Origin: an uncultured Thermoplasmata archaeon
GTDB taxonomy: Archaea > Thermoplasmatota > Thermoplasmata > JAGHBH01
Direction: 5' to 3'
Assembly (NCBI GenBank): GCA_964601625.1
Contig: CAZROC010000001.1
Span: forward strand, 46,348-110,347
Length of the DNA stretch: 64,000 nucleotides
Part shown: positions 1-64,000 of the stretch, piece by piece
Position numbering within the stretch: position 1 is the stretch's first letter
How the letters are laid out: every line of letters begins with the position of its first letter
Program-made: the position numbers and the translations under genes
Notes under the pieces: generated by a model
Databases searched by the model: none
What the model was told of the DNA's origin: nothing
Seen by the model: only the letters and a program-made list of their open reading frames with translations

Positions 1-4
1 TGCT

Positions 5-637
5 GTGATAATACCTCTGGGCGGAGGCGGCGGTATAACCCTCTCCCAGATAGTCCGCTATGGCATAACACCCGTGTATATCATGGTGGTGGCAAACCTG
101 GTCAACATGCACTCGGGATTCAACGGCCTCCAGAGCGGTGTTTCCCTCATAGTTCTCATTTCTCTCTTTTTAAAAGAGTGGCTTTATGGGGACATGGACG
201 ACATGCTCACAGCCGCCGCAATAACAGGCGGTCTGGCAGGATTCTGGTGGTACAACCGGTACCCGGCCAGGTTCTTTGAGGGAAACATAGGGAGCATGGC
301 CATAGGAGCCACTATAGGAGGGATCATAGTCACAAAACACCTCTATTTCACAGGGTTCGTCATGCTGATACCGCACACCATCAACTTTTTGATGTACGTT
401 TACTGGCGCTTTAAACGATGGACACTCGTCAGGCAGGGGCGAGAAGTGGGACCATACCACCACCAGATAAAGTTCGGAAAAATAAGAGACGACGGGACAC
501 TGGACGTCCCCAACCGGCTGACCCTCAAATGGTTCATACCCTTCCACAGGCCCACAACCGAGCCACAGGCGGTCAGGTATATGTACATTCTCAGCGCAAT
601 CTTCTGCTTTGCCGGAATAATAATGCCATATTATTGA
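5..637 (+). CDS. Polyprenyl-phosphate N-acetylhexosamine-1-phosphate transferase (GT4 MraY/WecA/Alg7-AglH family); 5' end cut by window edge
   Basis: Hydrophobic multi-TM ORF with a NLVNMHSGFNGLQSG-type motif typical of the MraY/WecA/GPT family; it lies next to the Alg13/Alg14 homologs. Confidence 0.65.
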   Translation: MIIPLGGGGGITLSQIVRYGITPVYIMVVANLVNMHSGFNGLQSGVSLIVLISLFLKEWLYGDMDDMLTAAAITGGLAGFWWYNRYPARFFEGNIGSMAIGATIGGIIVTKHLYFTGFVMLIPHTINFLMYVYWRFKRWTLVRQGREVGPYHHQIKFGKIRDDGTLDVPNRLTLKWFIPFHRPTTEPQAVRYMYILSAIFCFAGIIMPYY

Positions 638-1167
638 TCGATCTCTTCACGTAGTCGGACTCCCAGGCGCTTCTCTATCTCATCCCGGATAAAACACTCC
701 GGAGACACGTACTCTCTAAACTCTTTCTGTAGGGCCCGGTTTATGGCATCCTCAAGATCTTTAACGTCCGGACACCATACGAGATATCCCATCTCTTCCA
801 GTTTGAGCGGTAGCTCTTCCTGCCGGTTTTTTATTTCTACCAGGCCGCGGCTTTCTGTTACCACTTTTATTTTATCCCGCTTTAGCAGGACCTTCAGGCG
901 GGGGTTGGTGACGGCCACGATCTTTTTTTTCATGCTTAAAAGAGTGAAAAGTGTGCCGGCAGCGGCATGGGTCACCACCAGATCCGCCTCTCTGTAGTAT
1001 TCATCAAGGGATGGAGCATAACGAAAGTATTCCAGGTGGTGAGGGATATACCGCCCGCTGCCTATCTGCGCCACGACCACGTCTTTTATTTTCCCGGACC
1101 CCTTTAAAAGGTCCATGGCTTCTATGAGCTCATCAAAATATGTGGTACCCACGGTAACAAAGATCAT
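631..1167 (-). CDS. Alg13-like glycosyltransferase subunit (Glyco_tran_28_C; UDP-GlcNAc transferase catalytic half)
   Basis: VFVTVGTTYFDELI matches the Alg13/MurG-C N-terminus. The start was moved to the internal ATG at 1167, which overlaps the upstream Alg14 stop as ATGA; the ORF-track start at 1224 would overlap Alg14 by 58 nt. Confidence 0.7.
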   Translation of the reverse strand: MIFVTVGTTYFDELIEAMDLLKGSGKIKDVVVAQIGSGRYIPHHLEYFRYAPSLDEYYREADLVVTHAAAGTLFTLLSMKKKIVAVTNPRLKVLLKRDKIKVVTESRGLVEIKNRQEELPLKLEEMGYLVWCPDVKDLEDAINRALQKEFREYVSPECFIRDEIEKRLGVRLREEIDQ

Positions 1168-1718
1168 CACGCAAGCCTCCCCGCGTAGATGGCCCTTGGA
1201 AATCGTTTCTTCATCTCCGGCCACTGGACAAAAAAGAGATCCGCTATACGATAAACGATCCGTCCGGTCAGGCTCGGCAGATACACTCTCTGCATGCTCT
1301 CAACAAAAACCGTTTTTGAGCCAAAAATTTTTCCAGCTATAAAAATAGGGACCGTTATATCCTTTCCAACACTCACGATGATGTCCGGCTTTTCTGAGGC
1401 TACCGCCACCAGCGACGCAAAAAGAGAAAAAATAGACCTGAAAAGAAATGTGAACGGGTCGTCCCATGTACGCCCGGGCGGGGGAATATAGATTTCTCTC
1501 CCGGGAAAGGGCTCTTTATGGGGGGAAAGCGAATCCCCCTTTATCATAACATATACATAATCAGCATCATCTCCAAGGTGTCTGACCAGAAGAGATGTCT
1601 CCGTTGTGTGGCCTCCGCCAGCGAAGACCGCCATAATCTTCAATTTTCTCCCAGGACGTCCACTGATCCGGGTTTTTTTCCCTTTTCTTCCGCCAGTTTT
1701 CGTCTTCTCTACATACAT
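1167..1718 (-). CDS. Alg14-like protein (membrane-anchor/acceptor-binding subunit of the Alg13/14 UDP-GlcNAc transferase)
   Basis: IMAVFAGGGHTTE is the Alg14-family G-G-G-H-T signature. Start placed at the internal ATG 1718, which has an AAAGGTG Shine-Dalgarno about 5 nt upstream; the longer ORF (to 1808) would overlap the radical SAM gene. Confidence 0.7.
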   Translation of the reverse strand: MYVEKTKTGGRKGKKTRISGRPGRKLKIMAVFAGGGHTTETSLLVRHLGDDADYVYVMIKGDSLSPHKEPFPGREIYIPPPGRTWDDPFTFLFRSIFSLFASLVAVASEKPDIIVSVGKDITVPIFIAGKIFGSKTVFVESMQRVYLPSLTGRIVYRIADLFFVQWPEMKKRFPRAIYAGRLA

Positions 1719-1728
1719 CGGGACACCT

Positions 1729-3188
1729 TTACTGTTTTTCTTTTCCCGCTGTTCGTATAACGTTGACCAGAGAAACCATGAACTCAAATATGTTCGGGGC
1801 ATATCCAAGCATGAACTGTCTGGCCCGCACCAGGTACACCATGTGATGAAATATTATTTTCGGACGCAGATAAAATTCCAGCATGGCCCTTTTCTGCCAC
1901 CCTATCAACTCCTCCCGGGAGATGTCTCCAACCTCTACAACAGCGTTCCCCCACCGCATGTATTCTTTCCAGTTGTTGGTTACAGCACGTATGCCATCCC
2001 CTTTCATAGCCATATCGTACAGTACCGACCCAGGGTACGGTGTTGCGATATTAAAAAAAGCTGCATCAAGGTCAAGATTTTTTGCGAAATCTATAGTTTC
2101 ACGAATCGTCTTCCTGGTCTCATAAGGAAGGCCGATTATGAACGACCCCCTTGTCTCTATTCCGAACTCTTTTGCGAGCCTGAAAGCCCTCCGATAGGCG
2201 TCCAGCGTGGTTTTTTTGCCGATTCTCTCAAGCATCTCCCCATTGCCCGTTTCAACTCCCATACTAAGTTGAACCAGGCCCGCCCTTTTCATAGCAGCCA
2301 GCACCTCTCTGTCAATCGTGTCTGCCCTTGCCAGACAGTACCAGTCAGACAGTACCAGTGAATGTCCAGACCCCTTTCAACGATCATATTGCTTATCTGT
2401 ATGGTCCTCTTCTTGGAAAATGTGAAGGTGTCGTCGGCGAAGACCACGCCCCTGACACCATATCTCCTGACAGCCTCTTCCAGCTCGTTAACAACATATT
2501 CCGGAGAATGAGGACGGAGGGGGGCCGGGTCCTTTGAGCGATAGCAGAAGATACACCTGTACGGGCAGCCACGGCTCGTCTGGACCATCGTGCTCCTGAC
2601 CAGCCCTTCGCCGGGGACTGGCATCTTGTAATTTTCTGGGTCAACCAGATGGCGGGCGGGGAAAGGAATTTCGTCAACATTCATTATCGGTGGGCGTGGC
2701 CGGGTCAAAACGATTCTCCTATCTTTTCTGAAACCAATCCCATCTATCGTTTCGTATTCGCCCCCGGACTCCAGAACACGAACCAGCTCAGACAGTGTGA
2801 CCTCCCCCTCCCCCCTGACCACAAAGTCTATCCAGGGACTCTCTTTCAACGTCTCCGCGGGCAGAGCAGAAGGATGAAAACCGCCCGCAATGGTGACTGT
2901 CTCTCCAGAAGACTCCTTCACCCGTCTGAGAAACTCTGCCACCGTGGGCATCTCTGGGGTCGTCGCTCCCGCACCCACAATATCCGGCCTGAAAGACAGG
3001 GTTTTTTCAACAGCCCTTTCAAGTGTGAGACCCTCTGCTTCGGCGTCCACTATGTGGACGGTGTGACCTCCCCTTTCAAGCACCGAAGCGAGATAAAGGA
3101 GTCCCAGTGGAGGAAGAACGATTTTCCTGCGACCGAGTTTAAAACGGCGATAAACGCCAGCATCAGGTCTTACCAGCACAACATTCAT
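1729..3188 (-). pseudogene. B12-binding radical SAM protein; frame interrupted by a 14-bp tandem duplication (it appears as ORFs 2289..3188 and 1729..2304)
   Basis: The N-terminal ORF has a B12-binding-like region followed by SRGCPYRCIFC (CxxxCxxC). The C-terminal ORF continues the radical SAM fold (AAMKRAGLVQLSMGVETGN). Removing one copy of cagacagtaccagt (2332-2359) gives the continuous reading ...HWYCLARADTIDREVLAAMKRAGL.... Confidence 0.7.
2332..2359. repeat. Perfect 14-bp tandem duplication (cagacagtaccagt x2) inside the radical SAM gene
   Basis: Read directly: 2332-2345 is identical to 2346-2359. The unit length is not a multiple of 3, so it shifts the frame. Confidence 0.9.
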
Positions 3189-3304
3189 CTTTACTGTCCT
3201 CTCTTCTAGTGTACACTGTACATCATTTCCTCTCTTTTAAAGCCTTATTTTGTATAAAACCCTAACGTCAGGAAAAAACTTTAAAGGACTCAACATCTCC
3301 TCCT

Positions 3305-4111
3305 TTGATAAAAATGGACAGAGATTTCACATTCGCTGTATACCAGAAAATACTGGACACGCTTGTTGAAACAGGATACACCTTTGAAACGGTAGCAGAA
3401 GCGCTGGAAAACGAAAACAGGGGTACAGCCGATGGGGAAACAGGGAAAAAAATATGTATTATCAGACACGACGTGGACCACTCCCCAAAAAAAGCCCTGA
3501 AAATGGCCCTCTTAGAAAAACAAAAAAACATCCACGCCACCTACTATTTCAGGTTCTTAAAAAACATCTACCAGCCAGACACAATGAAAAAAATAGAAGA
3601 AATGGGACACGAGGTAGGGTACCACTATGAAACATTGTGCAAAAAGAAAGGCGACAAAGACCAGGCGTGGGCCCTTTTCCTTGAAGAACTCGCAGATATG
3701 AGAAAACACGTTGACATAAAAACCGCATGCATGCACGGGAGCCCCATGTGCAAATACAACAACCTTGACATCTGGCAGGAACACAAACCCGAAGAAGCAG
3801 GCCTCCTCGGCGAAGCATATCTATCTTTTGACTTCTCAAAGTGGTTTTATTTTTCAGACACCGGAAGGAGATGGGACTCAAAATATAGTGTTCGGGACGG
3901 TGTCACTAATGGAAAAAATACGGATGTAATTAGTAGTTTTCAACTGATTAGATTTATAAAGAGAGAGAAACCTGATAAGTTATATATAACTGCACATCCA
4001 TCCAAATGGGCACATAATATGAGTGAGTGGTTTATAATTCTAGCCAATCATATGGCTAAAAACCCCATAAAGTTGATTATAAAGAAGATGTGCTCAAAAA
4101 ACAAGTGCTAA
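3305..4111 (+). CDS. Polysaccharide deacetylase-like protein (divergent CE4-like); paralog of 17366..18232
   Basis: IIRHDVDHS...ATYYF... is shared with the ORF at 17366..18232 (LGIRHDVDHSL...TTYF). The 3' third of the gene is strongly AT-rich. Confidence 0.5.
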   Translation: MIKMDRDFTFAVYQKILDTLVETGYTFETVAEALENENRGTADGETGKKICIIRHDVDHSPKKALKMALLEKQKNIHATYYFRFLKNIYQPDTMKKIEEMGHEVGYHYETLCKKKGDKDQAWALFLEELADMRKHVDIKTACMHGSPMCKYNNLDIWQEHKPEEAGLLGEAYLSFDFSKWFYFSDTGRRWDSKYSVRDGVTNGKNTDVISSFQLIRFIKREKPDKLYITAHPSKWAHNMSEWFIILANHMAKNPIKLIIKKMCSKNKC

Positions 4112-4244
4112 AAATATTTTGCACTTCGGTATCCTTTGCTAAAAACAAGAGACCAAAAAGAGGAGGAAACAGAATGAACCTACCCGACGAAAAACAGGAG
4201 ATATATTACAAAATACAGAAGGGGATAACTATAGATGAAAAAAA

Positions 4245-4946
4245 ATGGAGCACTTTGCGTGGAGAGATGCAGAATATTATGATCTGTGCCATGGACCTTA
4301 CGCACTGAATAGAAGAAGAAGACAAATATTTCACAAGAGACTTAATGCTCTTGAAAAAGCTCTACTATTTGTATTGAACGGTGATTTATACAATCTCAAA
4401 AGAAAAAAGGTGCTGGACGTGGGTGCCGGCACGGCCAATTTTTCGCTTGCCTTATCTATCTGGGGTGCAGATGTCACTGCTCTTGACCTTAACCCAGAGT
4501 TCGCCAAAATAGCCGATGAAAAACTGCGAAGGTTCGGGGGCAGAGGTATAGAAGGTGACGCAGCGGACATGCCTTTTGATGATAATGAATTTGACTTAAT
4601 AGTAACCGTGAATTTCATTGACGGCGGAGATTTTCCGGAAGAAAAGATGGTGAAGGCAATAAAAGAGATGATGCGCGTTTCCAAACCTGGGTCTTATTTT
4701 ATTAACTTGATAAGAAATGGCGATCATTTTTATATGCGTTCAAAGAGGGGTATTTATGCGGTTGGAAAAGAAAAAGTGTTGCAATTACATAATTTAACAG
4801 GTCTATCTCTTATCAAGATGGGGACCTTTGTTATACCTCCACCTTGGGCAGGATTAAAAGGTTTTCTTGGATCTGTTGTGCAGTATACCCCACTAAGCAT
4901 TTTCCGAGGAGGAATATACTTCATATCCAAAAATGACAAAGTTTGA
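4245..4946 (+). CDS. Class I SAM-dependent methyltransferase
   Basis: VLDVGAGTANFSLAL is motif I (a glycine-rich SAM-binding loop), followed by an acidic residue after beta-2. An upstream 44-codon ORF with a strong RBS (ATG 4174) would fuse in frame if the A8 run at 4238-4245 were A9. Confidence 0.8.
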   Translation: MEHFAWRDAEYYDLCHGPYALNRRRRQIFHKRLNALEKALLFVLNGDLYNLKRKKVLDVGAGTANFSLALSIWGADVTALDLNPEFAKIADEKLRRFGGRGIEGDAADMPFDDNEFDLIVTVNFIDGGDFPEEKMVKAIKEMMRVSKPGSYFINLIRNGDHFYMRSKRGIYAVGKEKVLQLHNLTGLSLIKMGTFVIPPPWAGLKGFLGSVVQYTPLSIFRGGIYFISKNDKV

Positions 4947-5013
4947 TAACGGGAGAACGTTGTATGAAAAGTTTTAATACTCCCACATCTGATAAAATGG
5001 TGCCCAGAGTGGT

Positions 5014-6882
5014 GTGAGCATGAAAACAGTTCATCTGAGCAAGCGAGTTAATATTTTTATATTCCTGTCCCTCCTCTTTCTCTCTATCGCTAGCCGGTAT
5101 CCCGTTACACCACATGAGATAGGGGCTGACTCTTTTTATATACACGAGCTAGGGGAAAGCATAACTAAAAGGGGATACGCGATGTGGATTCTCCATCCAC
5201 TCGCCTATTTCGGTTTATATCCCCAGTCGTACCCAGCGGCTGTACCTTTTTTGATATCCGCCGCCCAGCAGTTAACGGGTCTTCCTATGGAGTATGTTAT
5301 ATATTTAGCAGGCCAGATATTCGGAATAATCGCCCTTATGGGGGCATACTTACTCGCTGGTGAGTTTTGGAATGATGATCGTTTCAAATTTTTATCCGCT
5401 GCCGCTTTTTCTCTTTCTCCCATAATCATCAAATTCACGTGCTGGACGATTTCCACAAGGGGCCTGTTTCTTACCTTGACACCTTTAATGCTCGGTTTGA
5501 TTCTTAAGACCAGAAATCTTGAAGGGAGCGAAAAAGTGGCATATCTCATAGTTGGTGTTTTTTTTCTCATCACCCTCGCATTGATTCACAGGATGTTTGG
5601 CCTGATAGTAATAACAATATTAATATTTTATATATTAATGTGGATTTTTAAATTAAGTATAAGGCGTTTTAACTATAATAGTATATATAGAACTACCGGA
5701 AAGATAGGCATAATCACAATGTCAACTATCATAATTATCTTTGCGTCAATTATATTATTTATTTCCATAGAAAATATATATAATGCGACAGATATACATA
5801 TATCCCTTGCTCCATCTTCTGTGCGAGCATCCGTATTTATAGGTCTGATAATATCCTTATTTCTCTCCGTGTATCTATGGTTTGTCAGCAGGGACAGACG
5901 GCCCCTAAAACAGGTAACTTCAACTGCCATAGTGTTCTTGGGCGCATCCCTATTTTTCGTTCAGTTCACCAAGTTCGCCCCCTGGCAGGACTTTTCCTGG
6001 CTGAGAACTATTCTGCCAGGGGAACTCCCCAAAGAAACTCTCCTAGATTTTATTGTGGGTCTCTGGATTGTTATGGGCGCCCGGATAGGCATATTTTTGA
6101 TCCCTGCTGTTGTTGGTATGCTGATTCTCCCCTTCACTTCAATAGCAGAGCCAAATAGAATCTTCCTAGTGGTCGCCCTATTCCTATTTTTCCCATTTTT
6201 CCACGTTGCCATGTATTTCTATCAGGTATTTTCGGTAGTATACTTCCTGCTGGGTGTTTATACCCTTTTGTTTGCTTATAGGCTATTAAGTGGGGAAAAA
6301 AGAACCCTGAGAAAAACCGGCAGAGAGCGCCAGATTGACACACACAGTAATCATAACCTTCATAAAGTGAAAAGAAAGTCACGCTTGGAACTCTCAGAAG
6401 AGAGGATAGATAAAATGAGAAAAAACGTCGCGATCGGGTTCGTAGTTGTTATCCTAATAGCATCCAGTGCTTTTACTATATATACAGTAGAATATCGTTT
6501 ACAGAATACTGGTAAATATGGTTTCAAAAACTATATGGAAGAACATGAATACACAGTTGGATTATATTTAAAAATATATAAAAACGATGCACCTATTTAT
6601 CCTGGGGCACGCATTGGTGCAATATGGGGGGAAGAGCCGCACAGAGCTCCTGAAGATGTTGAGGTGGTCCGAAAAGAGCCGCCTTCATTGTTTGATTTTT
6701 ATGGGTGGTTCGTATACTTTAAACAACCCGTTGAACAGGTTTATACATCAAAATATACTCCTTGCCCAGCGTATAAGTTCAGAACAGACCCCGAAGGAAA
6801 AATAGAAAACATGCTTGAAAACGGGCTCATTATCTACTATAATGGAAGAGACACAGTATGGTACACGTTTCCGAAAACATAA
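5014..6882 (+). CDS. Polytopic membrane protein with a C-terminal soluble domain; possible GT-C-fold glycosyltransferase or polymerase (ArnT/PMT-like). Not AglB
   Basis: More than 10 predicted TM helices over ~450 aa, then a ~170-aa hydrophilic C-terminal domain. No WWDYG motif, so not an oligosaccharyltransferase. Very low GC (~25-30%) through 5600-5900. Confidence 0.45.
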   Translation: MSMKTVHLSKRVNIFIFLSLLFLSIASRYPVTPHEIGADSFYIHELGESITKRGYAMWILHPLAYFGLYPQSYPAAVPFLISAAQQLTGLPMEYVIYLAGQIFGIIALMGAYLLAGEFWNDDRFKFLSAAAFSLSPIIIKFTCWTISTRGLFLTLTPLMLGLILKTRNLEGSEKVAYLIVGVFFLITLALIHRMFGLIVITILIFYILMWIFKLSIRRFNYNSIYRTTGKIGIITMSTIIIIFASIILFISIENIYNATDIHISLAPSSVRASVFIGLIISLFLSVYLWFVSRDRRPLKQVTSTAIVFLGASLFFVQFTKFAPWQDFSWLRTILPGELPKETLLDFIVGLWIVMGARIGIFLIPAVVGMLILPFTSIAEPNRIFLVVALFLFFPFFHVAMYFYQVFSVVYFLLGVYTLLFAYRLLSGEKRTLRKTGRERQIDTHSNHNLHKVKRKSRLELSEERIDKMRKNVAIGFVVVILIASSAFTIYTVEYRLQNTGKYGFKNYMEEHEYTVGLYLKIYKNDAPIYPGARIGAIWGEEPHRAPEDVEVVRKEPPSLFDFYGWFVYFKQPVEQVYTSKYTPCPAYKFRTDPEGKIENMLENGLIIYYNGRDTVWYTFPKT

Positions 6883-6891
6883 GGGGGTATA

Positions 6892-8148
6892 GTGATATCA
6901 ATGGAGTCAAAAAACCCACCTGACGAAGACAGAAAAAGAGATGGAAGGTTATCAATATGTTTCGTAGCGTACGCGCCCCCTTTTGCTTCCGGCGGTGCAA
7001 GCACACATTTCTGGGAACTGTTGAAACACCTCCCATCGTTCCTTTTTGCCGAGGGGAAAGAAGGTAGGATATGTGTGGTTATGGAAGATATACCACACCC
7101 GGAGATAAAAGGGGTTGAGTTTCACGTCGTCAAAGGAAATTACCTGCCCTCTTACAGAAAGAGAACCTCCGCCAGGATCCATCGCTTTCTGCTTTCCCTC
7201 CGACTGGTCTTTCTGGCCAAAAAAGATTGTAAAAACGCAGATATAATATATTCAAGGAGTCTCATAAACGCTTTTTTCCTGCTCTTTTTGTGGCCGGATA
7301 AAAGGAAAAATCTTGTCCTGGAGGCGAACGGGATATGGTCTGAGGAGCACCTGTCCAGAAAAGGTGGCAAAAAAGACCTGACCTATATCCTGTTGCGGTG
7401 GATGGAGAAAAAGGTTGCTGGTTCTTCCGCCGGGATTATATGTGTGACGCCGCAAATAGCCGAGTTTTATGGGAGATACAACAGCAATGTTTTCGTAGTA
7501 CATAATGGCGTTGACACCACTCTTTTCCGTCCATTGTCTATGGAAGATCGGCTTTATATGAAAAAAAGTTTTGGCCTCAACGGTTTCCCTGTTGTGGGCT
7601 TTGTGGGCAATTTTGCACCGTGGCAGGGGCTGGAACTGATTGTTCCCATGGCCAGAATAGTGGTTGAGCATTACCCAGATGTCAGGTTTTTACTCGTGGG
7701 AGATGGCGAAGTCAAAGAGAATCTTGAGCGAGAGGTGGCAGAGGCGGGTCTTGAAAAACATTTCATCTTTGCAGGACACGTCGACTACGAGAAGGTGCCT
7801 ATGTACATAAACGCCATGGACGTGTGCGTTGCCCCGTTCTGGAAGGGAAAAATGGTTGGGGGGGTCTCCGCATTGAAATTATATGAATATATGGCATGTG
7901 GGCGGCCAATAGTGGTGTCCGCTGTTCCAAATACGGAGTTTATAAACAAAGTGAGATGTGGATTGAGGTTTAGTCCGGGAAATCCTGATGATTTCGCGCG
8001 CAAAGTTTTACATCTGCTGGAGCACAAAAAAGAGGCAGAGGAGATGGGGCAGGCTGGTAGAAAATTTGTGGAAATTGAAGGGAGCTGGAAAAAAGTCGCA
8101 GAGAAAACATCAGAAATTTTTTATAAAATAAACGCTAAAGAAACATAA
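6892..8148 (+). CDS. Glycosyltransferase family 4 (GT-B, Glycos_transf_1)
   Basis: The C-terminal domain carries the GT4 E-x7-E region (LYEYMACGRPIVVS) and VGFVGNFAPWQGLELIV. The likely true start is the ATG at 6901 after an AAGGGGG Shine-Dalgarno. Confidence 0.8.
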   Translation: MISMESKNPPDEDRKRDGRLSICFVAYAPPFASGGASTHFWELLKHLPSFLFAEGKEGRICVVMEDIPHPEIKGVEFHVVKGNYLPSYRKRTSARIHRFLLSLRLVFLAKKDCKNADIIYSRSLINAFFLLFLWPDKRKNLVLEANGIWSEEHLSRKGGKKDLTYILLRWMEKKVAGSSAGIICVTPQIAEFYGRYNSNVFVVHNGVDTTLFRPLSMEDRLYMKKSFGLNGFPVVGFVGNFAPWQGLELIVPMARIVVEHYPDVRFLLVGDGEVKENLEREVAEAGLEKHFIFAGHVDYEKVPMYINAMDVCVAPFWKGKMVGGVSALKLYEYMACGRPIVVSAVPNTEFINKVRCGLRFSPGNPDDFARKVLHLLEHKKEAEEMGQAGRKFVEIEGSWKKVAEKTSEIFYKINAKET

Positions 8149-8163
8149 CAGTAACACGAAATC

Positions 8164-8618
8164 GGCTTTCACAATGATTTGGTGACTTTACAGGTCGTAT
8201 ATAGTGAAGAACCAGCAAATGCACTCAAGGAGGAACTTCAGTATTTACGGCTGGAATAGACATAAAAGGAGTGGCAGCGCACGGATCGCCGTACTGCAGA
8301 GAATACGGATATAGAAACAACTATATTTTCAGGGAATTCTATCCCGATGATAATTATGTCATGAAAAATGGAAAAAAGATCAAAATAAAAAAAATATCAT
8401 TGGATGAGTTTGGTTTAGAATATGAAGCATATCATTTAAATTACCGGTCATTGTTAAACGTGGACGAGAAGAAAAGAATCTTTTGGGAAGAGTTTGAAGA
8501 AAAAATTGATATGGCCAGAGGAACGATTATGCTCATCCACCCCAATCAATGGTACAGTTTTAGAACTATATGCTATCGTTCATACGAAGAAATTGCTGCA
8601 AAAATAAAATATAAATAG
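8164..8618 (+). pseudogene. Truncated, frameshifted remnant of a polysaccharide-deacetylase-like paralog (C-terminal ~145 aa only)
   Basis: 8164-8256 translates to GFHNDLVTLQVVYSEEPANALKEELQYLRLE and then TAG. A different frame from ~8250 continues AGIDIKGVAAHGSPYC...DEFGLEYEAYHL...IHPNQWYS. This aligns with GFHNDLLTLQIVYR...LRKNGIKIVGTAAHGSKYH...DLEYEAYFL...IHPCRWYS of 17366..18232. The N-terminal ~200 aa, including the IRHDVDH motif, are absent; only 16 nt separate it from the upstream GT stop. Confidence 0.6.
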
Positions 8619-8809
8619 GTATGTTTTTTATAATCTGTTTTAATCGAAAGGGCTCAACTTGCAGTCACATTTAGCCATATTTCGGCAGTTGGGTGCATAC
8701 TATAATTATATATCAACAGTTTCAAATAGAATTATATTAATACTCTCTTTATAATTGGATTTTTTGTTATCAAAAAAGTTTATATCCCCTGTTCACAATT
8801 GGGAAGAAC

Positions 8810-10054
8810 ATGGAAGAGAAAAAGAACCCGGTTGTCCTTGTGTTTGCCCCTTTTATGTGGTCAACGGGAAAGAAAGGGTACGGGATGCCATCAGTAGCTT
8901 ATCCTCTATATGGGCTGGCCAGGGATGGTTTTGTGGTTCATGTTTTACTTCCATCTATGAAGGGCAGCGAAGATAGGGTTGAGGAGGGGGTGCTTGTGCA
9001 TGAGAGATATTTTCCCTTTACTGAGGGGATGGTCTCCTACACGGGCTTGAGATATCTGTTCAACTTCATCTATTATTTTACTCTAACCCTCTACTTATTC
9101 TTTCGGGGGGTGGCGCTCGGAAAGAAAACCAAAGCGGATGTCATTTATGGCCACACCCTGTATGCCATTCCCGCTGCATGGCTAGTTTCCAAAGTGCTGA
9201 ACAGGCCATATATATCCAGACTTTACGGGACCTATCTGTACCAGGAACTCGGTAAAAGAAAGAGACTGCTCAAATCGTTCGCGGAAGTGTTGGCCTTCAA
9301 GATACCTGCCGACAGGTACATCATAACTAACGACGGAACCAGGGGGGACAAAGTGGCAGAATATTTCGGGCTGCCAAAAGACCGGCTGCTCTTTTGGGTT
9401 AATGGTGTGGACATGAGACGGTTCTCCTCTGATGAGAGGGAAAAAGTCAGGAGGCAACTGGGAATAAGTGACGATGAGATTGTGGTCATTACTGCATCTC
9501 GTCTGGTCGGATGGAAGAGGGTGGATCTGGTACTAGACGCTTTTATTAAGGCTGCGAAGAGGGAGAAAACGCTGAGGCTTTTTATCGTGGGAGACGGACC
9601 CATGCGGAAATATCTGGAAAAAAAGGCCAGGGAGTCGGGAATGGGCAATCGGGTCACCTTCGTGGGGGAGGTCTCCTACAGGGAGGTGGAAAGATACATG
9701 AACGCCGCTGATATCTTCATGTCTGCTTATATGCATTCCAACGTGGGAAATCCATTACTGGAGGCGTTGAAGACAGGAAAAGCTATAATAACCATGAACA
9801 ACGGGGACACAGGCAGGTTCATCAGGGATGGAGAGACAGGCATTCTGGTGGAAGAGGAAGAGTGGAGTACCAAGGTTCCGGAGTTGCTGGTGGAACTTGC
9901 TAGGAACCCCAATTTGAGAGAACGGTTGTCAGAGAACGCCGCATCCTACGCCGATGAACACCTGTGGACATGGGATGAAAGGGTAAAGGCGGAAGTGGAG
10001 ATAATAAGGGGGATATATGAAAGGTACAGAAAGAGAAGGATAGAGAGTGTATAG
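8810..10054 (+). CDS. Glycosyltransferase family 4
   Basis: ASRLVGWKRVDLVLDAF...LFIVGDGP...NAADIFMSAY is the GT4 C-terminal domain pattern. Confidence 0.8.
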   Translation: MEEKKNPVVLVFAPFMWSTGKKGYGMPSVAYPLYGLARDGFVVHVLLPSMKGSEDRVEEGVLVHERYFPFTEGMVSYTGLRYLFNFIYYFTLTLYLFFRGVALGKKTKADVIYGHTLYAIPAAWLVSKVLNRPYISRLYGTYLYQELGKRKRLLKSFAEVLAFKIPADRYIITNDGTRGDKVAEYFGLPKDRLLFWVNGVDMRRFSSDEREKVRRQLGISDDEIVVITASRLVGWKRVDLVLDAFIKAAKREKTLRLFIVGDGPMRKYLEKKARESGMGNRVTFVGEVSYREVERYMNAADIFMSAYMHSNVGNPLLEALKTGKAIITMNNGDTGRFIRDGETGILVEEEEWSTKVPELLVELARNPNLRERLSENAASYADEHLWTWDERVKAEVEIIRGIYERYRKRRIESV

Positions 10055-10092
10055 GAAGGACATTAACGGGGGAGAGGAGGAACGTGGGAATC

Positions 10093-11283
10093 TCATTTTT
10101 CTCCCAGAACCCGGAAATATAACTCCTCCATTTTTAGAGAGTTCTTCTTCCAGTCTGCGTTTTCTCTCACCCATTCCAGGTTGTTTTTTATGGCGTTCTC
10201 TCTGAACTCTTCGTCTTCAACCGAGCGTATTATGTACTCCGAAATGGAGTGAATGTCCTGGGGGTCCACGAGGAAACCTGTTTTTCCGTGTTTTACCATC
10301 TCCCGGTTCCCGGGTATATCCGTGGCTATCACAACACAGCCGCAGGCCATTGCCTCGTACATTGAGAGGGGGCCCTGGTCTTTTTCAGGTATCATGACCG
10401 CCACGTCTGCCATGTTGTAATACACCGCCATCTGCTTGTGTGGAATAAAGTCACTCACAAAACGCGTTTTCTCCCTGACCCCCAGTTTACTGGCCAGCTT
10501 TTTCAGTTTCTTTTCGTACTTCTCTTCACCGCCAGCTCTCAACAGCACAAGGTACAGGTCCTGCCGGCCCGTGGTATCTATGGCATGAGCAAAACCAGCC
10601 AGTATCTTATCAATGTTGTAGAAGGGCGACATATTTCTGGGGCTGAGAACGACACGTGCGTCCTCGGGGATGTCCAGCGTTTCCCTGAGGGCCTCTGCCT
10701 CCGCTTTTCTTTCAGTGTTAAAAATAGAGAGGTCAACTCCCCACGGGAAGGCGTGTATTTTCTCCTCGGGGATGTTGAACCGCTTGGATATTAGCTTCTT
10801 TGCGTGGTTTACCAGGACGGTTATGGCCGCCGCCTCTTCAAACGCTTTTTTTCTCAGCTCATATCGTCTTTTCCCGAGTTTTTTCGTGAAAAAGTGCATG
10901 TAGTTTGTCACATGAGTAAGGCTCATCAGACCCCAGTTTGTCAGGATATATGGTCTGAAACCGGAGAGATAGGCGTATTCCCCGTATTTTGCCAGGTCGT
11001 GGGCGTGGAGTATGTCCGGTTTTATTTCTCCCAGAATCTTCTTTATTTCACGCACACGCACACGTCTGTTGACGGGTTCAATGAAGTTCTCGGCGTATCT
11101 GAGGTGGAAGAGGTGGTGAAAAGACACATCCGGGCGCAGCTTATTTTCTCCGGGAAAAGTGTAGGACAGGACGTGTACTTCCCATCCTATGTCGTTGAAG
11201 TAGTTGGCCCACCGCTGGACATGTACAGAGTTGGCGGGTCCGAGCAAAGCCACCTTCAGCCCTTCTTCTGCTGCATCCTTCAA
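10093..11283 (-). CDS. Glycosyltransferase family 4 (same subfamily as 23635..24789)
   Basis: MYEAMACGCVVIATDIPGNREMVKHGKTGFLV; the N-terminus ...NSVHVQRW... parallels ...SPHLQRW... of the GT at 23635. Confidence 0.8.
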   Translation of the reverse strand: MKDAAEEGLKVALLGPANSVHVQRWANYFNDIGWEVHVLSYTFPGENKLRPDVSFHHLFHLRYAENFIEPVNRRVRVREIKKILGEIKPDILHAHDLAKYGEYAYLSGFRPYILTNWGLMSLTHVTNYMHFFTKKLGKRRYELRKKAFEEAAAITVLVNHAKKLISKRFNIPEEKIHAFPWGVDLSIFNTERKAEAEALRETLDIPEDARVVLSPRNMSPFYNIDKILAGFAHAIDTTGRQDLYLVLLRAGGEEKYEKKLKKLASKLGVREKTRFVSDFIPHKQMAVYYNMADVAVMIPEKDQGPLSMYEAMACGCVVIATDIPGNREMVKHGKTGFLVDPQDIHSISEYIIRSVEDEEFRENAIKNNLEWVRENADWKKNSLKMEELYFRVLGEK

Positions 11284-12653
11284 CCCGTTTCCCCTCCTAC
11301 ACTATCAGGTGGTACACGGGAAACAACGTACTGGGTTTTTCCGGATGGGGCGGGGGGTATTCTGTCAACGATTTCAACCTCAACGTCAACGCTCTCGCCG
11401 ACCTCCCTCTGCACCACCGATTTTACCCACGCCAGGTTTTTGTCCGTTGGCCTTTGTTTTGGTTTGACAAATATCTTTATGTGATAGAGATCGCTCTGAT
11501 ATACCTGGAACTTTTCCATCCACTGTCCTTCTGGTAACTGGGTGAGAACAGCAAAAAGGAGACCGTGTATTCTCTTACCGTCCGGTGTTATAAGGTAGTC
11601 AGTTATTCGTCCCTCTATACCCCTCAAAAGAGAGAGGCCACGTCCACAAGAGCAGAGTTCTTCTCGTATGGCCGAGACGTCACCCACCCTGTATCGTATG
11701 AATGGCATTGAAAAATTTCTCAGATCCGTTATATATATTTCTCCCGTCTCCTCCACGACGCTTTCTCCGTCTTTTACCACTTCTACTATCACATTTTCCT
11801 CCGAGATGTGGAGACCTTCATGGCGATCACATTCATACGCCACCAGCGATGTCTCTCTGCCGCCGTAGCCGTCAAAGACATCACATTCAAACGTGGATGA
11901 GATGAAATCCCTCTGGAAATCGTGGAGTTTTTCTGCCGTGCTGAAAACCGCTTTGAGGGGTATCTTTATGTCGTGGGAATCAACGTACCTGGCAAACAGG
12001 AAGAGGGCGGATGCGTATCCCTTTATGGTCTTCGGTTTGAATTTCAGCACATCTCTGGCTATCTTTTCTAGGGCGTCGTCTCCGAGGTCGTATGCGCTGA
12101 AAATCTTTCTCCGCGCCACCGCTCTCTTGATTTTATATGACAGCCTCCGATGTGCGGCCAGGTCTATGGGAGCCCCCCATATCAGAACCTGTTTGTCGCC
12201 TATATGGTGTCCGCCCCACTCCATCCCCCGATAGTCAGCTGCAGAGCCCCAGCTGACTCTGTCCTTGGTGAGATAGAACTTAACCGGCTCTCCCGTTGTT
12301 CCACCCGTATAGAAGGCGGTGGTTCTGGGGAAAAGTTCGGGATTCAGGAGGTCTTCTGTGTGCTCCCTTATCTCCTTTTTTGTCAGTGGCGGAATCTTTT
12401 CTAGGTCTTTTATGGTTTTTATGTCGTCCGGTTTCAGGCCGCTGCTCCTGAGGAGACGGTGGTAGTATGGGACATTTTCGTAAGCAGTTTTTATCAGTCG
12501 TCTCAGTTCTTTTTGCTGGTGTTTCTTTATTTCTTCCGGGCTATGCCACTGGGTTTTTCGGAGAATTTTGAGGTATTTCATGTTCTTCGTGCCTCTCATG
12601 AGGTCAAAGGTTGGAAAGATTACCTTTTGAACGGTGAAGTTGTACACAGACAT
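11280..12653 (-). CDS. Phenylacetate-CoA-ligase-like / coenzyme F390 synthetase-like adenylate-forming enzyme (CapK-like)
   Basis: FYTGGTTGEPVKFYLT is the AMP-binding P-loop-like motif of the PaaK/F390 synthetase family. The size (~457 aa) and a paralog at 15953..17194 support the call. Confidence 0.65.
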   Translation of the reverse strand: MSVYNFTVQKVIFPTFDLMRGTKNMKYLKILRKTQWHSPEEIKKHQQKELRRLIKTAYENVPYYHRLLRSSGLKPDDIKTIKDLEKIPPLTKKEIREHTEDLLNPELFPRTTAFYTGGTTGEPVKFYLTKDRVSWGSAADYRGMEWGGHHIGDKQVLIWGAPIDLAAHRRLSYKIKRAVARRKIFSAYDLGDDALEKIARDVLKFKPKTIKGYASALFLFARYVDSHDIKIPLKAVFSTAEKLHDFQRDFISSTFECDVFDGYGGRETSLVAYECDRHEGLHISEENVIVEVVKDGESVVEETGEIYITDLRNFSMPFIRYRVGDVSAIREELCSCGRGLSLLRGIEGRITDYLITPDGKRIHGLLFAVLTQLPEGQWMEKFQVYQSDLYHIKIFVKPKQRPTDKNLAWVKSVVQREVGESVDVEVEIVDRIPPAPSGKTQYVVSRVPPDSVGGETG

Positions 12654-12668
12654 TCTTTATCCTCCTGT

Positions 12669-13442
12669 TTAGCTCCAGTCCGCCCGTCTCCAGTCATAAT
12701 TCTCTTTCACTACCTTCGCCGGGTTTCCCGCTATGAAAAGATTTCCTTTCTCAAAGCTCTTTGTGACGACAGAGCCCATTCCCACGAGTGTGACCGGGCC
12801 TATTCGCACCCCCATGTTAAATTTGCAACCGGCGCCTATCCACACGTGATCTCCTATGAAAATGGGAGCAGGTTTTCTGTCTGCTCCATGGGTCCAGAAA
12901 GAAGAATCTACACCACCTATTACACAGGCCCGTCCGATATATATGTCCCGTGATGTGTCAAAATAGTGTCTGTCTGTCACTTCGCACAGTTCTCCCAGAT
13001 TCTCATCGTATCTGCCGCGTATGCTGTTGAAATTTCCCATCCTCACATTCTTTCCTATGACTATCTCCCCACCGCCTTTTATTATGTTAAAACTCCCTAT
13101 CTTAACACCTCCTCTCAGAAGACCACTCCGGCCCCCCTTTTCTTTTGATGGGTCTATCCCGTGTTCGCCCACTTTGAAGAGTTTTACGTCTGTGACCAGG
13201 TTAAAGCACCCGATTGAGACAAAGTCCCCTATGTCCACGACGTCTGCGTCCAGCACACAGAGCCACCCTATCCTGCTTTTTTTTCCTATCTTCACACCCC
13301 TGCATATTCTGTAGGCGATTTTTCTCAGAGTGTTAAACGGGAGCAAAGATGCGAGCAATCTAGTCAGCCGGGGCTGCATGTTCTCTGCAAAACCATGGGG
13401 TGGACTTAATATTTTCTGAGCGGACAAGGGATGACAAAACAA
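12669..13442 (-). CDS. Hexapeptide-repeat (left-handed beta-helix) acetyltransferase, WcaF-like
   Basis: Hexapeptide repeats (IGDFVSIG, IGKNVRMG, IGDHVWIGAG, MGVRIGPVTLVG). An alternative start at the internal ATG (13379) is possible. Confidence 0.75.
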   Translation of the reverse strand: MFCHPLSAQKILSPPHGFAENMQPRLTRLLASLLPFNTLRKIAYRICRGVKIGKKSRIGWLCVLDADVVDIGDFVSIGCFNLVTDVKLFKVGEHGIDPSKEKGGRSGLLRGGVKIGSFNIIKGGGEIVIGKNVRMGNFNSIRGRYDENLGELCEVTDRHYFDTSRDIYIGRACVIGGVDSSFWTHGADRKPAPIFIGDHVWIGAGCKFNMGVRIGPVTLVGMGSVVTKSFEKGNLFIAGNPAKVVKENYDWRRADWS

Positions 13443-13524
13443 CCGACAGGATTATATAACCCATATTTCACACGTTTAGGATGTTTAAGTGTGTCTGGAA
13501 ACTTAAACCGGCGGAGGACGAGAA

Positions 13525-14748
13525 GTGAGAGTCTGTATGGTCTACCCCAAAGACCTCAGAACGCTGAGATACGATGGGCGTGTTTTAAAAGAGGCACAGA
13601 CACTTATTAAAGCAGGACATGATGTGATAATAGCTTGCGACGACCGGTCTTTTGATGTAGAAACCATATATGTGGACGGGGTCGGGATTAAATGCGCCGG
13701 GACCCGGGGGCGTAAATCGTTTGAGTGGCTGGCGGACCTGGTGGCACAGCACGTTGTCCACCTTTTTTCAAGGGCATTTCTTGACAGAGGTCTGAGTGTG
13801 AGACCGATGTACATCGGACTGTTGCTGGGCTTGAAAGCCGACGTTTATCATGCCCACGATCTCTCTGCGCTTCCCTCTGCTCTTTTTTGTGCCAGAATGA
13901 CGGAATCTCTTTGTGTCTATGACTCGCATGAATTCTTCCCCGGAGAAAAAAATTATAAATTACGAAGATTTTTTATACGATTTTTTGAAGGTTCTATGAT
14001 ACGGAGATGTGACGCTGTCATCACCGTAAACGATTCCATTGCGGGCCTGTTGAAAAAGATATACAGCCTGGAAAAGGAAGTGGTTGTTTTGCGCAACTTC
14101 CGCAAACAGACGCCGCTGGCCCGGAGCAACCTGTTGCGTGAAAATCTGGGCATACCCCCATCTGCCAGGATACTGATATATCACGGCAACCTGTCGCCGG
14201 ATAGGGGGGTCGAAAAACTCGTGGACGTGGCGAAACAGATGCCCGAGGTACACGTGGTCATGGTGGGGAATGGTGTTCTACGGGATTCCCTCATGAAAAG
14301 AGCCCGCTCTGAGGACGTAAAAAACATATCCTTCCGTGACAGAATAAAACAGGAAGACCTCATGAGGTATCTCTCCTCAGCAGACGTGGGTCTGCATCCC
14401 ATAGAGAACACCTGTCCCAACAACTATTACAGCCTGGGAAACAAGATAGGCGATTACATCATGGCTGGAATCCCCATCGCCGCTAGCGACTTCCCGGAGA
14501 TGAGAAAAATAATACTAGGAGAAGACATAGGCGTTGTGTTTGACCCCGACGATATAGAGAGCATTGTCAAAGCCCTCCGCTCCCTTCTGAGCAGCGACGC
14601 ATACGAAAAAAAGAGAAGAAACGTCCTATCCGTCAGAGAGAAATACTCGTGGGAAAACGAGGAGAAGAAACTGGTTAGACTTTACCGGGCTTTGGGCAAA
14701 AAACGGCTCTCTGCCAGAAGGCGATGTGAAAAAGAGGTGAGCGCTTGA
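13525..14748 (+). CDS. Glycosyltransferase family 4 (tandem paralog 1)
   Basis: EVHVVMVGNG...YYSLGNKIGDYIMAGIPIAASDFPEM is the GT4 C-terminal domain. Its stop overlaps the next GT start as ATGA (14745-14748). Confidence 0.8.
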   Translation: MRVCMVYPKDLRTLRYDGRVLKEAQTLIKAGHDVIIACDDRSFDVETIYVDGVGIKCAGTRGRKSFEWLADLVAQHVVHLFSRAFLDRGLSVRPMYIGLLLGLKADVYHAHDLSALPSALFCARMTESLCVYDSHEFFPGEKNYKLRRFFIRFFEGSMIRRCDAVITVNDSIAGLLKKIYSLEKEVVVLRNFRKQTPLARSNLLRENLGIPPSARILIYHGNLSPDRGVEKLVDVAKQMPEVHVVMVGNGVLRDSLMKRARSEDVKNISFRDRIKQEDLMRYLSSADVGLHPIENTCPNNYYSLGNKIGDYIMAGIPIAASDFPEMRKIILGEDIGVVFDPDDIESIVKALRSLLSSDAYEKKRRNVLSVREKYSWENEEKKLVRLYRALGKKRLSARRRCEKEVSA

Positions 14749-15956
14749 AAATATGCATGCTGCTCATGAACAAATACGAACTCCTGCTGACGGACTCGCG
14801 GGTGCTGAAAGAGGCAAAGAGTTTAACAGAGGCAGGGCATGAAGTTGTCATAGCATTATACGACGAGAGATACACAGAAGGATACGTTGACGCTTTTGGC
14901 GCGCCCATCAGGTGCGTGGGACTCGGAAAAGAGACCGGTGGAGGCAGGGGTGGTAAAAAACACGGGCACTGGACATATTCCCTCATAAAACTCCTCCCGG
15001 ACAGGGTCGCCGACTTCTTTTTCGGGATGGTTGAGAGGGCTCTTTTGTTCAGGATAAACAAGCGGTTTCTGGAAGTGGCGATATCAGAGGAACCAGATGT
15101 GTATCACGTCCACGATTATGTAGCGCTGCTCTCCGGGTGGATAGCAGCGAAGACCATTGGTGTGCCAGCCATATACGACTCCCACGAGTGCTATGTGTAC
15201 GTCCAGATGTCTCCCAAAAAAAGGCGTCTGGTCACATTGATGGAAGGAGTCATGGCCAGGCAATACGCCCGCATTATTACTGTAAACGAAACCTGTGCAA
15301 ATACGATAAAACGCGTTCACGGAGTCAAAAAGCCCGTCATCATCTCAAACTACGCCATGTATATACCTCAGACAAAAACCGATGTTCTGAGGAAAAAATA
15401 CGGTATACCGGAAGACAAAAAAATCGTCCTCTATGTTGGTGCACTCCAGGAGGGGCGGGGACTGTACACCGTGCTTGATGCTGCTCCCAGAATTGAAGAG
15501 TGCGTCTTCGTTCTCATGGGACCCGGGCCCCTCAGAAAAGAACTCGCCGGGGCTGTGAAAAAAAGAGGGCTTAAAAACGTTATAATCGCAGACCCCGTCC
15601 CTCCCACACAGTTGCTGGAGCACATCGCATCGGCTGATGTGGGCCTCTGTCTGATAGAGAACATTTCAAAGAGCTATTATTACAGTCTCCCGAACAAAAT
15701 AGGGGAATACATAATGGGTGGGATACCCATCGTAGTAAGCGATTTTCCGGAGATGAAAAAACCCGTCGTAAAATACAACATAGGAATAACCTGCGACCCG
15801 GAAGACCCCGAAGAGCTGGTCAGTGTGTTGAAAGAGTTGCTCAGACCGGAGGTTTACAGCGAAAAAATAAAACATATGGCTGATGCACAGAGAGAGTTCA
15901 ACTGGGAGAACGAGGCAAAAAAGCTCGTAGACCTCTACAACTCCCTCTCAAGTTAG
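14745..15956 (+). CDS. Glycosyltransferase family 4 (tandem paralog 2)
   Basis: YYYSLPNKIGEYIMGGIPIVVSDFPEM closely parallels the upstream GT. Confidence 0.8.
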   Translation: MKICMLLMNKYELLLTDSRVLKEAKSLTEAGHEVVIALYDERYTEGYVDAFGAPIRCVGLGKETGGGRGGKKHGHWTYSLIKLLPDRVADFFFGMVERALLFRINKRFLEVAISEEPDVYHVHDYVALLSGWIAAKTIGVPAIYDSHECYVYVQMSPKKRRLVTLMEGVMARQYARIITVNETCANTIKRVHGVKKPVIISNYAMYIPQTKTDVLRKKYGIPEDKKIVLYVGALQEGRGLYTVLDAAPRIEECVFVLMGPGPLRKELAGAVKKRGLKNVIIADPVPPTQLLEHIASADVGLCLIENISKSYYYSLPNKIGEYIMGGIPIVVSDFPEMKKPVVKYNIGITCDPEDPEELVSVLKELLRPEVYSEKIKHMADAQREFNWENEAKKLVDLYNSLSS

Positions 15957-17194
15957 AACGGCGGGGGAACGTTGCTTATAACATACCTGCTTTTTCCCGT
16001 TGGTGTCTTTGGTATGTCGTCCACGTACTCAAAGCTTATGCTGACATCTCTGTCAAACTTCCAGATGGTGTTTTTTATAAACACTTCATGTTCCTCACCC
16101 CACCCCTCTTTCTTTTGCACCTTTACCAGGATGTCAGTTTTGCTCTTTTGAATTATCTGGAAGGCGATCATGGGCAGATGAGCGGAGAGAAAGTGGTTGG
16201 CCAGCTCAGTTCCGTTAAAGACGGCGTTGTTTGTGACTATGTAGTCCGTGGTCCGGCCTTTCACCGGGCCAAGGAGGGGCAGTGTCCTGCCACAGGAACA
16301 TGGCTCTTCTTTCATGACGGCGACATCGTTGAGCCGGTATCTGATAAAGGGCATGGCATAGTTGAAAAGGTCCGTGGACACAACGACCCCCTCTTCTCCG
16401 GGTGACACGTTTTCTCCGTCTCTTATAAGCTCCAGGATGCTTCTGTCAACCGATATGTGAAAGCCCTCGTGTCTGTCGCACTCATATGTGTTCACCCCCC
16501 CGTCGTTCACACCGTAGTGGTCAAAACATTCTCCGAGAACCTCGTCTATAACCCTCCTGTACTCGGGGAGAAGCACCTCCGAAGTGGAAAAAACCGCCTT
16601 TTTTCTCATATCAATGCCACGCTTCTTTACGTGCAAAGCGAAATGATAGAGAGCAGAGGGCACCCCCCTGTATATTTGTATGTTTGATTTGTTTATTTTT
16701 TCTATGTACTCATCAAGTATTTCCTCGTTCCATCCTATGCACTCAAGAGTGAGATCGCTCCGGCCCAGGCCGCCTCCCGTAAAAGTCACTATCCGGTCTC
16801 CCTTTTTGTATCCCGCCCAGCGCCACCCCCTCAGCTGACAGCGCCCCGTTGCGTACATACTGTTTTTGGTGAGATAATACCTGAAACTGCGGCCCGTGGA
16901 ACCGCCGGTGTTGTGGACGTGCAACCCGAACTTTTCCTTGTTTCTGGCCAGGAAATCGGGGTTGTCCCTCATCATCTCCTTGTCCACAATGGGCAACTTT
17001 TGCAGGTCCGCCGCCGTTTTTATGTCGTCCGGTGTCAGACCCCGCTTTTTCATCTCCCTGTGCCAGAAAGGGACGTTCCTGTAGGCGTGTTTTATGAGGG
17101 CCCTCAGGAGTTTGTTCTGCAACGCCTCCAGATCCTCTTTTTTGGCCCACTGGTTTTTCTCAAAGTTTATGAGACGGGGGTTCGTTGTCAACAT
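15953..17194 (-). CDS. Coenzyme F390 synthetase-like / PaaK-like adenylate-forming enzyme (second copy)
   Basis: HVHNTGGSTGRSFRYYLT motif; collinear similarity to 11280..12653 (for example ...IRYRLNDVAVMKEEPCSCGRTLPLL vs ...IRYRVGDVSAIREELCSCGRGLSLL). Confidence 0.65.
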   Translation of the reverse strand: MLTTNPRLINFEKNQWAKKEDLEALQNKLLRALIKHAYRNVPFWHREMKKRGLTPDDIKTAADLQKLPIVDKEMMRDNPDFLARNKEKFGLHVHNTGGSTGRSFRYYLTKNSMYATGRCQLRGWRWAGYKKGDRIVTFTGGGLGRSDLTLECIGWNEEILDEYIEKINKSNIQIYRGVPSALYHFALHVKKRGIDMRKKAVFSTSEVLLPEYRRVIDEVLGECFDHYGVNDGGVNTYECDRHEGFHISVDRSILELIRDGENVSPGEEGVVVSTDLFNYAMPFIRYRLNDVAVMKEEPCSCGRTLPLLGPVKGRTTDYIVTNNAVFNGTELANHFLSAHLPMIAFQIIQKSKTDILVKVQKKEGWGEEHEVFIKNTIWKFDRDVSISFEYVDDIPKTPTGKSRYVISNVPPPF

Positions 17195-17365
17195 ATTAAA
17201 ACAAAGAGGGTATTAGGCGTATATATAAATTACTCGGGGGGGTTTCATTTATCTGCACAGTATGAGCCATACAGGCTCTCCAAAAAAATACTTATATGCT
17301 CGGCCGATGAAGGAATACAGGAAAAAATCCTGCGAACTGATAAAATACCTATAAAAGGTGAGACT

Positions 17366-18232
17366 GTGAATATAAAAGATGAGATTTACAAAAGGCTCCC
17401 GGACATAAACAGGGTGCGAACATACCACATGGACAAATATCGTAAATTCCTCGCGAATCTCTTGTCTAATAAAAACGTAGAAATCATACCCCTCAGAGAA
17501 TTCTCCAAACGCCCAACCGAAGATAAGATACTCCTAGGCATAAGACACGACGTTGATCACAGTTTAGAATCCGCTCTAAGGATGGCAAAGATAGAAGCGA
17601 AATTGGGCATACAAACGACATATTTTATACTCCACACTGCCCCCTACTATTTCAAGGTACAGGATGGAAAAATCGTGCGCAACGAATCCGTGATAGACAT
17701 TTTACGCACAATCCAGGACGAATACGGCCATGAAATAGGCTTTCACAATGACCTTCTAACCCTCCAGATAGTTTATAGAATAAGCCCAAGAGAGTATTTG
17801 AGAAAGGAACTATCTTATCTGAGAAAAAACGGCATTAAGATTGTAGGCACCGCCGCGCACGGTTCAAAGTATCACGACCATTATAAATACATCAATTACT
17901 ACTTTTTTAAGGAATGCGAAAAACCGCATCCAAACTTTCCGAATACAGATTATGTCCGCATCGGCGATAAAAAGGTCATATTTGAAAAGGGGACATTAAA
18001 AGAATTTGATCTTGAATACGAGGCGTATTTCTTACCATACGATTATTACTTTTCAGATTGCCAGACCGTTAGAGGAGGTAAACTATGGCACCCTGAGATG
18101 CTGGATATAAAAAAGATCCCCCTGAATTCCAGGATTCAAATATTAATCCACCCGTGCCGCTGGTACAGTTATCATGAACTGATTACTTCCATTAAAAAAC
18201 GCATATTGCATAAAATAAACGCCGAAAGATGA
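17366..18232 (+). CDS. Polysaccharide deacetylase-like protein (paralog of 3305..4111). The start is uncertain: GTG 17366 with a GGTGA Shine-Dalgarno, or ATG 17429
   Basis: LLGIRHDVDHSLESALRMAKIEAKLGIQTTYF; the long upstream ORF extension (from 16913) overlaps the convergent F390-like gene and is not credited. Confidence 0.5.
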   Translation: MNIKDEIYKRLPDINRVRTYHMDKYRKFLANLLSNKNVEIIPLREFSKRPTEDKILLGIRHDVDHSLESALRMAKIEAKLGIQTTYFILHTAPYYFKVQDGKIVRNESVIDILRTIQDEYGHEIGFHNDLLTLQIVYRISPREYLRKELSYLRKNGIKIVGTAAHGSKYHDHYKYINYYFFKECEKPHPNFPNTDYVRIGDKKVIFEKGTLKEFDLEYEAYFLPYDYYFSDCQTVRGGKLWHPEMLDIKKIPLNSRIQILIHPCRWYSYHELITSIKKRILHKINAER

Positions 18233-18572
18233 TGAACATGTCTTGTAGAAGGCCGTATTAAACCCTATGAGTGCGTCGTCATAGTGACCCCCACCCCGAG
18301 TTCAAAGAGATAACAGCAGAGTTGCTGAGAGAAAACGGCATAAAAGCTGTTGTTGACGGCCACAACATACTCAAAAAAGACGACATCTTGGCCACCGGGA
18401 TTGTATATGAGGGGATAGGGAGGTAAACGCAGTCAAAACCGAAAGGGAAATCCATGCCAAGTTCATCCCTCTCCCCTCTCAACAACCGACAGGAGGACCC
18501 TCTTTACCTCCTTCTTTCTTCGGCTCCCATCGCTTGAAGATCTCTATGATATATCACTCAACGGTAATACTT

Positions 18573-19760
18573 CTAGTTAACGAGGGCATCCAACACTTTT
18601 GAAAACTGCTCTGCCATGGACATCGCTGTAGGTGGCTTTGTCGGTATACATTTTTGATATATTTGGCCTGTTATAATACGCTCCAATGCACATTTTATGG
18701 CCGAAACATCATCATAAGGCACAATAGTACAGTTCCCGTTCTTCTCTAACAGGTCTTTGGCTGCTCCTTTAGGCGGTATCATAGCTAAAATATGTCTGTG
18801 CAGTGCAAGATACTCAAATATCTTCCCAGTGAGAATATCTTCTTCTCCCCTTCCGCGCCCAATAAATAGGAGAAGAACGTTTGATTCTGCTGCTTTCTTC
18901 AAAGCTTCCGGTCGTGGTATCTCATCCATAAACTTTACAATGTTCTCAAGATCATATTCCTGAGCCTTTACTCGTGCGCTATTGTTGCGACCGATGAAAT
19001 TCACCTCAATTTTATTTCGGATGGTGGGATCCAAGCGTGCAAGTGCCTCAAGGAAATAATCTGCCTTTCTCCGACCATATAAACTTCCTATATAGGTAAA
19101 GATAACCTTGTCTTGGAAACGAGGCGGGGGGAGATTGAAAAAATCATCGGGATCAAAACCAGTATAGATGCTTTTTGCCTTGTCTTTTTTCATTGGGTAT
19201 TTGGATATTAGCTGATTTATGAGCTGTGGATTTATGCCCGTGATAAAATCTGCTGTTTCCACAACACTTCTTTCCATCCAGTTCTCTATTTTCGCACGGA
19301 TGCCATGGATTTCGACAAAAGGATTTTGTGTCCAAAGATCTCTAAAATCTGCCACCCATGGAAGGCCGGTGTATTTTTTAATCCAGTACGCGGCAAGGTG
19401 GGACGAGGAGGGGAGGGAGGAACTAAGAATCGCGTTAATTTTGTGTTTTTTGGCATATGAAACCCCCGCCTTTATAGCAAACGGAACCCATCCAACTGCT
19501 TGATCGGGAATGCTGAAAAATTTCCAGAACGCTCTGCTGTCGTATTCCAGAGAATGTGTTCTAATGATTTCAATCCCTGAGGGAATATCTTTCATAGATT
19601 CATAATCATATATGGGCCGAAAGATAGATCTTTTGACTGTGAGGACCGTTGGTTCCCAGCCATATTGGGGCAAATATTTTACAAGTTTTGAAACCCGGCC
19701 CACCCCACAATGTAGAGGCGGAAACAGGTAACTTACAACAAGGACCCTTTTCATCGACAC
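18573..19760 (-). CDS. Glycosyltransferase (GT4-like GT-B fold)
   Basis: An N-terminal GT-B domain (VLVVSYLFPP...GVGRV) and a C-terminal domain with a conserved E...E region; less canonical than the other GT4s. Confidence 0.6.
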   Translation of the reverse strand: MSMKRVLVVSYLFPPLHCGVGRVSKLVKYLPQYGWEPTVLTVKRSIFRPIYDYESMKDIPSGIEIIRTHSLEYDSRAFWKFFSIPDQAVGWVPFAIKAGVSYAKKHKINAILSSSLPSSSHLAAYWIKKYTGLPWVADFRDLWTQNPFVEIHGIRAKIENWMERSVVETADFITGINPQLINQLISKYPMKKDKAKSIYTGFDPDDFFNLPPPRFQDKVIFTYIGSLYGRRKADYFLEALARLDPTIRNKIEVNFIGRNNSARVKAQEYDLENIVKFMDEIPRPEALKKAAESNVLLLFIGRGRGEEDILTGKIFEYLALHRHILAMIPPKGAAKDLLEKNGNCTIVPYDDVSAIKCALERIITGQIYQKCIPTKPPTAMSMAEQFSKVLDALVN

Positions 19761-19812
19761 GTTAACGAAAGAAGGGTAGATAAACTTTTATATCTAGGAA
19801 AGATGCACACTG

Positions 19813-20751
19813 ATGATGACCCCGGGCATTTACAAGAAGTATTTTATAGACGATTTCTTCAATACGATGTTCAAAAAATCCAAAGCATATACTTATAAAC
19901 TAGATGAAAAAGGCGTGATCACAATAAACTACATTGAAAGAAAATTGGGAGAACAATACAACCCGGTGGCCATTGCTACTTATGCACTAGGAGAATACAA
20001 CAAGTATTATGATACCAGATCGGCTACTGCCAAAAACTTGTTTCTTTCACACGCTGATTGGTTGGTGGAGAATGCTATCCCAAAAAAAGATTTTGTGGTA
20101 TGGCACTACAATTTTGATTGGATATCTCCAGGCTATCGTTGCAAAGCTCCGTGGATATCCGCTATGGCGCAAGGATTAGCAATGAGCGTTCTAATCCGCG
20201 CGTGGACGATCACGGGGGATGAAAAATATCTTTCAACAGCCAAATTAGCATTTAATTCATTCAAAGCCACAGTGGAGGACGGCGGTGTCGCAAGGAAGGA
20301 TAAGAAGGGATATCTCTGGTATGATGAATACGTTTGCGAAAAATCAGCAAACGTATTGAACGGTATGATGTTCGCTGTGATCAGCCTCCACGAATATTGG
20401 GAGGTAACAAAGGATCCTGAGGCAAAGGAGCTTTTTGATGAAGGGGTACGAACCTTGGAGGCGAATCTGAAGCGGTTTCGGCTGGAGCTCGGGTTCTTCA
20501 GATATTCACGATATGATGATTACCTGCTCATATATTCTGGAGAAAAATATCATAAATGTCACCTTCAACAACTGAGATATCTAATTCAGGTCACGGATAA
20601 TAAAACGTTCAAGAAATACCTCGCACTCTGGGAAAAAGCCGACAGGATAAAAGGAAAGAGGCTCTTCCTATTCATGAAGTTATATAGGATATATCTCCGG
20701 ATCATCCAAAGAAAGGTGAAAAAAGAATGGGAGCGCAGAAAAAATGAATAA
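19813..20751 (+). CDS. D-glucuronyl C5-epimerase C-terminal-domain homolog (polysaccharide-level uronic acid C5-epimerase family)
   Basis: [18 protein letters not shown] matches the W-S-A-M-A-Q-G motif of heparosan glucuronyl C5-epimerases. [16 protein letters not shown] and HLQQLRYL... also parallel the Glce C-terminal (alpha/alpha)-barrel. Compared from memory, not by search. Confidence 0.55.
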
Positions 20752-21241
20752 AAAAATAAAGGAACTGATCGCCGTTGTCCTGGAAAAAGTGCCATTAAAA
20801 ATCGGATACGACCTTAGAGAAAAATTCTATAAACGAGTTGCAAAGAGAATCGGGAACAATCTGTGGATGAACAGGAATGTCAGGATTGAATGTCCCGAAT
20901 ACCTAGAATGCGGGGACAATGTTGTCATCAATATGTGGACATGGATAAATGCGAGAGGCGGGGTGAAAATAGGCAATGATGTTCTCATCGGTCCCAGAGT
21001 GATAATACACTCTGCCAATCATCGGTTTAAAAACCGAGACAAACCAATCAGGCTCCAGGGCCACGATTTCAAAAAGGTCACAATTGGAAATGATGTATGG
21101 ATTGGAGCAGGTGCGATAATCCTTCCGGGGGTTACAATCGGGGATGGGGCCATTGTGGGGGCAGGTGCAGTTGTTACAAAAGATGTGGAGCCCTATGCAA
21201 TAGTAGCCGGTGTTCCGGCGAAAAAAATAGGTGAGAGATAA
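20744..21241 (+). CDS. Hexapeptide-repeat sugar O-acetyltransferase (maltose/galactoside acetyltransferase-like)
   Basis: [18 protein letters not shown]...[33 protein letters not shown] is the classic LbH acetyltransferase C-terminus. Confidence 0.8.
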
Positions 21242-21445
21242 ATTTTAGACGGGTGAATCATAACCTCTTAATACTGGTCGTTTCTCCTCGGCTATGAAAA
21301 AATACTCTTCCAAAAACAGAGTGTGTTGAGATTAACAGCACCTGCAATCTCCGGTGCCTGTAATATTGGACAAAAAATGTGTATGGAAATTTCTATCAAG
21401 GCCTGCCTGTGCATGTTGTTGTTCACTTTTTATGGAGCGAACTAT

Positions 21446-22993
21446 CTAGATTCGTCTTCTGATTGGATTTAAATGGACAAGGATTTCTTTGACATCGCTT
21501 TTTTCTTTTGGGGACAATCCTAATATGTAAAACAGCCCTGCGAACAGCCCGGTACCGATAATAAGATATGCCACCAACATCATCAACCCGGTGGGGGGGA
21601 GATACATTTGAAGACCATACAGTAGCCCCCCTACGAATAGAGAAAGAACATACGGGACTGCCAGGACTTCCCTAGTGTATCTCCGCACATCTATTTTGAG
21701 AAGTCTCCAGGCATGTCTGTGTATCAACGGCATCACGACGAAGTATGGTATGGTGGTTCCAAGAACTACTCCCAGAAGGCCATAATATCTAACAAGAATT
21801 ATACTTAATAATAAATTGAGTACGGCGTTACCCATGTTTAAATAAAGTATCGGCTTGAACCGCTCTTTTGCTAATAGAGTGTTTCCTATAGTCCCGAAAG
21901 GAGCCAGTATGAACCAATATAAAAGATAGACCCTTGCAACCAATCCTATCCATTCATAACTTTCTCCCATCCAGAAACGAATAATGTGATCTGCGAGAAC
22001 AAAAATTGGAACAAGAGCCATAAATGTGATCGCACACCTATACTTGCTGCCCGTATACAGGATTCTTTCAATCTTTTCTTTCTCCTTTAGAGTGTCCATT
22101 TCAGTGATGGCAGGAAGGAGAGCGCTTCCGGATAGATACCAAACTGATTGCACAACCTGATGCAACTTTCTGGCTACAGAATAGAATGTAATCGCAGACA
22201 TGGAAAGAAACACTCCGAGCACGATCTGGTCAGTGTAAAGAATAATCATGCCAGCTATATTTGTGAAAAAGATAACAACGCTGAAGGTGAATATGTTGCG
22301 CAATGTCTTTGTCGTCATATATTCCCGTTTAAGTGTGATGTAAGGTGCTAACCTGTGGATTACGAAGATGTGAATTACCTGTAGGAGTGTGCTTGCTATT
22401 ACCTGAAAGAATATGAGCTCAATAATCCCGTACCCTGACGAAAGAACAACCCATGTAATAGCAGCATTAACAGAACTCCCAAAAACAGTCAGTTTGGCTG
22501 CGATATCGTATCGCTGAAGGCCCGCATATATCGATTGAAATGAACGTATAGGCCAACTGGTCAGACTGGTAACTGCCGTTATATAAAAAATATATCTAGC
22601 TATCCAATAGTCCTCAGTATCTATTTTGAACAGAGACAAACCCGATGTTCCTATAAGTATAAGTGCAGAAAATATAATAAGTCCAACTCCAATGTAAAAA
22701 AGAAAAACTGAATTAATCATTTTATTAATTGTCTCCTTGTCTCCCCTAGCATTATACTGGGCCACATATTTTACTAAGGCTGTTCCAAAGCCAAAATCCA
22801 ACAGTCCAAAATATCCTGTTACACTACCTACTAAGAGCCAAATGCCATACATCTCGGCTCCAACATGATGGACTATGAATGGAAACAGGATGAAGTTGAG
22901 AGCGTATCTCCATAGCCGAGCAAAACTGTTGGCAAGAGTATTTGCCGCAATCTTCGTCTTTGTACTATACATGTTTCCACTCCTGTCACTCAT
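21446..22993 (-). CDS. Polysaccharide/oligosaccharide flippase (MOP superfamily, Wzx-like)
   Basis: ~515 aa, 12-14 predicted TM helices, the N-terminal pattern of polysaccharide-biosynthesis (Wzx) proteins; AT-rich coding sequence. Confidence 0.75.
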   Translation of the reverse strand: MSDRSGNMYSTKTKIAANTLANSFARLWRYALNFILFPFIVHHVGAEMYGIWLLVGSVTGYFGLLDFGFGTALVKYVAQYNARGDKETINKMINSVFLFYIGVGLIIFSALILIGTSGLSLFKIDTEDYWIARYIFYITAVTSLTSWPIRSFQSIYAGLQRYDIAAKLTVFGSSVNAAITWVVLSSGYGIIELIFFQVIASTLLQVIHIFVIHRLAPYITLKREYMTTKTLRNIFTFSVVIFFTNIAGMIILYTDQIVLGVFLSMSAITFYSVARKLHQVVQSVWYLSGSALLPAITEMDTLKEKEKIERILYTGSKYRCAITFMALVPIFVLADHIIRFWMGESYEWIGLVARVYLLYWFILAPFGTIGNTLLAKERFKPILYLNMGNAVLNLLLSIILVRYYGLLGVVLGTTIPYFVVMPLIHRHAWRLLKIDVRRYTREVLAVPYVLSLFVGGLLYGLQMYLPPTGLMMLVAYLIIGTGLFAGLFYILGLSPKEKSDVKEILVHLNPIRRRI

Positions 22994-23634
22994 ATATCCC
23001 TAAAACTTGTGCAGGGCTATGGCGTCTCCATGTTCAAGATGATGATATTGCCTCATAATTTGCCTCATGATTGTTTTTTATCACGCCGGTCATTACTACT
23101 CCTTTATCGATATTAGTAATAGCAACACCGGAGGCGATAATGTGATGGAGCCGAAAAGGGCTAGCAAAAAAGTTATCTTTTTCTTTTAAGAATGCGTGTA
23201 ATCTCTTTCTGTTTCTATTGCCCACTCCACCAAGGGTAAATTTCTCTTTTTTAGGTCTTCCTAACTCCAAAGCAATCAATTCTGGCATAGAGCCACCTTT
23301 CCCAGTTTCCATTTTTATTCGCCTTTATTAACTTTGTGGACATTTTGACCTGGCGCGTAGTCCTAAACCAATCGAAATAGCACACGGGTACCACAACAGA
23401 TATAGACGAGAAATTACTCCAGCCACCGAAGGACATCGTAGAAATACGGCTCACATGTGCCCACACCAAAAAACACGTTAAAGCCCAACAACGAAATATT
23501 ATATTTATATTATTATATTTTATATTAATAATCAACATCGCACCCATCGGCCTTTAAATACTATTGAAGACAGGTTACACAAAATGATACTACCATAAAC
23601 TATATACGCTCTTTGTCTTACATGTACAAGCATT

Positions 23635-24789
23635 ATGGGTGAAAATATTACTCTCGCATTGATAGGTAATCCTTTAAGCCCCCATCTCCAGAGGTGGATC
23701 AGATTTTATTCTGAAAAAGGCGTTCACGTTGTTCTCTTTACACGATATGACCCCACGTATCTGTATGAACAATCAGACCGCATTTTTAAAGGCGTTGAAA
23801 TTGCGCAGGTGAAATTTCACGGTAATAAATTCACTAGGTCTATGAATTTGAAAAAAGACCTAAGAAAAAAGATGGGAGAATACAAACCGGACATTTTGCA
23901 TGCCCATTACGTGGCTCTTTATGGGTGGTGGGGATATTTAACAGGATTTCATCCTTTTGTTATGCAGGTGTGGGGTACTGATGTATTTAAATTTCCTACT
24001 ACGTCTATGAAAAATTACTTTACAGTTAAAAAGATTCTAAAATCTGCTGATACTATTATAGTAACTAATGAATACACTAAAAAATATGTATATAAAAAGT
24101 TCAATTTAAAAAATAGAAATATTGTTATAAACAGGTGGGGTGTTGACCTGACCATTTTCGATTTGCCTTCTCCGGAAAAAAAACGACAGCTTAGAAATAA
24201 ATGGGGCATACCTTCAGATAACATTGTGTTCTGTAGCCCAAGGCATTTAACTAAGTTATATCAAGTAGACCTGTTGACAGAGGGGTTTCACCAGTTCACT
24301 AAAGAAAATCCGGACTTAAAAGTATACTTCTTGATATTAACCGGTCTTTCCAGAGACAATGAGATATACAACAAAGTCGTTGAAAAAATCAAAATAAGTA
24401 AAAACATCTCTTTAATAGAAAAAGAGCTAAACGCATATGAAATGGCAGAGATTTTCCAGATCTCAGATGCTGTTTTTTCTATACCAATCCATGACCAGTT
24501 CTCTTCTTCAATCCAGGAAGCCATGGCCTGTGGAAGCATCCCTATTGTCTCAAAACTCCCAGTATACGGAGAGTTTCTTGAAGACGAAAAGAACGCTCTA
24601 TTTTTAAAAGAAGTTAATGCTCAAGAAATCAAAAAAAGTATAAAACGCTTCCTTAATATTGATGAAAACAAGAAAGCAGAAATGATCAAATACAATCGTA
24701 ATATAATAGAAAAATATTTTAATTGGGAAAAAGAAAGTGAAAAAATGCTGGACCTGTACAAAAAGTGCTTGGAAAATACCCTCTATTGA
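23635..24789 (+). CDS. Glycosyltransferase family 4; a low-GC (~33%) gene
   Basis: QEAMACGSIPIVSKLPVYGEFLEDEKNALFLK is the GT4 C-terminal motif; composition differs sharply from the neighbours. Confidence 0.8.
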   Translation: MGENITLALIGNPLSPHLQRWIRFYSEKGVHVVLFTRYDPTYLYEQSDRIFKGVEIAQVKFHGNKFTRSMNLKKDLRKKMGEYKPDILHAHYVALYGWWGYLTGFHPFVMQVWGTDVFKFPTTSMKNYFTVKKILKSADTIIVTNEYTKKYVYKKFNLKNRNIVINRWGVDLTIFDLPSPEKKRQLRNKWGIPSDNIVFCSPRHLTKLYQVDLLTEGFHQFTKENPDLKVYFLILTGLSRDNEIYNKVVEKIKISKNISLIEKELNAYEMAEIFQISDAVFSIPIHDQFSSSIQEAMACGSIPIVSKLPVYGEFLEDEKNALFLKEVNAQEIKKSIKRFLNIDENKKAEMIKYNRNIIEKYFNWEKESEKMLDLYKKCLENTLY

Positions 24790-24792
24790 TAA

Positions 24793-25260
24793 GTGGATAC
24801 AATTAAATACACTCAAAAATATGAGGAGATGATGACAGCCCGTTTCAAAACGTGGAAAAAACCTGAGTTTGACGAGAGGAGTCTCACCAAGTGGAACTGG
24901 ATGTGCCAGCACCCGGAGAATCTCGTTCTCGGTTATGGGTGCGATATCGGCGCCTTCACATACATAAATGCCGCTTTCGGAGTTGAAATAGGGGAGAACG
25001 CACAAATAGGATCCCATTGTTCAATTTATTCAATTTCAACAATAGACGGAAAAAAGGGCAAAGTCGTTATAGAAAAAAATGCGCGAATCGGGAGTCACAG
25101 TGTAGTCATGCCCGGCGTTCGTGTAGGTGAAAATTCAGTCGTGGGAGCGTTCAGCTTCGTTAACAGAGACATACCTCCAAACGTTCTGGCGTTCGGTGTC
25201 CCCGCGCGAGTTATACGCCCTCTCACGGAGGAAGAAATGAGAGGTGCAGAGGATGAGTGA
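24793..25260 (+). CDS. Hexapeptide-repeat N-acetyltransferase (PglD/WbpD-like amino-sugar acetyltransferase candidate)
   Basis: LbH repeats (IGENAQIGSHCSI, IGSHSVVMPGVRVGENSVVGAFSFV); sits directly upstream of the DegT aminotransferase and 4,6-dehydratase. Confidence 0.75.
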   Translation: MDTIKYTQKYEEMMTARFKTWKKPEFDERSLTKWNWMCQHPENLVLGYGCDIGAFTYINAAFGVEIGENAQIGSHCSIYSISTIDGKKGKVVIEKNARIGSHSVVMPGVRVGENSVVGAFSFVNRDIPPNVLAFGVPARVIRPLTEEEMRGAEDE

Positions 25261-26428
25261 ATGGAAAATACCTCTCTTTCGCATATACTGGGATGAAGAA
25301 GATGTCAACGCTGTCAAAGAAGCTATTGAGCGTGGCATGTTCTGGGCCGTCGGTCCAGAAGTGAAAAAATTTGAAGAGAAAATCGCGGAGTTTCTTGGAA
25401 GGCGATATGCTCTTGTTTTTAATTCGGGCACTTCTGCCCTGCATGCACTGCTGTTAGCTCACGGGGTGGGACAGGGGGATGAAGTCGTTGTACCTTCTTT
25501 CTCGTTTATATCTACTGCCAACTCTGTTCTTTTTGTAGGAGCAAAGCCGGTCTTCGCCGATATAGAAGAAGAAACCTTTGGTCTGGATGTTGAAAATGTG
25601 CAGGAAAAGATAACGTCGCACACAAAAGTCATAATGCCCATGCACTATGGTGGAGGGGTGGCCAGAGATATAACTGCTCTGCGTGAGATAGCGGAAGACC
25701 ACAACATCATTTTGATAGAAGATACCGCGGAGTCCTTTGGGGCAAAAAAAGATGATGTTTTTGCGGGGTGTTTCGGTCAATCCGCCGCTCTTAGCTTCTG
25801 CCAAACAAAAATTTTCACCACAGGAGAAGGCGGCGCAATAGTAACAGACAACCGCGATATATATGAACGAGCAAAGCTCGTTAGATCACACGGAAGAGCC
25901 GAAACGGCGGATTATTTTAATTCTACAGAATACATGGATTATGTATCTCTTGGGTATAACTTCCGCATGGCTAACATTCTGGCAGCACTGGGTATATCCC
26001 AGCTCAAGAAGGTTGAAAAGCTCATTTCAATGAGAAGGTCCGTGGCTTCTCAAATAACAGAGTCTCTGTCGGATGTTGAAGGAATAAGAACACCCGTGGA
26101 ACCTGCTGGACATTTTCATGTATATCAGATGTACACAGTACGTGTTTCAGGAGGAAAAAAAACTAGAGATGCTTTAAAGAAACATCTTGAAAAGCGTGGA
26201 ATAATGAGCAGGGTTTATTTTAACCCGATCCACAGAACATCTTTTTACGTCGGTATGGGATACGGGGGTATCTCCTTGCCTGTTACAGAAAAGATTTCTA
26301 AAGAGGTTCTGACACTTCCCATATTTCCTGATATGACATCTGAAGAGATAGAATATATAACCGGTTCAATAAAAACGTTCTTTGAAAAAGAGGAAAAGGA
26401 GCGGAGGGCTAATGAGAGCCAATGCTGA
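25244..26428 (+). CDS. DegT/DnrJ/EryC1/StrS-family PLP-dependent sugar aminotransferase
   Basis: Typical family layout (...NSGTSALHALL...EVVVPSFSFISTANSV...) with the conserved Lys region (...SFCQTKIFTTGEGGAIV). Confidence 0.85.
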   Translation: MQRMSEWKIPLFRIYWDEEDVNAVKEAIERGMFWAVGPEVKKFEEKIAEFLGRRYALVFNSGTSALHALLLAHGVGQGDEVVVPSFSFISTANSVLFVGAKPVFADIEEETFGLDVENVQEKITSHTKVIMPMHYGGGVARDITALREIAEDHNIILIEDTAESFGAKKDDVFAGCFGQSAALSFCQTKIFTTGEGGAIVTDNRDIYERAKLVRSHGRAETADYFNSTEYMDYVSLGYNFRMANILAALGISQLKKVEKLISMRRSVASQITESLSDVEGIRTPVEPAGHFHVYQMYTVRVSGGKKTRDALKKHLEKRGIMSRVYFNPIHRTSFYVGMGYGGISLPVTEKISKEVLTLPIFPDMTSEEIEYITGSIKTFFEKEEKERRANESQC

Positions 26429-27488
26429 AAGACCTTTAGGACTTACTGAGGAAGAGCAGATAAAAAACGCTCTGGAAGATAAAACTGTTCTTGTAACCGG
26501 TGGACTTGGTAGTATAGGAGGAGAAATCGTTCGCCGGTTGGTCGACGAATACTCTACAAAAAAGATCATCATTTTTGATAACAGAGAAACCGAACTTTTT
26601 TATGCTAAACAGGCCTTTTCAGATAAAGTTCATGTCATATATGGGGATGTGAGAGATGCCCGCGCTGTGGAAAGGGCATTTAAAGGAGTGAACATAGTTT
26701 TCCACGCCGCCGCCATGAAACATGTGATAATGTGTGAGATGAACCCTTTTGAGGCTGTAAAAACCAACGTGATAGGCACAGAGAACGTGATCAACGCGGC
26801 GGTTAACAACCGGGTTGAGAAGGTCGTCGTTATATCCACCGATAAAGCGGTGAATCCTACAAATGTTATGGGGGCGACAAAACTTCTGGCAGAGAGGCTG
26901 GTATCTGCGTTTTGTTCGTCGTATAACAAAGACAACGCCCCACGTTTTTCCGTAGTTCGTTTCGGCAACGTCCTGGCATCAAGAGGGTCTGTGCTTGAGA
27001 TCTGGGACAAGCAGTTGAGGGCGGGAGAAAAGATAACAGTAACAGACCCAGACATGACACGGTTTTTTATGGACGTGTCTCAGAGCGTATATCTTATCTT
27101 TTCCGCCATGGTTATGGGAAAACGCGGAGAAACGTTTATTTTCAAGATGCCCTCTATAAAAATAGGGGACCTGGCAAGGGCGTTTTTGGAAGTGCGCGGT
27201 TACCCAGCAGACCATGTTAAAATAACCGGCAAGCGTCCGGGAGAGAAAACCCACGAGGAACTGTTGAACAACGACGAGAAAGAGTTTCTTCTTGAAAACG
27301 AGAAGATGTTCGTTCGGTTGCCTCTTTTTTACGACCAAACGGTTATTGAAAATCTCAAAAGGTATGATTTTAGAGAGGCAACGAACTATTCGTTTTCATC
27401 CGCGGACGAGAATAACCTGTTGGATTTCAAGGATATAATCGCTATACTGGAAAAAAACCTAAAAAATGAGTTAACGATGAATAAATAA
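26412..27488 (+). CDS. UDP-sugar 4,6-dehydratase (short CapD/PglF/PseB-FlaA1 type, SDR family)
   Basis: KTVLVTGGLGSIGGEIVRRL is the Rossmann motif; ...FHAAAMKHVIMCEMNPFEAVKTNVIGTENV...VVVISTDKAVNPTNVMGATK. Start at ATG 26412 after a GGAGGG Shine-Dalgarno; the ORF-track start is a TTG. Confidence 0.8.
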   Translation: MRANAERPLGLTEEEQIKNALEDKTVLVTGGLGSIGGEIVRRLVDEYSTKKIIIFDNRETELFYAKQAFSDKVHVIYGDVRDARAVERAFKGVNIVFHAAAMKHVIMCEMNPFEAVKTNVIGTENVINAAVNNRVEKVVVISTDKAVNPTNVMGATKLLAERLVSAFCSSYNKDNAPRFSVVRFGNVLASRGSVLEIWDKQLRAGEKITVTDPDMTRFFMDVSQSVYLIFSAMVMGKRGETFIFKMPSIKIGDLARAFLEVRGYPADHVKITGKRPGEKTHEELLNNDEKEFLLENEKMFVRLPLFYDQTVIENLKRYDFREATNYSFSSADENNLLDFKDIIAILEKNLKNELTMNK

Positions 27489-27490
27489 TA

Positions 27491-28312
27491 TTATCTCAGA
27501 AAGCTGTTCGCCTCCCGCCATCCCTCCGGAGTGCCTATGTCATATCTTTTGCCTTCTATTTCCACGGCGACGGCGCCTTCTTCTTTTATGAGCATGTCTA
27601 TGGCGTGGGTTAGCTGTATTTCTCCTCGCTGGTCGGGGGGTGTTTTTGAGATGTGGGTGTATATGGCGGGGGTGAGGATGTATCTTCCCAGGACTGCGAG
27701 GTCGCCTGGTTCTTCGCCCGGCTCCGGTTTTTCCACTATTCCACACAGTTCGTATGTTGGCGGGCTGTCGCTGAGCCTTTTTTTTATCTCCACCACGCCG
27801 TAGTTGTGGAGTTTTTCCCGTGGGAGGCGTTCCACCGCCACCACCGTTTTTTTGTGTCGGGCGTAGATTTCCATGAGCTGTTTTATGGCGGGTGTTTTTG
27901 AGAAGACCACGTCGTCGCCCAGGAGGAGGGCGAAGGTTTTGTCTCCCGTGTGGTGTCTGGCAGCGTATACCGCGTGTCCGAGGCCGAGGGGTTCTCTCTG
28001 GCGTATGTAGTGTATGGATGCCATTTCCGCTATGTTCTTTATCTCTGCCAGTTTTTCTTTTTCTCCTCTGGCAGCGAGGATCTGCTCCAGTTCCACTGAG
28101 TGGTCAAAGTGGTCTTCTATCGCCCTCTTTCCCCTTCCTGTTATTATGAGGATGTCGTCTATTCCGCTGGCAACGACCTCTTCCACGACATACTGGATGG
28201 CCGGTTTTGTTCCTATGGGGAGCATCTCTTTGGGCATGGCTTTTGTTGCTGGCAGAAAACGGGTTCCCAGCCCGGCTGCGGGGATGACGGCTTTTGTGAC
28301 TGGTGCTGGCAT
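27491..28312 (-). CDS. Sugar-1-phosphate nucleotidyltransferase, UTP-glucose-1-phosphate uridylyltransferase (GalU)-like
   Basis: KAVIPAAGLGTRFLPATKAMPKEMLPI is the GalU-type signature. Start placed at the internal ATG (28312); the longer ORF would overlap the divergent dehydrogenase gene. Confidence 0.75.
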   Translation of the reverse strand: MPAPVTKAVIPAAGLGTRFLPATKAMPKEMLPIGTKPAIQYVVEEVVASGIDDILIITGRGKRAIEDHFDHSVELEQILAARGEKEKLAEIKNIAEMASIHYIRQREPLGLGHAVYAARHHTGDKTFALLLGDDVVFSKTPAIKQLMEIYARHKKTVVAVERLPREKLHNYGVVEIKKRLSDSPPTYELCGIVEKPEPGEEPGDLAVLGRYILTPAIYTHISKTPPDQRGEIQLTHAIDMLIKEEGAVAVEIEGKRYDIGTPEGWREANSFLR

Positions 28313-28393
28313 GTGGTATAGAAAGGCGGGGTTGTTCTTAACCCTTTCTTTGGTTCGGAGATGTTTATATATCGGGGGTTGTTTTTCTCCACC

Positions 28394-29737
28394 ATGAAGG
28401 TTGGCATCGTTGGCACAGGATATGTGGGGCTTGTCACCGGGGTCTCCCTGGCGGAAAAGGGACACGAGGTGCTCTGTCTGGACGTGGACAGGGCTCGTGT
28501 TGACATGGTGAACAGGGGCGTGCCCCCTTTTTTTGAGCCGGGGCTGGAAGAAGCCCTGGGACGTGTGGTTTCTTCGGGAAATCTCCGTGCGTCAGATTCT
28601 TATGGCGATCTCGCTGGCTTTGAGGTGGTTCTCATATGTGTCAACACCCCATCTGCCGCTGATGGGAGCATGGACTCGTCTCAGCTCGTCTCTGCCGCCG
28701 CTTCCGTTGGGGACGTCCTGGGGGATATGAAAAAGAGTGTGGGGTTTCCAGTTGTGGCCGTGAAGAGCACCGTTTTGCCCGGCACCACGCTTGGGGTTGT
28801 CAGGAACACTTTGGAAAGCGTTTCGGGGATGGTTGCGGGTGTGGACTTTGGCCTGGCCATGGTGCCCGAGTTTTTGCGGGAGGGCAGTGCCCTGGAAGAT
28901 GCGAGGCGCCCGGACCGTGTGGTGGTCGGTGCTTTTGACAGGAGATCGGGGGACGTGCTTTCGTCTCTGTACGGTGATTTCGGCTCTCCTGTTGTGGTCA
29001 CGGATGCTGTGACCGCGGAGATGGTGAAATATGTTGCCAACTCTTTTCTGGCCACGAAGATATCTTTTGCAAACGAGATGGCGAGGATATGCGACAGGGT
29101 TGGGGCGGACGTGTACCGTGTCATGGACATCGTGGCCATGGACAGGCGGATTGAGCGGTCTTTTCTGAACGCCGGGCCGGGCTTCGGGGGCAGCTGTTTT
29201 CCCAAGGACGTGAGGGCTCTGGCACGTTTCGCTGAAGAAAACAATGTCAGGCCGCTCATTCTGAGGAGCGTGCTGGAGATAAACGAGTCACAGCCAGTCT
29301 ATGTGGTGGACGTGCTGGAAAAAGTGCTCGGAGGCCTCCGGAACAGGAGGGTGGCTGTGCTGGGCCTCTCCTTCAAGGGCGGGACGGATGATGTGCGTGA
29401 GAGCAGGGCTTTTCCCATCGTGAGGGAGCTCAAAAAGAGGGGAGCAAATGTTGTCTGTTATGACCCCGCTGCTGGAAAAAACTTTGCCGAAAAAGAGCCC
29501 GTTGATCTCGCAGAGGACATAAAGAGCGCTCTGGAAGGTGCCGACGCCTGTGTGATACAGAGCGACTGGGACGAGTTCCGCTCTCTCCAGCCCGGTGATT
29601 TCCGTGTTATGAAGACACCTGTTGTTTATGACACAAGGCGTGTCCTGGGGTTTGAAAGCGGGGAGGTGACTGTGCTGAGGGTCGGCGGCGGCATACCGGG
29701 AATTAAAAGAGATACGCATGATGGAGGTGCGTTGTGA
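28394..29737 (+). CDS. UDP-sugar 6-dehydrogenase (UDP-glucose / UDP-N-acetyl-D-mannosamine dehydrogenase family)
   Basis: MKVGIVGTGYVGLVTGVSLAEKGHEV is the N-terminal NAD-binding motif; catalytic Cys region ...GPGFGGSCFPKDV. The adjacent WecB homolog suggests a WecC-like role, but a Ugd role is not excluded. Confidence 0.85.
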   Translation: MKVGIVGTGYVGLVTGVSLAEKGHEVLCLDVDRARVDMVNRGVPPFFEPGLEEALGRVVSSGNLRASDSYGDLAGFEVVLICVNTPSAADGSMDSSQLVSAAASVGDVLGDMKKSVGFPVVAVKSTVLPGTTLGVVRNTLESVSGMVAGVDFGLAMVPEFLREGSALEDARRPDRVVVGAFDRRSGDVLSSLYGDFGSPVVVTDAVTAEMVKYVANSFLATKISFANEMARICDRVGADVYRVMDIVAMDRRIERSFLNAGPGFGGSCFPKDVRALARFAEENNVRPLILRSVLEINESQPVYVVDVLEKVLGGLRNRRVAVLGLSFKGGTDDVRESRAFPIVRELKKRGANVVCYDPAAGKNFAEKEPVDLAEDIKSALEGADACVIQSDWDEFRSLQPGDFRVMKTPVVYDTRRVLGFESGEVTVLRVGGGIPGIKRDTHDGGAL

Positions 29738-29744
29738 TATGCCC

Positions 29745-30845
29745 ATGAGGGTTGTGTCTGTTGTCGGTGCCCGCCCGCAGTTTGTGAAGGCGGCGCCCGT
29801 TTCAAGGGCTCTGCGCTCCAGGGGGCACGAGGAGACGCTGGTTCACACCGGCCAGCACTACGATTATGAGATGTCCGCCTCTTTTTTTGAGGAACTGAGC
29901 ATCCCCCCGCCCGACGTCTATCTGGGTGTCGGGTCCGGGAGCCATGGATACCAGACCGGTGAGATGCTGAAAAAGATTGAAAAAGTGCTCTTTGAAAAAC
30001 TTGGCGGAGGGGGTGTGGACTGTGTCATCGTCTATGGCGATACCAACTCCACCCTGGCCGGTGCTCTGGCCGCTGCAAAACTGCACATACCCGTGGCACA
30101 TGTGGAGGCGGGGCTCAGGAGTTTCAACAGGAGGATGCCGGAGGAGATAAACCGTGTGGTGGCTGACCATGTCTCGTCAATACTCTTCTGCCCGACCGAG
30201 AAGGCCGTGGAAAACCTGCGCCATGAGGGAATAACAGAGGGCGTTTTCCTGGTGGGAGATCCCATGGTTGACGTCCTCCTGTCCTTTGCCGGAAAACTGG
30301 ACGTTGAAAGCGTTCTCAAAAAATACGGCCTCCGCAGCGGAGATTTTTTTCTGGCCACGGTGCACAGAGCAGAGAACTCGGACGATCCCGGACGGCTGAG
30401 GAATATAATCAACGCTTTTTCCAGCGCCCCCCTGCCCGTGGTCTTCCCCGTCCACCCCCGGACAAAGAAGAACATGGAAAATACGGAGATGTCCCCGGGG
30501 GACAACGTCCTACTTCTGCCGCCGCTGTCCTACACCGAATTCATATCCCTATTAAAAGCCGCCAGAGCCGTTCTCACCGATTCCGGTGGGGTCCAGAAAG
30601 AAGCATATGTGGTCGGCACGCCGTGTATAACACTCCGGGATGAGACGGAGTGGGTTGAGACCGTGGACGCGGGGTGGAACGTTCTCGCGGGAGCGGACAC
30701 AGAGCGCATAATCCGGTTGATGGACACCTTTTCTCCACCAGAAGAGCATCCCCCGCTCTATGGAGATGGAAATGGAGCCAAGACCATCGTGGACATACTT
30801 GAGAAAGAACTGGGCGGAAAACGGAATAGAGATGGATTGAAATAG
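29745..30845 (+). CDS. wecB: UDP-N-acetylglucosamine 2-epimerase (non-hydrolysing)
   Basis: VVSVVGARPQFVKAAPV...HTGQHYDYEMS...HVEAGLRS...DSGGVQKEA are hallmark WecB/MnaA motifs. Confidence 0.85.
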   Translation: MRVVSVVGARPQFVKAAPVSRALRSRGHEETLVHTGQHYDYEMSASFFEELSIPPPDVYLGVGSGSHGYQTGEMLKKIEKVLFEKLGGGGVDCVIVYGDTNSTLAGALAAAKLHIPVAHVEAGLRSFNRRMPEEINRVVADHVSSILFCPTEKAVENLRHEGITEGVFLVGDPMVDVLLSFAGKLDVESVLKKYGLRSGDFFLATVHRAENSDDPGRLRNIINAFSSAPLPVVFPVHPRTKKNMENTEMSPGDNVLLLPPLSYTEFISLLKAARAVLTDSGGVQKEAYVVGTPCITLRDETEWVETVDAGWNVLAGADTERIIRLMDTFSPPEEHPPLYGDGNGAKTIVDILEKELGGKRNRDGLK

Positions 30846-30947
30846 CGGAGGGGGTAACCCAACTTTTTTATACGGATAACCTTTTTCTCTCAACAGCAAG
30901 TGCTTTCATCGCGATGAATATGTGTGATGTGTGATGGAGGAATAGAA

Positions 30948-31445
30948 ATGGAAGACAGCGGTGTCGTCCAGGAAAAACAGCGTCTGGCAAAACTTCTGGC
31001 CGCCTACGAAGTTCAGGAGAGAGAGCTCGCAGAGGCCAGAGAAAAGATCGCCGCCCTTGAAAAAGAGTTGGAGGAAAAAAACACGCTCATAGACACGCTC
31101 AAAGGGGTCATTGAGAGCAGGGACAGAGAACTCCGGGACCTTGAGATAAAACTGGCCGCCCTTGAAAAAGAGCACTCAAAATGCGAGCCAAAACTCAAAG
31201 AGATGGAAGAGGCCGTCCGCCAGGCCAACGAGAGGTTCAGAAAACTCTATGCCATAGCCGAGGAGATGGAGGCCGAGCTCAAAGAGTGCCGGGAGAAGGT
31301 TGAAAAGAGGGACCGGTGGTTCAAAGAAAACATAGACATTATAAAGATGATGGCCAGGGCCATAGAAGATAGAGAGGCGATGATAACCCCGGAGCGGGAG
31401 AACGTGCCCACGGTCAAAGAGGTTGGCCCTCCCCCATCACAGTAA
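30948..31445 (+). CDS. Hypothetical coiled-coil protein
   Basis: Strongly heptad-like, E/K/R-rich sequence over ~140 aa. Start at ATG 30948 after a GGAGGA Shine-Dalgarno. Confidence 0.4.
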   Translation: MEDSGVVQEKQRLAKLLAAYEVQERELAEAREKIAALEKELEEKNTLIDTLKGVIESRDRELRDLEIKLAALEKEHSKCEPKLKEMEEAVRQANERFRKLYAIAEEMEAELKECREKVEKRDRWFKENIDIIKMMARAIEDREAMITPERENVPTVKEVGPPPSQ

Positions 31446-31530
31446 GTTGCGGGTCCGCGGTCTTTGTGGCGGGCACTCTGGTGTCTCAACCCGGCAGATG
31501 GGGCACGCAATTCTTTAATAGGGGTTGTTT

Positions 31531-31544
31531 TTTACCTTAAATCC
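31531..31544 (+). promoter_or_regulatory. Candidate TATA/BRE region for the L44e-S27e-aIF2a-Nop10 operon; implies a leaderless or very short-leader transcript
   Basis: TTTACCTTAAATCC is centred ~25 nt upstream of ATG 31562, the expected spacing for an archaeal TATA box relative to a TSS at or near the start codon. Confidence 0.35.
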
Positions 31545-31561
31545 CACACGTGGTGATAGAT

Positions 31562-31840
31562 ATGAAAATGCCGAGAAACGTCAAGAGATACTGTCCATAC
31601 TGCGGGACCCACACGGTGCACGAGGTGGAAAAGGTCAAAAAGAGAAAAGCGAGCGAACTTAAATGGGGCCAGCGCAGATTCCGCAGAGTGACCGCTGGCT
31701 ATGGCGGTTTTCCCAGACCAAAACCCGAGGGAAGGGAAAAACCCACCAAAAGGGTCTATATCCGCTTTAAGTGTTCCCGGTGCGGGAAATATCACCAGAG
31801 CCCGAGTTTCAGAGCCAAAAAGTTTGAGCTCACAGAGTGA
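31562..31840 (+). CDS. rpl44e: 50S ribosomal protein L44e (eL42)
   Basis: [22 protein letters not shown]...[13 protein letters not shown] has the C4 zinc-ribbon pattern of L44e. Start at ATG 31562 rather than the upstream GTG. Confidence 0.9.
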
Positions 31841-31849
31841 GGTGGTCTG

Positions 31850-32026
31850 ATGATAAAAGAAGACAGACGGTTTGTAAAGGTTAAATGCCCGGACTGTGGA
31901 AACGAGCAGATCACCTTCGTAAAGGCGTCCACCAGAGTCGTGTGCCAGGTCTGCGGCGCAACCCTCGCAACCCCCACGGGGGGAAAGGCCATCTTCAAGG
32001 GCGAAATAGTGGAATATGTGGGATAA
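31850..32026 (+). CDS. rps27e: 30S ribosomal protein S27e (58 aa; below the ORF-track length cutoff)
   Basis: Manual translation gives [58 protein letters not shown]. This is the C4 zinc finger of S27e, in the conserved position between L44e and aIF2-alpha. Confidence 0.85.
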
Positions 32027-32053
32027 ACATAAAGACAGGAGAAAGGGATTGAA

Positions 32054-32839
32054 ATGGTGACAGAGGACCTCCCGGAAGAGGGAGAACTGGTCGTGTGCAC
32101 GGTCACCAACGTAAAAAACTATGGGGCATTTGTCTCCCTTGACGAGTACGAGGGCAGGGAGGGTTTTATACACATAGCAGAGGTGGCGTCGGGGTGGGTC
32201 AAATATATAAGAGATTACGTGCGGGAGGGGCAGAAAGTTGTGTGTAAGGTGCTCAGGGTTGACCCGAGAAAGGGATACGTGGACCTGAGTCTCAAACAGG
32301 TGAACGAGCACCAGAAAAGGGAAAAAATAAGGGAGTGGAAAAACGAGCTAAAAGCCAGAAAACTGCTTGAGGTCGTTGCGGAGCGGCTGGGAAAAGACAT
32401 GGACTGGTGCTGGGACACCTTCGCCGACGAACTGGTTGCCACATATGGCTCGCTCTACAACGCTTTTGAGCAGTGCGCTATTGACAGGGATAGTCTGGAA
32501 GAGGATGGTTTCAGCGGGGAGTGGGTCCCTGTTTTTGTGGATGTGGCCGTGGAAAACATAGTTCCTCCCTTTGTCCATGTCCGGGGAGTGCTGGAAGTCA
32601 CCAGTCCCGAGCCGGACGGCGTCTTGCATGTTAAAAACGCTCTGAAAGAGGCGGAAAAGGTGGAAAACGACAGGGTGCGTGTGGAGATCAAGTCCCTTGG
32701 CTCGCCCAAGTATATGATAAAGATAACCGCCGAGGACTACAGGACCGCGGAGGAAGAGCTTAAAAAAGCGTATGAGCGGGCAAAAAAAGCCATGGGCACC
32801 CACGGAACGGTTGAGTTCCACAGAAAGGAGAAAAAATAG
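32054..32839 (+). CDS. eif2a: Translation initiation factor 2 alpha subunit (aIF2-alpha)
   Basis: N-terminal S1 domain (GELVVCTVTNVKNYGAFVSLDEYEGREGFIHIAEV) followed by the helical and alpha-beta domains. Confidence 0.9.
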   Translation: MVTEDLPEEGELVVCTVTNVKNYGAFVSLDEYEGREGFIHIAEVASGWVKYIRDYVREGQKVVCKVLRVDPRKGYVDLSLKQVNEHQKREKIREWKNELKARKLLEVVAERLGKDMDWCWDTFADELVATYGSLYNAFEQCAIDRDSLEEDGFSGEWVPVFVDVAVENIVPPFVHVRGVLEVTSPEPDGVLHVKNALKEAEKVENDRVRVEIKSLGSPKYMIKITAEDYRTAEEELKKAYERAKKAMGTHGTVEFHRKEKK

Positions 32840-32850
32840 GGGGGCGACCT

Positions 32851-33048
32851 TTGGGGGTGGAGATAAGAAAATGTTCCGGGTGTGGACGGTACACCATGAA
32901 AGACGTGTGCCCCGTTTGTGGTGAAAAGACTTATCCGGCAGCGCCTCCCCGTTTTTCGCCTGAAGACAGATACGGCAGGTACAGGAGGGCTCTGAAACTC
33001 CAGACGCTACGTGAAAGAGAAGAAACATCAGACGGCGAAAAAAAATGA
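32851..33048 (+). CDS. nop10: H/ACA ribonucleoprotein subunit Nop10
   Basis: EIRKCSGCGRYTMKDVCPVCGEKTYPAAPPRFSPEDRYGRYRR matches archaeal Nop10. Start is TTG 32851 or, more likely, GTG 32857. Confidence 0.8.
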   Translation: MGVEIRKCSGCGRYTMKDVCPVCGEKTYPAAPPRFSPEDRYGRYRRALKLQTLREREETSDGEKK

Positions 33049-33182
33049 ACATGGGCACACGGCACACGCTTGTGAGTGTGCCGGCACAGAAGGTTTAATA
33101 AACCACAGGGGTGTTCTGTGTTTGTGGATGTGTGAAGTGTGCGATGAGGTAAAAAGATGGAATGATAAAAGGGCGTGGTCAC

Positions 33183-34049
33183 ATGGAAAACACATCGTTT
33201 ATATACCACCGGATAGCGGACGTCCCTCCCCTGCACAGGCCAATCCTGATAGAGGGTTTGCCGGGGGTGGGGAATGTTGGAAAACTGGCAGCGGAACATC
33301 TCATAGACAACATAAAGGCCGTGCCGTTCGCGAAGATATACTCAAAGCATTTCCCGCCACAGGTCCTCGTTGAAGAGGACGGCGTGATTCGCCTCGTTGG
33401 AAACACCCTGTACTATTACAGGAGACCGGGCACAGGAGATGAAGATGCCGGGAACACGGGCAGCGAAGGCGGTGTAACAGATGGTGGCGGGGAGAGATGT
33501 TTCTACCCGTGGAGTTCGGCCGACCTGATTTTCCTTGTCGGAGACTACCAGGGCGTAAGCCCGGAGGGACAGTACGAGCTCACCTACAGAGTCCTCTCCG
33601 TGGCAAAGGAGATGGGCGTGGAGATGATCTTCACACTGGGAGGATACGGGCTGGGACGGCTCATTGAGACGCCTCGTGTTCTCGGCGCGGCAACGTGTCC
33701 CCCTCTGGTGGAAGAGATGAAGAAATATGGTGTGGTTTTTGAAAAGGACGAGCCAGGCAGCGGGATAGTCGGGGCCAGCGGCCTCCTGCTCGGCCTGGGA
33801 AAGCTCTTCAACATGGAGGGTGTCTGTCTGATGGGGGAAACATCCGGGTATTTCATAGACCCGAAGAGTGCCAAGGAAGTGCTCAGAATCCTGTCGTCTA
33901 TCCTAGGTGTCAGCGTTGACTTCTCAGCACTGGAGGATCGGGCACAGGAGATAGACCTTATAACATCAAAGCTCAAAGAACTTGAGGAGAGCGGGACAGA
34001 GGGAGCGAAAGAGCCCTCCGCGGACGACGTGCTCAGGTATATAGGATAG
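33183..34049 (+). CDS. PAC2-family proteasome assembly chaperone-like protein
   Basis: PILIEGLPGVGNVGKLAAEHL and later GGYG resemble PAC2/PbaA-type proteins; it also occupies the conserved position after Nop10 in archaeal operons. Confidence 0.6.
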   Translation: MENTSFIYHRIADVPPLHRPILIEGLPGVGNVGKLAAEHLIDNIKAVPFAKIYSKHFPPQVLVEEDGVIRLVGNTLYYYRRPGTGDEDAGNTGSEGGVTDGGGERCFYPWSSADLIFLVGDYQGVSPEGQYELTYRVLSVAKEMGVEMIFTLGGYGLGRLIETPRVLGAATCPPLVEEMKKYGVVFEKDEPGSGIVGASGLLLGLGKLFNMEGVCLMGETSGYFIDPKSAKEVLRILSSILGVSVDFSALEDRAQEIDLITSKLKELEESGTEGAKEPSADDVLRYIG

Positions 34050-34088
34050 TGGGATATGCGTATAGGAGATGCGATGCGGGTGTGAGAG

Positions 34089-34991
34089 ATGACTGGAGCC
34101 GGTGACGGCGGCGAACGTGCCAGAAAGATCGCCTTCCTGGAGGGATACGAGTCGGGACTGCGGGACGCGTGGAACGAGGTAATAAAACTGGTGGCCAGGG
34201 GCTACCATCCAAAAGAGATACAGATATATCTCAAAACGAAAATGGCTTCTCTGAGCACGGTACTGCAAAAAAAAGCAGCCGATATCGGACTGGACCTGTC
34301 AGAGGCCCACGGACATCCCACCCCCCCGGAGAGGGATGCTGGAGCCGATGTACCCCTGGAGAGAGGATACAGCTACCTGGTCGTTGAAAAAGAGGACGGG
34401 GCCGCCTATGACCTGTTCAATCGCCTGGTTGAGCGTGGCCACCCCGGGCTCTCTGTGTCAAGACGCCACCCCGACCAGCTGCGCTCCCTGTACAACCTCA
34501 GAGGCAGGATAATCTGGCTGACAAAAAAAGCGGGGGGACACGTGGAAGCGAACGCCGGTTTTGCCAGCGGGGACGTCCCCGGCGGGGTCTCAGGTCTCGG
34601 GGTTTCGTCCAGCACTGTCTTTTTTCCCCGGCCGCCCGGAGAAACCATACCGGGAGAACACGCCGGCTCTGACACAGAACGGGCGGGAGCGGAAATGGGG
34701 AGCGGGGGTGGTTTTACGAGGATGTCTCCCGGAAACCTCTCGTCTCTGGCCTCTACAATAATAGGGTTCATGCGCGACCACAGTAACGAGGGCGCCGTGG
34801 TTCTCTTTGACGCCGTTGAGTACCTGGCAACCCAGACCCAGAGCTTCAGCACGGTGATACATCTCATCCAGAACCTCAACGAAAACGCCGCCGAGTACGG
34901 GTCGTTTCTCGTAGTGCCTGTGAGCCACGAGATAAACAGGGAGTGGTACGGACTTCTAAAAAAAGAGCTCACCGTGGAAATCATTTCTTAG
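34089..34991 (+). CDS. Hypothetical protein with DUF835-like segments split by a ~100-aa Gly/Ser/Pro-rich insert
   Basis: N-terminal SYLVVEKEDGAAYDLF...GHPGLSVSRRHP...IIWLT and C-terminal VVLFDAVEYLA...IHLIQNLNE resemble DUF835; low-complexity region between them. Confidence 0.35.
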   Translation: MTGAGDGGERARKIAFLEGYESGLRDAWNEVIKLVARGYHPKEIQIYLKTKMASLSTVLQKKAADIGLDLSEAHGHPTPPERDAGADVPLERGYSYLVVEKEDGAAYDLFNRLVERGHPGLSVSRRHPDQLRSLYNLRGRIIWLTKKAGGHVEANAGFASGDVPGGVSGLGVSSSTVFFPRPPGETIPGEHAGSDTERAGAEMGSGGGFTRMSPGNLSSLASTIIGFMRDHSNEGAVVLFDAVEYLATQTQSFSTVIHLIQNLNENAAEYGSFLVVPVSHEINREWYGLLKKELTVEIIS

Positions 34992-35649
34992 ACGTTTTCT
35001 TTCCACGGCAGATTATGTACACCTCGCTGCTTGATTTTCTGGACGCGGGAGGAGAATACCTTTTCACGGAGTGAAATCTTTTGCGCGCCTCCGCCACGAA
35101 ACCCTCTGTGTCCCGTCCCTGGAAGACCTTGCAGACAAAATTTCCCCCCGGGCGGAGGTTTTCCACGGCAAACCTGAGAGCGTGTGTGGCCAGGTCTATG
35201 GAACGAGCCTGGTCAACATCGTAGATTCCCGATATGTTCGGGGACATGTCGCTTATGACCACGTCCACCAGCCGTCGTCCGCCGATCTTTTTACCGGACA
35301 CGTTGTTTTCCGCCCACCTTTCCGCCCATTTTTTTATCTCGTCCAGGATCTTCTCAACCGTTTCCTGGCGTGTGAAATCGCCCCTTATAAACACCCAGCC
35401 GTCCATGGGCTTCGCCCTCTGGAGGTCAACCCCCACCACAAGCCCTTTTTCGCCTACTATTGACAGGGCCACCTGGCTCCACCCGCCGGGTGCCGCGCCC
35501 AGGTCCACAACCACATCGCCCTCTTTTATTATGTGAAAGCGTTCGTTTATCTGCAATAGCTTGTAGGCTGCCCTGCTCCGATAGTTTTCCGCCTTGGCCC
35601 GCCTGTAATAGGGGTCTCTCCTGTGCTCTCTGTACCACCTTTTTCCCAT
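34981..35649 (-). CDS. rrmJ: 23S rRNA (uridine-2'-O)-methyltransferase RrmJ/FtsJ
   Basis: YRSRAAYKLLQINERF...VVDLGAAPGGWSQV...DVVISDMSPNISG are FtsJ-family motifs with the K-D-K-E catalytic residues. Confidence 0.85.
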   Translation of the reverse strand: MGKRWYREHRRDPYYRRAKAENYRSRAAYKLLQINERFHIIKEGDVVVDLGAAPGGWSQVALSIVGEKGLVVGVDLQRAKPMDGWVFIRGDFTRQETVEKILDEIKKWAERWAENNVSGKKIGGRRLVDVVISDMSPNISGIYDVDQARSIDLATHALRFAVENLRPGGNFVCKVFQGRDTEGFVAEARKRFHSVKRYSPPASRKSSSEVYIICRGKKTSKK

Positions 35650-35798
35650 GTCTCATGCCCCTTATTCAACCTACATCAACTACGTTAACGAAACAATTCA
35701 TATATCTCTGTTCCGTTAAATCTCTCTGGCGATGAAGCAAAGCCACAGATGACCCGGCGCATCGCTGCTGCCACCAGAAAGAACCGGGAGATGATGCC

Positions 35799-36218
35799 GT
35801 GGAAAAGGAGGCCATGGAAAAACCCGCCGGCCCTCTCCGCCTTAGACCACACCACCTGCTCTGTTTACAGAGGTTTGTGGGAGAGGGCTACAGCGAGGAG
35901 TTCACAGCCAACATGTGGCACATCAAGGAGACTGTAGAAAACGGCGGAGTGAGTGTCAAAATCGTCCGGGGAGCAGACGACATATGCTCACTATGTCCAC
36001 ACAGGGACGCAAAACGAAATATGTGCTCCCGCGAACCGTTTGTCAGTCGGCTGGACGAAAAAGTCCTGGGCCTTCTTGGAATCAAATGGGGCTATGTCTA
36101 CAGCGGAGATGAACTTTTTTCACTGGCCCGAAAGAGGGTGCCCACGGTGAAGGGGGTCTGCGACGGGTGTGAATGGCAACACCTCTGCCTCAAAGTAGAG
36201 AGTAGAGCGGGGGAATAG
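35799..36218 (+). CDS. DUF1284-like cysteine-rich protein
   Basis: LRLRPHHLLCLQRFVGEGYSEEF at the N-terminus and C-terminal cysteines (CSLCPH, CDGCEWQHLC). The first ORF codon is GTG; the ATG at 35814 follows an AAGGAGG. Confidence 0.4.
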   Translation: MEKEAMEKPAGPLRLRPHHLLCLQRFVGEGYSEEFTANMWHIKETVENGGVSVKIVRGADDICSLCPHRDAKRNMCSREPFVSRLDEKVLGLLGIKWGYVYSGDELFSLARKRVPTVKGVCDGCEWQHLCLKVESRAGE

Positions 36219-36222
36219 TACA

Positions 36223-39165
36223 TCAGCCCTGTTTTCCCTCGTGGTTGGGCTCGTAGGGGTTGAAAGCCGGGTCGCCGTGGAGGACGAACTCCTCAAAGGT
36301 GTCGCACACCGTGCCGCCGTTGTCGCTGCCGCCTTCGTGCTCTATGTACCTGTTCTTGGCATCCATGAGAGCAAAGCCGACGCTGGTGTTGCCGTAAACC
36401 CAGCCCTCTGTCATGCCGCCGTCTTTGTTGTAAATGTATCCTGTGAGATCAGCGTAAATGTACAGTGCGAGAAGGTCGCCCAGGCTCTCGCCGGAACTCT
36501 CGTCAGGTATGGGCACCAGGCTACCCCAGGACTCTCTGGTAGCGCCTATATAAGCGTTCATCCCCGCGTGCAGGAACGCCTGTGAGAGAGCGTTTCTGCC
36601 CGGAATCCCGTCTATCCTGCCGGTCACACATGAAGAGCCAAAGATGACACTGGGACCAAACGTCATGTCTTTGACATGTGTCACATCAAAAGCTCCGCCG
36701 CCATAGGTGGGCTGTGTTATGCCTGCCATGCCCTCCTGGGCCGTGGGCACGTACCAGTAATAGAAACCGTGTGCACAGAAAAAGATGAAATTGGCGCTTT
36801 CGTAAAAAGGCTGTGAATACTGTCTCCTGCTCATCTGGTTCTGCAGGTTGTACGGTTTCTTGTTCGTGCTCATACCTGCCGCCTCGTACATCGCGGCCAG
36901 TTTTGTAGTTGTGGGATATGCACTGTCAATGGGCGGTTCAGAGCCAACAGTGGTTATGGCACTATCTTTCCAGAAAGGGGCAAGGTGTCCACTTTCCATC
37001 GGATTTTCGGTGTTCTTCGGACCACGGTAGTTTTCTATTATACGATGATAGAACACGTTTCTGGCTATGAGGGCGCTGACGTCCTGGGCGTCCCATCCGT
37101 CCACACGTCCCACCGCCAGCTCAAACGAGGCATCTTCTCCGGTGACACTGTATGGGGGATCGTCAAGGTCTGCGTCAACGTCCATGTAGCAGATATCGCT
37201 TGGAATCCCGAAACCCTCGGTGGCGTCTCCCTGGCCGTTGCTTGGATAGAAGTACATCGGGACCATGTTGGTGTCGGCTATTATTCCCACATACATGACC
37301 GTCTCGGGGTCCTGGGCCAGCTGGGCATAGTATTCCGCGAGTGCCGTCGGATCTGGTTCCATTCCAGCGATCTTAGCCAGCAGGCGATTGAGCTGTTTTT
37401 TTACCTCTTTGACCTCCTCGTTGGCGTCCCAAAGCGCCTCGGGGTTGGCGGCGGGAACACCGCACCCCGAACACCCTATGTAACCGGGACTGTACATCTC
37501 AAAGTCAGGTCTGGCCAGCACAACACCCTTGTGGTACGCCGCCAGATACGGGGCCATGCTGGAGAGACCGAACATCAGCGGATAGTTTGTGTCCTCCAGT
37601 TCCTGCACAGTTATGTCAACTGTGAAAGGCGCCGACGTGTCGGGGTCCGTGGGGAGTTTCCCCAGCAGCTGTATGATGTGCTCTGGTTGCTCCTCGTTGT
37701 AGAACGGGAGCTCTATGTAAAAGTGAGCCCAGAGAGGTTTGCTGTGGGGGTCCCTGGGATTGGCTCTGATGTAGTCATATCCCGGAGAGCCGCCGAAAAA
37801 CTGTAGCTCGTCGCTTTCGGTGGAAGTGTCAAGCACGCTGTCGTTGTTTCTGTCAATCCCTATAAACACGTATATTCTTTCCCCGGAGCCGTCGGCGTTG
37901 TGCTCAACGTTGTCTCTCAGAGGGCCATAGCTCCACGTCGGGCCAGTGGCCTCTGACACGTCCATCTTCACGTCTATTTTCACGTTCGCATATTTGTAGG
38001 GGATTGTGAAGTTGAACGCTGGTCCGTCGTTGCCCTCTGGCGCTGCGCCGGGATAAGCACGCGCGGACGAGTCGTGGATTATGCCCTCAAAGTGAAACTT
38101 TAACTCCTGCGGTTCCCCATCAACAACCTTCACCCTGGGAGGATAGACATCCATGGGGTTGGCCAGGGCTATGTAATTTATGTCGCCGCCCACACGCTCA
38201 CGTATCACCTTTATGATGGCGTCCTCTATCTCCTCATAACTCTTAAAATGCAGTGCTTTTCCGAAGCCGCCTATGTCCCCGCAGACTATTGAGTATTTGA
38301 CCTTCAGCGAAGACAGGATGTCTGCCACGTGGGCGTCCACTCCGCCGTCAACGACTATAACAGGTATGCTCAGATATGATGCCAGGGGGACCGCATTAAC
38401 CGCTTCCTCGTATCCTTTCTCGTCATCGTTGACAAGTACGACGGCGTCCGTGTAGTTCCAGAAATGAACAGCCACGTCCAGAGACACTTCTTCCGGCGTG
38501 CCAGAAAAAGGCGGAAGAACAAGCTCTCCCGGGAGCTCCGTATAAAGCGGGTCTCCGAGCACTATCAGAGATGCGTTTGTCGGGTCATACATGTTGAGGA
38601 AATGGCCGATGGCAGACGACCCGGATGTGTAGGGATAACGGTCTTCTTTTCCCTGGTAGACGAGCAATGGATGGAACGTGGGGGTGGACCCCGTGTAATA
38701 TGCACCAAGGGGCGTGCCTATCAGAGCGTACATGGGAGAAGAATCCGAGGCGATGAAAGCCACGTCTCCGGGGTCTTTGAACTGGGACTCTATCCTCAAA
38801 AGCTCGTCAACACTCGCACTCCCTGTCTCGTACCCTGTAACGGTCGGGCCACGCATAGAAACAGCGACCCAGAGGACCGTTGCAAGAAACAGAAGAGCTA
38901 TCACGCCGGCGAGTATCTTTTTGGTCCGGGCGTCAGAAAAATCTGGTTTTTTGGACGGCCTAAAGGACGGTTTCGCAGGGGGGCTCGCTTTAGGTTTTGA
39001 AAAATCCGGTTTCTCAGCCCCGGGACCAGCAACATCGCTTTCCTGGGCAGCCTGGGCAGACCCACTTTTTGGCTCCGGTTGCATTTGCTCTGCTGTTGGA
39101 GTCTCTGCGGTCTCCGCATGGACGTTCTCAGGATTTTCGGGAGCAGTTTTTTTGTCCTCTGTCAT
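36223..39165 (-). CDS. Large membrane-anchored extracellular protein with a C-terminal clan-CD (C25/gingipain-like) cysteine peptidase-like domain
   Basis: N-terminal ~100-aa low-complexity cytoplasmic tail, one TM (ILAGVIALLFLATVLWVAV), then a ~850-aa ectodomain. Candidate His/Cys dyad: FIFFCAHGFYYWY and VIFGSSCVTG, plus a VGRVDG...YHR region like C25 N-terminal domains. Start taken at ATG 39165 after GAGGTGGTG. Confidence 0.4.
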   Translation of the reverse strand: MTEDKKTAPENPENVHAETAETPTAEQMQPEPKSGSAQAAQESDVAGPGAEKPDFSKPKASPPAKPSFRPSKKPDFSDARTKKILAGVIALLFLATVLWVAVSMRGPTVTGYETGSASVDELLRIESQFKDPGDVAFIASDSSPMYALIGTPLGAYYTGSTPTFHPLLVYQGKEDRYPYTSGSSAIGHFLNMYDPTNASLIVLGDPLYTELPGELVLPPFSGTPEEVSLDVAVHFWNYTDAVVLVNDDEKGYEEAVNAVPLASYLSIPVIVVDGGVDAHVADILSSLKVKYSIVCGDIGGFGKALHFKSYEEIEDAIIKVIRERVGGDINYIALANPMDVYPPRVKVVDGEPQELKFHFEGIIHDSSARAYPGAAPEGNDGPAFNFTIPYKYANVKIDVKMDVSEATGPTWSYGPLRDNVEHNADGSGERIYVFIGIDRNNDSVLDTSTESDELQFFGGSPGYDYIRANPRDPHSKPLWAHFYIELPFYNEEQPEHIIQLLGKLPTDPDTSAPFTVDITVQELEDTNYPLMFGLSSMAPYLAAYHKGVVLARPDFEMYSPGYIGCSGCGVPAANPEALWDANEEVKEVKKQLNRLLAKIAGMEPDPTALAEYYAQLAQDPETVMYVGIIADTNMVPMYFYPSNGQGDATEGFGIPSDICYMDVDADLDDPPYSVTGEDASFELAVGRVDGWDAQDVSALIARNVFYHRIIENYRGPKNTENPMESGHLAPFWKDSAITTVGSEPPIDSAYPTTTKLAAMYEAAGMSTNKKPYNLQNQMSRRQYSQPFYESANFIFFCAHGFYYWYVPTAQEGMAGITQPTYGGGAFDVTHVKDMTFGPSVIFGSSCVTGRIDGIPGRNALSQAFLHAGMNAYIGATRESWGSLVPIPDESSGESLGDLLALYIYADLTGYIYNKDGGMTEGWVYGNTSVGFALMDAKNRYIEHEGGSDNGGTVCDTFEEFVLHGDPAFNPYEPNHEGKQG

Positions 39166-39206
39166 CAACACCACCTCAATTATAGCACAGAACCAGACAG
39201 GTCGGA

Positions 39207-39393
39207 TGTGCCTATTAACCTTATGTGCTTATTAACCTTTTTTCCTATAAAACTCCACGGGAGACACCATATATATTGTTTTTGGTATAGAAGAGATATG
39301 AAGGGATAGGATAGTATGGATAGTATGAAAGGATATATGCCTGTGGATATGTGCCAGAGGGATAGGGAATATGCCCGGGGAATATGCCCGGGG
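39207..39393. repeat. Cluster of short direct/tandem repeats in the 5' region of the C25-like gene
   Basis: tgtgc(c/t)tattaacctt at 39207-39222 and 39224-39239. gatagtatg x2 at 39310-39327 with another gatag at 39305. aatatgcccgggg x2 at 39368-39393. Additional ggatat/gatag units at 39331-39365. Confidence 0.6.
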
Positions 39394-39410
39394 CACACAA
39401 AGTCGGAACA

Positions 39411-40457
39411 TCAGAACACCACGAGCAGGTAAACGAAGAAAACATAGCCAGCTATGAGCACTGGAGCGAAATACCTCCGCATCGGCTCTCTGGCGGGAGT
39501 CAAAAGGGGGAAAGCGGAGACAACCAGCGCGTATGGCACGAAAATGTAAACCACAGACCAGGGCACAGGGATGGGCCTCAAAAGAGACGCAAAGCCCAGA
39601 ACAGCGAGGATGTTCATAAGGTTGCTGCCTATCACATTTCCGACGGTTATCCCGTGTTTTTTCTTTATGCCCGCAACAACAGACGTGGTTATCTCAGGGA
39701 GCGACGTCCCCAACGCCACAACGGTTGAGCCTATGAAAAGATCGCTCACTCCAAAAGCGTAAGAGACACCGATAGCCCCCCTTACCAGCAGGTCAGCCCC
39801 AAAAACGACCACCAGACCAAAAAAGAGGGTCAGGGCCACATAAAAGGCGACAGGCTTCTTTTTTCCGCTCTTCTTACCATTCTTACCAGATTCCCCTTTG
39901 TCAACCCTCGCGCTCTCCCGCTCCGGAGAGGGGCGCTCCGAACGCTCCGAAGAACCCTTTCCACCCCCCGGACCCTCGCCCTCCAGCTCTTCGCTTCTGT
40001 CCACATCTTTTCTCCTGTAAACAAGAACCAAAAAAAGGATATAGGAGACGAAAAAAACCCCGCCCTCAACACGACCAAGAACCCGGCCCGTGTACAGAAA
40101 CAGCCACAGGGCTCCGGTTGCACTCAAAAGCAAAAGCGTGTCAAACCGGGTACGAGAGCCGGGCAATATGGGATAAAAAAACAGTGGCAGGCCGATGGCC
40201 AGACATACGTTAGCCACGTTGCTCCCGATCACATTTCCCACCGCTATTCCCCCCACACCTGTCAGAGAGGCTATAGAAGACACGGCCATCTCGGGCAAAG
40301 ACGTGGCGAACGCCACCAGGCTCACACCGATAACGTACTGGGAGACACCTGCCCTCCTGGCGACCACAACGGCGCTGTCAACGAAAAGGTCCGCCCCCTT
40401 AACGAGCAAAAAAAAACCGACTAGGACGAGCAACACGTCCACAGAGACAGAGTCCAA
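39411..40457 (-). CDS. Ca2+/Na+ antiporter (CaCA family, YrbG/NCX-like)
   Basis: Two alpha-repeat signatures (GNVIGSNVANVCLAIG and GNVIGSNLMNILAVLG) separated by a charged cytoplasmic loop; ~10 TM helices. Confidence 0.8.
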   Translation of the reverse strand: MDSVSVDVLLVLVGFFLLVKGADLFVDSAVVVARRAGVSQYVIGVSLVAFATSLPEMAVSSIASLTGVGGIAVGNVIGSNVANVCLAIGLPLFFYPILPGSRTRFDTLLLLSATGALWLFLYTGRVLGRVEGGVFFVSYILFLVLVYRRKDVDRSEELEGEGPGGGKGSSERSERPSPERESARVDKGESGKNGKKSGKKKPVAFYVALTLFFGLVVVFGADLLVRGAIGVSYAFGVSDLFIGSTVVALGTSLPEITTSVVAGIKKKHGITVGNVIGSNLMNILAVLGFASLLRPIPVPWSVVYIFVPYALVVSAFPLLTPAREPMRRYFAPVLIAGYVFFVYLLVVF

Positions 40458-40459
40458 AT

Positions 40460-41251
40460 CTATCTCCCCCCTCCAAGGGCCTTTTCCACGAACTTTGAAA
40501 GGTACGCGCCTTTATTTTCGTCCCCGGAACGCCTCCCGCCCCCGCTTCCATCTCCACCACGCACCTGTCCCCCCCTGCGAACCGCTCTCCGCCCGCTCCC
40601 GCCTGATTTTTTTGAAAAAAGGCCCGCCTCTCTCTCCCCTCTCATCGCCTCTATTCTCTTATAAAGACCCCCGGCTCGCTCCAGAAGACCGGTCTCTTTT
40701 CCGTACTCCCATTCCTCCGCCATAAGAAAAGCCTTTCTGGCGTGGGAAAAAGCCGCGGATAGGTTGCCCGCCCTTGAGTAGGAGATGGCACGCCCCATCT
40801 CTTCCTGTATCTCAAACGACCGGACAAAACAATCCCTGCAAATAGGCACCCTAAAATCATAGTTAAAAACAACCGATGAATAAACCATCGGCCGCGAAAA
40901 ATCGCCACACCGCTCACAGATGGGACGTCCACACACCGAACAGATTCCCGTTCGGAGGCCAGCAAGAGAACTGCCACACGTGGGACAGGCCCGGCGCCCC
41001 ACGTCTCCAACTGCATCTTTTCTTATTTCCCCACGCCTCACAGACCTCTTTTTCACATCCCCTCCCCCAGACGGCCCGGGGGCGTTTTCCATCTCAAACA
41101 GAGCAGCGTATGCGTCTGCGTAATCTGCGTCGCCGCCCCTCTCAGAGCGAACCTGGACATATGCTCTGAGATGGTCCATCAACACCGACCGTCCGCCACT
41201 GTTCCCCCTGGTTCCGCTGTTCCCGCCGTCTTTTTTCATGCAGACAACCAT
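40460..41251 (-). CDS. Zinc-ribbon protein with Gly/Arg-rich termini (hypothetical)
   Basis: Four CxxC pairs (CPTC...CSVC...CERC...CRDC) and RGG-like low-complexity N- and C-terminal tails. Confidence 0.4.
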   Translation of the reverse strand: MVVCMKKDGGNSGTRGNSGGRSVLMDHLRAYVQVRSERGGDADYADAYAALFEMENAPGPSGGGDVKKRSVRRGEIRKDAVGDVGRRACPTCGSSLAGLRTGICSVCGRPICERCGDFSRPMVYSSVVFNYDFRVPICRDCFVRSFEIQEEMGRAISYSRAGNLSAAFSHARKAFLMAEEWEYGKETGLLERAGGLYKRIEAMRGEREAGLFSKKSGGSGRRAVRRGGQVRGGDGSGGGRRSGDENKGAYLSKFVEKALGGGR

Positions 41252-41271
41252 ATTCAGGTGGATAGATAAAA

Positions 41272-43377
41272 TTATCTGATTTGAATGCCAGTGTTTTGTG
41301 AGCGGACGAAAAAAACTCCCAGGCGACGGACCAGACTGACAGGAGAAGAGACCTCTTCCATCGGCCCGACCACATCGCTCACCACCCTGGCACGCCAGTC
41401 CAGGATGACCGCCACCCCCCTGTCGTTCTCAGACCGTATGAGCCGGCCCACCGCCTGCGCCGTCTTTCTCTTCATGGGAGTTGAAACGATGTACTCCCAC
41501 CCCCTCCCATACCGCATGTCATAGTACCTGACAAGGGCCCTCTGGCGTGCAGAGGGGCGGGAATATGGGAGACCGCATATCACAACCATCTCCAGCGCTT
41601 CACCGGGAAAGTCCATTCCCTCGCTCACCCGCCCGCCGGTGACAGAAAACAGCACGCCGCCGTCTCTGACAAAACTGGAAACCATGTCCATCAGGTCTCT
41701 CTGCGACAGACCACGCTCGTCCACAAAAAAGCCGCTGCCATCACCCCCAGCAGTACCTCCCGTGGTGCCTCCTGCCATGGCTCCTCTTTTTGCGGCGGCA
41801 AGATCCTCCATGGCCAGAACGTCGTGGAGGATAGAATAGCTGGGAAAAAAGAAGATAGTGTTGCGGGAGTTTTCTACGGCAAAATTGTACAGGGCGCCCA
41901 CGTACTCTGCCATCCTGTTTTTTGTCTCCTCTTTTTTCCACTCCTCATAGCGTGTGGTTGTATCCCCCGCAAACAAAACCAGCCGGTTTTCAGGGGGAAA
42001 GGGCCAGGGTGAGATATGGACGAGGGGGTTTTCCAGCCCCACGCTCTCAGAGTACTCCTCAACCGGCGCCAGGGTCCCGGACATGTGAACGGACCACCTG
42101 GTCCTGTTGAGATCCGATGTGGCAACAGAGGGGTCAAGGCAGAAAGCCTCAATCCGTGGATTCTTTCCATCTCCTTCTCTGACCACCAGGTGCGCATATC
42201 TCTCCGGGTCAACACCGCCCCACAGATAAAGAAAAGAGGCCATGGAATGGAGATAAGATCGGGGGAGTTTTCCCCTCTCAAGTTTCTCTCTGCGGACGGC
42301 CTCTCCCATGGCCAGCAGCGACTCAATTATGGCGGAGAGGCGGGGAGAGGATACCCCCAGAGAGGACAGGATTTCAACGCTGAACTCGCCCGCTGGCAGG
42401 AGAGCGTCCTCTTCCTCTCCACAGTACGTGTCCGCAAGCCGATGGATCACATCGCTCACAGCATCGCAAACATCCGAAGCCCTCAACCCCTCAAAAACCA
42501 CCGGGTCTCCGAGCTTTTCCACCTCCGCCCTGGCCATCCTCACCGTGTGAACAGAGAGCTCTATGGAGGATATCTCCCTGGCAAAGTCCGGGAGGTTGTG
42601 CGCCTCGTCAACCACCACGACCAGGTCTCCCAGAGAGACACGCATGGCCTCCAAGAGCCCATTCCGTATCAGCGGGTTGAAAAAATAGATGTAGGGGGCG
42701 ACGACGACATCGGCCTCGGCCAGAACCTCTTTTGTGGCCTCATACGGGCACACACCCATCTCACCCAGGACGTCAGCCATCTCTTCCGGCGTGGGAGTGT
42801 TCTCCCTGAACCACTTCGTAAACCACCCCCTGTCCATGGACCTGAAACCGGCATAGAAACGACAGCCCCCCTTTTTTCCCTCAAGGGTCTTCTTTTTTCT
42901 ATGAGAACACCACCGTGAGAGCTCCTCGGGCGAACCGGACGCCAGGGAGGGGTCCTCATGTGACATCTCCCGGAGCAGGGGACACATCTTCTCACGTCCC
43001 TGGACGCCGCAAACAACTATGCCGCTCCCAACGGCCCTGTTTATCTCCCGGACCTCTCTTATAGCCTGCAGCTGCTGGCTGTTTGTCCTCGTCAAAAAAA
43101 GCACTTTCCCATAACCGCTCCCGGAGCCGCCACTTTTAAAACCAGCCGCCTCCTCACCTGGAAAAAGCAGGTTTGCCGCCCCCAGAGCGCCCCAGAGAGC
43201 ACAGACTGTTTTCCCGGAGCCGGTAGGGGCGTGTAAAACAAACGGCCGACCGGCCCTGGCTGCGGCTACCATCTTTCGCAACAGGTCAACCTGAAAAACC
43301 TTGGGGCGATACGGGAAACCCCTGAACTCCTCTCCGCTTCCACCGGGACCTTCAACGGAAAAACGGGTCTCGTTCAT
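41272..43377 (-). CDS. xpd: XPD/Rad3-family 5'-3' DNA helicase (FeS-cluster helicase)
   Basis: Walker A (HAPTGSGKT), DEAH box (VVDEAHNLP), four-Cys FeS domain (CPLL...CSHRKK...CRFYAG...CPYEATK) and C-terminal motifs (YSRPSARQ...AVGRLIRSEND). Extra Gly/Ala-rich low-complexity inserts. Confidence 0.85.
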   Translation of the reverse strand: MNETRFSVEGPGGSGEEFRGFPYRPKVFQVDLLRKMVAAARAGRPFVLHAPTGSGKTVCALWGALGAANLLFPGEEAAGFKSGGSGSGYGKVLFLTRTNSQQLQAIREVREINRAVGSGIVVCGVQGREKMCPLLREMSHEDPSLASGSPEELSRWCSHRKKKTLEGKKGGCRFYAGFRSMDRGWFTKWFRENTPTPEEMADVLGEMGVCPYEATKEVLAEADVVVAPYIYFFNPLIRNGLLEAMRVSLGDLVVVVDEAHNLPDFAREISSIELSVHTVRMARAEVEKLGDPVVFEGLRASDVCDAVSDVIHRLADTYCGEEEDALLPAGEFSVEILSSLGVSSPRLSAIIESLLAMGEAVRREKLERGKLPRSYLHSMASFLYLWGGVDPERYAHLVVREGDGKNPRIEAFCLDPSVATSDLNRTRWSVHMSGTLAPVEEYSESVGLENPLVHISPWPFPPENRLVLFAGDTTTRYEEWKKEETKNRMAEYVGALYNFAVENSRNTIFFFPSYSILHDVLAMEDLAAAKRGAMAGGTTGGTAGGDGSGFFVDERGLSQRDLMDMVSSFVRDGGVLFSVTGGRVSEGMDFPGEALEMVVICGLPYSRPSARQRALVRYYDMRYGRGWEYIVSTPMKRKTAQAVGRLIRSENDRGVAVILDWRARVVSDVVGPMEEVSSPVSLVRRLGVFFVRSQNTGIQIR

Positions 43378-43476
43378 AGACGAAGAAAAAACAGGATATA
43401 ATAAATCACTTTCCGGCGGGGGGCGGCGAAAAGGTCAAAGTGTCAGAGGCGGCAGCGAGCCAGCCAACGGAAACCA

Positions 43477-43929
43477 TCATAGCTCTTCTCTGCTGAACCA
43501 GACGTCGTCGGGCAGCTCTTCGTATATCCTGCTCTCGTCGTCCTCTTCCGCCTCTTTTTTCCTCTGCTCCTCTGCCATCTCAAAAATCTTTTCCTTTTTG
43601 AACAGCCAGTAGTGTATCCTCCACTCCCTCCCATCGTAGAGGGTCGTCTCCTCCCTCTCAGTCGTCAAAAGACCAGAGTCCTCAAGTATGTAAAAAGCGT
43701 CCCTGTCCTCCGGCTCAAGCATGTTATCAATAATCCTCTCACTGTACCCGAAAAAGTTCATCACATGCTGGGCTATAGCCCTCGCCTCCTCATCATGCAT
43801 GGCTCCATTGCTGACACTGTGCTTTATCGCTTTGGCCAGGTCGTCAACCGTGACAACGGACTCCTCAACCTTTTTCAGTTTCAACACGTTCACCATGGCC
43901 ATTCCTCCACTCCACTTTTCATGCTTCAC
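43477..43929 (-). CDS. Hypothetical acidic protein
   Basis: ORF with a coding-like composition and a K/E-rich C-terminus; no recognisable family. Confidence 0.35.
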   Translation of the reverse strand: MKHEKWSGGMAMVNVLKLKKVEESVVTVDDLAKAIKHSVSNGAMHDEEARAIAQHVMNFFGYSERIIDNMLEPEDRDAFYILEDSGLLTTEREETTLYDGREWRIHYWLFKKEKIFEMAEEQRKKEAEEDDESRIYEELPDDVWFSREEL

Positions 43930-44007
43930 AGCACATCACGTCCACGGGCTCCAACCTCGTCGTGGATATGAAGTATTTCTAACACGCCCTATTTAAATGT
44001 TGCCGTC

Positions 44008-44013
44008 AAAAAA
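44008..44013 (-). terminator. Oligo-T tract (TTTTTT on the transcribed strand) immediately 3' of tRNA-Ser
   Basis: Archaeal RNAP commonly terminates at oligo-T; this run follows the encoded CCA. Confidence 0.4.
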
Positions 44014-44016
44014 GGG

Positions 44017-44104
44017 TGGCGCGGGGAGGGAGATTTGAACTCCCGAGACGCAGTGCGTCAACGGATTAGCAATCCGTCGCCGTACCGGGCTGGGCCATCC
44101 CCGC
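44017..44104 (-). tRNA. tRNA-Ser (anticodon GCU), class II with a long variable arm; CCA encoded
   Basis: Reverse complement reads GCGGGGA TG GCCC...GGC A ACGGA TTGCTAA TCCGT TGACGCACTGCGTCT CGGGAGTTCAAATCTCCCT TCCCCGC G CCA. It has a 7-bp acceptor stem, a 5-bp anticodon stem with the TTGCTAA loop (anticodon GCT), a variable-arm hairpin GACGCA/TGCGTC, and the T-loop GTTCAAATC. Confidence 0.9.
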
Positions 44105-44252
44105 ACAGACACCACAGCCACAGCATGGGAAATTAACGCGGCTGTCTATTTATTTTTTTGCCCGCCAGAGCCCCTCTCCACCAGCCCACTTATAAACCCT
44201 GCCACGCTCTTCTTTAACCACCTCCTCTTTAATCTTCTTTTCTCTCTGCTCT

Positions 44253-44717
44253 TTATGTTTCTCCTATAAGCCCTATAAGTACGGGAAAAAGTGCTCCCCA
44301 TGTCCTGAAAGCCCGGGAATCAGTCCAGGGCACTTTCATAAAAAAAAACACCGTGACAATAGTCATATCAACCATCGGGATAATAGTTATTATAAAGAAA
44401 TGGAACTCCGTCAATCTCTTTTTAAACCTCTTGGTGTTTAGAAGTATAACCATGGGCACAGCCGTGAACATGCAAACAAGCGTCCAATAAAACAAAAAAC
44501 CAAGAACCCACCACATAAGAGAACCCATTAGGCCGCCACCCCACCGGTTTTTTGAGACACCACACAACCCAGACCGGACAGAGAAAACCAGGGAGGCGGT
44601 CAACTCGCTGTTATACAACGGACACCCAGGCAAGCCACAGAGATAAACAGCCGGGGGATAACAAACCAGCAACAGAACGTGGGGAGAAAAAGGTTGCGAC
44701 AAAGTGCCGTCCATCAT
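44253..44717 (-). CDS. Small predicted membrane protein (hypothetical)
   Basis: Four hydrophobic helix-length segments; the only sizeable ORF between tRNA-Ser and dnaG. Weak support. Confidence 0.3.
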   Translation of the reverse strand: MMDGTLSQPFSPHVLLLVCYPPAVYLCGLPGCPLYNSELTASLVFSVRSGLCGVSKNRWGGGLMGSLMWWVLGFLFYWTLVCMFTAVPMVILLNTKRFKKRLTEFHFFIITIIPMVDMTIVTVFFFMKVPWTDSRAFRTWGALFPVLIGLIGET

Positions 44718-45024
44718 TTCGCTGATAAAAATTTGTCGTATCCACCCTCAAAAAAATGTGAAAAGCCGGGCAACATCTTTTTACCACCTGCATTCTAACA
44801 TCCGGAGGGGAAAATACCCCACCTTTCACCCCATTTCACCCACTAACTTTAAATACGAGTATGGCCTCTATGTTTAGTGCAGAAAACTCATTCCCTCACA
44901 ATCACGCTCAACGTATCATCCACATCACGTGTCCAGCATGCGGATGTGAGACAACGGAGTTTGTATGAGAGCGGCTGTGGGGGGAGTTTTCTGCATAAAA
45001 ACACGACGAGAGAAGGTGATATAT

Positions 45025-46356
45025 ATGGGAATGGACCCGACAGCGATGAAATACAAGATAAGAGCGACGATCACAACAGATGGGGTGGTGGAAAAACCAG
45101 ACGTCATAGGCGCCATATTCGGACAGAGCGAGGGCCTGCTTGGAGAGGAACTGGACCTCCGGGACCTCCAGAAGAGCGGGAGAATAGGCCGCATAGAGGT
45201 GGAAATATCGTCCCAGAAGGGGAAATCCGAGGGGACCATAGAGATACCCTCCAGCCTGGACCAGGTGGAAACCGCCATACTGGCCGCCGCTCTTGAAACC
45301 ATAGAGAGAGTTGGCCCGTGCAAAGCAGAAATAAAGGTTGAGGCAATAGAGGACGTGCGGATGAAAAAACGCCTGTTCATCGTTGAGCGGGCGAAAAAAC
45401 TCCTTGAAAAACTCCTTGAAGAGAGCAAGAACGTTTCCGCAGACCTCACAGAGTCTGTGAGGGAGGCGATACACGAAGAAGAGATAATCAGCTATGGGCC
45501 CGAAAAGCTCCCGGCGGGGCCCAACGTGGAAACAAGCGACTCAATCATTGTGGTAGAAGGAAGAAGCGATGTTCTCAACCTCTTGAAGCACGGGATAAAA
45601 AACGCCATAGCGGTTGAGGGAACCAGCATACCTGAGACGATACAGAAGCTCTCAGAGGAAAAAACGGTCATAGCGTTTGTGGACGGAGACAGGGGCGGAG
45701 AGCTCATCCTGAAGGAACTCCTGCAGGTGGCCGACGTTGATTTCATAGCGAGGGCTCCCCGGGCCCACGAAGTTGAAGAGCTGACCTACAAGCAGATTCA
45801 GAAAGCCCTCAGGAACAAGATACCCGCAGACCAGTTCATAGAGATGTATTCCATTGACATAGGCGACAGAAAGAAAAACCACCGCCACGAAGAAAAGAGA
45901 GAGGAGAAGAAGACGAGGGACAAAAACGGGGAAAACAGCCATGCATCTGAAAGGTCCGGGGCGGACAAAAACGGTGTGAAAAAAGAAGAAGAAAAAAAGG
46001 ATGAGGAAATGAAAACAGGCGGCGAAAAGAAAGCGAACAAAAAACTGGAGAAAAACCTGTCGCCTGAACAGGAAAAACTGAAAGAGCACATGGACAAAAT
46101 CATGGGAAAACACACCGTTCGCCTGCTTGACGAAAACTTCAACGTAGTCGCAGAAACACCTATAAAAGAGATGTTTAATATAATCAAAAAGAACGAGGGA
46201 AAGTTCAAAAAGATAGTGATGGACGGCATAGTAACCCAGAAGCTGGTTGACACAGCGGTTGCAACGGGCGCCGACGCCGTGGTCGGACTGAAAATGGGCA
46301 ACATCTCCAAAATGCCAGCCAGCCTGAAAGTGTGGACAAAAAAAGACCTGTACTAA
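45025..46356 (+). CDS. dnaG: Archaeal DnaG-type primase (TOPRIM) with a Lys/Glu-rich C-terminal extension
   Basis: KYKIRATITTDGVVEKPDVIGAIFGQSEGLLG is the archaeal DnaG N-terminus. TOPRIM: IIVVEGRSDVLNLLKHGIKNAIAVEGT...IAFVDGDRGGELI. Start at ATG 45025 after an AGGTGA Shine-Dalgarno. Confidence 0.85.
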   Translation: MGMDPTAMKYKIRATITTDGVVEKPDVIGAIFGQSEGLLGEELDLRDLQKSGRIGRIEVEISSQKGKSEGTIEIPSSLDQVETAILAAALETIERVGPCKAEIKVEAIEDVRMKKRLFIVERAKKLLEKLLEESKNVSADLTESVREAIHEEEIISYGPEKLPAGPNVETSDSIIVVEGRSDVLNLLKHGIKNAIAVEGTSIPETIQKLSEEKTVIAFVDGDRGGELILKELLQVADVDFIARAPRAHEVEELTYKQIQKALRNKIPADQFIEMYSIDIGDRKKNHRHEEKREEKKTRDKNGENSHASERSGADKNGVKKEEEKKDEEMKTGGEKKANKKLEKNLSPEQEKLKEHMDKIMGKHTVRLLDENFNVVAETPIKEMFNIIKKNEGKFKKIVMDGIVTQKLVDTAVATGADAVVGLKMGNISKMPASLKVWTKKDLY

Positions 46357-46371
46357 ACCGGTGGCCACAAG

Positions 46372-47901
46372 ATGCCAGAAAGAGAAAAACCACGCCTGGA
46401 CCCGCTGCGGGGCTTTGACCTGGAAGACATGGAAACAACAGAGGACATCATCATACCACACGACCCCCTAGACAGGGTCATAGGACAGGACGAGGCAATA
46501 GAACTCGCAAGGATAGCAGCGGCCCAGCACAGACACCTGCTCTTGGTGGGCCCCCCCGGAACGGGAAAGTCAATGATAGGCCAGGCACTGGCACTACATC
46601 TCCCACCGCCGCAGGAGGAAATACACGTTGTCCACAACCCGGAAAACCCCGAGCGGCCCGTCGTGGAAATAAAAACCCGGGAGGAGGTGGAAAAAGCCCA
46701 GAGAGAAAAAGAGAGCGCTGCCGGAGAGCTGATAGACCCGCGCGAGGCGCCCATAAATGTGGCCGAAAAGCTCGGGTTCAGGTGTATGCACTGCGGCACG
46801 TATTCGTCCCCCCGCGAGACGGTCTGCCCGAAGTGTGGAAGACCAAAGATGGTCCACCCCGCAAGCCAGAACCTGCCCTTCGGAGACATTTTCAGCGAGA
46901 TGATAAGCGCCATAAACCTGGGCAGAACAGAGCGTGTGACCACAACACGAAAACGGTTTGGAAAAGAAGAGGTGGTCGTCTACGAGCGGGCAGGAGAAAT
47001 GATACGTATGCTGGACCAGGAGGCACTTGAGAGGCGGCGAGAGCTGGAAAAGATGAGCCCCCGAAAGGTGCTGGTTCCCATTGACAGAAAACCCTTCGTC
47101 CTGGCCACGGGTGCGAGTGAGACAGAACTCCTGGGAGACGTGCGCCACGACCCCTACGGGGGCCATCCACAGCTCGGGACGTATCCCTATGAGAGGGTGT
47201 TGCCGGGCAGCATACACGAGGCACACGAGGGAGTACTTTTCATAGACGAGCTACCACACCTCGGACACCTCCAGAGGTACATACTCACCGCCATGCAGGA
47301 GAAAAAGTTCCCGATAACGGGTCGCAATCCACAGAGCGCCGGAGCCAGCGTGAGAGTTGACGACGTGCCATGTGATTTCATATTTGTGGGAGCGTGCAAC
47401 ATACAGGACCTGCCAGAGGTTCTTTCACCCCTGCGCTCAAGGATAATAGGCTCGGGGTACGAAATACTCGTGGAGACAACCATGCCAGACACCCCGGAGA
47501 ACAGGTCCAAACTAGCACAGTTTGTTGCCCAGGAGATATCCATGGACGGGAGGATACCCCACGCCACCCGCGGGGCCGTGAAAGCCATCATAGAGGAGGC
47601 AAAAAAACGTGCCAGGGTCTATGACAAAAAAGACCGTGCCCTGACACTCCGCCTGCGAGAACTCGGGGGGCTTGTCAGGGCGGCGGGAGACCTGGCCAGA
47701 AGAGAGGGAGCGGGGTACATAACAGAAAAACACGTGCGCATGGGACTCCGGATAAGCAAAACAGTTGAAGAGCAGATAAAAGAAAGGTACGGTTCCTATT
47801 ATAGCGGCGTGGCAGCCGATGTTTCCGGCGCACAGAAAGAGACGAGTCCATACCACTACTGGAACGTTACCATGCAAGACGACAAAAGAGGATACTGGTA
47901 G
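46372..47901 (+). CDS. LonB-like AAA+ ATPase without a protease domain or TM insert; carries a CxxC...CxxC zinc-ribbon insertion
   Basis: N-terminus DRVIGQDEAIELARIAAAQHRHLLLVGPPGTGKSM matches the archaeal LonB ATPase module; Walker B VLFIDEL. The protein ends ~130 aa after the AAA lid, with no S16 Ser-Lys protease region. CMHCGTYSSPRETVCPKCG sits where LonB has its transmembrane hairpin. Confidence 0.7.
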   Translation: MPEREKPRLDPLRGFDLEDMETTEDIIIPHDPLDRVIGQDEAIELARIAAAQHRHLLLVGPPGTGKSMIGQALALHLPPPQEEIHVVHNPENPERPVVEIKTREEVEKAQREKESAAGELIDPREAPINVAEKLGFRCMHCGTYSSPRETVCPKCGRPKMVHPASQNLPFGDIFSEMISAINLGRTERVTTTRKRFGKEEVVVYERAGEMIRMLDQEALERRRELEKMSPRKVLVPIDRKPFVLATGASETELLGDVRHDPYGGHPQLGTYPYERVLPGSIHEAHEGVLFIDELPHLGHLQRYILTAMQEKKFPITGRNPQSAGASVRVDDVPCDFIFVGACNIQDLPEVLSPLRSRIIGSGYEILVETTMPDTPENRSKLAQFVAQEISMDGRIPHATRGAVKAIIEEAKKRARVYDKKDRALTLRLRELGGLVRAAGDLARREGAGYITEKHVRMGLRISKTVEEQIKERYGSYYSGVAADVSGAQKETSPYHYWNVTMQDDKRGYW

Positions 47902-47950
47902 ACCCCGGAGGCGTATTTGTGGGGGATTGTTTAGAAAGGCTGGGTTTTTG

Positions 47951-48391
47951 TTAGAAGAAGGGTTTTCTCACCATTTTATAGGCCGGAGAACCGTCCGTGT
48001 AGTAGCCGGGCAGGATTTCCACTATCTCAAACCCCCTCTTTCTGTAAAAATCTATGGCCCCGGAGTTGTTCGTCCTCACCTCAAGGGTTATGCCAGAGAG
48101 GTTTCTGTTGGAAAAACGGCACAGCAACTCATCAAACAGTGCGGACCCGACACCCCGGCAGCGGTATCTCTCATCAACAGCCAGCATGAGGATCCTGAGC
48201 ATCCGGTCCTCTTCCACTCCAAGGACGAAACCAACCACTTCTCCCCCGTCAACAGCGACAATGAACCCTTCGGGGGAAAGGGCGTATATGGTGGTGAACA
48301 GCGAGGGATCGTAGGGCTCTCTTAGAGTGTTATCTGATAGACGTTTGACCTTTTCAAGGTCCGAGGGCCTGAAAGAACGTATAACCAACAT
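47951..48391 (-). CDS. GNAT family N-acetyltransferase (RimI-like)
   Basis: RCRGVGSALFDELL... is the acetyl-CoA-binding motif A (R/Q-x-x-G-x-G/A); ~146 aa. Confidence 0.75.
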   Translation of the reverse strand: MLVIRSFRPSDLEKVKRLSDNTLREPYDPSLFTTIYALSPEGFIVAVDGGEVVGFVLGVEEDRMLRILMLAVDERYRCRGVGSALFDELLCRFSNRNLSGITLEVRTNNSGAIDFYRKRGFEIVEILPGYYTDGSPAYKMVRKPFF

Positions 48392-48406
48392 GACCGCACA
48401 GTCATA

Positions 48407-48676
48407 TCACGCTGTGCCAGCGCTGAGAGCCTCCAGCCTGCTTATTATGTTCCATATTATGGTACGTCCATGGAGAGGGATATTGGGATCATTTGCCAGC
48501 TCATCAAGTATACTTATGGCGCTGGCCGCTCTCACATCCAGGTCTTCGTCTTTTTTCAAAAGAATGTTCTTCGCTTCTGCCGCTCCACGCCTTATGTTCC
48601 TCGGGACGCTGGTGTCTTCTGCCAGCTGGTCAAGGACGTCAAGTATCTGTCTGAGTTTTTCATCCACATCTGCCAT
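48407..48676 (-). CDS. UPF0147-family small conserved archaeal protein
   Basis: LDVLDQLAEDTSVPRNIRRGAAEAKNILL...VRAASAISILDELANDPNIPLHGRTIIWNIISRLE matches the UPF0147 pattern from memory. Start at the internal ATG to avoid overlap with the upstream gene. Confidence 0.5.
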   Translation of the reverse strand: MADVDEKLRQILDVLDQLAEDTSVPRNIRRGAAEAKNILLKKDEDLDVRAASAISILDELANDPNIPLHGRTIIWNIISRLEALSAGTA

Positions 48677-48695
48677 GGTATCACACCTCCCGTGG

Positions 48696-49088
48696 TTATT
48701 CTCCTTCACCAGATGCTTCGCCCTCTTCTTTTCCCTCGCCCCCACGCTCTTTTTCTTCAGGGAGCTTAACCATCACTCTGCCGTTTTCTTTGTAAACCGT
48801 CACAACCATCATGGTGCGGGTTTCCTTCACACCACTTATCTTTCCAAGCCTGTCCACCACGAAGTGTTTCATCTCCGGGTAGTTCCCAAAACGCACCTTT
48901 GCGATTATATCCGTTTCGCCTGTGACCAGAAACACGTCGTCCACGTGTTCAAACTGGGAGATCGTCGTAGCAACATTGTCCGCCTCTTTTGTGTCTATTT
49001 TCAGCATTATTATCGCAAGCACCTGGTCTTCGTCCACATAATAGGACGAAAGAGCGTTTTCCAGTTCTCTCTCCTCTTTTTCCGACAT
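48696..49088 (-). CDS. Stand-alone Lrp/AsnC-type RAM (ligand-binding) domain protein with an acidic C-terminal tail; no HTH domain
   Basis: VLAIIMLKID...VATTISQFEHVDDVFLVTGETDIIAKVRFGNYPEMKHFV...ISGVKETRTMMV is the RAM domain (beta-alpha-beta-beta-alpha-beta). There is no N-terminal helix-turn-helix. Confidence 0.6.
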   Translation of the reverse strand: MSEKEERELENALSSYYVDEDQVLAIIMLKIDTKEADNVATTISQFEHVDDVFLVTGETDIIAKVRFGNYPEMKHFVVDRLGKISGVKETRTMMVVTVYKENGRVMVKLPEEKERGGEGKEEGEASGEGE

Positions 49089-49299
49089 TCCGATACCTCC
49101 GTCTAGTTATGGAACCTATATATCACAGCGGAAACGATTTTCCGTTGGAACCTCACCCGGGGATATACCGGCGATGGATATAACACTTTCCAACCACACC
49201 GGTCCCCCTCCCACCCTCTACCCGCCCATCCTCCACGGTCTCAAAACCAAAAAAACGTTTTTAAACAACGAGAAAGTTGTGGTCCCGGGTGGTAGAAAC

Positions 49300-50418
49300 A
49301 TGGAATATTTCAGAGACACCGACACGATAGACGAGGCTCTTAAAAAAGCGGCGGATGTGGCGATAAAAGACGTTCTGGGCGTCAAAGAAGGCGAAAAGGT
49401 TCTCATAATCACCAACCCCCCCGGGGACGCGAAGAAGATATCAGAGGCGCTCTACGACTCCTGTCTGGACGCGGGAGCAGACCCCGCCCTTATATTCCAG
49501 CCGGTCAAAACACAGCTGGACTTCGCAGAGCCATCTGTCATAGGAGCACTAAGGATGAACCCGGACGTGGCCATATCAATAAGCCACCAGAAACTGGGAA
49601 AAGATCCCTTTGCTATGAAAGAGCCCATAGTCGTGGGAGAAAAGAGATACAACCACGTCTTCAACTACCTCCTGGGCGAAAAAAAGATGAGAAGCTTCTG
49701 GAGCCCCACAATAACGGTGCCCATGTTCGTTGAGACCGTGCCCATAGACTACAAACAGCTGAGAGATGACTGTGAAAGGGTCAAAAAGGTCCTGGACTGG
49801 GCCGACGAGGTGCACATAACCGCCCCCTCGGGTACAGACATAACCATCGGCGTGAAAAACAGGGAAGCAATGAAAGACGACGGAAATTTCACATTCCCAG
49901 GGGCCGGTGGAAACCTCCCCGCAGGAGAGGTCTTCATATCCCCCGCCCTTGGGACCAGCCACGGAGTCATAGCGTACGATGGGAGCATATCCAGCGACAG
50001 GGGAGAAATAATCATCAGGGAGCCGATAATCTGCGAGGTGGCCGACAACCACGTGGTCAGCATAAAAGGAGGCGAAGAAGCAGCAAGGCTGTCTGAGACG
50101 ATAAAACGCGCCGAACAGAAGCCCTTTGAGATGGCAAAAGAGGGACAGATAACACAGAAAGACGCCGAGGAATACTCACGCAACGCCAGAAACCTCGGAG
50201 AACTGGGAATAGGACTCAACAGAAAGGCCCGCATCGTGGGAAACATGCTGGAGGACGAAAAGGTCTACGGGACATGTCACATAGCCATCGGCTCAAACTA
50301 CGACGAAGACGCAGAGGCACTCATACACCTGGACGGGCTGATAAAAAACCCCACCATAGTCGCCATAAAAGGCAGAGAAGAGCGAAAGATAATGGTGGAC
50401 GGAAAACTCGTTGTGTGA
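49300..50418 (+). CDS. Aminopeptidase, M29-like (AmpS/aminopeptidase T family) candidate
   Basis: The size and domain layout resemble M29 thermophilic metalloproteases. Start at ATG 49300, with a TTTTTAAA box ~36 nt upstream. Family assignment is tentative. Confidence 0.45.
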   Translation: MEYFRDTDTIDEALKKAADVAIKDVLGVKEGEKVLIITNPPGDAKKISEALYDSCLDAGADPALIFQPVKTQLDFAEPSVIGALRMNPDVAISISHQKLGKDPFAMKEPIVVGEKRYNHVFNYLLGEKKMRSFWSPTITVPMFVETVPIDYKQLRDDCERVKKVLDWADEVHITAPSGTDITIGVKNREAMKDDGNFTFPGAGGNLPAGEVFISPALGTSHGVIAYDGSISSDRGEIIIREPIICEVADNHVVSIKGGEEAARLSETIKRAEQKPFEMAKEGQITQKDAEEYSRNARNLGELGIGLNRKARIVGNMLEDEKVYGTCHIAIGSNYDEDAEALIHLDGLIKNPTIVAIKGREERKIMVDGKLVV

Positions 50419-50457
50419 ACCCCGGAATGTTCAACCAGTTCATCTCACATGTTCATC

Positions 50458-50625
50458 TCACATATAGCTCTCAAACTCTTCCTGGATGTCTATCATGACC
50501 TGTTCCAGGACCTCTTCAAGGGACTCGCTCCGGTATTCTCTCAGACCGCCGAGGTCGCTCTGAATCTTTGCGACAAACGTGCTGTTGTCTCTCAGAAATT
50601 CCACGCTGCACAGGGGCTCTTCCAT
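50458..50625 (-). CDS. Small acidic protein (55 aa), hypothetical
   Basis: The internal ATG is preceded by a strong Shine-Dalgarno (AAAAGGAGGTATTGGAT-ATG) and a ~55-nt polypurine leader; the longer ORF-track version (107 aa) has a basic low-complexity N-terminus. Confidence 0.3.
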   Translation of the reverse strand: MEEPLCSVEFLRDNSTFVAKIQSDLGGLREYRSESLEEVLEQVMIDIQEEFESYM

Positions 50626-50889
50626 ATCCAATACCTCCTTTTCTCTTTTCTTTTTCCTTCTTCTACATCTCTTTTTCCTTTTTCCATCGCTCTCTTCCGG
50701 CTCTTTCAGGGGTAAAAAGGTGGTGTATTTAACCTTTACCGATAGCGTTTGCTCCCGGTTTAGGCGTTTGTTACAGATCACAGCAAAAAACAGACAGAAT
50801 TGTATGCAGCAATGAGCCGGCGCCGTGCCGGTGTGCGTTCGTCGGGCGCATGAAAACTCTTATATCCTCTCTTATTGTGGGCTGGTTGA

Positions 50890-52152
50890 ATGGAGCAGAA
50901 ACTCGCTGAAGAGGAGAGGCGGAAAAACCTTGAAAAGGCCCGTTATGATTTCAAAAGGGCGCTTGAGGAGTTGAGACAGTATTCGGGGCGGGGGACAGAG
51001 CTCATCTCACTCTATATACCGCCAACGAGACAGATACACGAGGTCATGGCATACCTGCGAAACGAGTACTCTCAGAGCAGCAACATAAAATCAAAGAGCA
51101 CCAGGAAAAACGTTATGGCGGCGATAGAGTCCATAATGAGCCGGCTCAAAGCGTACAAAACGCCTCCGCCAAACGGCCTGGTCTTCTTTGTGGGCCACGT
51201 CCCGAAAGCGGGGGACCAGACGGAAATGGTGGCATACGTCCTGGAGCCGCCGGAGCCAATTTCCACCTATCTCTACAGGTGTGACTCCCGGTTCTATCTT
51301 GAGCCCCTTGAGGATATGCTGGTTGAAAAGAAATCGTATGGTCTCATAGTCATAGACCGAAACGAGGCCACCATTGGTCTCCTGCGAGGGAAAAGGATAC
51401 AGGTCATAAGGAACATCCAGAGCAGGGTCATGGGAAAACACCGCCAGGGGGGACAGTCCAGCGTCCGTTTTGAACGTCTGATAGAGATCGCCGTGCACGA
51501 GTATTTCAAAAAGGTGGGAGACGCCGCCAACGAAGCATTTCTGCAGGAACCCGAGCTCCAAGGTATCCTGATAGGCGGGCCGGGGTCCACAAAGAGGGTT
51601 TTCGCCGAGAAAGACTATTTGCACCACGAGCTGAAAAAAAAGATAATAGACCTGATAGACACAGGCTACACCGATGAGTACGGGTTGCGGGAGCTCGTCC
51701 AGAACGCGGAAAGGGTGCTGGCGGACATTGAGATGGTGAAGGAAAAAAGACTCATGCAGAGGTTTCTACGTGAGGTGCGGAAGCCCAACGGCGGGCTGGC
51801 CGCTTATGGAGAGGAGGAGGTGAGACGGGCCCTGGAACTCGGGGCGGTGGACACCCTTCTGATATCGGAAGACCTCCGCGAGTACCGGCTGAAGTTCAGG
51901 TGTCCTTCCTGTGGAAAAGAGGTGTCTCTCAAAGAAAAGGAAAAAATAGTGGCACCCACGTGTCCAGAGTGCGGTTCTACCATGGAAATCGTTGAGAAGG
52001 TTGATCTGGTAGACGAGTACTATGACCTCGGAGAGATGGGGGGAGCAAAGGTGGTCCTGGTCTCCACGGACACAGAGGAGGGGGAGATGTTAAAAAGGGC
52101 TTTTGGGGGGGTGGCTGCCATATTGCGCTACAAGGTTGACACCACCACGTAG
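50890..52152 (+). CDS. prf1: Peptide chain release factor aRF1
   Basis: NIKS motif (SSNIKSKSTRKNV) and GGQ motif (RQGGQSSVRFERL); the C-terminal domain has a CxxC...CxxC zinc-ribbon insertion (CPSCGKEV...CPECGSTM). Confidence 0.9.
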   Translation: MEQKLAEEERRKNLEKARYDFKRALEELRQYSGRGTELISLYIPPTRQIHEVMAYLRNEYSQSSNIKSKSTRKNVMAAIESIMSRLKAYKTPPPNGLVFFVGHVPKAGDQTEMVAYVLEPPEPISTYLYRCDSRFYLEPLEDMLVEKKSYGLIVIDRNEATIGLLRGKRIQVIRNIQSRVMGKHRQGGQSSVRFERLIEIAVHEYFKKVGDAANEAFLQEPELQGILIGGPGSTKRVFAEKDYLHHELKKKIIDLIDTGYTDEYGLRELVQNAERVLADIEMVKEKRLMQRFLREVRKPNGGLAAYGEEEVRRALELGAVDTLLISEDLREYRLKFRCPSCGKEVSLKEKEKIVAPTCPECGSTMEIVEKVDLVDEYYDLGEMGGAKVVLVSTDTEEGEMLKRAFGGVAAILRYKVDTTT

Positions 52153-52164
52153 GGGGAGAGAGCG

Positions 52165-54012
52165 TTGTGTGAAAAAAAGAGCACGTCTACCAGCCACGCC
52201 GGAATAATTTACAACCCCTTCGGCCACCTCCAGGAAGCTATAAAAGAAAACGTCCTCCTTGCTGTCGGAGAGACCACCGGCGGCGACATCGGGTGGGACG
52301 CAACGGTGGAGACCCCCCCGCAGGAAATGGGAGACCTGGCCGTCCCCGTGTTCTCACTGTCCAGGTTCCTCAAAAAGTCTCCCCGGGACATAGCGGAAGA
52401 GATAGCAGAGAAAACCGCCATTAAAATGAGAGAAAAAGGGTTACTTGGGGAGGTAATAAGTGAGATAAAACCCGTGGGTGGTTATATAAACTTCAGAGTC
52501 AAGGGCGACTGGCTTGCATATGTCACCCTCCGGGCCATATCCGTTCTGGGAGAAAGGTACGGGACTGCCGGACGTACAAAAGATGGCGGGGGGGGACAGA
52601 GGGTTGTCCTGGAGCACACCAGCGCCAACCCGACAGACGACCTCCACGTGGGCCGGGCCAGGAACCCCATAATCGGAGACACTCTCGCCAGGGTTCTCCG
52701 CCACTATGGAAATCTTGTGGAGACCCAGTACTATGTTGATGACATGGGCAAACAGGCGGTTTTGCTGGCCTACGGAGAATATCTCTGGGAAAAGCTGGGG
52801 GACGAGGAGAAAAAAGGCCATCTTGGGCCCTACCAGTACGCTGTCTCCGTCCTGGAAAAAGACCCTGGTGCCAGAGAAGAAGTGGAAAAATGGGTCAGAG
52901 CCATTGAACACGGTACCCCCCTGGTGGTTGGTGGGAAAGACGTGGCAGAGAGGGTGGGGGAGAGCTGTAAAAGAGTGCTTGAAGAAAAGATACTTGAAAC
53001 GCTCAAAACCGCTAATATAAAAGTTGATTCTCTGGTTTATGAATCCTCTTTTGTCAAAGATGGCAGCGTCAAAAAAGTGATTGAACGCCTCCAAAAACTC
53101 CCGCAGGCACAGCAGGACGCCACAGGGGCATGGTACATAGACATGGCACCCTTCGGTGTCAGGGGCAGAGACACAAAGTTCTATTTCACACGCAGCGACG
53201 GCACCAGCCTGTACGCCACCCGGGACATAGCATACCACATCTGGAAACTGGAGAGATATGATAGAGCGATAAATGTCCTGGGCGAAGACCACCGGCTTGA
53301 GGCAAAACAGGTCGCTGTGGCCCTCCAACTCCTGGGATATAAAAAACTGCCAGAGGTGGTCTTTTACGCTTTTGTCGGGCTCCCGGGCGGAAGGATGTCA
53401 ACCAGACGCGGCCAGGTCGTGTATTTCAGAGATCTATTGGAGGAGGCCGTTGAAAGGGCGCTGGCAGAGGTAAAAAGGAGACGCACGGACCTGGACATAA
53501 ACAAACAGGTGGAGATAGCAAGGGCCGTTGGAATAGGCGCCGTGCGGTACAACATAATACGTGTCCAGCCGGAAAAAAAGATGGTCTTCAGATGGGAAGA
53601 CGCTCTGAACTTTGAGGGAGAAAGCGCCCCTTTTATCCAGTACTCCCATGCCAGGGCGTGTAGCATCATGCGAAAGGCGAAAGAGGATGGAGCGGTGGGA
53701 GACGTTATAGATGAGGACATGCACACATATGCGGGCCTGCTGTCGCACCCGTCCGAGAGACGCCTGATAAAAGACCTGGCATATTTCCCCTCTGCCATAT
53801 CAAGGGTCGCTCATGAAAAAAGACCACACCACCTCGCTGACATCACCTACGCCGTGGCAAAGGATTTCAACCAGTTTTACAGGGACTGCCCCGTCCTGTC
53901 ATCCCCTGAAAAGAATCTGAGAGAAGCCAGGTTGCTGCTTGTCCTCTCCACGAAGACAGTTCTGGCAACCGGGCTGAGACTGCTTGGAATAGAAGCCCCA
54001 GAGGAAATGTGA
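52165..54012 (+). CDS. argS: Arginyl-tRNA synthetase
   Basis: HTSANPTDDLHVGRARNPIIGD is the class-I HIGH-type motif of ArgRS; the C-terminal DALR anticodon-binding region is present. The start appears to be TTG at 52165 (no in-frame ATG for 55 codons). Confidence 0.9.
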   Translation: MCEKKSTSTSHAGIIYNPFGHLQEAIKENVLLAVGETTGGDIGWDATVETPPQEMGDLAVPVFSLSRFLKKSPRDIAEEIAEKTAIKMREKGLLGEVISEIKPVGGYINFRVKGDWLAYVTLRAISVLGERYGTAGRTKDGGGGQRVVLEHTSANPTDDLHVGRARNPIIGDTLARVLRHYGNLVETQYYVDDMGKQAVLLAYGEYLWEKLGDEEKKGHLGPYQYAVSVLEKDPGAREEVEKWVRAIEHGTPLVVGGKDVAERVGESCKRVLEEKILETLKTANIKVDSLVYESSFVKDGSVKKVIERLQKLPQAQQDATGAWYIDMAPFGVRGRDTKFYFTRSDGTSLYATRDIAYHIWKLERYDRAINVLGEDHRLEAKQVAVALQLLGYKKLPEVVFYAFVGLPGGRMSTRRGQVVYFRDLLEEAVERALAEVKRRRTDLDINKQVEIARAVGIGAVRYNIIRVQPEKKMVFRWEDALNFEGESAPFIQYSHARACSIMRKAKEDGAVGDVIDEDMHTYAGLLSHPSERRLIKDLAYFPSAISRVAHEKRPHHLADITYAVAKDFNQFYRDCPVLSSPEKNLREARLLLVLSTKTVLATGLRLLGIEAPEEM

Positions 54013-54128
54013 CGCACCCGCTGTTATCCAAGAATATGAGAAAAACGGCGAATGTAAAGACGATAATGAAAAGTTTATATCAGAGCAAGGGTATGCTATG
54101 CTTTGCCACACGCAAGGGAGGAGAACAT

Positions 54129-57100
54129 ATGCGAGTTAAAAAAACCGCCTTAAGGGGTTTCACGAAAAAATCTGTTTCTATGGGGGTTCTCTTTTTTGTC
54201 GTGTCCACTGGTTTTTACGGGCTTTTTTACACCTGTGAAAAAATCACCGGAACCACCGTGGGAGAGGACGTGGGAGAGCAGCCATTCGCCTCCGTAACAC
54301 CCAATCCGGACAACGCGGACATCAACGACATATACACTTTTTCCTGGGACCCGGAGGTGGCCATAGCCGCCTGTTCCGGTGGACACATATACCTCCTCCA
54401 TATACCAACCGAAACATGGTTTAACTATTCCTATACTGAGAGCGCCCAGAATTTTTACTCGGCAGGTGTGGCATATTTTCTGGGATTGGTGGTGGGCGGT
54501 GACCTAAACTCAGAAGGAAAAAACCTCTACTTTTTGAACGGAGACACAAACGGTTTTAGAGCACTGCCAAACAGTATAGGTACTGGCATAACAGACCTGG
54601 CCGGTTACACCAATTTCATAGCGTCAACGGGGACAGACGTATACAAATACGAGTGGGACTCGGGCAGGATAATACCAGCAGGAGACCACGCCCTTCCAAC
54701 AGAGGCGCCGGTAGCGGTGAGTTTGTCCAACGGAGACGCTTTTGTCTATGGCGGTGGACTGGAGGAAGGCTCAGACGAGCTCAACAGGGTGTGGATATAC
54801 AACCACACGCTCATGACATGGCAGCAAAAGGGACAGATGGACCCAGGCAGGATGTGGGCGGCAGCAGTCCACCTGCCAGACAACAGAATCGCTGTTATTG
54901 GGGGGACAAACAAAACAAAGGGGGTGTTGGGTGACATCCTTCTCTATGACCCCACAACGGAGACATATACCACGGGAGCGAATATGTCTGAAAAAAGAAT
55001 GCAACACCAGGCGGTTTTGTTGAGAAACGGGACTATTTTCGTATTCGGAGGATATGATGGAAATAACGCCCTGAGCACAGGAGAGATATACGACCCTGCG
55101 GCAGACAAATGGTACACCATCCCCCCTCTCCCCGGAGACCCCAGAACCCTGTTTTGCATGGAACTGCTCCCGGATGGAAACGTTTTGGTGACCGGAGGAG
55201 AAAACGATTCTGGAACGCCACTCAACGACAGCTGGGTATACAACACCGCGTCCAACGCATGGGAAGGACCATATTATATGAACGAGGCCCGGAGAGCAGC
55301 GGATTCTGCGGTGCTTTCCAACGGGACTGTTCTCATCGCCGGAGGAATAAACGAGACGCTTGTTAGCACGAATACCGCTGAGCTCTTTGACCCCCACACC
55401 AGAAACTGGACGTACGTCCACCCCATGGCATATCCACGTGCTTTCCACCGCCTCGTTTCATTGTATGGAGGAACGGTGCTGGCCATCGGTGGAGAAAACA
55501 ATTCGGGCACCAATAGATATCTGGTTGAACACACAGAAGAATACAGCGAAGGACACTGGTCAGTCAATGGCGATGAGTGGAGCGGAGAGGCCTTTGCTAC
55601 CGCCTTTGTGTGCGATAGAAAGGTACTGATCGTCGGTGGAGTCAATTACTCAGGCAGCGCTGTTGGAACCGTGCATGATGCCATGTACGACAGGGGATAT
55701 GGAAAGATGTTCTCCGCCCAGCCATACTATGGGTGGGGGGATACGATAACCGATGTTGAAACAGACTGGGCAAATGGCATATATTACATTCTCAACGTTG
55801 ACAGCACAAACGGAACCTCTACCCTCTATGCAATGAGCCCTGAGGGCACAGAGCCCTATTACGTTGACAGCTATCCGAGGACTTTTCACAATCTAGCCGT
55901 TAACCCAAAGAGCGGCAGCATACTCCTACAAGGGAACAACGGGTATATGCTGTATCTCAACGTTACGGGAACCGTCTATGCAGACGCTCTGGATAGGATA
56001 CCAATCACAGGCGCCAGGCCAACGGCCCGTGAGAAATTTTCAATGGAAAGCACCGACGGAGGGGCCATCCTTTTCGGAGGGCGGAACACATCCGTGGGCT
56101 ATCTTGACGACACATGGGTCTGGATTCCTGACTCAGACATGTGGATAAATATAACCCCCACACTAGCTGTCTCACCGCCGCCCAGAGAGGGAGGAGCCGT
56201 CACGTTTATTTCTTCAACCGATTCCTTCCTTTTGTTCGGAGGAAAAAACAGTGGCGGATACCTTGATGACACATGGATTTTCAACACAACAAGCATGCAG
56301 TGGGAGCAGGTCACCTCCGCCCTTTTCCCGCCTGCAAGAGAAGGAGCCATGATGGCCTATTTCCCACCAGACAACTCTGTGTACCTATTCGGCGGAGAAG
56401 GGACCGATGGAAAAAAACAGGACATGTGGAGGTTTGACCCTGAAACAAAAGAGTGGAACAAGATAACAGGCATAACCTTCCCTCCGGGCAGAGCGTGGGG
56501 TGCCATGGAATACGACTCTTACAACAGCACCATCGTACTTTTTGGAGGGGAGGGGGAGACAGGAGCACTCAACGATATATGGGTGTTTGATGGGAGCACG
56601 TGGTCGGAAAGAACCCCCTCTGGGGATATACCGTGTCCGAGATATGGCGTGGCTTCCATATATGATCGCGACAACAACAGAATGATAATATACGGTGGAA
56701 CAGATGGGACAAGCACGTACAACGAAACATACGCCTATTACGGAGACACTAACACCTGGGAGAACATCACAGCGATAAACGCCCCCCGAATCAGGTTCGC
56801 CTCTATTGGCAGCGGATGGAACACATTTTATGTATTCGGCGGCTCAGACGAAAATAACAACCCAAAGAACACGGTGTATAGACACGTTACCCGCGTTTAT
56901 CCCATCATCACAGATAGAACCGAAATAGACGGGTTGCCCTCATCTGCTGTTATAAACGACATGGCATGGAACAGAGACGGTACAAAGTGCATGCTGGTGG
57001 GAGACGGCGGCGCCATCTACAGCTATGTGCCAGGACACTGGCGTGTAGCAAATCACACCGATCCCGCCGTAACCAGCTCAAACCTGCTATGCGTTGACTA

Positions 57101-58220
57101 CAAACCACAAAGCAGCCCGGGGCTGTTTTTGATAGGGGGACGTTTTGGAACCACCCTCAAAGCATACGACACACAGGTAACATCAGAGGTACGAGCAAGT
57201 GTTTACCGCCCACATGTCAACAGCGTGGAGATCCTATCGTCACACAACACGGGAACAGAAGCAAACGACGTCTCTGTTTTAAACAGGAGAATAGATGTTG
57301 ATTCCGGAGACAGGACCACATCGTACTGGATAAAAATAAACGTGAGCGACAGAAACGGTCTCGGCGACCTCAAAAACCTCACACTGCGACTCTGGGACGA
57401 TTTCGGTAACACGGGTACAACGAGCGTTTTCCCCGGCGGAACCATGAACAACACCAAAGTGGAACTGTTCTGCGACATAAGCGGTGGACACGTGTGGAGC
57501 ATTAACAACGACAGCGGATACGGAGAATTTGAGATATGGGACACCGACGTGGTCTCAATAAATTCCACCACAGAGATAATCTATGTTGAACTATACTTTG
57601 GCCCCCAGGTCCGGGCCACAAATGGAACATTCACAGAAGCGGCCGGCACCACGTCTCCAGATCAGAACGATAAAACAGCCGCTCTAAACGACCCCTACAC
57701 GTGGGACATAGAAGCAGTCCTCTACGACAGCAGTGAAAACTCGGACAGAGGCTACGACGAGTTCGGAATATACTCCTTTGTCGGGCTCTACCAGTCTGGC
57801 CTGCCAGGAGACCAAAGCGGGAGCGGCCCCCCAGGAGCGCCGATGGTGTTATCCCCGGCGGGCAACGTGACGTTCTACGCCAACTGCCCATACCGCCTCA
57901 ATGTGAGCGTCACAGATCTCACACCCCTTGGGTCTTCCCCGGACATAATACCCGCCTCTGCGATAGGAATAAAAGGCGGAGACCTCAGCGGGACCGGCTA
58001 CCTCCAGACCAGCAACTTCACAGGGGCCAACATACCACAGGTCCTCCTCGGAACCCCCACGGGATTCGTAAAACCGAACGACTATGGCACTGAGACAAAT
58101 ACCAGCAGCGCCAGAAACGGAGCAGCGAGCGTGGGAACTGTCGTGTGGGTGTGCCACACACCAAACGTGGCCGAGGACACATATGTGGGAACCGCCACGT
58201 GGAGCCTATACCGGGCATAA
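54129..58220 (+). CDS. Large secreted/membrane-anchored Kelch-repeat (beta-propeller) protein with C-terminal beta-rich domains; very rich in N-x-S/T sequons
   Basis: N-terminal signal/anchor (MGVLFFVVSTGFYGLFYTC). More than 15 Kelch-like repeats (for example AAAVHLPDNRIAVIGGTN, HQAVLLRNGTIFVFGGYDG, MMAYFPPDNSVYLFGGEG). Start at ATG 54129, 5 nt after AGGGAGGAG. About 31 N-x-S/T sequons by manual count. Confidence 0.7.
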   Translation: MRVKKTALRGFTKKSVSMGVLFFVVSTGFYGLFYTCEKITGTTVGEDVGEQPFASVTPNPDNADINDIYTFSWDPEVAIAACSGGHIYLLHIPTETWFNYSYTESAQNFYSAGVAYFLGLVVGGDLNSEGKNLYFLNGDTNGFRALPNSIGTGITDLAGYTNFIASTGTDVYKYEWDSGRIIPAGDHALPTEAPVAVSLSNGDAFVYGGGLEEGSDELNRVWIYNHTLMTWQQKGQMDPGRMWAAAVHLPDNRIAVIGGTNKTKGVLGDILLYDPTTETYTTGANMSEKRMQHQAVLLRNGTIFVFGGYDGNNALSTGEIYDPAADKWYTIPPLPGDPRTLFCMELLPDGNVLVTGGENDSGTPLNDSWVYNTASNAWEGPYYMNEARRAADSAVLSNGTVLIAGGINETLVSTNTAELFDPHTRNWTYVHPMAYPRAFHRLVSLYGGTVLAIGGENNSGTNRYLVEHTEEYSEGHWSVNGDEWSGEAFATAFVCDRKVLIVGGVNYSGSAVGTVHDAMYDRGYGKMFSAQPYYGWGDTITDVETDWANGIYYILNVDSTNGTSTLYAMSPEGTEPYYVDSYPRTFHNLAVNPKSGSILLQGNNGYMLYLNVTGTVYADALDRIPITGARPTAREKFSMESTDGGAILFGGRNTSVGYLDDTWVWIPDSDMWINITPTLAVSPPPREGGAVTFISSTDSFLLFGGKNSGGYLDDTWIFNTTSMQWEQVTSALFPPAREGAMMAYFPPDNSVYLFGGEGTDGKKQDMWRFDPETKEWNKITGITFPPGRAWGAMEYDSYNSTIVLFGGEGETGALNDIWVFDGSTWSERTPSGDIPCPRYGVASIYDRDNNRMIIYGGTDGTSTYNETYAYYGDTNTWENITAINAPRIRFASIGSGWNTFYVFGGSDENNNPKNTVYRHVTRVYPIITDRTEIDGLPSSAVINDMAWNRDGTKCMLVGDGGAIYSYVPGHWRVANHTDPAVTSSNLLCVDYKPQSSPGLFLIGGRFGTTLKAYDTQVTSEVRASVYRPHVNSVEILSSHNTGTEANDVSVLNRRIDVDSGDRTTSYWIKINVSDRNGLGDLKNLTLRLWDDFGNTGTTSVFPGGTMNNTKVELFCDISGGHVWSINNDSGYGEFEIWDTDVVSINSTTEIIYVELYFGPQVRATNGTFTEAAGTTSPDQNDKTAALNDPYTWDIEAVLYDSSENSDRGYDEFGIYSFVGLYQSGLPGDQSGSGPPGAPMVLSPAGNVTFYANCPYRLNVSVTDLTPLGSSPDIIPASAIGIKGGDLSGTGYLQTSNFTGANIPQVLLGTPTGFVKPNDYGTETNTSSARNGAASVGTVVWVCHTPNVAEDTYVGTATWSLYRA

Positions 58221-58269
58221 AACACAAAAAGAAACACAGAAACAGCGGAAGCCCGACCACCGTAGAGGT

Positions 58270-59184
58270 TCACCACGGAGGGGGAGAAAAATCCCCGGAA
58301 AAAATAGGCGCCAGAACCACCATCAAGGGGATGAAACGAAAACTCCCCTCCACCCAAAGCCCCCACGCCTTTTTTTGAGAGATGCGAACATCGCAGTCCA
58401 GAAATTCCACCTCGTCGGCCCCTCTGTCTCGCCTTCCATATTTAACGTCCATCAACACCAGGCCCTCGGGTGGAACGGGCGGCGGCAGAGCTCTTTGAGA
58501 TGAGCGGGAAGGCCTTTGCAAAAGCGCCTCTATGTCCCCAATGTCCAGGTCTCCCCTTCCGACCATGACCAGCGCCCCGGTTATACGCCGCACCATCTGC
58601 CACAAAAAGCTCTCGCCCCGTATATCAACGACTAGAAAAGTCCTGGGAAAAGATTCCATCCCAACATCGCCCCCATCAAAACACAGCCTCCCGGTATCAA
58701 CGGAAAAGACCTCCCGGACAGGGTTCCTTTCGTCTCCTTTTGAAAAACAAGAAAAGTCATGTCTGCCCACAAACAGCCTGGCCGCTTTCTCAACGGCGGA
58801 AAAATCAAAGCCCTCAGCGACCCGGGGATGGATGGGAAAAAAATACCTGTACCAGCGCTCCGAGGCACGGCGCGGGTCAAAACCTTCGCCCACCCCGGCG
58901 ACTCCCCTCACAAAAACACCCCTCATCTCGGCGTTCAAAGCGTTGGCCAGAGAAAAAAGGTCTGCGTCCCCGCGGACAATAAAAGAAAAAACGTTTCCCA
59001 GGGCGCTCACACCCCTGTCCGTCCTTCCAGCGGCTCTGAAACCACAGCCATCCCTGCCTTCGGCGAAGCCCGTGCGACGCAGCGCCCTGAGAATCTCTCC
59101 CTCAACAGTCGGAACGCCTGGTTGCACCTGGGAGCCGTGGAACAACCACCCGAGATAGACGGTTTTTATGGCCACACGTCGCAT
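58270..59184 (-). CDS. truA: tRNA pseudouridine synthase A (TruA/Pus1 family)
   Basis: RVAIKTVYLGWLFHGSQVQ...AAGRTDRGVSALGNVFSF holds the catalytic Asp motif. Start at the internal ATG (59184). Confidence 0.8.
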   Translation of the reverse strand: MRRVAIKTVYLGWLFHGSQVQPGVPTVEGEILRALRRTGFAEGRDGCGFRAAGRTDRGVSALGNVFSFIVRGDADLFSLANALNAEMRGVFVRGVAGVGEGFDPRRASERWYRYFFPIHPRVAEGFDFSAVEKAARLFVGRHDFSCFSKGDERNPVREVFSVDTGRLCFDGGDVGMESFPRTFLVVDIRGESFLWQMVRRITGALVMVGRGDLDIGDIEALLQRPSRSSQRALPPPVPPEGLVLMDVKYGRRDRGADEVEFLDCDVRISQKKAWGLWVEGSFRFIPLMVVLAPIFSGDFSPPPW

Positions 59185-59286
59185 ATCGTTTTTTTGCAGA
59201 GCGTTTTCATGCATGGCACGTCCTCTCACCAGAAAAAAGGCGGGTGGAGAAAAAGATTTATCCCCTTTATCTCGTTGGGTGTGTCA

Positions 59287-61227
59287 ATGACGCACGCAAA
59301 AAAGATTGTTGCCGTCGTCTTTGTGCTCTCACTTCTTTTTCCACCGGCGACCGTGTCGACGGGAGACACCGGCAAAAACCCGAACGGAGAGGTGGAAAAG
59401 GGTGTGGATGTGGAGATGCCCTTTGACTCAAACTTCACCGCCTATTTCACCTACGAGACGTTCACAGAGGCGGTCTTCCAGTTGCAGGCACAGTATCCGG
59501 AGATCGTCCACGTATATGACCTCACCACAGCAACGCCCATGGGCTCCACCTGGCAGGGAAGACACGTGTGGGGCATAAAGATAAGCGACAACGTTGAAAC
59601 AGTGGAAAACGAGAGCAGGGTGCTGATCATAGGAAACCACCATGCCAGGGAGTGGATGAGCTACGAGGTCCCGCTCTACTATGCCTATTTTCTGGCGACC
59701 TATTATGGTATGCCGGCCACCGACAACGATGGCGACGGCCAGATAAACGAGGATCCAATGAACGGGATTGACGACGACGGCGACGGACTCTTGGATGAGG
59801 ACTGGGACGAGGCACGGATAACATTTCTTGTGAACCACAGGGAGATATGGATCGTCCCCATGCTTAACCCGGACGGGACGGCCTACGACCACACCATATC
59901 ATCCCCCGGGGACGTGAACAGCGGGTGGCGCAAAAACTGCAGAGACAACAACATGAACGGAGAATTTGATTCCTCGTGGGATGGCGTGGACCTCAACAGG
60001 AACTACCCCTACATGTGGGCCCACAACAGGAACCCGGCGGAGGGCGAGGGGGTCAGCATTTCTCAGGATACAAGCAACCCCCGCTCGCCTGTGTACCATG
60101 GGCCCGATGACAACCACGACGACGACGGCGACGCAACGGTGCCCACTCCTGACTGGTGGAACCAGCGCTTTGGCGACTACAACGGCATAGACGAAGACCC
60201 CGTAAATGGGATAGACGACGACGGCGACGGACTCGTGGACGAGGACAAAGAAGGCGGGTTCAGCGAGCCGGAGACGCAGGCCATAGAACACCTGGTGAAA
60301 ACCTTTGACGACGAACCCAACGCAGACGAGGGTTACGAGTTCAGCACGTCCATATCATATCACAGCTACAGTGCCCTTGTGATGTGGCCCTGGGCGTACA
60401 CAACCGAGCCGGCCCCGGACCAGGGCATTCTCTCTGAGATGGGAAACAGGTGTGCGGAGATGTGCGGCTACGCCGCAATGCAAGAAGCGTCCCTCTACCC
60501 CACCAGCGGCGACCTTGATGACTGGCTTTACGCATCAGCACGCATCCTACCACTGACCATAGAGCTGAACACAGCGGAGGAAGGGGGTTTCCACCCACCC
60601 GTTGATATGATAATACCCACATGCCGGCTCATGCTCCCCGTGAATCTCTATGTCACAGAAATAGCGCCCATCGCCCACACAGCCAGAAAGATAAATTCTC
60701 CATCTCTGGACATCTCCCCTCCGAAAATAAAAGTGGAAGAGCCGCCAACGGTGTGGTATGAGAAAACCCCCCTCAAAGTGTCCCTGTCCGTGGAAAACGA
60801 GACACATCTGGACCCGGCGACCCTGAAGCTCTACTACACGTCAAACAGAGGCACAGCGGGCTGTGTCAATTTCACCAGATCAGACGGCGGAAAATACGTG
60901 GCAACGATTCCCCCCATGGAAGCCGAAACAGAGTTAAGGTTCTGGGTCAGCGCCAGGGACATATACGGGACAGAGGTGTACGCCCCCACTTACGCGGAAG
61001 CCAACGCCTATGTCGTTTTCATAGACTATGACATAGGCCGCGGGCCGGGGAGTCTGCTGGCTATGGCGATAATGATCCTGCTCATATACGGCATCATATG
61101 GGGCGGGTTTTACAGGATGCTCCGGATAGCCATAGCCGCAGAGAAAAGAAAAACGGGTGCAAACACATCAGAGGTCGCAAAGAGGGAAAGGAGCAAAAAA
61201 ACATCGGCCACAGGAGAGGGGGTGTGA
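59287..61227 (+). CDS. M14-family zinc carboxypeptidase with duplicated Asp/Gly-rich (putative Ca2+-binding) insertions and a C-terminal TM anchor
   Basis: Signal peptide (MTHAKKIVAVVFVLSLLFPPATVS). Zn ligands: HAREW, the GVDLNRNY region, SYHSYS and the TIEL glutamate. An 18-aa repeat EDP(M/V)NGIDDDGDGL(L/V)DED occurs twice. C-terminal helix LLAMAIMILLIYGIIWGGFY precedes a basic tail. The upstream ORF-track extension overlapping truA is not credited. Confidence 0.8.
   Translation: MTHAKKIVAVVFVLSLLFPPATVSTGDTGKNPNGEVEKGVDVEMPFDSNFTAYFTYETFTEAVFQLQAQYPEIVHVYDLTTATPMGSTWQGRHVWGIKISDNVETVENESRVLIIGNHHAREWMSYEVPLYYAYFLATYYGMPATDNDGDGQINEDPMNGIDDDGDGLLDEDWDEARITFLVNHREIWIVPMLNPDGTAYDHTISSPGDVNSGWRKNCRDNNMNGEFDSSWDGVDLNRNYPYMWAHNRNPAEGEGVSISQDTSNPRSPVYHGPDDNHDDDGDATVPTPDWWNQRFGDYNGIDEDPVNGIDDDGDGLVDEDKEGGFSEPETQAIEHLVKTFDDEPNADEGYEFSTSISYHSYSALVMWPWAYTTEPAPDQGILSEMGNRCAEMCGYAAMQEASLYPTSGDLDDWLYASARILPLTIELNTAEEGGFHPPVDMIIPTCRLMLPVNLYVTEIAPIAHTARKINSPSLDISPPKIKVEEPPTVWYEKTPLKVSLSVENETHLDPATLKLYYTSNRGTAGCVNFTRSDGGKYVATIPPMEAETELRFWVSARDIYGTEVYAPTYAEANAYVVFIDYDIGRGPGSLLAMAIMILLIYGIIWGGFYRMLRIAIAAEKRKTGANTSEVAKRERSKKTSATGEGV
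59749..60246 (+). repeat. Two near-identical ~54-nt intragenic repeats (59749-59802 and 60193-60246) encoding EDP(M/V)NGIDDDGDGL(L/V)DED
   Basis: aacgggattgacgacgacggcgacggactcttggatgaggac vs aatgggatagacgacgacggcgacggactcgtggacgaggac. Confidence 0.8.
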
Positions 61228-61231
61228 GCGC

Positions 61232-62785
61232 TTGGTAAAAGAGCATTTCACATCAAGATGGGGGTTCGTCCTCACGGCCATGGGGGCGGCGGTGGGAACC
61301 GGCAACATCTGGCGTTTCCCCAGAGAGACAGCGCTGTACGGCGGCGGCTCTTTTCTCGTAGCATGGGTCATATTTCTTTTCTTATGGAGCATCCCCCTGC
61401 TAATAACCGAGTTCGCAATAGGAAAAACAACACGGCTCGGCACCATAGGGTCTTTCAGAACGTTTGTGGGAGAAAAATACACGTGGATGGGGGCGTGGAT
61501 GGTCTGGGTCTCAACCGCCATCAACTTTTACTACGCTGTGGTCATGGGATGGACGATAAGATACTTCTGGGTTTCCGCCACGGGCCAGATAGCCCGCACA
61601 GACACCGCAACGCTCTGGTATTCTTTCATAAACTCACCGCACCAGGTCGTTCTTTTCCAGATAATCGCCCTCGCCATAGGCGGTTACGTCGTTTACAGGG
61701 GAATAGCCGGGGGCATAGAAAGGGTAAACATGTTCCTCATGCCAACACTGGTGGCACTCCTCGCAATAGCAGCAATCTGGGCGATTTCCCTGCCGGGTTC
61801 GGTCACAGGGCTCAAGTACATGTTCATACCCCGTGCGGAGTACTTTGGCAGGCCGGACATGTGGATACACGCAGCCGCCCAGAGCGCCTGGAGCTGCAGT
61901 GCCGGGATGGGAATGGCCATAACATACGGAGTATACATGCGCAAAAAAGAGGACATTTCCCTGAACGCCTTCCTGACCGGGCTCGGAAACAACAGCGTGA
62001 GCCTCATAAGCGGTGTCGCCGTCCTCTGCACACTCTTCGCCCTCTCCCCAACCGTTGCCAGTGCATACCAGGGCATCCACTCCGGCAGCAGCGGCCTGAC
62101 TTTTATCTATCTCACATCGCTTTTCGGAAAAATACCCGGCGGGGTTTTCATAGCCACACTGTTCTTTCTGGCCATGTCTTTCGCCGCCCTCACAAGTCTC
62201 ATAAGCGGGTTTGAGATTGCCACGAGGAATTTCATGGACCACGGCTGGGAAAGAAAAAGGGCTGTGAGCGTGGTCTTACTGGCCAGCTTCGTCTTCGGGC
62301 TACCAAGTGCCATGAGCATAAGGTTCCTTGACAACCAGGACCTGGTCTGGGGCCTCGGCTTGCTCTTCAGCGGGTTTTTCGTCTCCTTCGCCGTGATAAA
62401 ATACGGGGCTAGAGAGTTCAGAGAGAAACTTGTTAACACGCCCGACAGCGACATAAGGATAGGACGGTGGTGGGACATCATAATGACGCTGGTAATCCCC
62501 GTGGTCTTCGCAGTCATGCTCCTGTGGTTCCTGAAAGAGACATGGACAACGAGTCCCACAGATTTCGGCCTTCTGATAGTTGAGTGGGGCGCCGCTCTAA
62601 CCGTTTTGATATATCTAAACAGATGGCTGGCCAGAAAGGTAAAGCTGGTTGACGAAGAAACAGATGTGCGCGACATAAAATGGGATGAGAAAATATCCGG
62701 AGCACAAACTGAAAAACTGGCCGATGTGAGAAAAAGAGGCGTAGGCGGGCTTCTCAAAGCCCTCGTGGAAGAAAAAGACGAATAG
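61232..62785 (+). CDS. Sodium-dependent transporter, NSS/SNF family (LeuT-like)
   Basis: VKEHFTSRWGFVLTAMGAAVGTGNIWRFP parallels the LeuT N-terminus and TM1 G-N-x-W-R-F-P motif; 11-12 TM helices. Start assigned to the in-frame TTG at 61232 just after the upstream stop; the first in-frame ATG would truncate TM1. Confidence 0.85.
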   Translation: MVKEHFTSRWGFVLTAMGAAVGTGNIWRFPRETALYGGGSFLVAWVIFLFLWSIPLLITEFAIGKTTRLGTIGSFRTFVGEKYTWMGAWMVWVSTAINFYYAVVMGWTIRYFWVSATGQIARTDTATLWYSFINSPHQVVLFQIIALAIGGYVVYRGIAGGIERVNMFLMPTLVALLAIAAIWAISLPGSVTGLKYMFIPRAEYFGRPDMWIHAAAQSAWSCSAGMGMAITYGVYMRKKEDISLNAFLTGLGNNSVSLISGVAVLCTLFALSPTVASAYQGIHSGSSGLTFIYLTSLFGKIPGGVFIATLFFLAMSFAALTSLISGFEIATRNFMDHGWERKRAVSVVLLASFVFGLPSAMSIRFLDNQDLVWGLGLLFSGFFVSFAVIKYGAREFREKLVNTPDSDIRIGRWWDIIMTLVIPVVFAVMLLWFLKETWTTSPTDFGLLIVEWGAALTVLIYLNRWLARKVKLVDEETDVRDIKWDEKISGAQTEKLADVRKRGVGGLLKALVEEKDE

Positions 62786-62856
62786 TCAAACTCGTTGGGT
62801 ACCTCTCCGACTTTTAAACGGCCTGGGGATTGCCTGGGGCTGGGGAAACCCCCGTC

Positions 62857-63792
62857 TCAGTCGGCGTCCACACCGTACCTCTGGCACTTCTCATCAACCA
62901 TTTTCTGTATCTTTTCCACCAGCTCGGGGTTTTTGACTATGTGTCTGAACCGGCGCTGGAGTTTCAGATATTCTATCACAGGTTTCCTGTTCTTTATTTT
63001 CCTGGTCACCCGCAGGTTGTTGAAATCCCCGTTCTCAACCTCCCACAGAACAAAAACACCGGTCTCAACAGCCAGACGCGCCATCTCTATTGTCATATCG
63101 CTGGGGAAGTACCAGCCCGTTGGGCACGGAGAAAATACGTGCAAAAACGAGGGGCCATCAACGGACAGGGCCTTCTGGACCTTTTTGCGCAGGTCGGGTA
63201 TGAAAGCCACGCTGGCCGTCGCAACATATGGAACATCATGGGCGGCCACAATAGCGGCGATGGGCTTTTTGTCCCTGCTCTCACCTAGGCTCTTTTTGCC
63301 AGGGGGGGTTGTTGTCGTGGAAGCCCCCCACGGGGTGGCCGACGAGCGCTGTATCCCTGTGTTCATGTACGCCTCGTTGTCCAGGACCACATAGAGAACC
63401 CTGTGACCACGTTCAAGCATTCCGCTCAGCGCCTGGAAACCTATGTCAAATGTCCCGCCGTCACCTGCCATGGCTATGATGTTAACACCCTCTCTTTTTC
63501 CCAGCGCTTTGAGGGCGGCATCAACTCCGCTGGCCACAGCGGCGGCGTTTTCAAAAGCCACATGGATCCAGGGAACAGCCCACGCGGTGTTCGGGAAGCC
63601 AGAACTGGAAACCTCCAGACAGCCGGTGGCATTGACCACGATGGTGTTCGGGCCCGCGACCTGAAGGATGTGTCTTACAATTATCGGCTCAGCGCAACCC
63701 GCACACAGCCCATGACCTGAGAGGAAATACTCACCCTCTTCTGTCGTCTTTTTTCTCAACATCTCCTCGTAATCGGCGGTGGTCTGGTTCAT
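62857..63792 (-). CDS. porB: 2-oxoacid (pyruvate):ferredoxin oxidoreductase beta subunit (TPP-binding)
   Basis: CAGCAEPI...GCLEV...IAMAGDGGTFDIGFQALSG...NEAYMNTG are the thiamine-diphosphate motifs of PorB/KorB. Start at the internal ATG 63792, which overlaps the upstream subunit stop as ATGA. Confidence 0.8.
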   Translation of the reverse strand: MNQTTADYEEMLRKKTTEEGEYFLSGHGLCAGCAEPIIVRHILQVAGPNTIVVNATGCLEVSSSGFPNTAWAVPWIHVAFENAAAVASGVDAALKALGKREGVNIIAMAGDGGTFDIGFQALSGMLERGHRVLYVVLDNEAYMNTGIQRSSATPWGASTTTTPPGKKSLGESRDKKPIAAIVAAHDVPYVATASVAFIPDLRKKVQKALSVDGPSFLHVFSPCPTGWYFPSDMTIEMARLAVETGVFVLWEVENGDFNNLRVTRKIKNRKPVIEYLKLQRRFRHIVKNPELVEKIQKMVDEKCQRYGVDAD

Positions 63793-64000
63793 TCTATCAC
63801 CTCCTCGGGGTGGACGTTCACCCACTCAACGGGCTCAGCAGATGGGTCTGAGATTTTTTTCTCCGTGCTTTCAACTATGTGTCTTATGTCTTCCAAAACT
63901 ATGTCTCTGCCGCCGAGGCCGACTATATAATCGTATATCTTGGGCCTCCGCTCCCTGTTTATGAAAGCAGCCGATATTTCTCCAAACACGGCGCCGCCAA
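63789..64000 (-). CDS. porA: 2-oxoacid:ferredoxin oxidoreductase alpha subunit, C-terminal end (the gene continues beyond the window)
   Basis: The ...YDYIVGLGGRDIVLEDIRHIVE... C-terminus is typical of PorA; the ORF has no stop between here and the window edge. Confidence 0.7.
   Translation of the reverse strand, partial: GGAVFGEISAAFINRERRPKIYDYIVGLGGRDIVLEDIRHIVESTEKKISDPSAEPVEWVNVHPEEVIE

Follow-up and report, generated by a model that had tools for sequence, protein, structure and literature searches.

A mosaic locus for probable cell-surface glycan assembly in an uncultured Thermoplasmata-type archaeon

What is made by a run of glycan genes, uneven in base composition and unusual in its combination of enzymes, in the genome of an uncultured Thermoplasmata-type archaeon? 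We analysed a window of 64,000 nucleotides, to which all coordinates below refer (+ and − denote the strand). The region as a whole is best explained, in our judgement with good confidence, as a cell-surface glycan assembly locus of approximately 31.3 kb, which extends from about 440 bp beyond the left edge of the window to position 30845. It comprises 27 intact genes, one split gene, and one remnant, all from glycan-biosynthesis families (assigned mostly with Pfam and NCBIfam), in a tight coding arrangement with overlapping starts and stops. Housekeeping genes lie on either side, with POR, PCNA, TFS, and PAN on the left and PAC2, FtsJ, XPD, DnaG, eRF1, and ArgRS on the right. A sequence-only reading of this DNA had described one contiguous glycan locus from the window start to 30.8 kb, and this description holds, with every gene in that stretch belonging to a glycan family. 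Family searches also bore out its assignments of an initiating sugar-1-phosphate transferase (PF00953, cut by the window start), Alg14/Alg13, Wzx, three LbH acyltransferases, DegT with a 4,6-dehydratase, GalU/Ugd/WecB, a SAM methyltransferase, two F390-synthetase-like ligases, and a C5-epimerase homolog.

Chain assembly would begin with the first gene of the cluster (1–637, +; Pfam E = 8e-22), which encodes a polyprenyl-phosphate sugar-1-phosphate transferase of the AglH/WecA/MraY superfamily. The full-length protein comprises 359 aa, of which the COOH-terminal 210 are encoded in the window, and the GC3 of its gene is native-like (0.64). This enzyme would start the chain on dolichyl phosphate at the cytoplasmic face of the membrane. 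Second to act would be a bipartite GT-B transferase consisting of an Alg13-like, PssE/Cps14G-type catalytic half (631–1167, −; PF04101; NCBIfam PssE, 131 bits with a cut-off of 120) and an Alg14-like, PssD/Cps14F-type membrane-anchoring half (1167–1718, −; PF08660, E = 1e-21; NCBIfam PssD, 124 bits with a cut-off of 110). The chain would then be lengthened by GT4 enzymes. Nine such genes had been claimed, but only seven of the Glycos_transf_1 (GT4) type were found with Pfam: GT4a (6901–8148, +), of the retaining GT-B type with Glycos_transf_1 and Glyco_transf_4 domains; GT4b (8810–10054, +); GT4c (10093–11283, −) and GT4g (23635–24789, +), paralogs with 29% identity that each carry a Glyco_trans_4_2 NH2-terminal domain; the tandem paralogs GT4d (13525–14748, +) and GT4e (14745–15956, +), with 35% identity; and GT4f (18573–19760, −), for which the GT4 signal was weak. 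The lipid-linked glycan would be flipped by a Wzx-type lipid-linked oligosaccharide flippase (21446–22993, −; Polysacc_synt, MatE, and WZX_like matches).

A step after flipping may fall to TM622 (5020–6882, +), an orphan multi-pass membrane protein of 620 aa with a predicted GT-C fold. This protein was absent from the gene list of the earlier reading. AglS of Haloferax volcanii adds a sugar from Dol-P-sugar at the outer face of the membrane, and TM622 might act similarly or transfer the glycan to an acceptor. No sequence-level match to TM622 was found in Pfam or the PDB, and its predicted fold was closest to those of OST and PMT enzymes. It resembles GT-C enzymes of the AglB/STT3/PglB and PMT/ArnT types in this fold and in the acidic residues of the first external loop (conserved E33 and D37), whereas WWDYG, DxD, and conserved TIXE motifs are all missing and its COOH-terminal soluble domain, a small one, is poorly predicted. 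The structure model suggests that TM622 is probably a polyprenyl-phosphate-sugar-dependent glycosyltransferase of the outer membrane face. Uncharacterized PMT/STT3-like arCOGs occur in archaeal glycosylation neighbourhoods (PMC5898192). A search for AglB/STT3 found none either in the window or in the 10 kb on its left side, and attachment of the glycan to protein is therefore no more than a possibility.

The product might instead be a secreted or capsule-like acidic polysaccharide, that is, a glycosaminoglycan-like EPS built from a Wzx-dependent repeat unit that is polymerized outside the membrane, with the C5-epimerase working on the polymer. Such a product would fit the score of the Alg14/Alg13-like pair as an exopolysaccharide type (PssD/PssE–Cps14F/G), the relation of EpsE/F-type enzymes of Euryarchaeota to EPS enzymes (PMC8993221), the presence of supply genes for both uronic acid and amino sugar, and the lack of an adjacent AglB; the sole solved member of the C5-epimerase family, human GLCE, also acts on a polymer. 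However, we detected neither a Wzy-type polymerase nor a chain-length regulator nor an export component among the ORFs, the sole unassigned membrane protein is TM622 with its OST/PMT-like predicted fold, and a long heterogeneous oligosaccharide would be in keeping with at least nine distinct transferases. We regard a secreted polysaccharide as a tentative, lesser possibility.

The sugars available for an assembled oligosaccharide can be predicted from the supply genes. UDP-GlcA would be provided by GalU, a UTP-glucose-1-phosphate uridylyltransferase (27491–28300, −; TIGR01099, 338 bits with a cut-off of 327), together with a nucleotide-sugar 6-dehydrogenase (Ugd; 28394–29737, +), and UDP-ManNAc by WecB, a non-hydrolysing UDP-GlcNAc 2-epimerase encoded by the last gene of the cluster (29745–30845, +; TIGR00236, 313 bits with a cut-off of 210); all three genes have native GC. 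Ugd appears closest to AglM-type UDP-glucose dehydrogenase (426 bits versus 220 bits for the archaeal UDP-ManNAc dehydrogenase), with every equivalog-level NCBIfam score for this protein, as for the dehydratase, aminotransferase, and ligases described below, being smaller than the curated cut-off. An amino-sugar module consists of LbH3, a NeuD/PglD-like N-acetyltransferase (24793–25260, +; Pfam and NCBIfam); a DegT/PseC/PglE-type sugar 4-aminotransferase (25244–26428, +; PF01041, E = 9e-110; PseC, 305 bits, below cut-off); and a PseB/PglF/CapD-type UDP-GlcNAc 4,6-dehydratase (26382–27488, +; PF02719, E = 5e-97; PseB, 273 bits, below cut-off). These enzymes would yield a UDP-2,4-diacetamido-2,4,6-trideoxyhexose of the bacillosamine type. 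The same three families (Polysacc_synt_2 dehydratase, DegT, and LbH N-acetyltransferase) are adjacent for PglF/PglE/PglD of Campylobacter jejuni and the early Pse/Leg steps. Unlike full Pse/Leg pathways, the locus contains no PseG/H/I or NeuB genes, so that the amino-sugar pathway probably ends at the diamino-trideoxyhexose.

Tailoring of the assembled chain may include conversion of GlcA to IdoA by a GLCE-like uronyl C5-epimerase homolog of 311 aa (19816–20751, +; PF06662, E = 3e-46; human GLCE 6hzz, E = 1e-21). Its residues E172, Y173, Y234, and Y246 align with residues of human GLCE that we take to be the catalytic Glu/Tyr set. The C5-epim_C domain and this set are common to the window protein and animal GLCE, whereas the large NH2-terminal domains of the latter are missing here. 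Archaeal homologs were catalogued by Raedts et al. in 2011, and genes for prokaryotic homologs adjoin those for other sugar-modifying enzymes (PMC3068255), just as the window gene sits among glycan genes. In Archaea, IdoA is documented solely for Halobacterium salinarum (PMC11407970). A class I SAM-dependent methyltransferase (4245–4946, +; Methyltransf_11/25) would modify the glycan further, probably by O-methylation.

CE4-like enzymes would strip N-acetyl (or O-acetyl) groups. Two of three deacetylase-like genes claimed previously are intact, and the third proved to be a decayed remnant. PDA1 (3314–4111, +), a putative sugar deacetylase of divergent CE4-like type (NodB fold), contains an RHDVD motif and gave a weak PdaB match (E = 5e-5) but no Pfam match. 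Its paralog PDA2 (approximately 17300–18232, +; start codon uncertain; 27% identity) represents a family with 1771 cluster representatives at E ≤ 1e-3 and no Pfam model; sequence and profile searches of Pfam and the PDB gave no match. The AF2 model of PDA2 (pLDDT of 89.7) nevertheless suggests a CE4-like fold, with CE4 deacetylases 2vyo (9e-6), 2j13, PdaC, and ClCDA as the best Foldseek matches, and D84, D86, H149, H187, and H284 are invariant. The remnant (8155–8618, +), seen with tblastn and as DNA repeat D2, is a 5′-truncated, frameshifted pseudogene of a PDA2 paralog without the RHDVD region: positions 8155–8250 correspond to PDA2 residues 144–175 (66% identity) and positions 8253–8606, in a different frame, to residues 178–306 (36% identity).

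Lig1 (11280–12653, −) and Lig2 (15953–17194, −), which are 36% identical, are CapK-family (PaaK/F390-synthetase-like) adenylate-forming ligases. Lig1 matched PaaK/F390 models of NCBIfam without reaching any of their cut-offs, and PaaK (4r1l) in the PDB (E = 2e-20); it carries PF27533 CapK_C in precomputed annotation and has >2200 homologs. It is located between LbH1, which ends 16 nt upstream on the same strand, and GT4c, whose start overlaps the Lig1 end by 4 nt. LbH1 (12669–13442, −) is a long left-handed-beta-helix acyltransferase with Hexapep and WcaF, WbbJ, and NeuD-like matches, and LbH2 (20744–21241, +; Pfam and NCBIfam) is O-acetyltransferase-like, of the WbbJ/WcaF/LacA type. The ligases may activate carboxylic acids by forming acyl-adenylates or acyl-CoA, with LbH1 and LbH2 adding the acyl groups as non-acetyl decorations; alternatively, the ligases may amidate uronates. 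Acyl activation is at least as likely as the putative amidation. CapK homologs elsewhere adjoin GT4 genes with a Glyco_trans_4_2 domain together with DegT, dehydratase, and LbH modules, or de-N-acetylase genes (PIG-L; PDA1 homolog). Among 44 metagenomic loci (≥6 kb), only 1 had CapK together with a PDA2-family gene, and the deacetylase-ligase pairing is thus not a conserved module; neither is the LbH-CapK adjacency conserved in the other contexts compared.

Amidation, raised as a possibility in the earlier reading, would join the C6 carboxylate of a uronic acid to an amine or amino acid and would be functionally analogous to the amidation of mannuronic acids with threonine in N-glycans of Methanococcus. 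The CapK family is named after the cap locus of Staphylococcus aureus. The type 1 polymer of this bacterium contains taurine-amidated GalNAcA. Ugd is present both within the cluster and in the CapK context of Methanolobus, and archaeal N-glycans include uronate amides (PMC11407970). On the other hand, the ligases have their closest solved relatives among CoA ligases for small acids, such as phenylacetate-CoA ligase and 2-hydroxyisobutyryl-CoA synthetase, which turn small free acids into CoA thioesters; the related Theionarchaea cassette described below has an Asn-synthase-type amidotransferase in place of a CapK ligase; amino-sugar modules are commoner than Ugd beside CapK elsewhere; and literature searches gave no characterized CapK activity. 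Amidation by these ligases is thus a tentative, lesser possibility.

With regard to the origin of the locus, cluster genes differed from 24 flanking housekeeping genes in GC (p = 1e-6), GC3 (p = 7e-6), and backbone-referenced CAI (p = 5e-5, Mann-Whitney tests), confirming that composition and codon usage are not uniform. The swings described earlier, from 25–30% to 58–60% GC, were overstated. The low value at 5600–5900 was as claimed (29.9%), but we measured 34.0% at 23500–24400 and 3880–4400 and 40.8% at 21446–22993, and the supposedly high-GC end (27500–30800), at 56.0% against a backbone of 53.4%, has native composition with no upward swing. The mosaic itself is not due to chance: four sharp transitions, all at gene boundaries (approximately 3.2, 8.7, 17.25, and 27.49 kb), delimit low-GC blocks at 3.3–8.6 and 17.3–27.5 kb and an intermediate block at 8.8–17.2 kb, and both cluster ends have native GC. 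From composition alone, the closest available genomes being too distant for presence/absence comparison, we infer horizontal transfer of parts of the cluster; the mosaic would reflect cassette exchange, typical of surface-glycan loci.

Low GC might also arise in a vertically inherited cluster from a locus-specific bias, if its fast-evolving surface genes are weakly expressed and either under relaxed codon selection or subject to AT-biased mutation. Consistent with such inheritance, we found no donor, integrase, transposase, or other mobility gene, no flanking direct repeat, and no supported tRNA target for the cluster; the best non-self homologs are only 40–54% identical, so that a recent donor is not visible; and two better-named homologs of low-GC genes come from Thermoplasmata archaea. 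However, GC drops at all three codon positions, as in GT4g, the lowest-GC gene (34.5%; GC1 0.40, GC2 0.28, GC3 0.36), the abrupt transitions form blocks instead of a gradient, there is a truncated paralog where two blocks meet, and the gene set of the cassette is found again in a different archaeal lineage. We consider such a bias an unlikely explanation of the low GC.

A B12-binding radical SAM enzyme (1729–3188, −; Pfam and NCBIfam) had been assigned to the correct family, but its gene is split into ORFs of 299 and 187 aa by a 14-nt tandem duplication (approximately 2331–2358). Deletion of one copy restores a 481-aa ORF, and the lesion is common to the ENA, JGI, and Logan assemblies. Given this disruption, C-methylation is doubtful, and the step would be off at present. 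That the whole cluster is decaying and partly non-functional, its odd gene combination matching no glycan now made, is improbable, given that beyond this frameshift and the PDA fragment the other 27 genes are intact and tightly packed, with catalytic motifs conserved where checked.

The earlier reading knew of no described archaeal counterpart of the combination, but related gene sets are carried by a Theionarchaea MAG and by Methanolobus chelungpuianus, and archaeal N-glycans are already known to contain iduronic acid as well as uronic acids amidated with threonine (PMC11407970). The Theionarchaea MAG (GCA_019008885.1, JACVGR010000120.1) contains a partly syntenic cassette in one 20-kb neighbourhood, with 30–54% protein identity to the window: WecB (54%), DegT (53%), 4,6-dehydratase (42%), GT4f (40%), C5-epimerase (40%), and a GT4g/c homolog (about 35%), as well as Wzx, LbH, and Ugd. 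This partial synteny indicates that a core gene set travels together. The examined Theionarchaea stretch has no CapK ligase, CE4-like, GT-C, or radical-SAM genes, and in addition to its amidotransferase it alone has a second DegT, a GFO/IDH oxidoreductase, and several methyltransferases. Methanolobus chelungpuianus links a CapK ligase and an adjoining PDA1 homolog (38% identity) with Ugd and ATP-grasp enzymes.

The agl clusters of Haloferax volcanii (the main cluster, linked to AglB, and an alternative one for low salt) likewise group genes for dolichol-linked assembly, sharing with the window AglF/GalU-type and AglM/Ugd-type supply, soluble glycosyltransferases, a methyltransferase, and a flippase-like protein; they also include the membrane Dol-P-sugar transferase AglS. 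In contrast, the window locus has no adjacent AglB, its glycosyltransferases are GT4 rather than mostly GT2, and the C5-epimerase, CapK ligases, CE4-like enzymes, and bacillosamine-type module are additional. Haloferax agl clusters differ between strains and swap genes laterally (PMC5867893). The O-antigen of Pseudoalteromonas haloplanktis KMM 223 contains GlcA, L-IdoA, and QuiNHb4NHb, the last being di-N-(3-hydroxybutyryl) 2,4-diamino-2,4,6-trideoxyglucose (PMC3068255), so that chemistry combining IdoA, GlcA, and a diamino sugar with non-acetyl N-acyl groups does exist. The window cluster could in principle encode exactly such chemistry, the likeness to this bacterial LPS being chemical and inferential only. 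Overall, the locus is a typical instance of a recognized class of variable loci, notable for a few uncharacterized enzyme families.

ORF listing and profile searches revealed an uninterrupted series of glycan-biosynthesis genes from base 1 of the window to position 30845, as the sequence-only reading had claimed. The first gene, for a PF00953 polyprenyl-phosphate sugar-1-phosphate transferase (359 amino acids at full size), begins approximately 440 bp to the left of the window and is followed by an Alg13-like/Alg14-like pair, both halves of which score above the NCBIfam cut-offs for PssE/Cps14G and PssD/Cps14F. A B12-binding radical SAM gene (1729-3188, minus strand), the putative deacetylase gene PDA1 (3314-4111, plus strand), a SAM methyltransferase gene, the gene for the multi-pass membrane protein TM622 (5020-6882, plus strand; 620 amino acids), the glycosyltransferase gene GT4a, an ORF of 115 amino acids and GT4b come next, followed on the minus strand by GT4c, the CapK-family ligase gene Lig1 (11280-12653) and LbH1, which encodes a left-handed-beta-helix acyltransferase. 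The remainder consists of the tandem GT4d and GT4e, the second ligase gene Lig2 (15953-17194, minus strand), the putative deacetylase gene PDA2 (17300-18232, plus strand), GT4f, a gene for a C5-epim_C protein, LbH2, Wzx, GT4g, LbH3, DegT, a Polysacc_synt_2 4,6-dehydratase gene, GalU, the AglM-like nucleotide-sugar dehydrogenase gene Ugd (28394-29737, plus strand) and WecB. The earlier gene list had lacked TM622, and it had counted nine GT4s, of which we found seven, and three deacetylase-like genes, of which two are intact and the third is a remnant only. No Pfam match was obtained for PDA1, TM622 or PDA2.

To the left of the PF00953 gene, the ENA and JGI contigs carry genes for 2-oxoacid:ferredoxin oxidoreductase, PCNA, TFS and a proteasome-activating ATPase, and the genes to the right of position 30845 are housekeeping or otherwise non-glycan genes (PAC2, FtsJ, XPD helicase, DnaG, eRF1, ArgRS, peptidases and a transporter). 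Given that unrelated genes are present on both flanks, the cluster spans approximately 31.3 kb. Exact-protein look-ups retrieved the same DNA from four assemblies (the 291-kb NCBI contig, ENA ERZ27248007, JGI 3300022188 and Logan runs), and the copies of the window were 100% identical, with no strain variation among them. Its polyprenyl-phosphate initiating transferase (PF00953), PssD/E pair, seven GT4s and flippase-type Wzx are components that an agl cluster would be expected to contain. AglB, a member of the STT3 family, is usually encoded in or beside the agl cluster in Euryarchaeota; neither the ORFs of the 64-kb window nor the 10 kb preceding it on the left included an STT3/AglB gene. Farther to the right, a 983-amino-acid protein (36223-39174, minus strand) carries a COOH-terminal Peptidase_C25 (gingipain-type) domain, which to our knowledge is uncommon in Archaea. 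A Kelch-repeat protein of 1403 amino acids (54009-58220) contains 31 N-X-S/T sequons (2.2 per 100 amino acids). It may be a surface protein with heavy glycosylation and is a candidate acceptor of the glycan, although its presence is only suggestive of a product linked to Asn of surface proteins.

The composition of the cluster differs from that of the backbone (30846-64000), which has a GC content of 53.4%. Comparison of the cluster genes with 24 flanking housekeeping genes by the Mann-Whitney test yielded p=1e-6 for GC, 7e-6 for GC3 and 5e-5 for the codon adaptation index referenced to the backbone; one of the 24 reference genes, M14, was entered out of frame, with the result being unaffected. 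Uniform GC and codon usage, which the sequence-only reading had named as grounds for abandoning its proposal of mosaic assembly, was thus not what the calculation showed, and such deviation from the host backbone is characteristic of a horizontally acquired genomic island. The reported swings from approximately 25-30% to 58-60% GC were confirmed only for positions 5600-5900 (29.9%); values were higher for the other low intervals (34.0% at both 3880-4400 and 23500-24400, and 40.8% at 21446-22993), and the high end (27500-30800) reached 56.0%, which, compared with the backbone, represents native composition. The PF00953 gene, GalU, Ugd and WecB form a native-like class (GC3 of 0.60-0.65), the Alg13/14 pair, the radical SAM gene and the 8.8-17.2 kb block an intermediate class (0.50-0.65), and the 3.3-8.6 kb and 17.3-27.5 kb blocks a low class (0.36-0.49) in which GC1 and GC2 are also depressed. 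Transitions between blocks are sharp and coincide with gene boundaries. Composition is thus explained most economically by a mosaic origin, as had been proposed.

Neither integrases nor transposases were detected among the scanned ORFs, and no long flanking repeats were apparent, repeats being short except for the PDA remnant. Outside the identical copies, even the best homologs share only 40-54% identity. ARAGORN called a 94-nt tRNA-Pro(TGG) at 32489-32582, a candidate site of island integration, for which Rfam gave no match at either its gathering threshold or E<=0.1; the call is probably a false positive, or else a gene with an intron, which the tRNA model failed to align. Among GTDB representative genomes, the flanking PAC2 protein matched only Thermoplasmata/Thermoplasmatota MAGs, at 50-54% identity and with zero shared neighbours, so that the host is an uncultured, rather isolated Thermoplasmata-type archaeon. 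Both Archaea and Bacteria commonly carry surface-glycan loci that are variable and foreign in composition, and the locus as a whole is therefore unsurprising.

The gene combination had been thought to have no described archaeal counterpart, a view contradicted by a Theionarchaea MAG that carries a partial homologous gene set within 20 kb. The shared genes include those for WecB (54% identity), DegT (53%), the 4,6-dehydratase (42%) and the C5-epimerase (40%), together with homologs of GT4f (40%) and of GT4g/GT4c (approximately 35%) as well as Wzx, LbH and Ugd, whereas the Theionarchaea cassette differs in possessing several methyltransferases and an amidotransferase of the Asn-synthase type. 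A second archaeal lineage thus carries a counterpart of the second low-GC block, a finding that also fits cassette mobility. None of the homologous clusters has a known product, and a characterised syntenic cluster, which the sequence-only reading had allowed would count against it, did not emerge. Archaeal N-glycans with iduronic acid, threonine-amidated uronic acids and glyceroyl-acylated diaminouronic acids have been described (PMC11407970), and a bacterial O-antigen unites GlcA, IdoA and di-N-(3-hydroxybutyryl)-2,4-diamino-2,4,6-trideoxyglucose (PMC3068255). There is chemical precedent for each element of the combination. The locus is of a well-known kind, and its initial description was a real observation that was overstated numerically.

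The putative deacetylases belong to a family that lacks a Pfam model. A search of a library of 1.84 billion proteins with PDA2 yielded 1771 cluster representatives at E<=1e-3, none of the 41 family members scanned showed a Pfam match, and neither sequence nor profile comparison of PDA2 with the PDB gave a match. An AlphaFold (AF2) model generated from the family alignment had a pLDDT of 89.7 and showed the NodB-homology beta/alpha-barrel fold of CE4 enzymes. Its top Foldseek matches were CE4 enzymes (E of 9e-6 to 1e-3, target-normalised TM of 0.45-0.56), including an Encephalitozoon chitin deacetylase-like protein, a Bacillus anthracis CE4 enzyme, PdaC and a Colletotrichum chitin deacetylase; TIM barrels of KDO8P synthase were also matched, with lower TM. 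The confidence of the predicted CE4-like fold and these matches therefore support, at the level of fold, the deacetylase-like label given earlier. D84, D86, H149, H187 and H284 are invariant in the family, and these Asp and His residues are compatible with the site of a putative metal-dependent CE4-like deacetylase. PDA1 is a paralog of PDA2 (27% identity), and the family is also found in numerous multidomain proteins, which reach 1300 amino acids in length. A PDA1 homolog lies near CapK in Methanolobus; a conserved PDA2-CapK pair was nevertheless rejected on the basis of co-occurrence in 1 of 44 loci in a metagenome scan with a narrow PDA alignment.

TM622 is predicted to adopt the transmembrane fold of GT-C enzymes, and the possibility that it is a cryptic AglB was considered and rejected. 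It lacks both the WWDYG motif of the COOH-terminal soluble domain and the DxD/ExD motif of external loop 1, and its matches to PMT proteins were equally strong; given the missing motifs, we do not class it as an oligosaccharyltransferase. External loop 1 contains a conserved PHEIGxDSFxIH motif, and only 16 relatives were detectable, including a protein of Methanosarcina sp. WWM596. TM622 is best described as a predicted orphan GT-C glycosyltransferase that would use a polyprenyl-phosphate-linked donor at the external side of the membrane. Archaeal glycosylation neighbourhoods have previously been noted to contain uncharacterised PMT/STT3-like families (PMC5898192).

Lig1 and Lig2 share 36% identity and fall within the PaaK clade of adenylate-forming (ANL) enzymes (E of 2e-20 for PaaK in the PDB). 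The NCBIfam PaaK and F390 models match them with E values of 1e-15 to 1e-45, all under the equivalog cut-offs, and a PF27533 CapK_C domain is present in the precomputed annotation of an identical protein (P0121). Their translations show GGTTG or GGSTG P-loops and COOH-terminal SGK or TGK motifs. The CapK family is very large, with >2200 matches at E<=1e-20 in one search, and literature searches, including those on the function of CapK or F390-like ligases in glycan loci, yielded no characterised member. The closest solved relatives convert small free acids to CoA thioesters, and Lig1 is flanked by LbH1 (16 nt) and GT4c (4-nt overlap). Of five other genomic loci examined, two have CapK beside a GT4 with a Glyco_trans_4_2 N-domain and a module of DegT, dehydratase and LbH, and one has it next to a PIG-L deacetylase; in Methanolobus chelungpuianus, it adjoins a PDA1 homolog, Ugd and ATP-grasp enzymes. 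Given the activity of the solved relatives, the position of Lig1 and the CapK contexts elsewhere, we modestly favour a role in which the ligases activate a carboxylic acid that is used to acylate an amino sugar, possibly following de-N-acetylation, over the amidation of a uronate suggested in the sequence-only reading; a literature search for the threonine-attaching enzyme of Methanococcus yielded nothing usable. DUF1616 membrane proteins repeatedly accompany close CapK homologs on other archaeal contigs (L107, 5093-7302; L108, 5052-7311; L023, 6692-6991; and, in M. chelungpuianus, L024, 17299-20028), with an ABC-transporter ATPase immediately upstream in two of these four; the window contains neither a DUF1616 protein nor such an ATPase.

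The 311-amino-acid C5-epimerase homolog contains a C5-epim_C domain (PF06662) that scores 157.8 bits against a Pfam cut-off of 23.3, and it matches human GLCE with an E of 1e-21. We aligned it with 25 homologs and a fragment of human GLCE (27 sequences). Residues E172, Y173, Y234 and Y246 align with the catalytic residues E499, Y500, Y560 and Y578 of human GLCE, and Y234 and Y246 are invariant among the 27 sequences. The C5-epimerase homolog is probably an active enzyme. Members of the family in Archaea were catalogued in 2011, with prokaryotic members adjoining other sugar-modifying enzymes (PMC3068255), and iduronic acid has been established in the N-glycan of Halobacterium salinarum (PMC11407970).

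Apart from the family assignments, each step of the following scheme is one that we infer. GalU and Ugd would supply UDP-GlcA, WecB would supply UDP-ManNAc, and the dehydratase, DegT and LbH3 would supply a bacillosamine-type sugar. The genes for these last three enzymes, LbH3 being the N-acetyltransferase, are contiguous (24793-27488), as expected for the early UDP-diNAcBac/Pse pathway, and the Theionarchaea cassette and contigs L107 and L108 have the trio as well, adjoining a GT4 that carries a Glyco_trans_4_2 domain; scores were below the equivalog cut-offs for both PseB (273 versus 408 bits) and PseC (305 versus 424). Ugd as a WecC-type UDP-ManNAc dehydrogenase and partner of WecB is not favoured, with a score of 220 bits versus 426 for an AglM-type UDP-Glc dehydrogenase. 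GalU (minus strand) and Ugd (plus strand) diverge across an intergenic region of approximately 90 bp (28301-28393) at the native-GC end of the cluster, which likely serves as a shared bidirectional promoter.

Dolichyl phosphate would be the carrier on which the PF00953 enzyme, the bipartite transferase of the PssD/E type and the seven GT4s assemble the glycan. The bipartite enzyme of related systems transfers Glc or Gal instead of GlcNAc (PMC8993221), and a chitobiose core is therefore not assured. Tailoring would involve the deacetylases, ligase and acyltransferase pairs, O-methylation and C5-epimerisation, after which Wzx would flip the tailored glycan and TM622 would complete or transfer it. 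The cluster contains many distinct transferases and no Wzy, Wzz or export genes, which favours an oligosaccharide over a free polymer as the product. The full reading, an archaeal glycan containing iduronic acid and a diamino-trideoxyhexose, with the N-acetyl groups of the latter replaced by different acyl groups through a three-part system not characterised before (a CE4-like de-N-acetylase family absent from Pfam, CapK-family ligases and LbH acyltransferases) and an extracellular step performed by a new GT-C family related to oligosaccharyltransferases and PMTs but without WWDYG, is in our estimation unlikely.

Signs of REARRANGEMENT and decay were apparent in the radical SAM gene and the PDA remnant. 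The former, which appears as separate ORFs of 299 and 187 amino acids, is frameshifted by a perfect-register 14-nt tandem duplication (2331-2358, minus strand), in which CTGGTACTGTCTGA is followed by CTGGTACTGTCTGG; removal of one copy gives a single ORF of 481 amino acids with the expected ...HWYCLARADTIDREVLAAMKRAG... sequence. The duplication is present in all four assemblies and could either have inactivated the gene recently or serve to switch a glycan modification reversibly on and off. The 115-amino-acid ORF is a portion of a larger remnant of a PDA2 paralog (8155-8618) that is 5'-truncated, with the NH2-terminal third missing, contains a frameshift, and sits precisely where the first low-GC block meets the intermediate-GC block. 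Of the four compositional boundaries, three (3.3, 8.2-8.6 and 17.3 kb) are occupied by PDA-family genes or remnants.

The points to retain are the 14-nt duplication of the radical SAM gene and three function-orphan enzyme families, which the cluster brings together in a single interpretable setting: ligases of the CapK type, which repeatedly occur with amino-sugar modules; a family of CE4-like fold for which Pfam has no model; and a rare GT-C family. Given that two of the three families have homologs in Methanolobus or Methanosarcina, their function may be testable in these organisms rather than in the uncultured host. If the reading of iduronic acid and acyl exchange were true, a function would be assigned for the first time to CapK, a very large family of orphan enzymes in the glycan loci of bacteria and archaea.

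Follow-up and report, generated by a model that had tools for sequence, protein, structure and literature searches.

A split Alg14/Alg13-EpsE/EpsF-family gene pair with a variant Alg13-like half next to an Alg7/AglH-like transferase gene in a Thermoplasmatota archaeon

The eukaryotic Alg14/Alg13 pair (yeast P0200/P0185, human P0215/P0230) is a split UDP-GlcNAc:Dol-PP-GlcNAc beta-1,4-GlcNAc transferase which has an Alg7-type transferase (GPT) as its partner. The bacterial EpsE/EpsF (L. lactis pNZ4000), Cps14F/Cps14G and PssD/PssE are likewise split into two anchorless proteins of about 150-180 aa each, and in EpsE/EpsF-type systems a PHPT (EpsD-type) primes synthesis with Glc-PP-lipid. Family members with a characterised activity transfer Glc, Gal, GlcA or GlcNAc (PMC8993221; NCBIfam names). 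Agl24 and MurG belong to the same superfamily and share the two-domain GT-B logic, but both are single fused polypeptides of about 327-365 aa. Among archaeal enzymes, synthesis of lipid-linked chitobiose has been demonstrated for Agl24 from Sulfolobus acidocaldarius alone, and published trees place this enzyme in a separate, exclusively archaeal fused clade (PMC8993221). Split, coupled pairs have already been described for Euryarchaeota (Lombard 2016, PMC4973528; Meyer 2022, PMC8993221), e.g., AEB67938.1/AEB67939.1 of Methanothrix soehngenii, which were the split EpsE/EpsF-like queries of Meyer et al. 2022 (PMC8993221). In published trees, split archaeal sequences lie among bacterial EPS-like ones, and the eukaryotes group with Thor-, Odin- and Verstraetearchaeota (PMC8993221; PMC4973528).

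We analysed a pair of this kind at one end of a 64-kb stretch of DNA, referred to as the window in the following. The archaeal origin of the window, which the first-pass annotation had assumed, was borne out by its aRF1, which is 73% identical to Thermoplasmatota sequences, the host being an uncultured member of this group. The features of the locus are as follows:

5..637, plus strand: C-terminal part of an Alg7/AglH-like polyprenyl-phosphate HexNAc-1-P transferase (GT4/PNPT; the GPT), Pfam PF00953
631..1167, minus strand: Alg13/EpsF-like half, 178 aa; ATG at 1167-1165, stop TAA at 633-631
1165..1182, minus strand: coupling junction, GGGGAGG at 1182-1176, 8-nt spacer and TGATG, read from the sequence and the ORF frames
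1167..1718, minus strand: Alg14/EpsE-like half, 183 aa from ATG 1718; stop TGA at 1169-1167
1729..3188, minus strand: B12-binding radical SAM gene, Pfam B12-binding and Radical_SAM on two pieces
2332..2359: perfect 14-bp tandem duplication (TRF: period 14, 2.0 copies, 100% match)

The separate Alg14-like and Alg13-like ORFs proposed earlier were recovered as an adjacent minus-strand pair at 631-1718, and both exceeded the Pfam gathering cut-offs (27 bits for PF08660, 22 bits for PF04101). The Alg14-like protein matched the Alg14 profile PF08660 with 78.9 bits (E 5.9e-22), residues 3-154 covering profile positions 4-171 of 171, and the Alg13-like protein matched Glyco_tran_28_C (PF04101) with 49.1 bits (E 8.4e-13); these E-values rule out chance, so that both are genuine ORFs. 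The Alg14-like ORF contains MAVFAGGGHTTE. It offers alternative starts at TTG 1643 and ATG 1634 (155 aa), and gene calls of both 183 aa and 155 aa were found for it. Three independent assemblies carry identical gene calls for the pair.

The two ORFs use different frames and are separated by a stop codon, and no fused polypeptide of the Agl24 type results. At the junction, the base A1167 is common to the Alg14-like stop and the Alg13-like ATG in the sequence TGATG, giving a 1-nt overlap; if the Alg13-like start were GTG 1170, the overlap would comprise the 4 nt GTGA. The string gtgATGAtct highlighted in the first-pass annotation is indeed present, but the ATGA coupling deduced from it is not, as the TGA at 1166-1164 is out of the Alg14 frame. 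The N-terminus of the Alg13-like ORF reads MIFVTVGTTYFDELI and not VFVTVG as previously given: the residue in question is Ile, and the Val stems from an in-frame GTG just upstream. Translational coupling nevertheless remains plausible, since GGGGAGG is positioned 8 nt before the ATG. Given the TGATG overlap and this Shine-Dalgarno-like GGAGG, coupling probably leads to production of the two halves in matched amounts.

Profile and structure comparisons agreed with the earlier family assignments, i.e., an Alg14-like protein, an Alg13/GT28_C-like protein and a GT4-family GPT. In hhalign, residues 36-216 of human ALG14 aligned with the Alg14-like protein (probability 99.9, 159 columns), and human ALG13 aligned with the Alg13-like protein on both sides of an insertion (probability 99.3). 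The same insertion interrupts the match to PF04101, which is therefore partial and covers residues 1-92 only (profile positions 1-103 of 166). The N-terminal transmembrane anchor of eukaryotic Alg14 is absent, as the hhalign alignment begins after the anchor, at human residue 36; depending on the start codon, the Alg14-like N-terminus has either nothing beyond the domain or a basic, non-hydrophobic extension of 28 aa. Prokaryotic members such as EpsE likewise have no transmembrane anchor. With a family profile of the Alg13-like half, the PDB was matched at E 2.5e-12 for yeast Alg13 and 3e-8 for MurG, indicating a closer match to Alg13 than to MurG. Single-sequence phmmer against the PDB gave no match for the Alg13-like protein and noise only for the Alg14-like protein, and the PDB set searched held no Alg14 structure. 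An AF2 model of the Alg13-like protein (pLDDT 87.7, below 50 in the insertion) showed a GT-B C-terminal fold. Foldseek matched this model to UGT, YojK, MurG and other GT-B C-terminal domains with probability 1.00; as these are generic matches, they were rejected as a guide to the donor sugar.

The Alg13-like half departs from the family in several respects. A clade-specific insertion of about 20 aa (residues ~92-112) is located just before the sugar-contacting helix, HAAAGT replaces HGGxGT, NRQ replaces xHQ, and the two motifs are 40 residues apart. Thus, the canonical arrangement of HGGxG(T/S) followed by HQ some 20 residues later does not occur in this half. Among about 165 relatives scanned, HGGxGT was present in at least 130, HQ in 136 and HAAAGT in 4, with a median spacing of 20; human ALG13 has HAGAGS and NHQ. 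The motif changes together with the insertion imply that the substrate, and even the activity, could differ from the family norm. The pair is a member of a rare clade defined by the 20-aa insertion, HAAAGT and the Arg-Gln motif: an exhaustive search of 1.84 billion representatives returned a single 50%-identity cluster at E<=1e-30, and a metagenome scan with the clade alignment yielded one further insertion-bearing member, L094.

Sequence distances to the eukaryotic and bacterial enzymes were difficult to separate. Profile scores were somewhat higher for the eukaryotic proteins, the clade profile of the Alg13-like half scoring human ALG13 at 123.7 against 94.1 for L. lactis EpsF and the Alg14-like profile scoring human ALG14 at 225 against 170.5 for L. 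lactis EpsE, so that EpsE/EpsF did not emerge as the better match by this measure. With the weaker MurG match, this speaks against the counter-case named in the first-pass annotation, a closer match to MurG or EpsE/EpsF-type enzymes. By blastp, the pair scored about equally against ALG13/14 and against EpsE/F or L. plantarum PssE (67 versus 58-67 bits and 75 versus 80-86 bits), yeast Alg13 was barely detectable (34 bits), and the pair was 27-32% identical to human ALG13/14 and 32-35% identical to EpsE/F-type proteins. Neighbour-joining trees of both halves, which included human, yeast, L. lactis and L. plantarum EpsE/F, Asgard, TACK, DPANN and bacterial sequences, supported the window clade at 99-100% and the deeper nodes at 0-69%. 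In neither tree did the pair group with the eukaryotes, which formed a separate long branch in both, and all nodes above the window clade stayed below 70% bootstrap. Among reference genomes, the Alg13-like half has mostly bacterial nearest relatives (Chloroflexota, Desulfobacterota, Planctomycetota). For the Alg14-like half, archaeal proteins come closest (Thermoplasmata 60%, Methanomethyliaceae 46%, Odinarchaeia 44%). Both proteins also exceeded the cut-offs of NCBIfam equivalog models, PssD (NF041549) with 124.9 against 110 and PssE (NF041548) with 131.1 against 120. However, human ALG14 and ALG13 scored 108.4 and 101.1 with the same models, so that these barely discriminate; the matches were accordingly rejected as evidence for a bacterial EPS function.

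The C-terminal 210 of the 359 residues of the GPT lie inside the window and the rest beyond its edge; the full gene is P0064. PF00953 was matched with 78.3 bits by the fragment and with 99.7 bits by the full-length protein. The best PDB match was human DPAGT1 (E 3.5e-11, compared to 2e-7 for MraY), and the DDxxD, Lys and NxxNxxxGxNGL motifs are conserved in their eukaryotic/archaeal form. GVLDDYIDVGRRMK and NLVNMHSGFNGL align to D115/D116/K125 and N185 of DPAGT1, respectively, the latter motif being of the archaeal/eukaryotic type. At the position of the DPAGT1 Mg-ligand Asp252, the GPT carries an Asn (FFEGNIGS), as do the GPTs of L090, L093, L100 and L165. A dead enzyme was considered on these grounds and rejected, since the Asn is kept in all five loci and DPAGT1 D252N is hyperactive, i.e., five-fold more active (PMC6218659). 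The alignment to DPAGT1 ends before the GlcNAc-gating CL9 strand (Arg301-His302-Arg303), and thus neither specificity for UDP-GlcNAc nor even the identity of the first sugar is fixed by the comparison.

With respect to the pair, the GPT gene had been described as immediately downstream. It is located on the opposite (plus) strand and convergent, the 3' ends overlapping by 7 nt (631-637). A downstream position within the transcript of the pair is thereby excluded, and co-regulation does not follow. A PNPT gene was found within 6 kb of the pair in the window, in the Thermoplasmata locus L090 and in L093, L100, L165 and L033; of the 167 loci examined in total, only 14 contained a PNPT and 8 a PHPT. 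The close relative L092 has no GPT beside the pair. The arrangement of the pair itself is widespread: in 80 of 83 genome or plasmid loci of related genes the Alg14-like gene is directly upstream on the same strand, and stop and start overlap in 48 of 79 homologous loci (-4 in 32, -1 in 16), including EpsE/EpsF of L. lactis pNZ4000.

The B12-binding radical SAM gene immediately precedes the Alg14-like gene on the same strand, with its stop 10 nt before ATG 1718. It is frameshifted into two ORFs (2289..3188 and 1729..2304), which is attributed to the 14-bp duplication: removing one copy in silico restored an ORF of 481 aa that is 67% identical to its L090 counterpart over the full length. In L090 and L092, the Alg14-like gene is likewise directly preceded by an orthologue, which is intact there and 483/484 aa long. 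In the genome of the window, the module may thus have changed or be in decay. The surrounding glycan island of about 30 kb is lower in GC and contains at least seven GT4 transferases, sugar-modifying enzymes, a Wzx-type flippase and UDP-ManNAcA synthesis genes. A 622-aa polytopic membrane protein was considered as a discriminator between N-glycan and polysaccharide synthesis and dismissed, as it had no Pfam or NCBIfam match even at E<=1. No AglB (WWDYG) motif occurred in the six frames of the 64-kb window, and a role specifically in N-glycosylation hence does not follow.

Taken together, we consider it probable, at roughly 65%, that the pair forms a split GT-B transferase of the Alg14/Alg13-EpsE/EpsF family (MurG superfamily) which adds the second sugar to lipid-PP-HexNAc. 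Both genes would be expressed from one minus-strand transcription unit behind the B12-radical-SAM gene. The Alg14-like half would serve as the membrane-docking partner, and the Alg13-like half would bind a UDP-sugar and transfer one sugar. The acceptor would most likely be dolichyl- or polyprenyl-PP-HexNAc from the convergent Alg7/AglH-like GPT. To our knowledge, the linkage is beta-1,4 for all characterised family members. The pair would then carry out step two of a lipid-linked glycan, which the enzymes of the ~30-kb island would extend and flip. The genes, their family and fold, the overlap and the conserved gene neighbourhood are direct observations; the heterodimer, its acceptor, the linkage and a contribution to a surface glycan, which may be N-linked, are inferred from them. 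UDP-GlcNAc, which would give chitobiose, is one candidate donor among several.

The first-pass annotation had gone further and concluded from family membership that the genes encode the first two steps of N-glycan assembly (Dol-PP-GlcNAc2) and that this archaeon has a chitobiose-type N-glycan core. Such a functional Alg13/Alg14, i.e., a UDP-GlcNAc:Dol-PP-GlcNAc beta-1,4-GlcNAc transferase providing a eukaryote-like chitobiose core, is a special case of the explanation above and appears possible but doubtful. It is favoured by the higher profile scores of human ALG13 over EpsF and of human ALG14 over EpsE, by HAAAGT being closer to human HAGAGS than to the bacterial HGGLGT, and by the adjacent GPT of the DPAGT1/AglH type, an adjacency which is kept in relatives. 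However, by blastp the pair is essentially equidistant from ALG13/14 and from EpsE/F or PssE, the eukaryotes are set apart in the neighbour-joining trees, and the published trees put split archaeal pairs with the bacterial EPS-like ones (PMC8993221; PMC4973528). Family membership does not lead to Dol-PP-GlcNAc2, as Glc, Gal, GlcA and GlcNAc are all found as donor sugars among characterised members. In addition, the GPT alignment stops short of CL9 and does not fix even the first sugar, no AglB motif was found in the window, and in the literature consulted archaeal chitobiose cores have been described for Crenarchaeota only (PMC11407970). With approximately equal distances, non-discriminating NCBIfam models and weakly supported deep nodes, a chitobiose core is not established, and the sequence evidence falls short of the Dol-PP-GlcNAc2 claim. 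The opposite assignment, an EPS or capsule enzyme of the EpsE/EpsF, Cps14F/G or PssD/E type acquired by lateral transfer that would add Glc, Gal or GlcA onto a hexose-PP-lipid, with the GPT being incidental, is improbable. The scores above the PssD/PssE cut-offs, the mostly bacterial nearest relatives of the Alg13-like half and the lower-GC island with its Wzx-type flippase, many GT4 enzymes and UDP-ManNAcA genes, as in bacterial polysaccharide loci, are consistent with it, and Lombard 2016 (PMC4973528) ascribed archaeal split EPS-like genes to HGT. But the NCBIfam models barely separate the pair from human ALG14/ALG13, the closest Alg14-like relatives are archaeal, and jackhmmer with EpsD revealed no PHPT (EpsD/CpsE/PssA-type) in window-clade loci (±6-10 kb, and the 64-kb window); a PNPT adjoins the pair instead and recurs in L090, L093, L100, L165 and L033.

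Two further proposals involve the radical SAM gene. A rare, Thermoplasmatota-specific four-gene module of radical SAM, Alg14-like, variant Alg13-like and AglH-like GPT genes might build a Dol-PP-disaccharide with a non-canonical second sugar or a radical-SAM-modified one, which we regard as unlikely. If true, this module would represent new core chemistry for euryarchaeal glycans on a pyrophosphate carrier, and the 14-bp duplication would be a natural knockout or switch of the sugar modification. Alternatively, the product of the same genes might be a special lipid-linked or membrane-lipid head group and not a primer for protein glycans, for instance a sugar that is C-methylated or ring-contracted, and the radical SAM enzyme would receive its substrate from the glycosyltransferase. 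In L090, L092 and the window, the radical SAM gene shares an operon with the Alg14-like gene, which directly follows it, an arrangement confined to this clade. This would fit such a product, as would the adjoining deacetylase-like and methyltransferase genes and the weak similarity of the radical SAM pieces, below cut-off, to HpnJ, BchE and P-/C-methyltransferase classes. These matches are generic for class B, though, and far below every family cut-off, and GPT and pair occur without a radical SAM gene in the sister loci L093 and L100. Moreover, the radical SAM gene is inactivated here while the glycosyltransferase pair is intact, indicating that the pair is independent of this gene. Head-group synthesis is very unlikely. 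The split transferase acting on lipid-PP-HexNAc remains the explanation that we prefer.

If the pair made Dol-PP-GlcNAc2, the eukaryote-like chitobiose start would extend from Crenarchaeota (Agl24) to Thermoplasmatota, and with a split architecture as in eukaryotes, which would bear on an archaeal versus bacterial origin of Alg13/14. The useful yield of the analysis is a candidate module of GPT and second-step transferase that is conserved in a small archaeal clade. The names 'Alg13/Alg14', 'PssD/PssE' and 'beta-1,4-GlcNAc transferase' should here be taken as family labels, not functions.

Compared to the described systems, the window pair shares with eukaryotic Alg14/Alg13 the split into the same two domains, the Alg7-type GPT as a partner, the motifs GGGHTxE, VES..R...S.(T/S)G. 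and VQWP, and an end-to-end alignment with ALG13 and the soluble domain of ALG14. In contrast to the eukaryotic proteins, its Alg14-like half has no transmembrane anchor, its Alg13-like half has the 20-aa insertion and replaces the conserved His of HQ by Arg, its two genes adjoin and overlap within one operon, and the neighbour-joining trees, with their weakly supported deep nodes, do not show the pair as a sister of the eukaryotes. From EpsE/EpsF of L. lactis pNZ4000, with which it has the gene order and the one-base TGATG overlap in common along with size and the missing anchor, it differs by its archaeal host, by a PNPT as the neighbour where those systems use a PHPT, and by lower profile scores than to human ALG13/14. 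The two-subunit, non-fused architecture does set it apart from the fused Agl24 and MurG; as a distinguishing trait, however, it loses its weight, since being split, like the stop/start overlap, is the norm for the Alg14/13-EpsE/F clade. Of the same kind are the split pairs of Euryarchaeota and DPANN, which are likewise found outside Asgard and TACK and are interspersed with bacterial homologues (PMC8993221; PMC4973528). From these Methanothrix-type pairs, as described, the window clade is set apart by its rarity, its own insertion and motifs, and its fixed radical-SAM/GPT neighbourhood.

The Alg14-like and Alg13-like genes, which correspond to the two halves of a split GT-B glycosyltransferase, are flanked by the following features.

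5-637, plus strand: GPT (Alg7/AglH-like, GT4-family ORF), convergent with the pair, 3' ends overlapping by 7 nt, cut by the window edge
631-1167, minus strand: Alg13-like ORF, ATG 1167-1165 to TAA 633-631, beginning MIFVTVGTTYFDELI
1167-1718, minus strand: Alg14-like ORF, stop TGA 1169-1167, containing MAVFAGGGHTTE
1729-3188, minus strand: B12-binding radical SAM gene, which immediately precedes the pair and is split into ORFs of 299 and ~190 aa
3189-3304: spacer with TATA-like and SD-like elements
3305-4111, plus strand: deacetylase-like gene (268 aa), divergent from the putative radical SAM operon, with weak matches to PdaB (E 5e-5) and Polysacc_deac_1 (E 0.05)

Both genes of the pair are real. 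The two adjacent ORFs proposed in the first-pass annotation matched the Pfam profiles Alg14 (78.9 bits, E 5.9e-22) and Glyco_tran_28_C (49.1 bits, E 8.4e-13), respectively, and three assemblies of this organism (ENA, JGI, Logan) contain identical calls for them. That annotation was right in substance, with three details wrong. The overlap exists, but it has the form TGATG with one shared base instead of ATGA, since the Alg14 frame stops at the TGA within gTGAtg; it would read GTGA if the in-frame GTG at 1170 served as the Alg13-like start. As the Shine-Dalgarno-like GGGGAGG (1182-1176) precedes the Alg13-like ATG by 8 nt, translational coupling of the two halves can still reasonably be inferred. 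For the Alg14-like gene, three start codons come into question: ATG 1718, preceded by AGGTG at 5 nt and adding a basic 28-aa extension absent from homologues; TTG 1643, giving the consensus N-terminal length; and ATG 1634, picked by one gene caller and yielding a 155-aa form.

Of 83 related loci in genomes and plasmids, 80 have an Alg14-like ORF immediately before the Alg13-like one and on the same strand; the two-subunit, non-fused arrangement is present as annotated but is not a distinguishing mark. Stop and start overlapped by 4 nt (ATGA) in 32 and by 1 nt (TGATG or TAATG) in 16 of the 79 loci measured, and the characterised EpsE/EpsF genes of L. lactis plasmid pNZ4000 share the TGATG junction of the window pair. 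Archaeal split 'EPS-like' Alg14/Alg13 homologues have already been described, mainly from Euryarchaeota and DPANN and interspersed with bacterial sequences, and the split state has been inferred to be ancestral for the whole Alg14/13-EpsE/F clade (PMC4973528; PMC8993221). A split, coupled arrangement is not special.

The relation of the pair to Alg13/14 and to the bacterial enzymes was assessed against yeast Alg13 and Alg14, human ALG14 and ALG13 isoform 2, each validated by exact look-up, and EpsE and EpsF from pNZ4000. The NCBIfam equivalogs PssD/Cps14F and PssE/Cps14G were matched above their cut-offs by the Alg14-like (124.9, cut-off 110) and the Alg13-like protein (131.1, cut-off 120). 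However, human ALG14 and ALG13 reach 108.4 and 101.1 with the same models, which therefore do not discriminate, and the matches were rejected as a mark of an EPS-type enzyme. By blastp the pair appeared about equidistant from both groups, with 75 bits to human ALG14 and 80-86 to EpsE for the Alg14-like protein, and 67 bits to human ALG13, 58 to EpsF and 67 to L. plantarum PssE for the Alg13-like protein. Profile-profile scores slightly favour the human proteins (ALG14 225 vs EpsE 170.5; ALG13 123.7 vs EpsF 94.1, with the clade profile), and the family profile retrieved yeast Alg13 (E 2.5e-12) before MurG (3e-8). The exceeded PssD/PssE cut-offs correspond to what the first-pass annotation gave as refuting its reading, a better match to MurG or EpsE/EpsF-type enzymes than to Alg13/Alg14; the profile comparisons pointed the other way. 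In neighbour-joining trees the window proteins formed a small clade (bootstrap 99-100%) with those of L090 (a locus of Thermoplasmata GCA_021161085.1), locus L092 and protein P0002 or P0068; every deeper node lacked resolution, and the eukaryotic and lactic-acid-bacterial enzymes formed separate long branches, neither sister to this clade. The Alg14-like protein has its closest relatives in archaea (Thermoplasmata 60%, Methanomethyliaceae 46%, Odinarchaeia 44%); in reference genomes, the proteins nearest to the Alg13-like half come mostly from Chloroflexota and other bacteria. According to PMC8993221 and the NCBIfam model names, the sugar transferred by characterised members of the family is Glc, Gal, GlcA or GlcNAc. 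On these comparisons the pair is a bona fide Alg14/13-EpsE/F family member, which cannot be assigned to either the GlcNAc-transferring or the hexose-transferring members.

Rare clade-specific traits are the only part that a specialist would not already expect, and several of them lie in the Alg13-like half. An insertion of ~20 residues separates the fifth strand from the helix bearing the family HQ motif; in addition, HAAAGT replaces the HGGxGT of at least 130 of about 165 relatives, and Arg-Gln the His-Gln of 136. The AF2 model (pLDDT 87.7) is confident except in the insertion. Among 1.84 billion cluster representatives searched exhaustively with HMMER, only one reached E<=1e-30, and most of the remaining matches were broken into two segments flanking the insertion; a metagenome scan yielded one further member of the insertion clade, locus L094. 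As in GT-B enzymes generally, the helix with the HQ motif probably contacts the donor sugar, so that these changes could affect donor choice.

The GPT had been placed immediately downstream of the pair, whereas it lies convergently on the plus strand; the full protein (P0064, 359 aa; L001:10534-11610, minus strand) was recovered from longer contigs. Among solved structures, human DPAGT1 is its closest relative (E 3.5e-11, vs 2e-7 for MraY), and the DD motif and the equivalents of Lys125 and Asn185 line up. The alignment ends ahead of the CL9 strand, which gates GlcNAc in DPAGT1, and the sugar of the GPT itself can therefore be given only as 'HexNAc'. At the position of the Mg ligand Asp252 the GPT has Asn (FFEGNIGS), as do the GPTs of loci L090, L093, L100 and L165, all adjoining Alg14/13-like pairs. 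A defective enzyme was rejected as an explanation, since engineered DPAGT1 D252N is five-fold more active (PMC6218659), and the Asn is a conserved variant. The GPTs of the window and L090 also share a Gly-rich insertion of ~15 aa (IPLGGGGGITLSQ) before the NxxNxxxGxNGL motif.

The nearest relatives retain the neighbourhood of the window pair, as seen in three loci.

L090, 753-4371: B12-radical SAM (483 aa), Alg14-like and Alg13-like (173 aa) genes, with a convergent GPT (358 aa)
L092, 1759-4198: radical SAM (484 aa), Alg14-like and Alg13-like genes, without GPT; the radical SAM stop overlaps the Alg14-like start
L093: GPT, 296-aa ORF, Alg14-like and Alg13-like genes, all in one orientation

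A PNPT was located within the flank in only 14 of 167 loci and an EpsD-type primer enzyme (PHPT) in 8, and archaeal-type PNPTs with NxxNxxxGxNG(L/S) occur in the window, L090, L093, L100, L165 and L033. That the pair acts on the GPT product, lipid-PP-HexNAc, is suggested mainly by this recurrent linkage. Only in the insertion-bearing clade (L090, L092, window 5-3188) does the B12-radical SAM gene occupy a fixed place immediately before the Alg14-like gene; its product gave generic class-B (B12-binding) matches only, far below any family cut-off. In the window it is split because a perfect 14-bp tandem duplication (2332-2359) shifts the frame; deleting one copy restored a 481-aa ORF with 67% full-length identity to the intact L090 orthologue. 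All three assemblies (ENA, JGI and Logan) show the break, but they may derive from the same population.

Gene content marks the host as an uncultured member of the archaeal Thermoplasmatota: PCNA, the proteasome-activating nucleotidase PAN, TFS, aRF1, XPD and ArgRS are encoded in flanks and window, and the best named relatives of aRF1 (Thermoplasmatota, Thermoplasmata, Methanomassiliicoccales, Aciduliprofundum) share no more than 73% identity with it. The pair lies at the edge of a glycan island of ~30 kb (window ~4000-28000), whose GC content of 41-46%, compared to 52-55% elsewhere in the window, suggests lateral acquisition or relaxed composition.

5014-6882, plus strand: polytopic membrane protein of 622 aa
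19813-20751: glucuronyl C5-epimerase-like gene
21446-22993: Wzx-type flippase
25244-27488: DegT aminotransferase and PglF-like dehydratase
28361-30845: UDP-GlcNAc 2-epimerase and UDP-ManNAc dehydrogenase
further island genes: a deacetylase-like gene, at least seven GT4 glycosyltransferases, two PaaK/CapK-like ligases, a methyltransferase, an acetyltransferase and a nucleotidyltransferase

A polymerase, GT-C enzyme or transferase function is possible for the 622-aa protein, which matched no Pfam or NCBIfam model even at E<=1; its identity bears on whether the pathway leads to an N-glycan or a polysaccharide. No WWDYG motif of the oligosaccharyltransferase AglB type occurs in the 64-kb window. 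Two products unusually large for an archaeon, a Kelch-repeat beta-propeller protein (1403 aa; 54009-58220, plus strand) and a peptidase C25 (gingipain-family) protein (983 aa; 36223-39174, minus strand), may be secreted or surface proteins. A single 85-nt tRNA gene (44020-44104, minus strand) was the sole Rfam match in the window, with no rRNA or other structured RNA.

The most likely mechanism, to which we assign a probability of roughly 0.65, is that the radical SAM, Alg14-like and Alg13-like genes form an operon, and that the two halves, after coupled translation, assemble into a peripheral-membrane heterodimer. This would use a UDP-sugar as donor and add one sugar, presumably in beta-1,4 linkage, to the lipid-PP-HexNAc provided by the adjacent GPT. 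The glycan may then be lengthened by GT4 enzymes of the island and exported by the Wzx-like flippase. The data show the genes with their family, fold and overlap and the conserved neighbourhood; the dimer, the acceptor, the linkage and the fate of the glycan belong to the proposed part. A chitobiose core, as read in the first-pass annotation, would be a sub-case of this mechanism and is rather doubtful; the family assignments behind it hold, but the chemistry and the significance attached to the split over-reach. The pair fits an already known type of system, with nothing new in the split arrangement itself, and its GPT linkage resembles the step from Alg7 to Alg13/14 more than that from EpsD to EpsE/EpsF.

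Follow-up and report, generated by a model that had tools for sequence, protein, structure and literature searches.

Introduction

Phase variation mediated by duplications has been described for the capsule of Streptococcus pneumoniae, where Waite et al. (2001, 2003), as cited in PMC4022640, reported it in cap3A, cap8E/wchA and tts. As far as these studies are presented there, both ON and OFF variants were seen, switching frequencies were measured in culture, and the gene concerned is a glycosyltransferase or a dehydrogenase of the main pathway. The locus presented here shares the core of this arrangement, in that a spontaneous exact tandem duplication inside an open reading frame (ORF) of a surface-polysaccharide cluster shifts the frame and the loss of one copy restores the wild type, but the OFF allele alone has been found, and the gene affected encodes a tailoring radical SAM enzyme in an uncultured archaeon.

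Contingency loci based on simple-sequence repeats reach the same outcome, as a frameshift turns a surface-modifying gene on or off, although these loci carry a multi-copy tract, whereas here there are two copies of a 14-mer and hypermutability is not built into the sequence. Among archaea, tandem duplications are a recognised class in the spontaneous mutation spectra of Sulfolobus acidocaldarius (PMC7785828, PMC3139894), and the pyrE spectra of that species show the same anatomy as the present case, i.e., a short tandem duplication leading to loss of function. The pyrE cases are selected laboratory mutants, while the duplication described here is what a natural population carries as its consensus allele.

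The affected gene encodes a radical SAM enzyme with a B12-binding domain. Its architecture, in which a Rossmann domain of the B12-binding type at the N-terminus precedes a partial TIM barrel with the CxxxCxxC motif, is shared with AprD4, OxsB, TsrM, TokK and MgmA. AprD4 is a radical SAM 1,2-diol dehydratase that acts on a sugar, although the protein studied here, once its reading frame is repaired, is only about 25% identical to it.

In this work we describe a 14-bp tandem duplication in a 64,000-nt stretch of DNA from an uncultured Thermoplasmata archaeon (the whole stretch is referred to as the window). We consider it likely, with a probability of roughly 0.8, that the duplication is genuine and recent, and that it represents a loss-of-function allele which is dominant in a clonal Thermoplasmatota population of the Guaymas Basin.

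Results and Discussion

The 14-bp unit CAGACAGTACCAGT (coding strand ACTGGTACTGTCTG) is present in two exact, directly abutting copies at positions 2332-2345 and 2346-2359 of the window, in the plus-strand context ...CCCTTGC CAGACAGTACCAGT CAGACAGTACCAGT GAATGTCC..., and the two copies together occupy nucleotides 830-857 of the gene in coding orientation. A first-pass annotation of the same DNA had placed a perfect 14-bp tandem duplication here, and identical positions were obtained by reading the sequence, by Tandem Repeats Finder (period 14, 2.0 copies, 100% matches) and by a separate repeat search, in which the two copies of the unit form family D2 with 100% identity. The period-14 identity spans exactly 28 bases, with neither a partial third copy nor flanking microhomology, so the origin of the duplication is not obviously explained by simple slippage at short repeats. 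Hairpin-promoted slippage was also considered, as a stem TGTCTG...CAGACA (2319-2337) abuts the unit, and was rejected with folding at z = -0.5 to -0.75 against shuffled sequences.

When the window was simulated 100 times under a first-order Markov model, perfect tandem duplications with a period of at least 12 arose at a rate of 0.03 per window, and period 14 did not occur at all; given this expectation, the repeat is not a chance match. The real window holds four such duplications of period at least 12, and 10 with a period of at least 8 against 1.16 expected under the Markov model. Their distribution follows the genes. The 9- and 12-bp duplications that lie inside ORFs are in frame (e.g., KLLEKLLE), one 9-bp and both 13-bp duplications are intergenic or just past a stop codon, and two 8-bp repeats are found inside ORFs that stay open, the number of the latter being near the chance expectation for period 8. 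Among the perfect tandem duplications of the window, the reading frame is broken by the 14-bp one alone. This pattern of duplications that are in frame when inside genes points to a real and recurrent mutational process filtered by selection, and not to artefacts. It was also considered whether the genome is generally full of frameshifts or errors, and this was discarded, as the coding density of the window is about 92%, long ORFs run throughout, and no other split gene was noticed.

The duplication is an exact head-to-tail one within coding sequence, and its length is not a multiple of three. It interrupts a minus-strand gene, adding 14 nt (a +2 shift of the frame), so that the two-copy frame reads ...ATT CAC TGG TAC TGT CTG / ACT GGT ACT GTC TGG CAA ... 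CTA TGA. The gene is thereby represented by two ORFs. The N-terminal ORF (2289-3188, minus strand) encodes 299 amino acids, of which 281 are native residues and 18 form the out-of-frame tail TGTVWQGQTRLTERCWLL before the stop; it contains the B12-binding domain, the CxxxCxxC motif at C208, C212 and C215, and barrel strands β1-β3. The C-terminal ORF (1729-2292, minus strand) encodes 187 amino acids starting at native Met295, or 191 if the alternative GTG start at 2304 is taken, and covers the latter half of helix α3 together with barrel strands β4-β6 and the helical domain at the C-terminus.

When one copy was deleted in silico, a single ORF of 481 amino acids was obtained (a gene of 1,446 bp) containing ...GLDIHWYCLARADTIDREVLAAMKRAGLVQLSMGVETGN... 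across the former break. In the repaired protein, the Pfam B12-binding domain (PF02310) is matched at residues 24-135 with E = 9.2e-22, and Radical_SAM (PF04055) at residues 203-364 with E = 5.6e-30, the latter match running unbroken over positions 2-166 of the 166-position profile. The protein thus has the features of a class B type radical SAM enzyme, namely CxxxCxxC in the Radical_SAM core and an N-terminal B12-binding Rossmann-type domain. In the homolog alignment C208, C212 and C215 are invariant, and the repaired junction DIHWYCLARADTIDRE agrees with the family consensus LDIxWxCLARADTxDxE, in which W278 is nearly invariant and R283 invariant. An insertion at the junction was seen in none of 14 homologs and later in none of 59 (alignments of 15 and 60 sequences, respectively), and the sequence of the AprD4 crystal structure also aligns through this site uninterrupted (WWCETRIDRLDEEVVAAL). 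Both statements of the first-pass annotation on the gene, that the duplication splits a B12-radical SAM gene into two ORFs and that removal of one copy gives a continuous and well-formed frame, are therefore borne out, the repaired product being colinear with its homologs. Additionally, the 1,446-bp gene contains no further stop or frameshift and keeps all invariant residues, which argues that the event is recent relative to sequence divergence.

With regard to the family, all NCBIfam equivalogs score far below their cut-offs (BchE 258 bits vs. 481, HpnJ 228 vs. 578), so that the enzyme falls into a subfamily of B12-domain radical SAM enzymes that is as yet uncharacterised. Among solved relatives, AprD4 (PDB 6FD2) is the nearest, by sequence with E = 1.4e-37 and by fold with a TM of 0.75-0.79, and the fold model aligns with AprD4, OxsB and TsrM across both domains. 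The closest ortholog (P0001), from the Thermoplasmata MAG GCA_021161085.1, is 67% identical and is encoded by an intact 483-aa gene, in the same synteny as in the window: radical SAM, Alg14, Alg13 and then a convergent GT4. An intact ortholog in this setting, together with the absence of any other lesion in the split gene, supports the view of the first-pass annotation that the duplication is a recent inactivating one. In the window itself, tblastn with the repaired protein matched the split gene alone, so that no compensating paralog was found there.

The probable effect on the protein was judged from an AlphaFold model of this ortholog (60 sequences, pLDDT 93). The six core strands of the model are 196-203, 248-251, 278-283, 301-309, 341-348 and 372-377; the junction corresponds to the C-terminal end of the third strand (278-283), and the restart Met lies inside helix 290-298. 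On this model the cut interrupts the (β/α)6 catalytic barrel midway rather than separating two domains. Neither of the two ORFs covers native residues 282-294, a stretch to which the invariant Arg283 of the β3 end belongs. Since the barrel is cut in the middle and Arg283 is lost, loss of function is expected, and the duplication allele is expected to be null or severely crippled, judging from structure and conservation.

Translation of the two-copy allele would proceed through strand β3 (native residue 281), add 18 wrong residues and stop. The N-terminal ORF ends and the C-terminal ORF begins within the same four bases, ATGA (2289-2292, minus strand), which hold the TGA stop of the former and the ATG of the latter, and a Shine-Dalgarno-like GAGGTG (2302-2307, minus strand) is situated 9 nt upstream of this ATG. 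With these two elements, the C-terminal fragment could arise by reinitiation, i.e., translation may resume at Met295, whose ATG overlaps the stop, and such a restart would keep the downstream Alg14 and Alg13 translated. The GAGGTG itself is a chance by-product of R-E-V codons.

From these elements one may ask whether an active enzyme is still made, either by two fragments which assemble or by a ribosome hop between identical codons. For assembly, the ATGA overlap and the GAGGTG would permit the C-terminal fragment, and gene callers in several pipelines predict both fragments as genes; however, the cut is inside the barrel core and removes the invariant Arg283, rather than falling between domains. 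For a hop, any tandem duplication offers matched take-off and landing codons (e.g., CUG to CUG, 14 nt apart), but the take-off codon is not followed by a stop codon, and the local sequence does not fold better than shuffled versions of it (z about -0.5). A programmed -1 frameshift and a gene-60-type bypass were rejected as well, as there is neither a slippery site (the stretch from the duplication to the stop contains no homopolymer and no X XXY YYZ heptamer) nor a stimulatory structure, and the orthologs are unsplit at the site, so that no conserved recoding site exists. We therefore regard continued production of an active enzyme as highly improbable, and a loss-of-function allele remains our preferred reading.

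The two-copy sequence is identical in five public assemblies. Contig k141_338890 (128.7 kb) of the ENA assembly ERZ27248007 contains both copies and matches the window over 6188 bp with 100% identity, and the same is true of the Logan contigs SRR35108318_56853 (5.1 kb, over 4463 bp) and SRR7051160_450195 (1.9 kb, over 1824 bp); a contig of 291,150 bp listed under NCBI and JGI encodes the same 299-aa and 187-aa proteins. The five assemblies represent at least two SRA runs and three different assembly pipelines, at the level of consensus contigs, in which a single-copy allele carried by a minority would not be visible.

These data bear on the question of whether the organism is truly single-copy with an intact gene, the second copy being an artefact of sequencing, library or assembly. 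Such an error would agree with a gene that is otherwise perfect, and as the contigs are all 100% identical, some of them may be re-assemblies of one and the same library. On the other hand, the repeat of 28 bp fits easily within a single Illumina read and also within the k = 141 of the ENA contig, and nothing would lead a de Bruijn assembler to create a repeat which is below the read and k-mer length. It is moreover reproduced in the ENA assembly, in the contig of NCBI and JGI, and in the Logan assemblies of SRR7051160 and SRR35108318, two runs whose accession numbers are far apart, and the other short tandem duplications of the window fit selection in a way that random artefacts would not. 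The option of an assembly or sequencing artefact, raised by the first-pass annotation, is thus disfavoured, and we find it very unlikely in comparison with a genuine duplication.

With regard to the origin of the DNA, the window encodes archaeal markers (an XPD-type helicase, a LonB-like ATPase, eRF1 and ArgRS), and the best non-self matches of its ArgRS, from Thermoplasmata/Thermoplasmatota MAGs, have 54-56% identity, with none above 56%. A 41.5-kb contig in the IMG metagenome 3300022188 (Ga0190313) is 100% identical to the window in DNA, for which reason it was rejected as a second strain; contigs with the prefix Ga0190313 come from Guaymas Basin hydrothermal vent metagenomes (PMC8762117). 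The source is a deep-branching Thermoplasmatota archaeon of Guaymas Basin hydrothermal sediment which has been encountered as one clonal genotype, and with one genotype alone, a single-copy version from the same species could not be found.

Several searches for other alleles were carried out. A DNA pattern with both flanks and a gap of 12-42 nt gave no match in genome contigs and none in JGI metagenome contigs, while the exact repaired 481-aa protein and the truncated ORF of a three-copy variant were both absent among about 15 billion proteins. A 124-aa query across the repaired junction returned the C-terminal ORF of the window alone and no fragment spanning the junction. For related loci, a search by the repaired protein gave none in genome contigs and only relatives of 30-32% identity in metagenome contigs. 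Related strains or MAGs had been suggested by the first-pass annotation as a source of single-copy versions, and no such allele is present in any database searched. As every public assembly of the organism carries the two-copy allele as its consensus, we infer fixation or dominance of this allele in a clonal population.

A reversible ON/OFF switch would require frequent gain and loss of a 14-bp copy by slippage, so that the population mixes expressing and non-expressing cells; it would toggle radical SAM tailoring of a cell-surface glycan, e.g., under virus pressure. Several features are in agreement with this. Loss of one copy, which in silico gives exactly the intact wild-type gene of a surface structure, could occur through replication slippage between the two 14-mers; a gene of a surface-glycan cluster is a typical target of contingency loci; the gene is otherwise undamaged, as if periodically used; and the pneumococcal capsule, as far as it is covered in PMC4022640, provides a precedent. 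Additionally, in another lineage of the same enzyme family the gene is split by a different frameshift of the indel type, with A5 in place of A6 at ...DIK/KYTHP..., present in both of two non-identical strains (contigs L016 and L017, 99.7% identical). This A-run frameshift is closer to the simple-sequence-repeat type than the 14-bp duplication is, and it could reflect recurrent toggling or merely relaxed selection on an accessory gene.

However, the ability to revert exactly is a property of any tandem duplication and is not evidence for a switch, and the undamaged gene is explained equally well by recency. A complex 14-mer present twice does not amount to a hypermutable tract of simple sequence. 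The two-copy allele stands alone in the five assemblies, so that ON and OFF forms do not occur together in the assembled consensus sequences, and the repaired protein, the three-copy variant, junction-spanning fragments and DNA with the two flanks 12-42 nt apart are all absent from the collections searched. The heritable on/off switching that was put forward in the first-pass annotation has therefore found no support here. We consider a switch at this locus unlikely, and equally so the idea that the split in the other lineage records recurrent toggling of the same kind; a recent loss of function by duplication is the reading which we retain.

The gene context gives an indication of what may have been lost. 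The radical SAM gene heads a tight operon, radical SAM-Alg14-Alg13, in which the Alg14-like gene (1167-1718, minus strand) is separated from the radical SAM stop by 10 nt and overlaps by 1 nt with the last gene, an Alg13-like gene with a glycosyltransferase family 28 C-terminal domain (631-1167, minus strand). It is followed by a convergent gene for a GT4/HPT-family (Alg7/MraY-type) glycosyl-1-phosphate transferase (5-637, plus strand), which is truncated by the window start and is 359 amino acids long in full on the ENA contig. The operon lies within a glycosylation island of roughly 35 kb, together with genes for a methyltransferase, GT1-family transferases, a flippase and UDP-glucose dehydrogenase. 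Homologs which are 47-49% identical, on three other contigs, are likewise found amid sugar-nucleotide and glycosyltransferase genes. Due to these surroundings here and around the homologs, "glycan-modifying", the label also used in the first-pass annotation, is a reasonable description of the enzyme from its gene neighbourhood. A scan of positions 600-3400 for sigma-70 promoters and terminators gave nothing above shuffle expectation, the sigma-70 model being inapplicable to an archaeon.

Conclusions

The frameshifting duplication is a new instance of a well-known and ordinary mutation type. For annotation, it means that the 299-aa and 187-aa ORFs should be treated as one disrupted gene and not as two radical SAM proteins. 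Selection driven by viruses is expected at loci such as the glycosylation island in which the allele is situated, and a possible selective reason for the loss would be an altered surface glycan or escape from a virus. The locus is a candidate for read-level population analysis; should both alleles turn up in read-level data, it would count among the rare documented examples of phase variation by duplication in Archaea. As it stands, it is a clean case from nature of a clonal vent population in which a loss-of-function allele has swept or become dominant, and the glycan of this population is probably without whatever modification the radical SAM enzyme makes.

Tandem duplications in the window

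Perfect tandem duplications are in approximately ninefold excess over the whole window (10 observed vs 1.16 expected). Within 1 kb, at 39042-39951, there are seven short tandem duplications with units of 9-17 bp (39042-39059, 39206-39239, 39290-39308, 39309-39327, 39365-39393, 39871-39888 and 39934-39951); the 236 bp upstream of the Peptidase_C25 gene, an intergenic and promoter region, hold four of the seven. The remaining arrays fall within the two flanking ORFs, where they encode peptide repeats and keep the frame. A perfect duplication of 13 bp (GTTCATCTCACAT x2, 50438-50463), takes in the stop codon of a minus-strand ORF of 107 aa (50458-50781), and it is silent, because the C-terminus of the protein (...EFESYM*) is identical with one or two copies.

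A second split gene in the radical SAM family

In another lineage, too, a gene of this radical SAM family is broken in two, giving a 203-aa B12-binding ORF and a 273-aa radical SAM ORF that overlap by 4 nt. The split is found on two contigs, L016 (ENA ERZ23495048 MARL16-1 scaffold_2256, at about 1600-1670) and L017 (ENA ERZ9811491 NODE_20969), which are distinguished by 9 SNPs over 3143 bp but have the frameshift in common. Its cause is an A-run that is one base short (GAT ATA AAA AGT vs ...ATA AAA AAG TAC), the full-length run of which would encode DIKKYTHP, matching the family homolog P0005; a -1 slip on AAA would bring back the conserved sequence.

Neighbouring genes and large proteins

At 5-1808, a split Alg14/Alg13 pair of the EpsE/EpsF type adjoins, in an archaeon, an HPT/GT4 transferase of the Alg7/MraY family (GT4, 5-637, plus strand; Alg13-like, 631-1167, and Alg14-like, 1167-1718, both minus strand), and this arrangement is also present at locus L006 of the Thermoplasmata MAG GCA_021161085.1. 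According to Lombard 2016 (PMC4973528), archaeal split Alg14/Alg13-type sequences are few and scattered. Antisense to the radical SAM gene runs a 251-aa ORF (1606-2361, plus strand) that ends just beyond the 14-bp duplication; it is a shadow ORF and should not be counted as a gene in annotation.

Two very large proteins are encoded elsewhere in the window, one of 1403 aa built from many Kelch/β-propeller repeats (54009-58220, plus strand) and one of 983 aa belonging to Peptidase_C25, the gingipain family (36223-39174, minus strand). Both are probably secreted or at the surface, and both are unusual among archaea.

The organism and its population

The best non-self match of ArgRS (52165-54012) is 54-56% identical and comes from Thermoplasmata or Thermoplasmatota MAGs; the organism is without close sequenced relatives. 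Since the DNA of the locus is 100% identical in every public copy compared, the population (Guaymas Basin, IMG 3300022188) appears to be strictly clonal.
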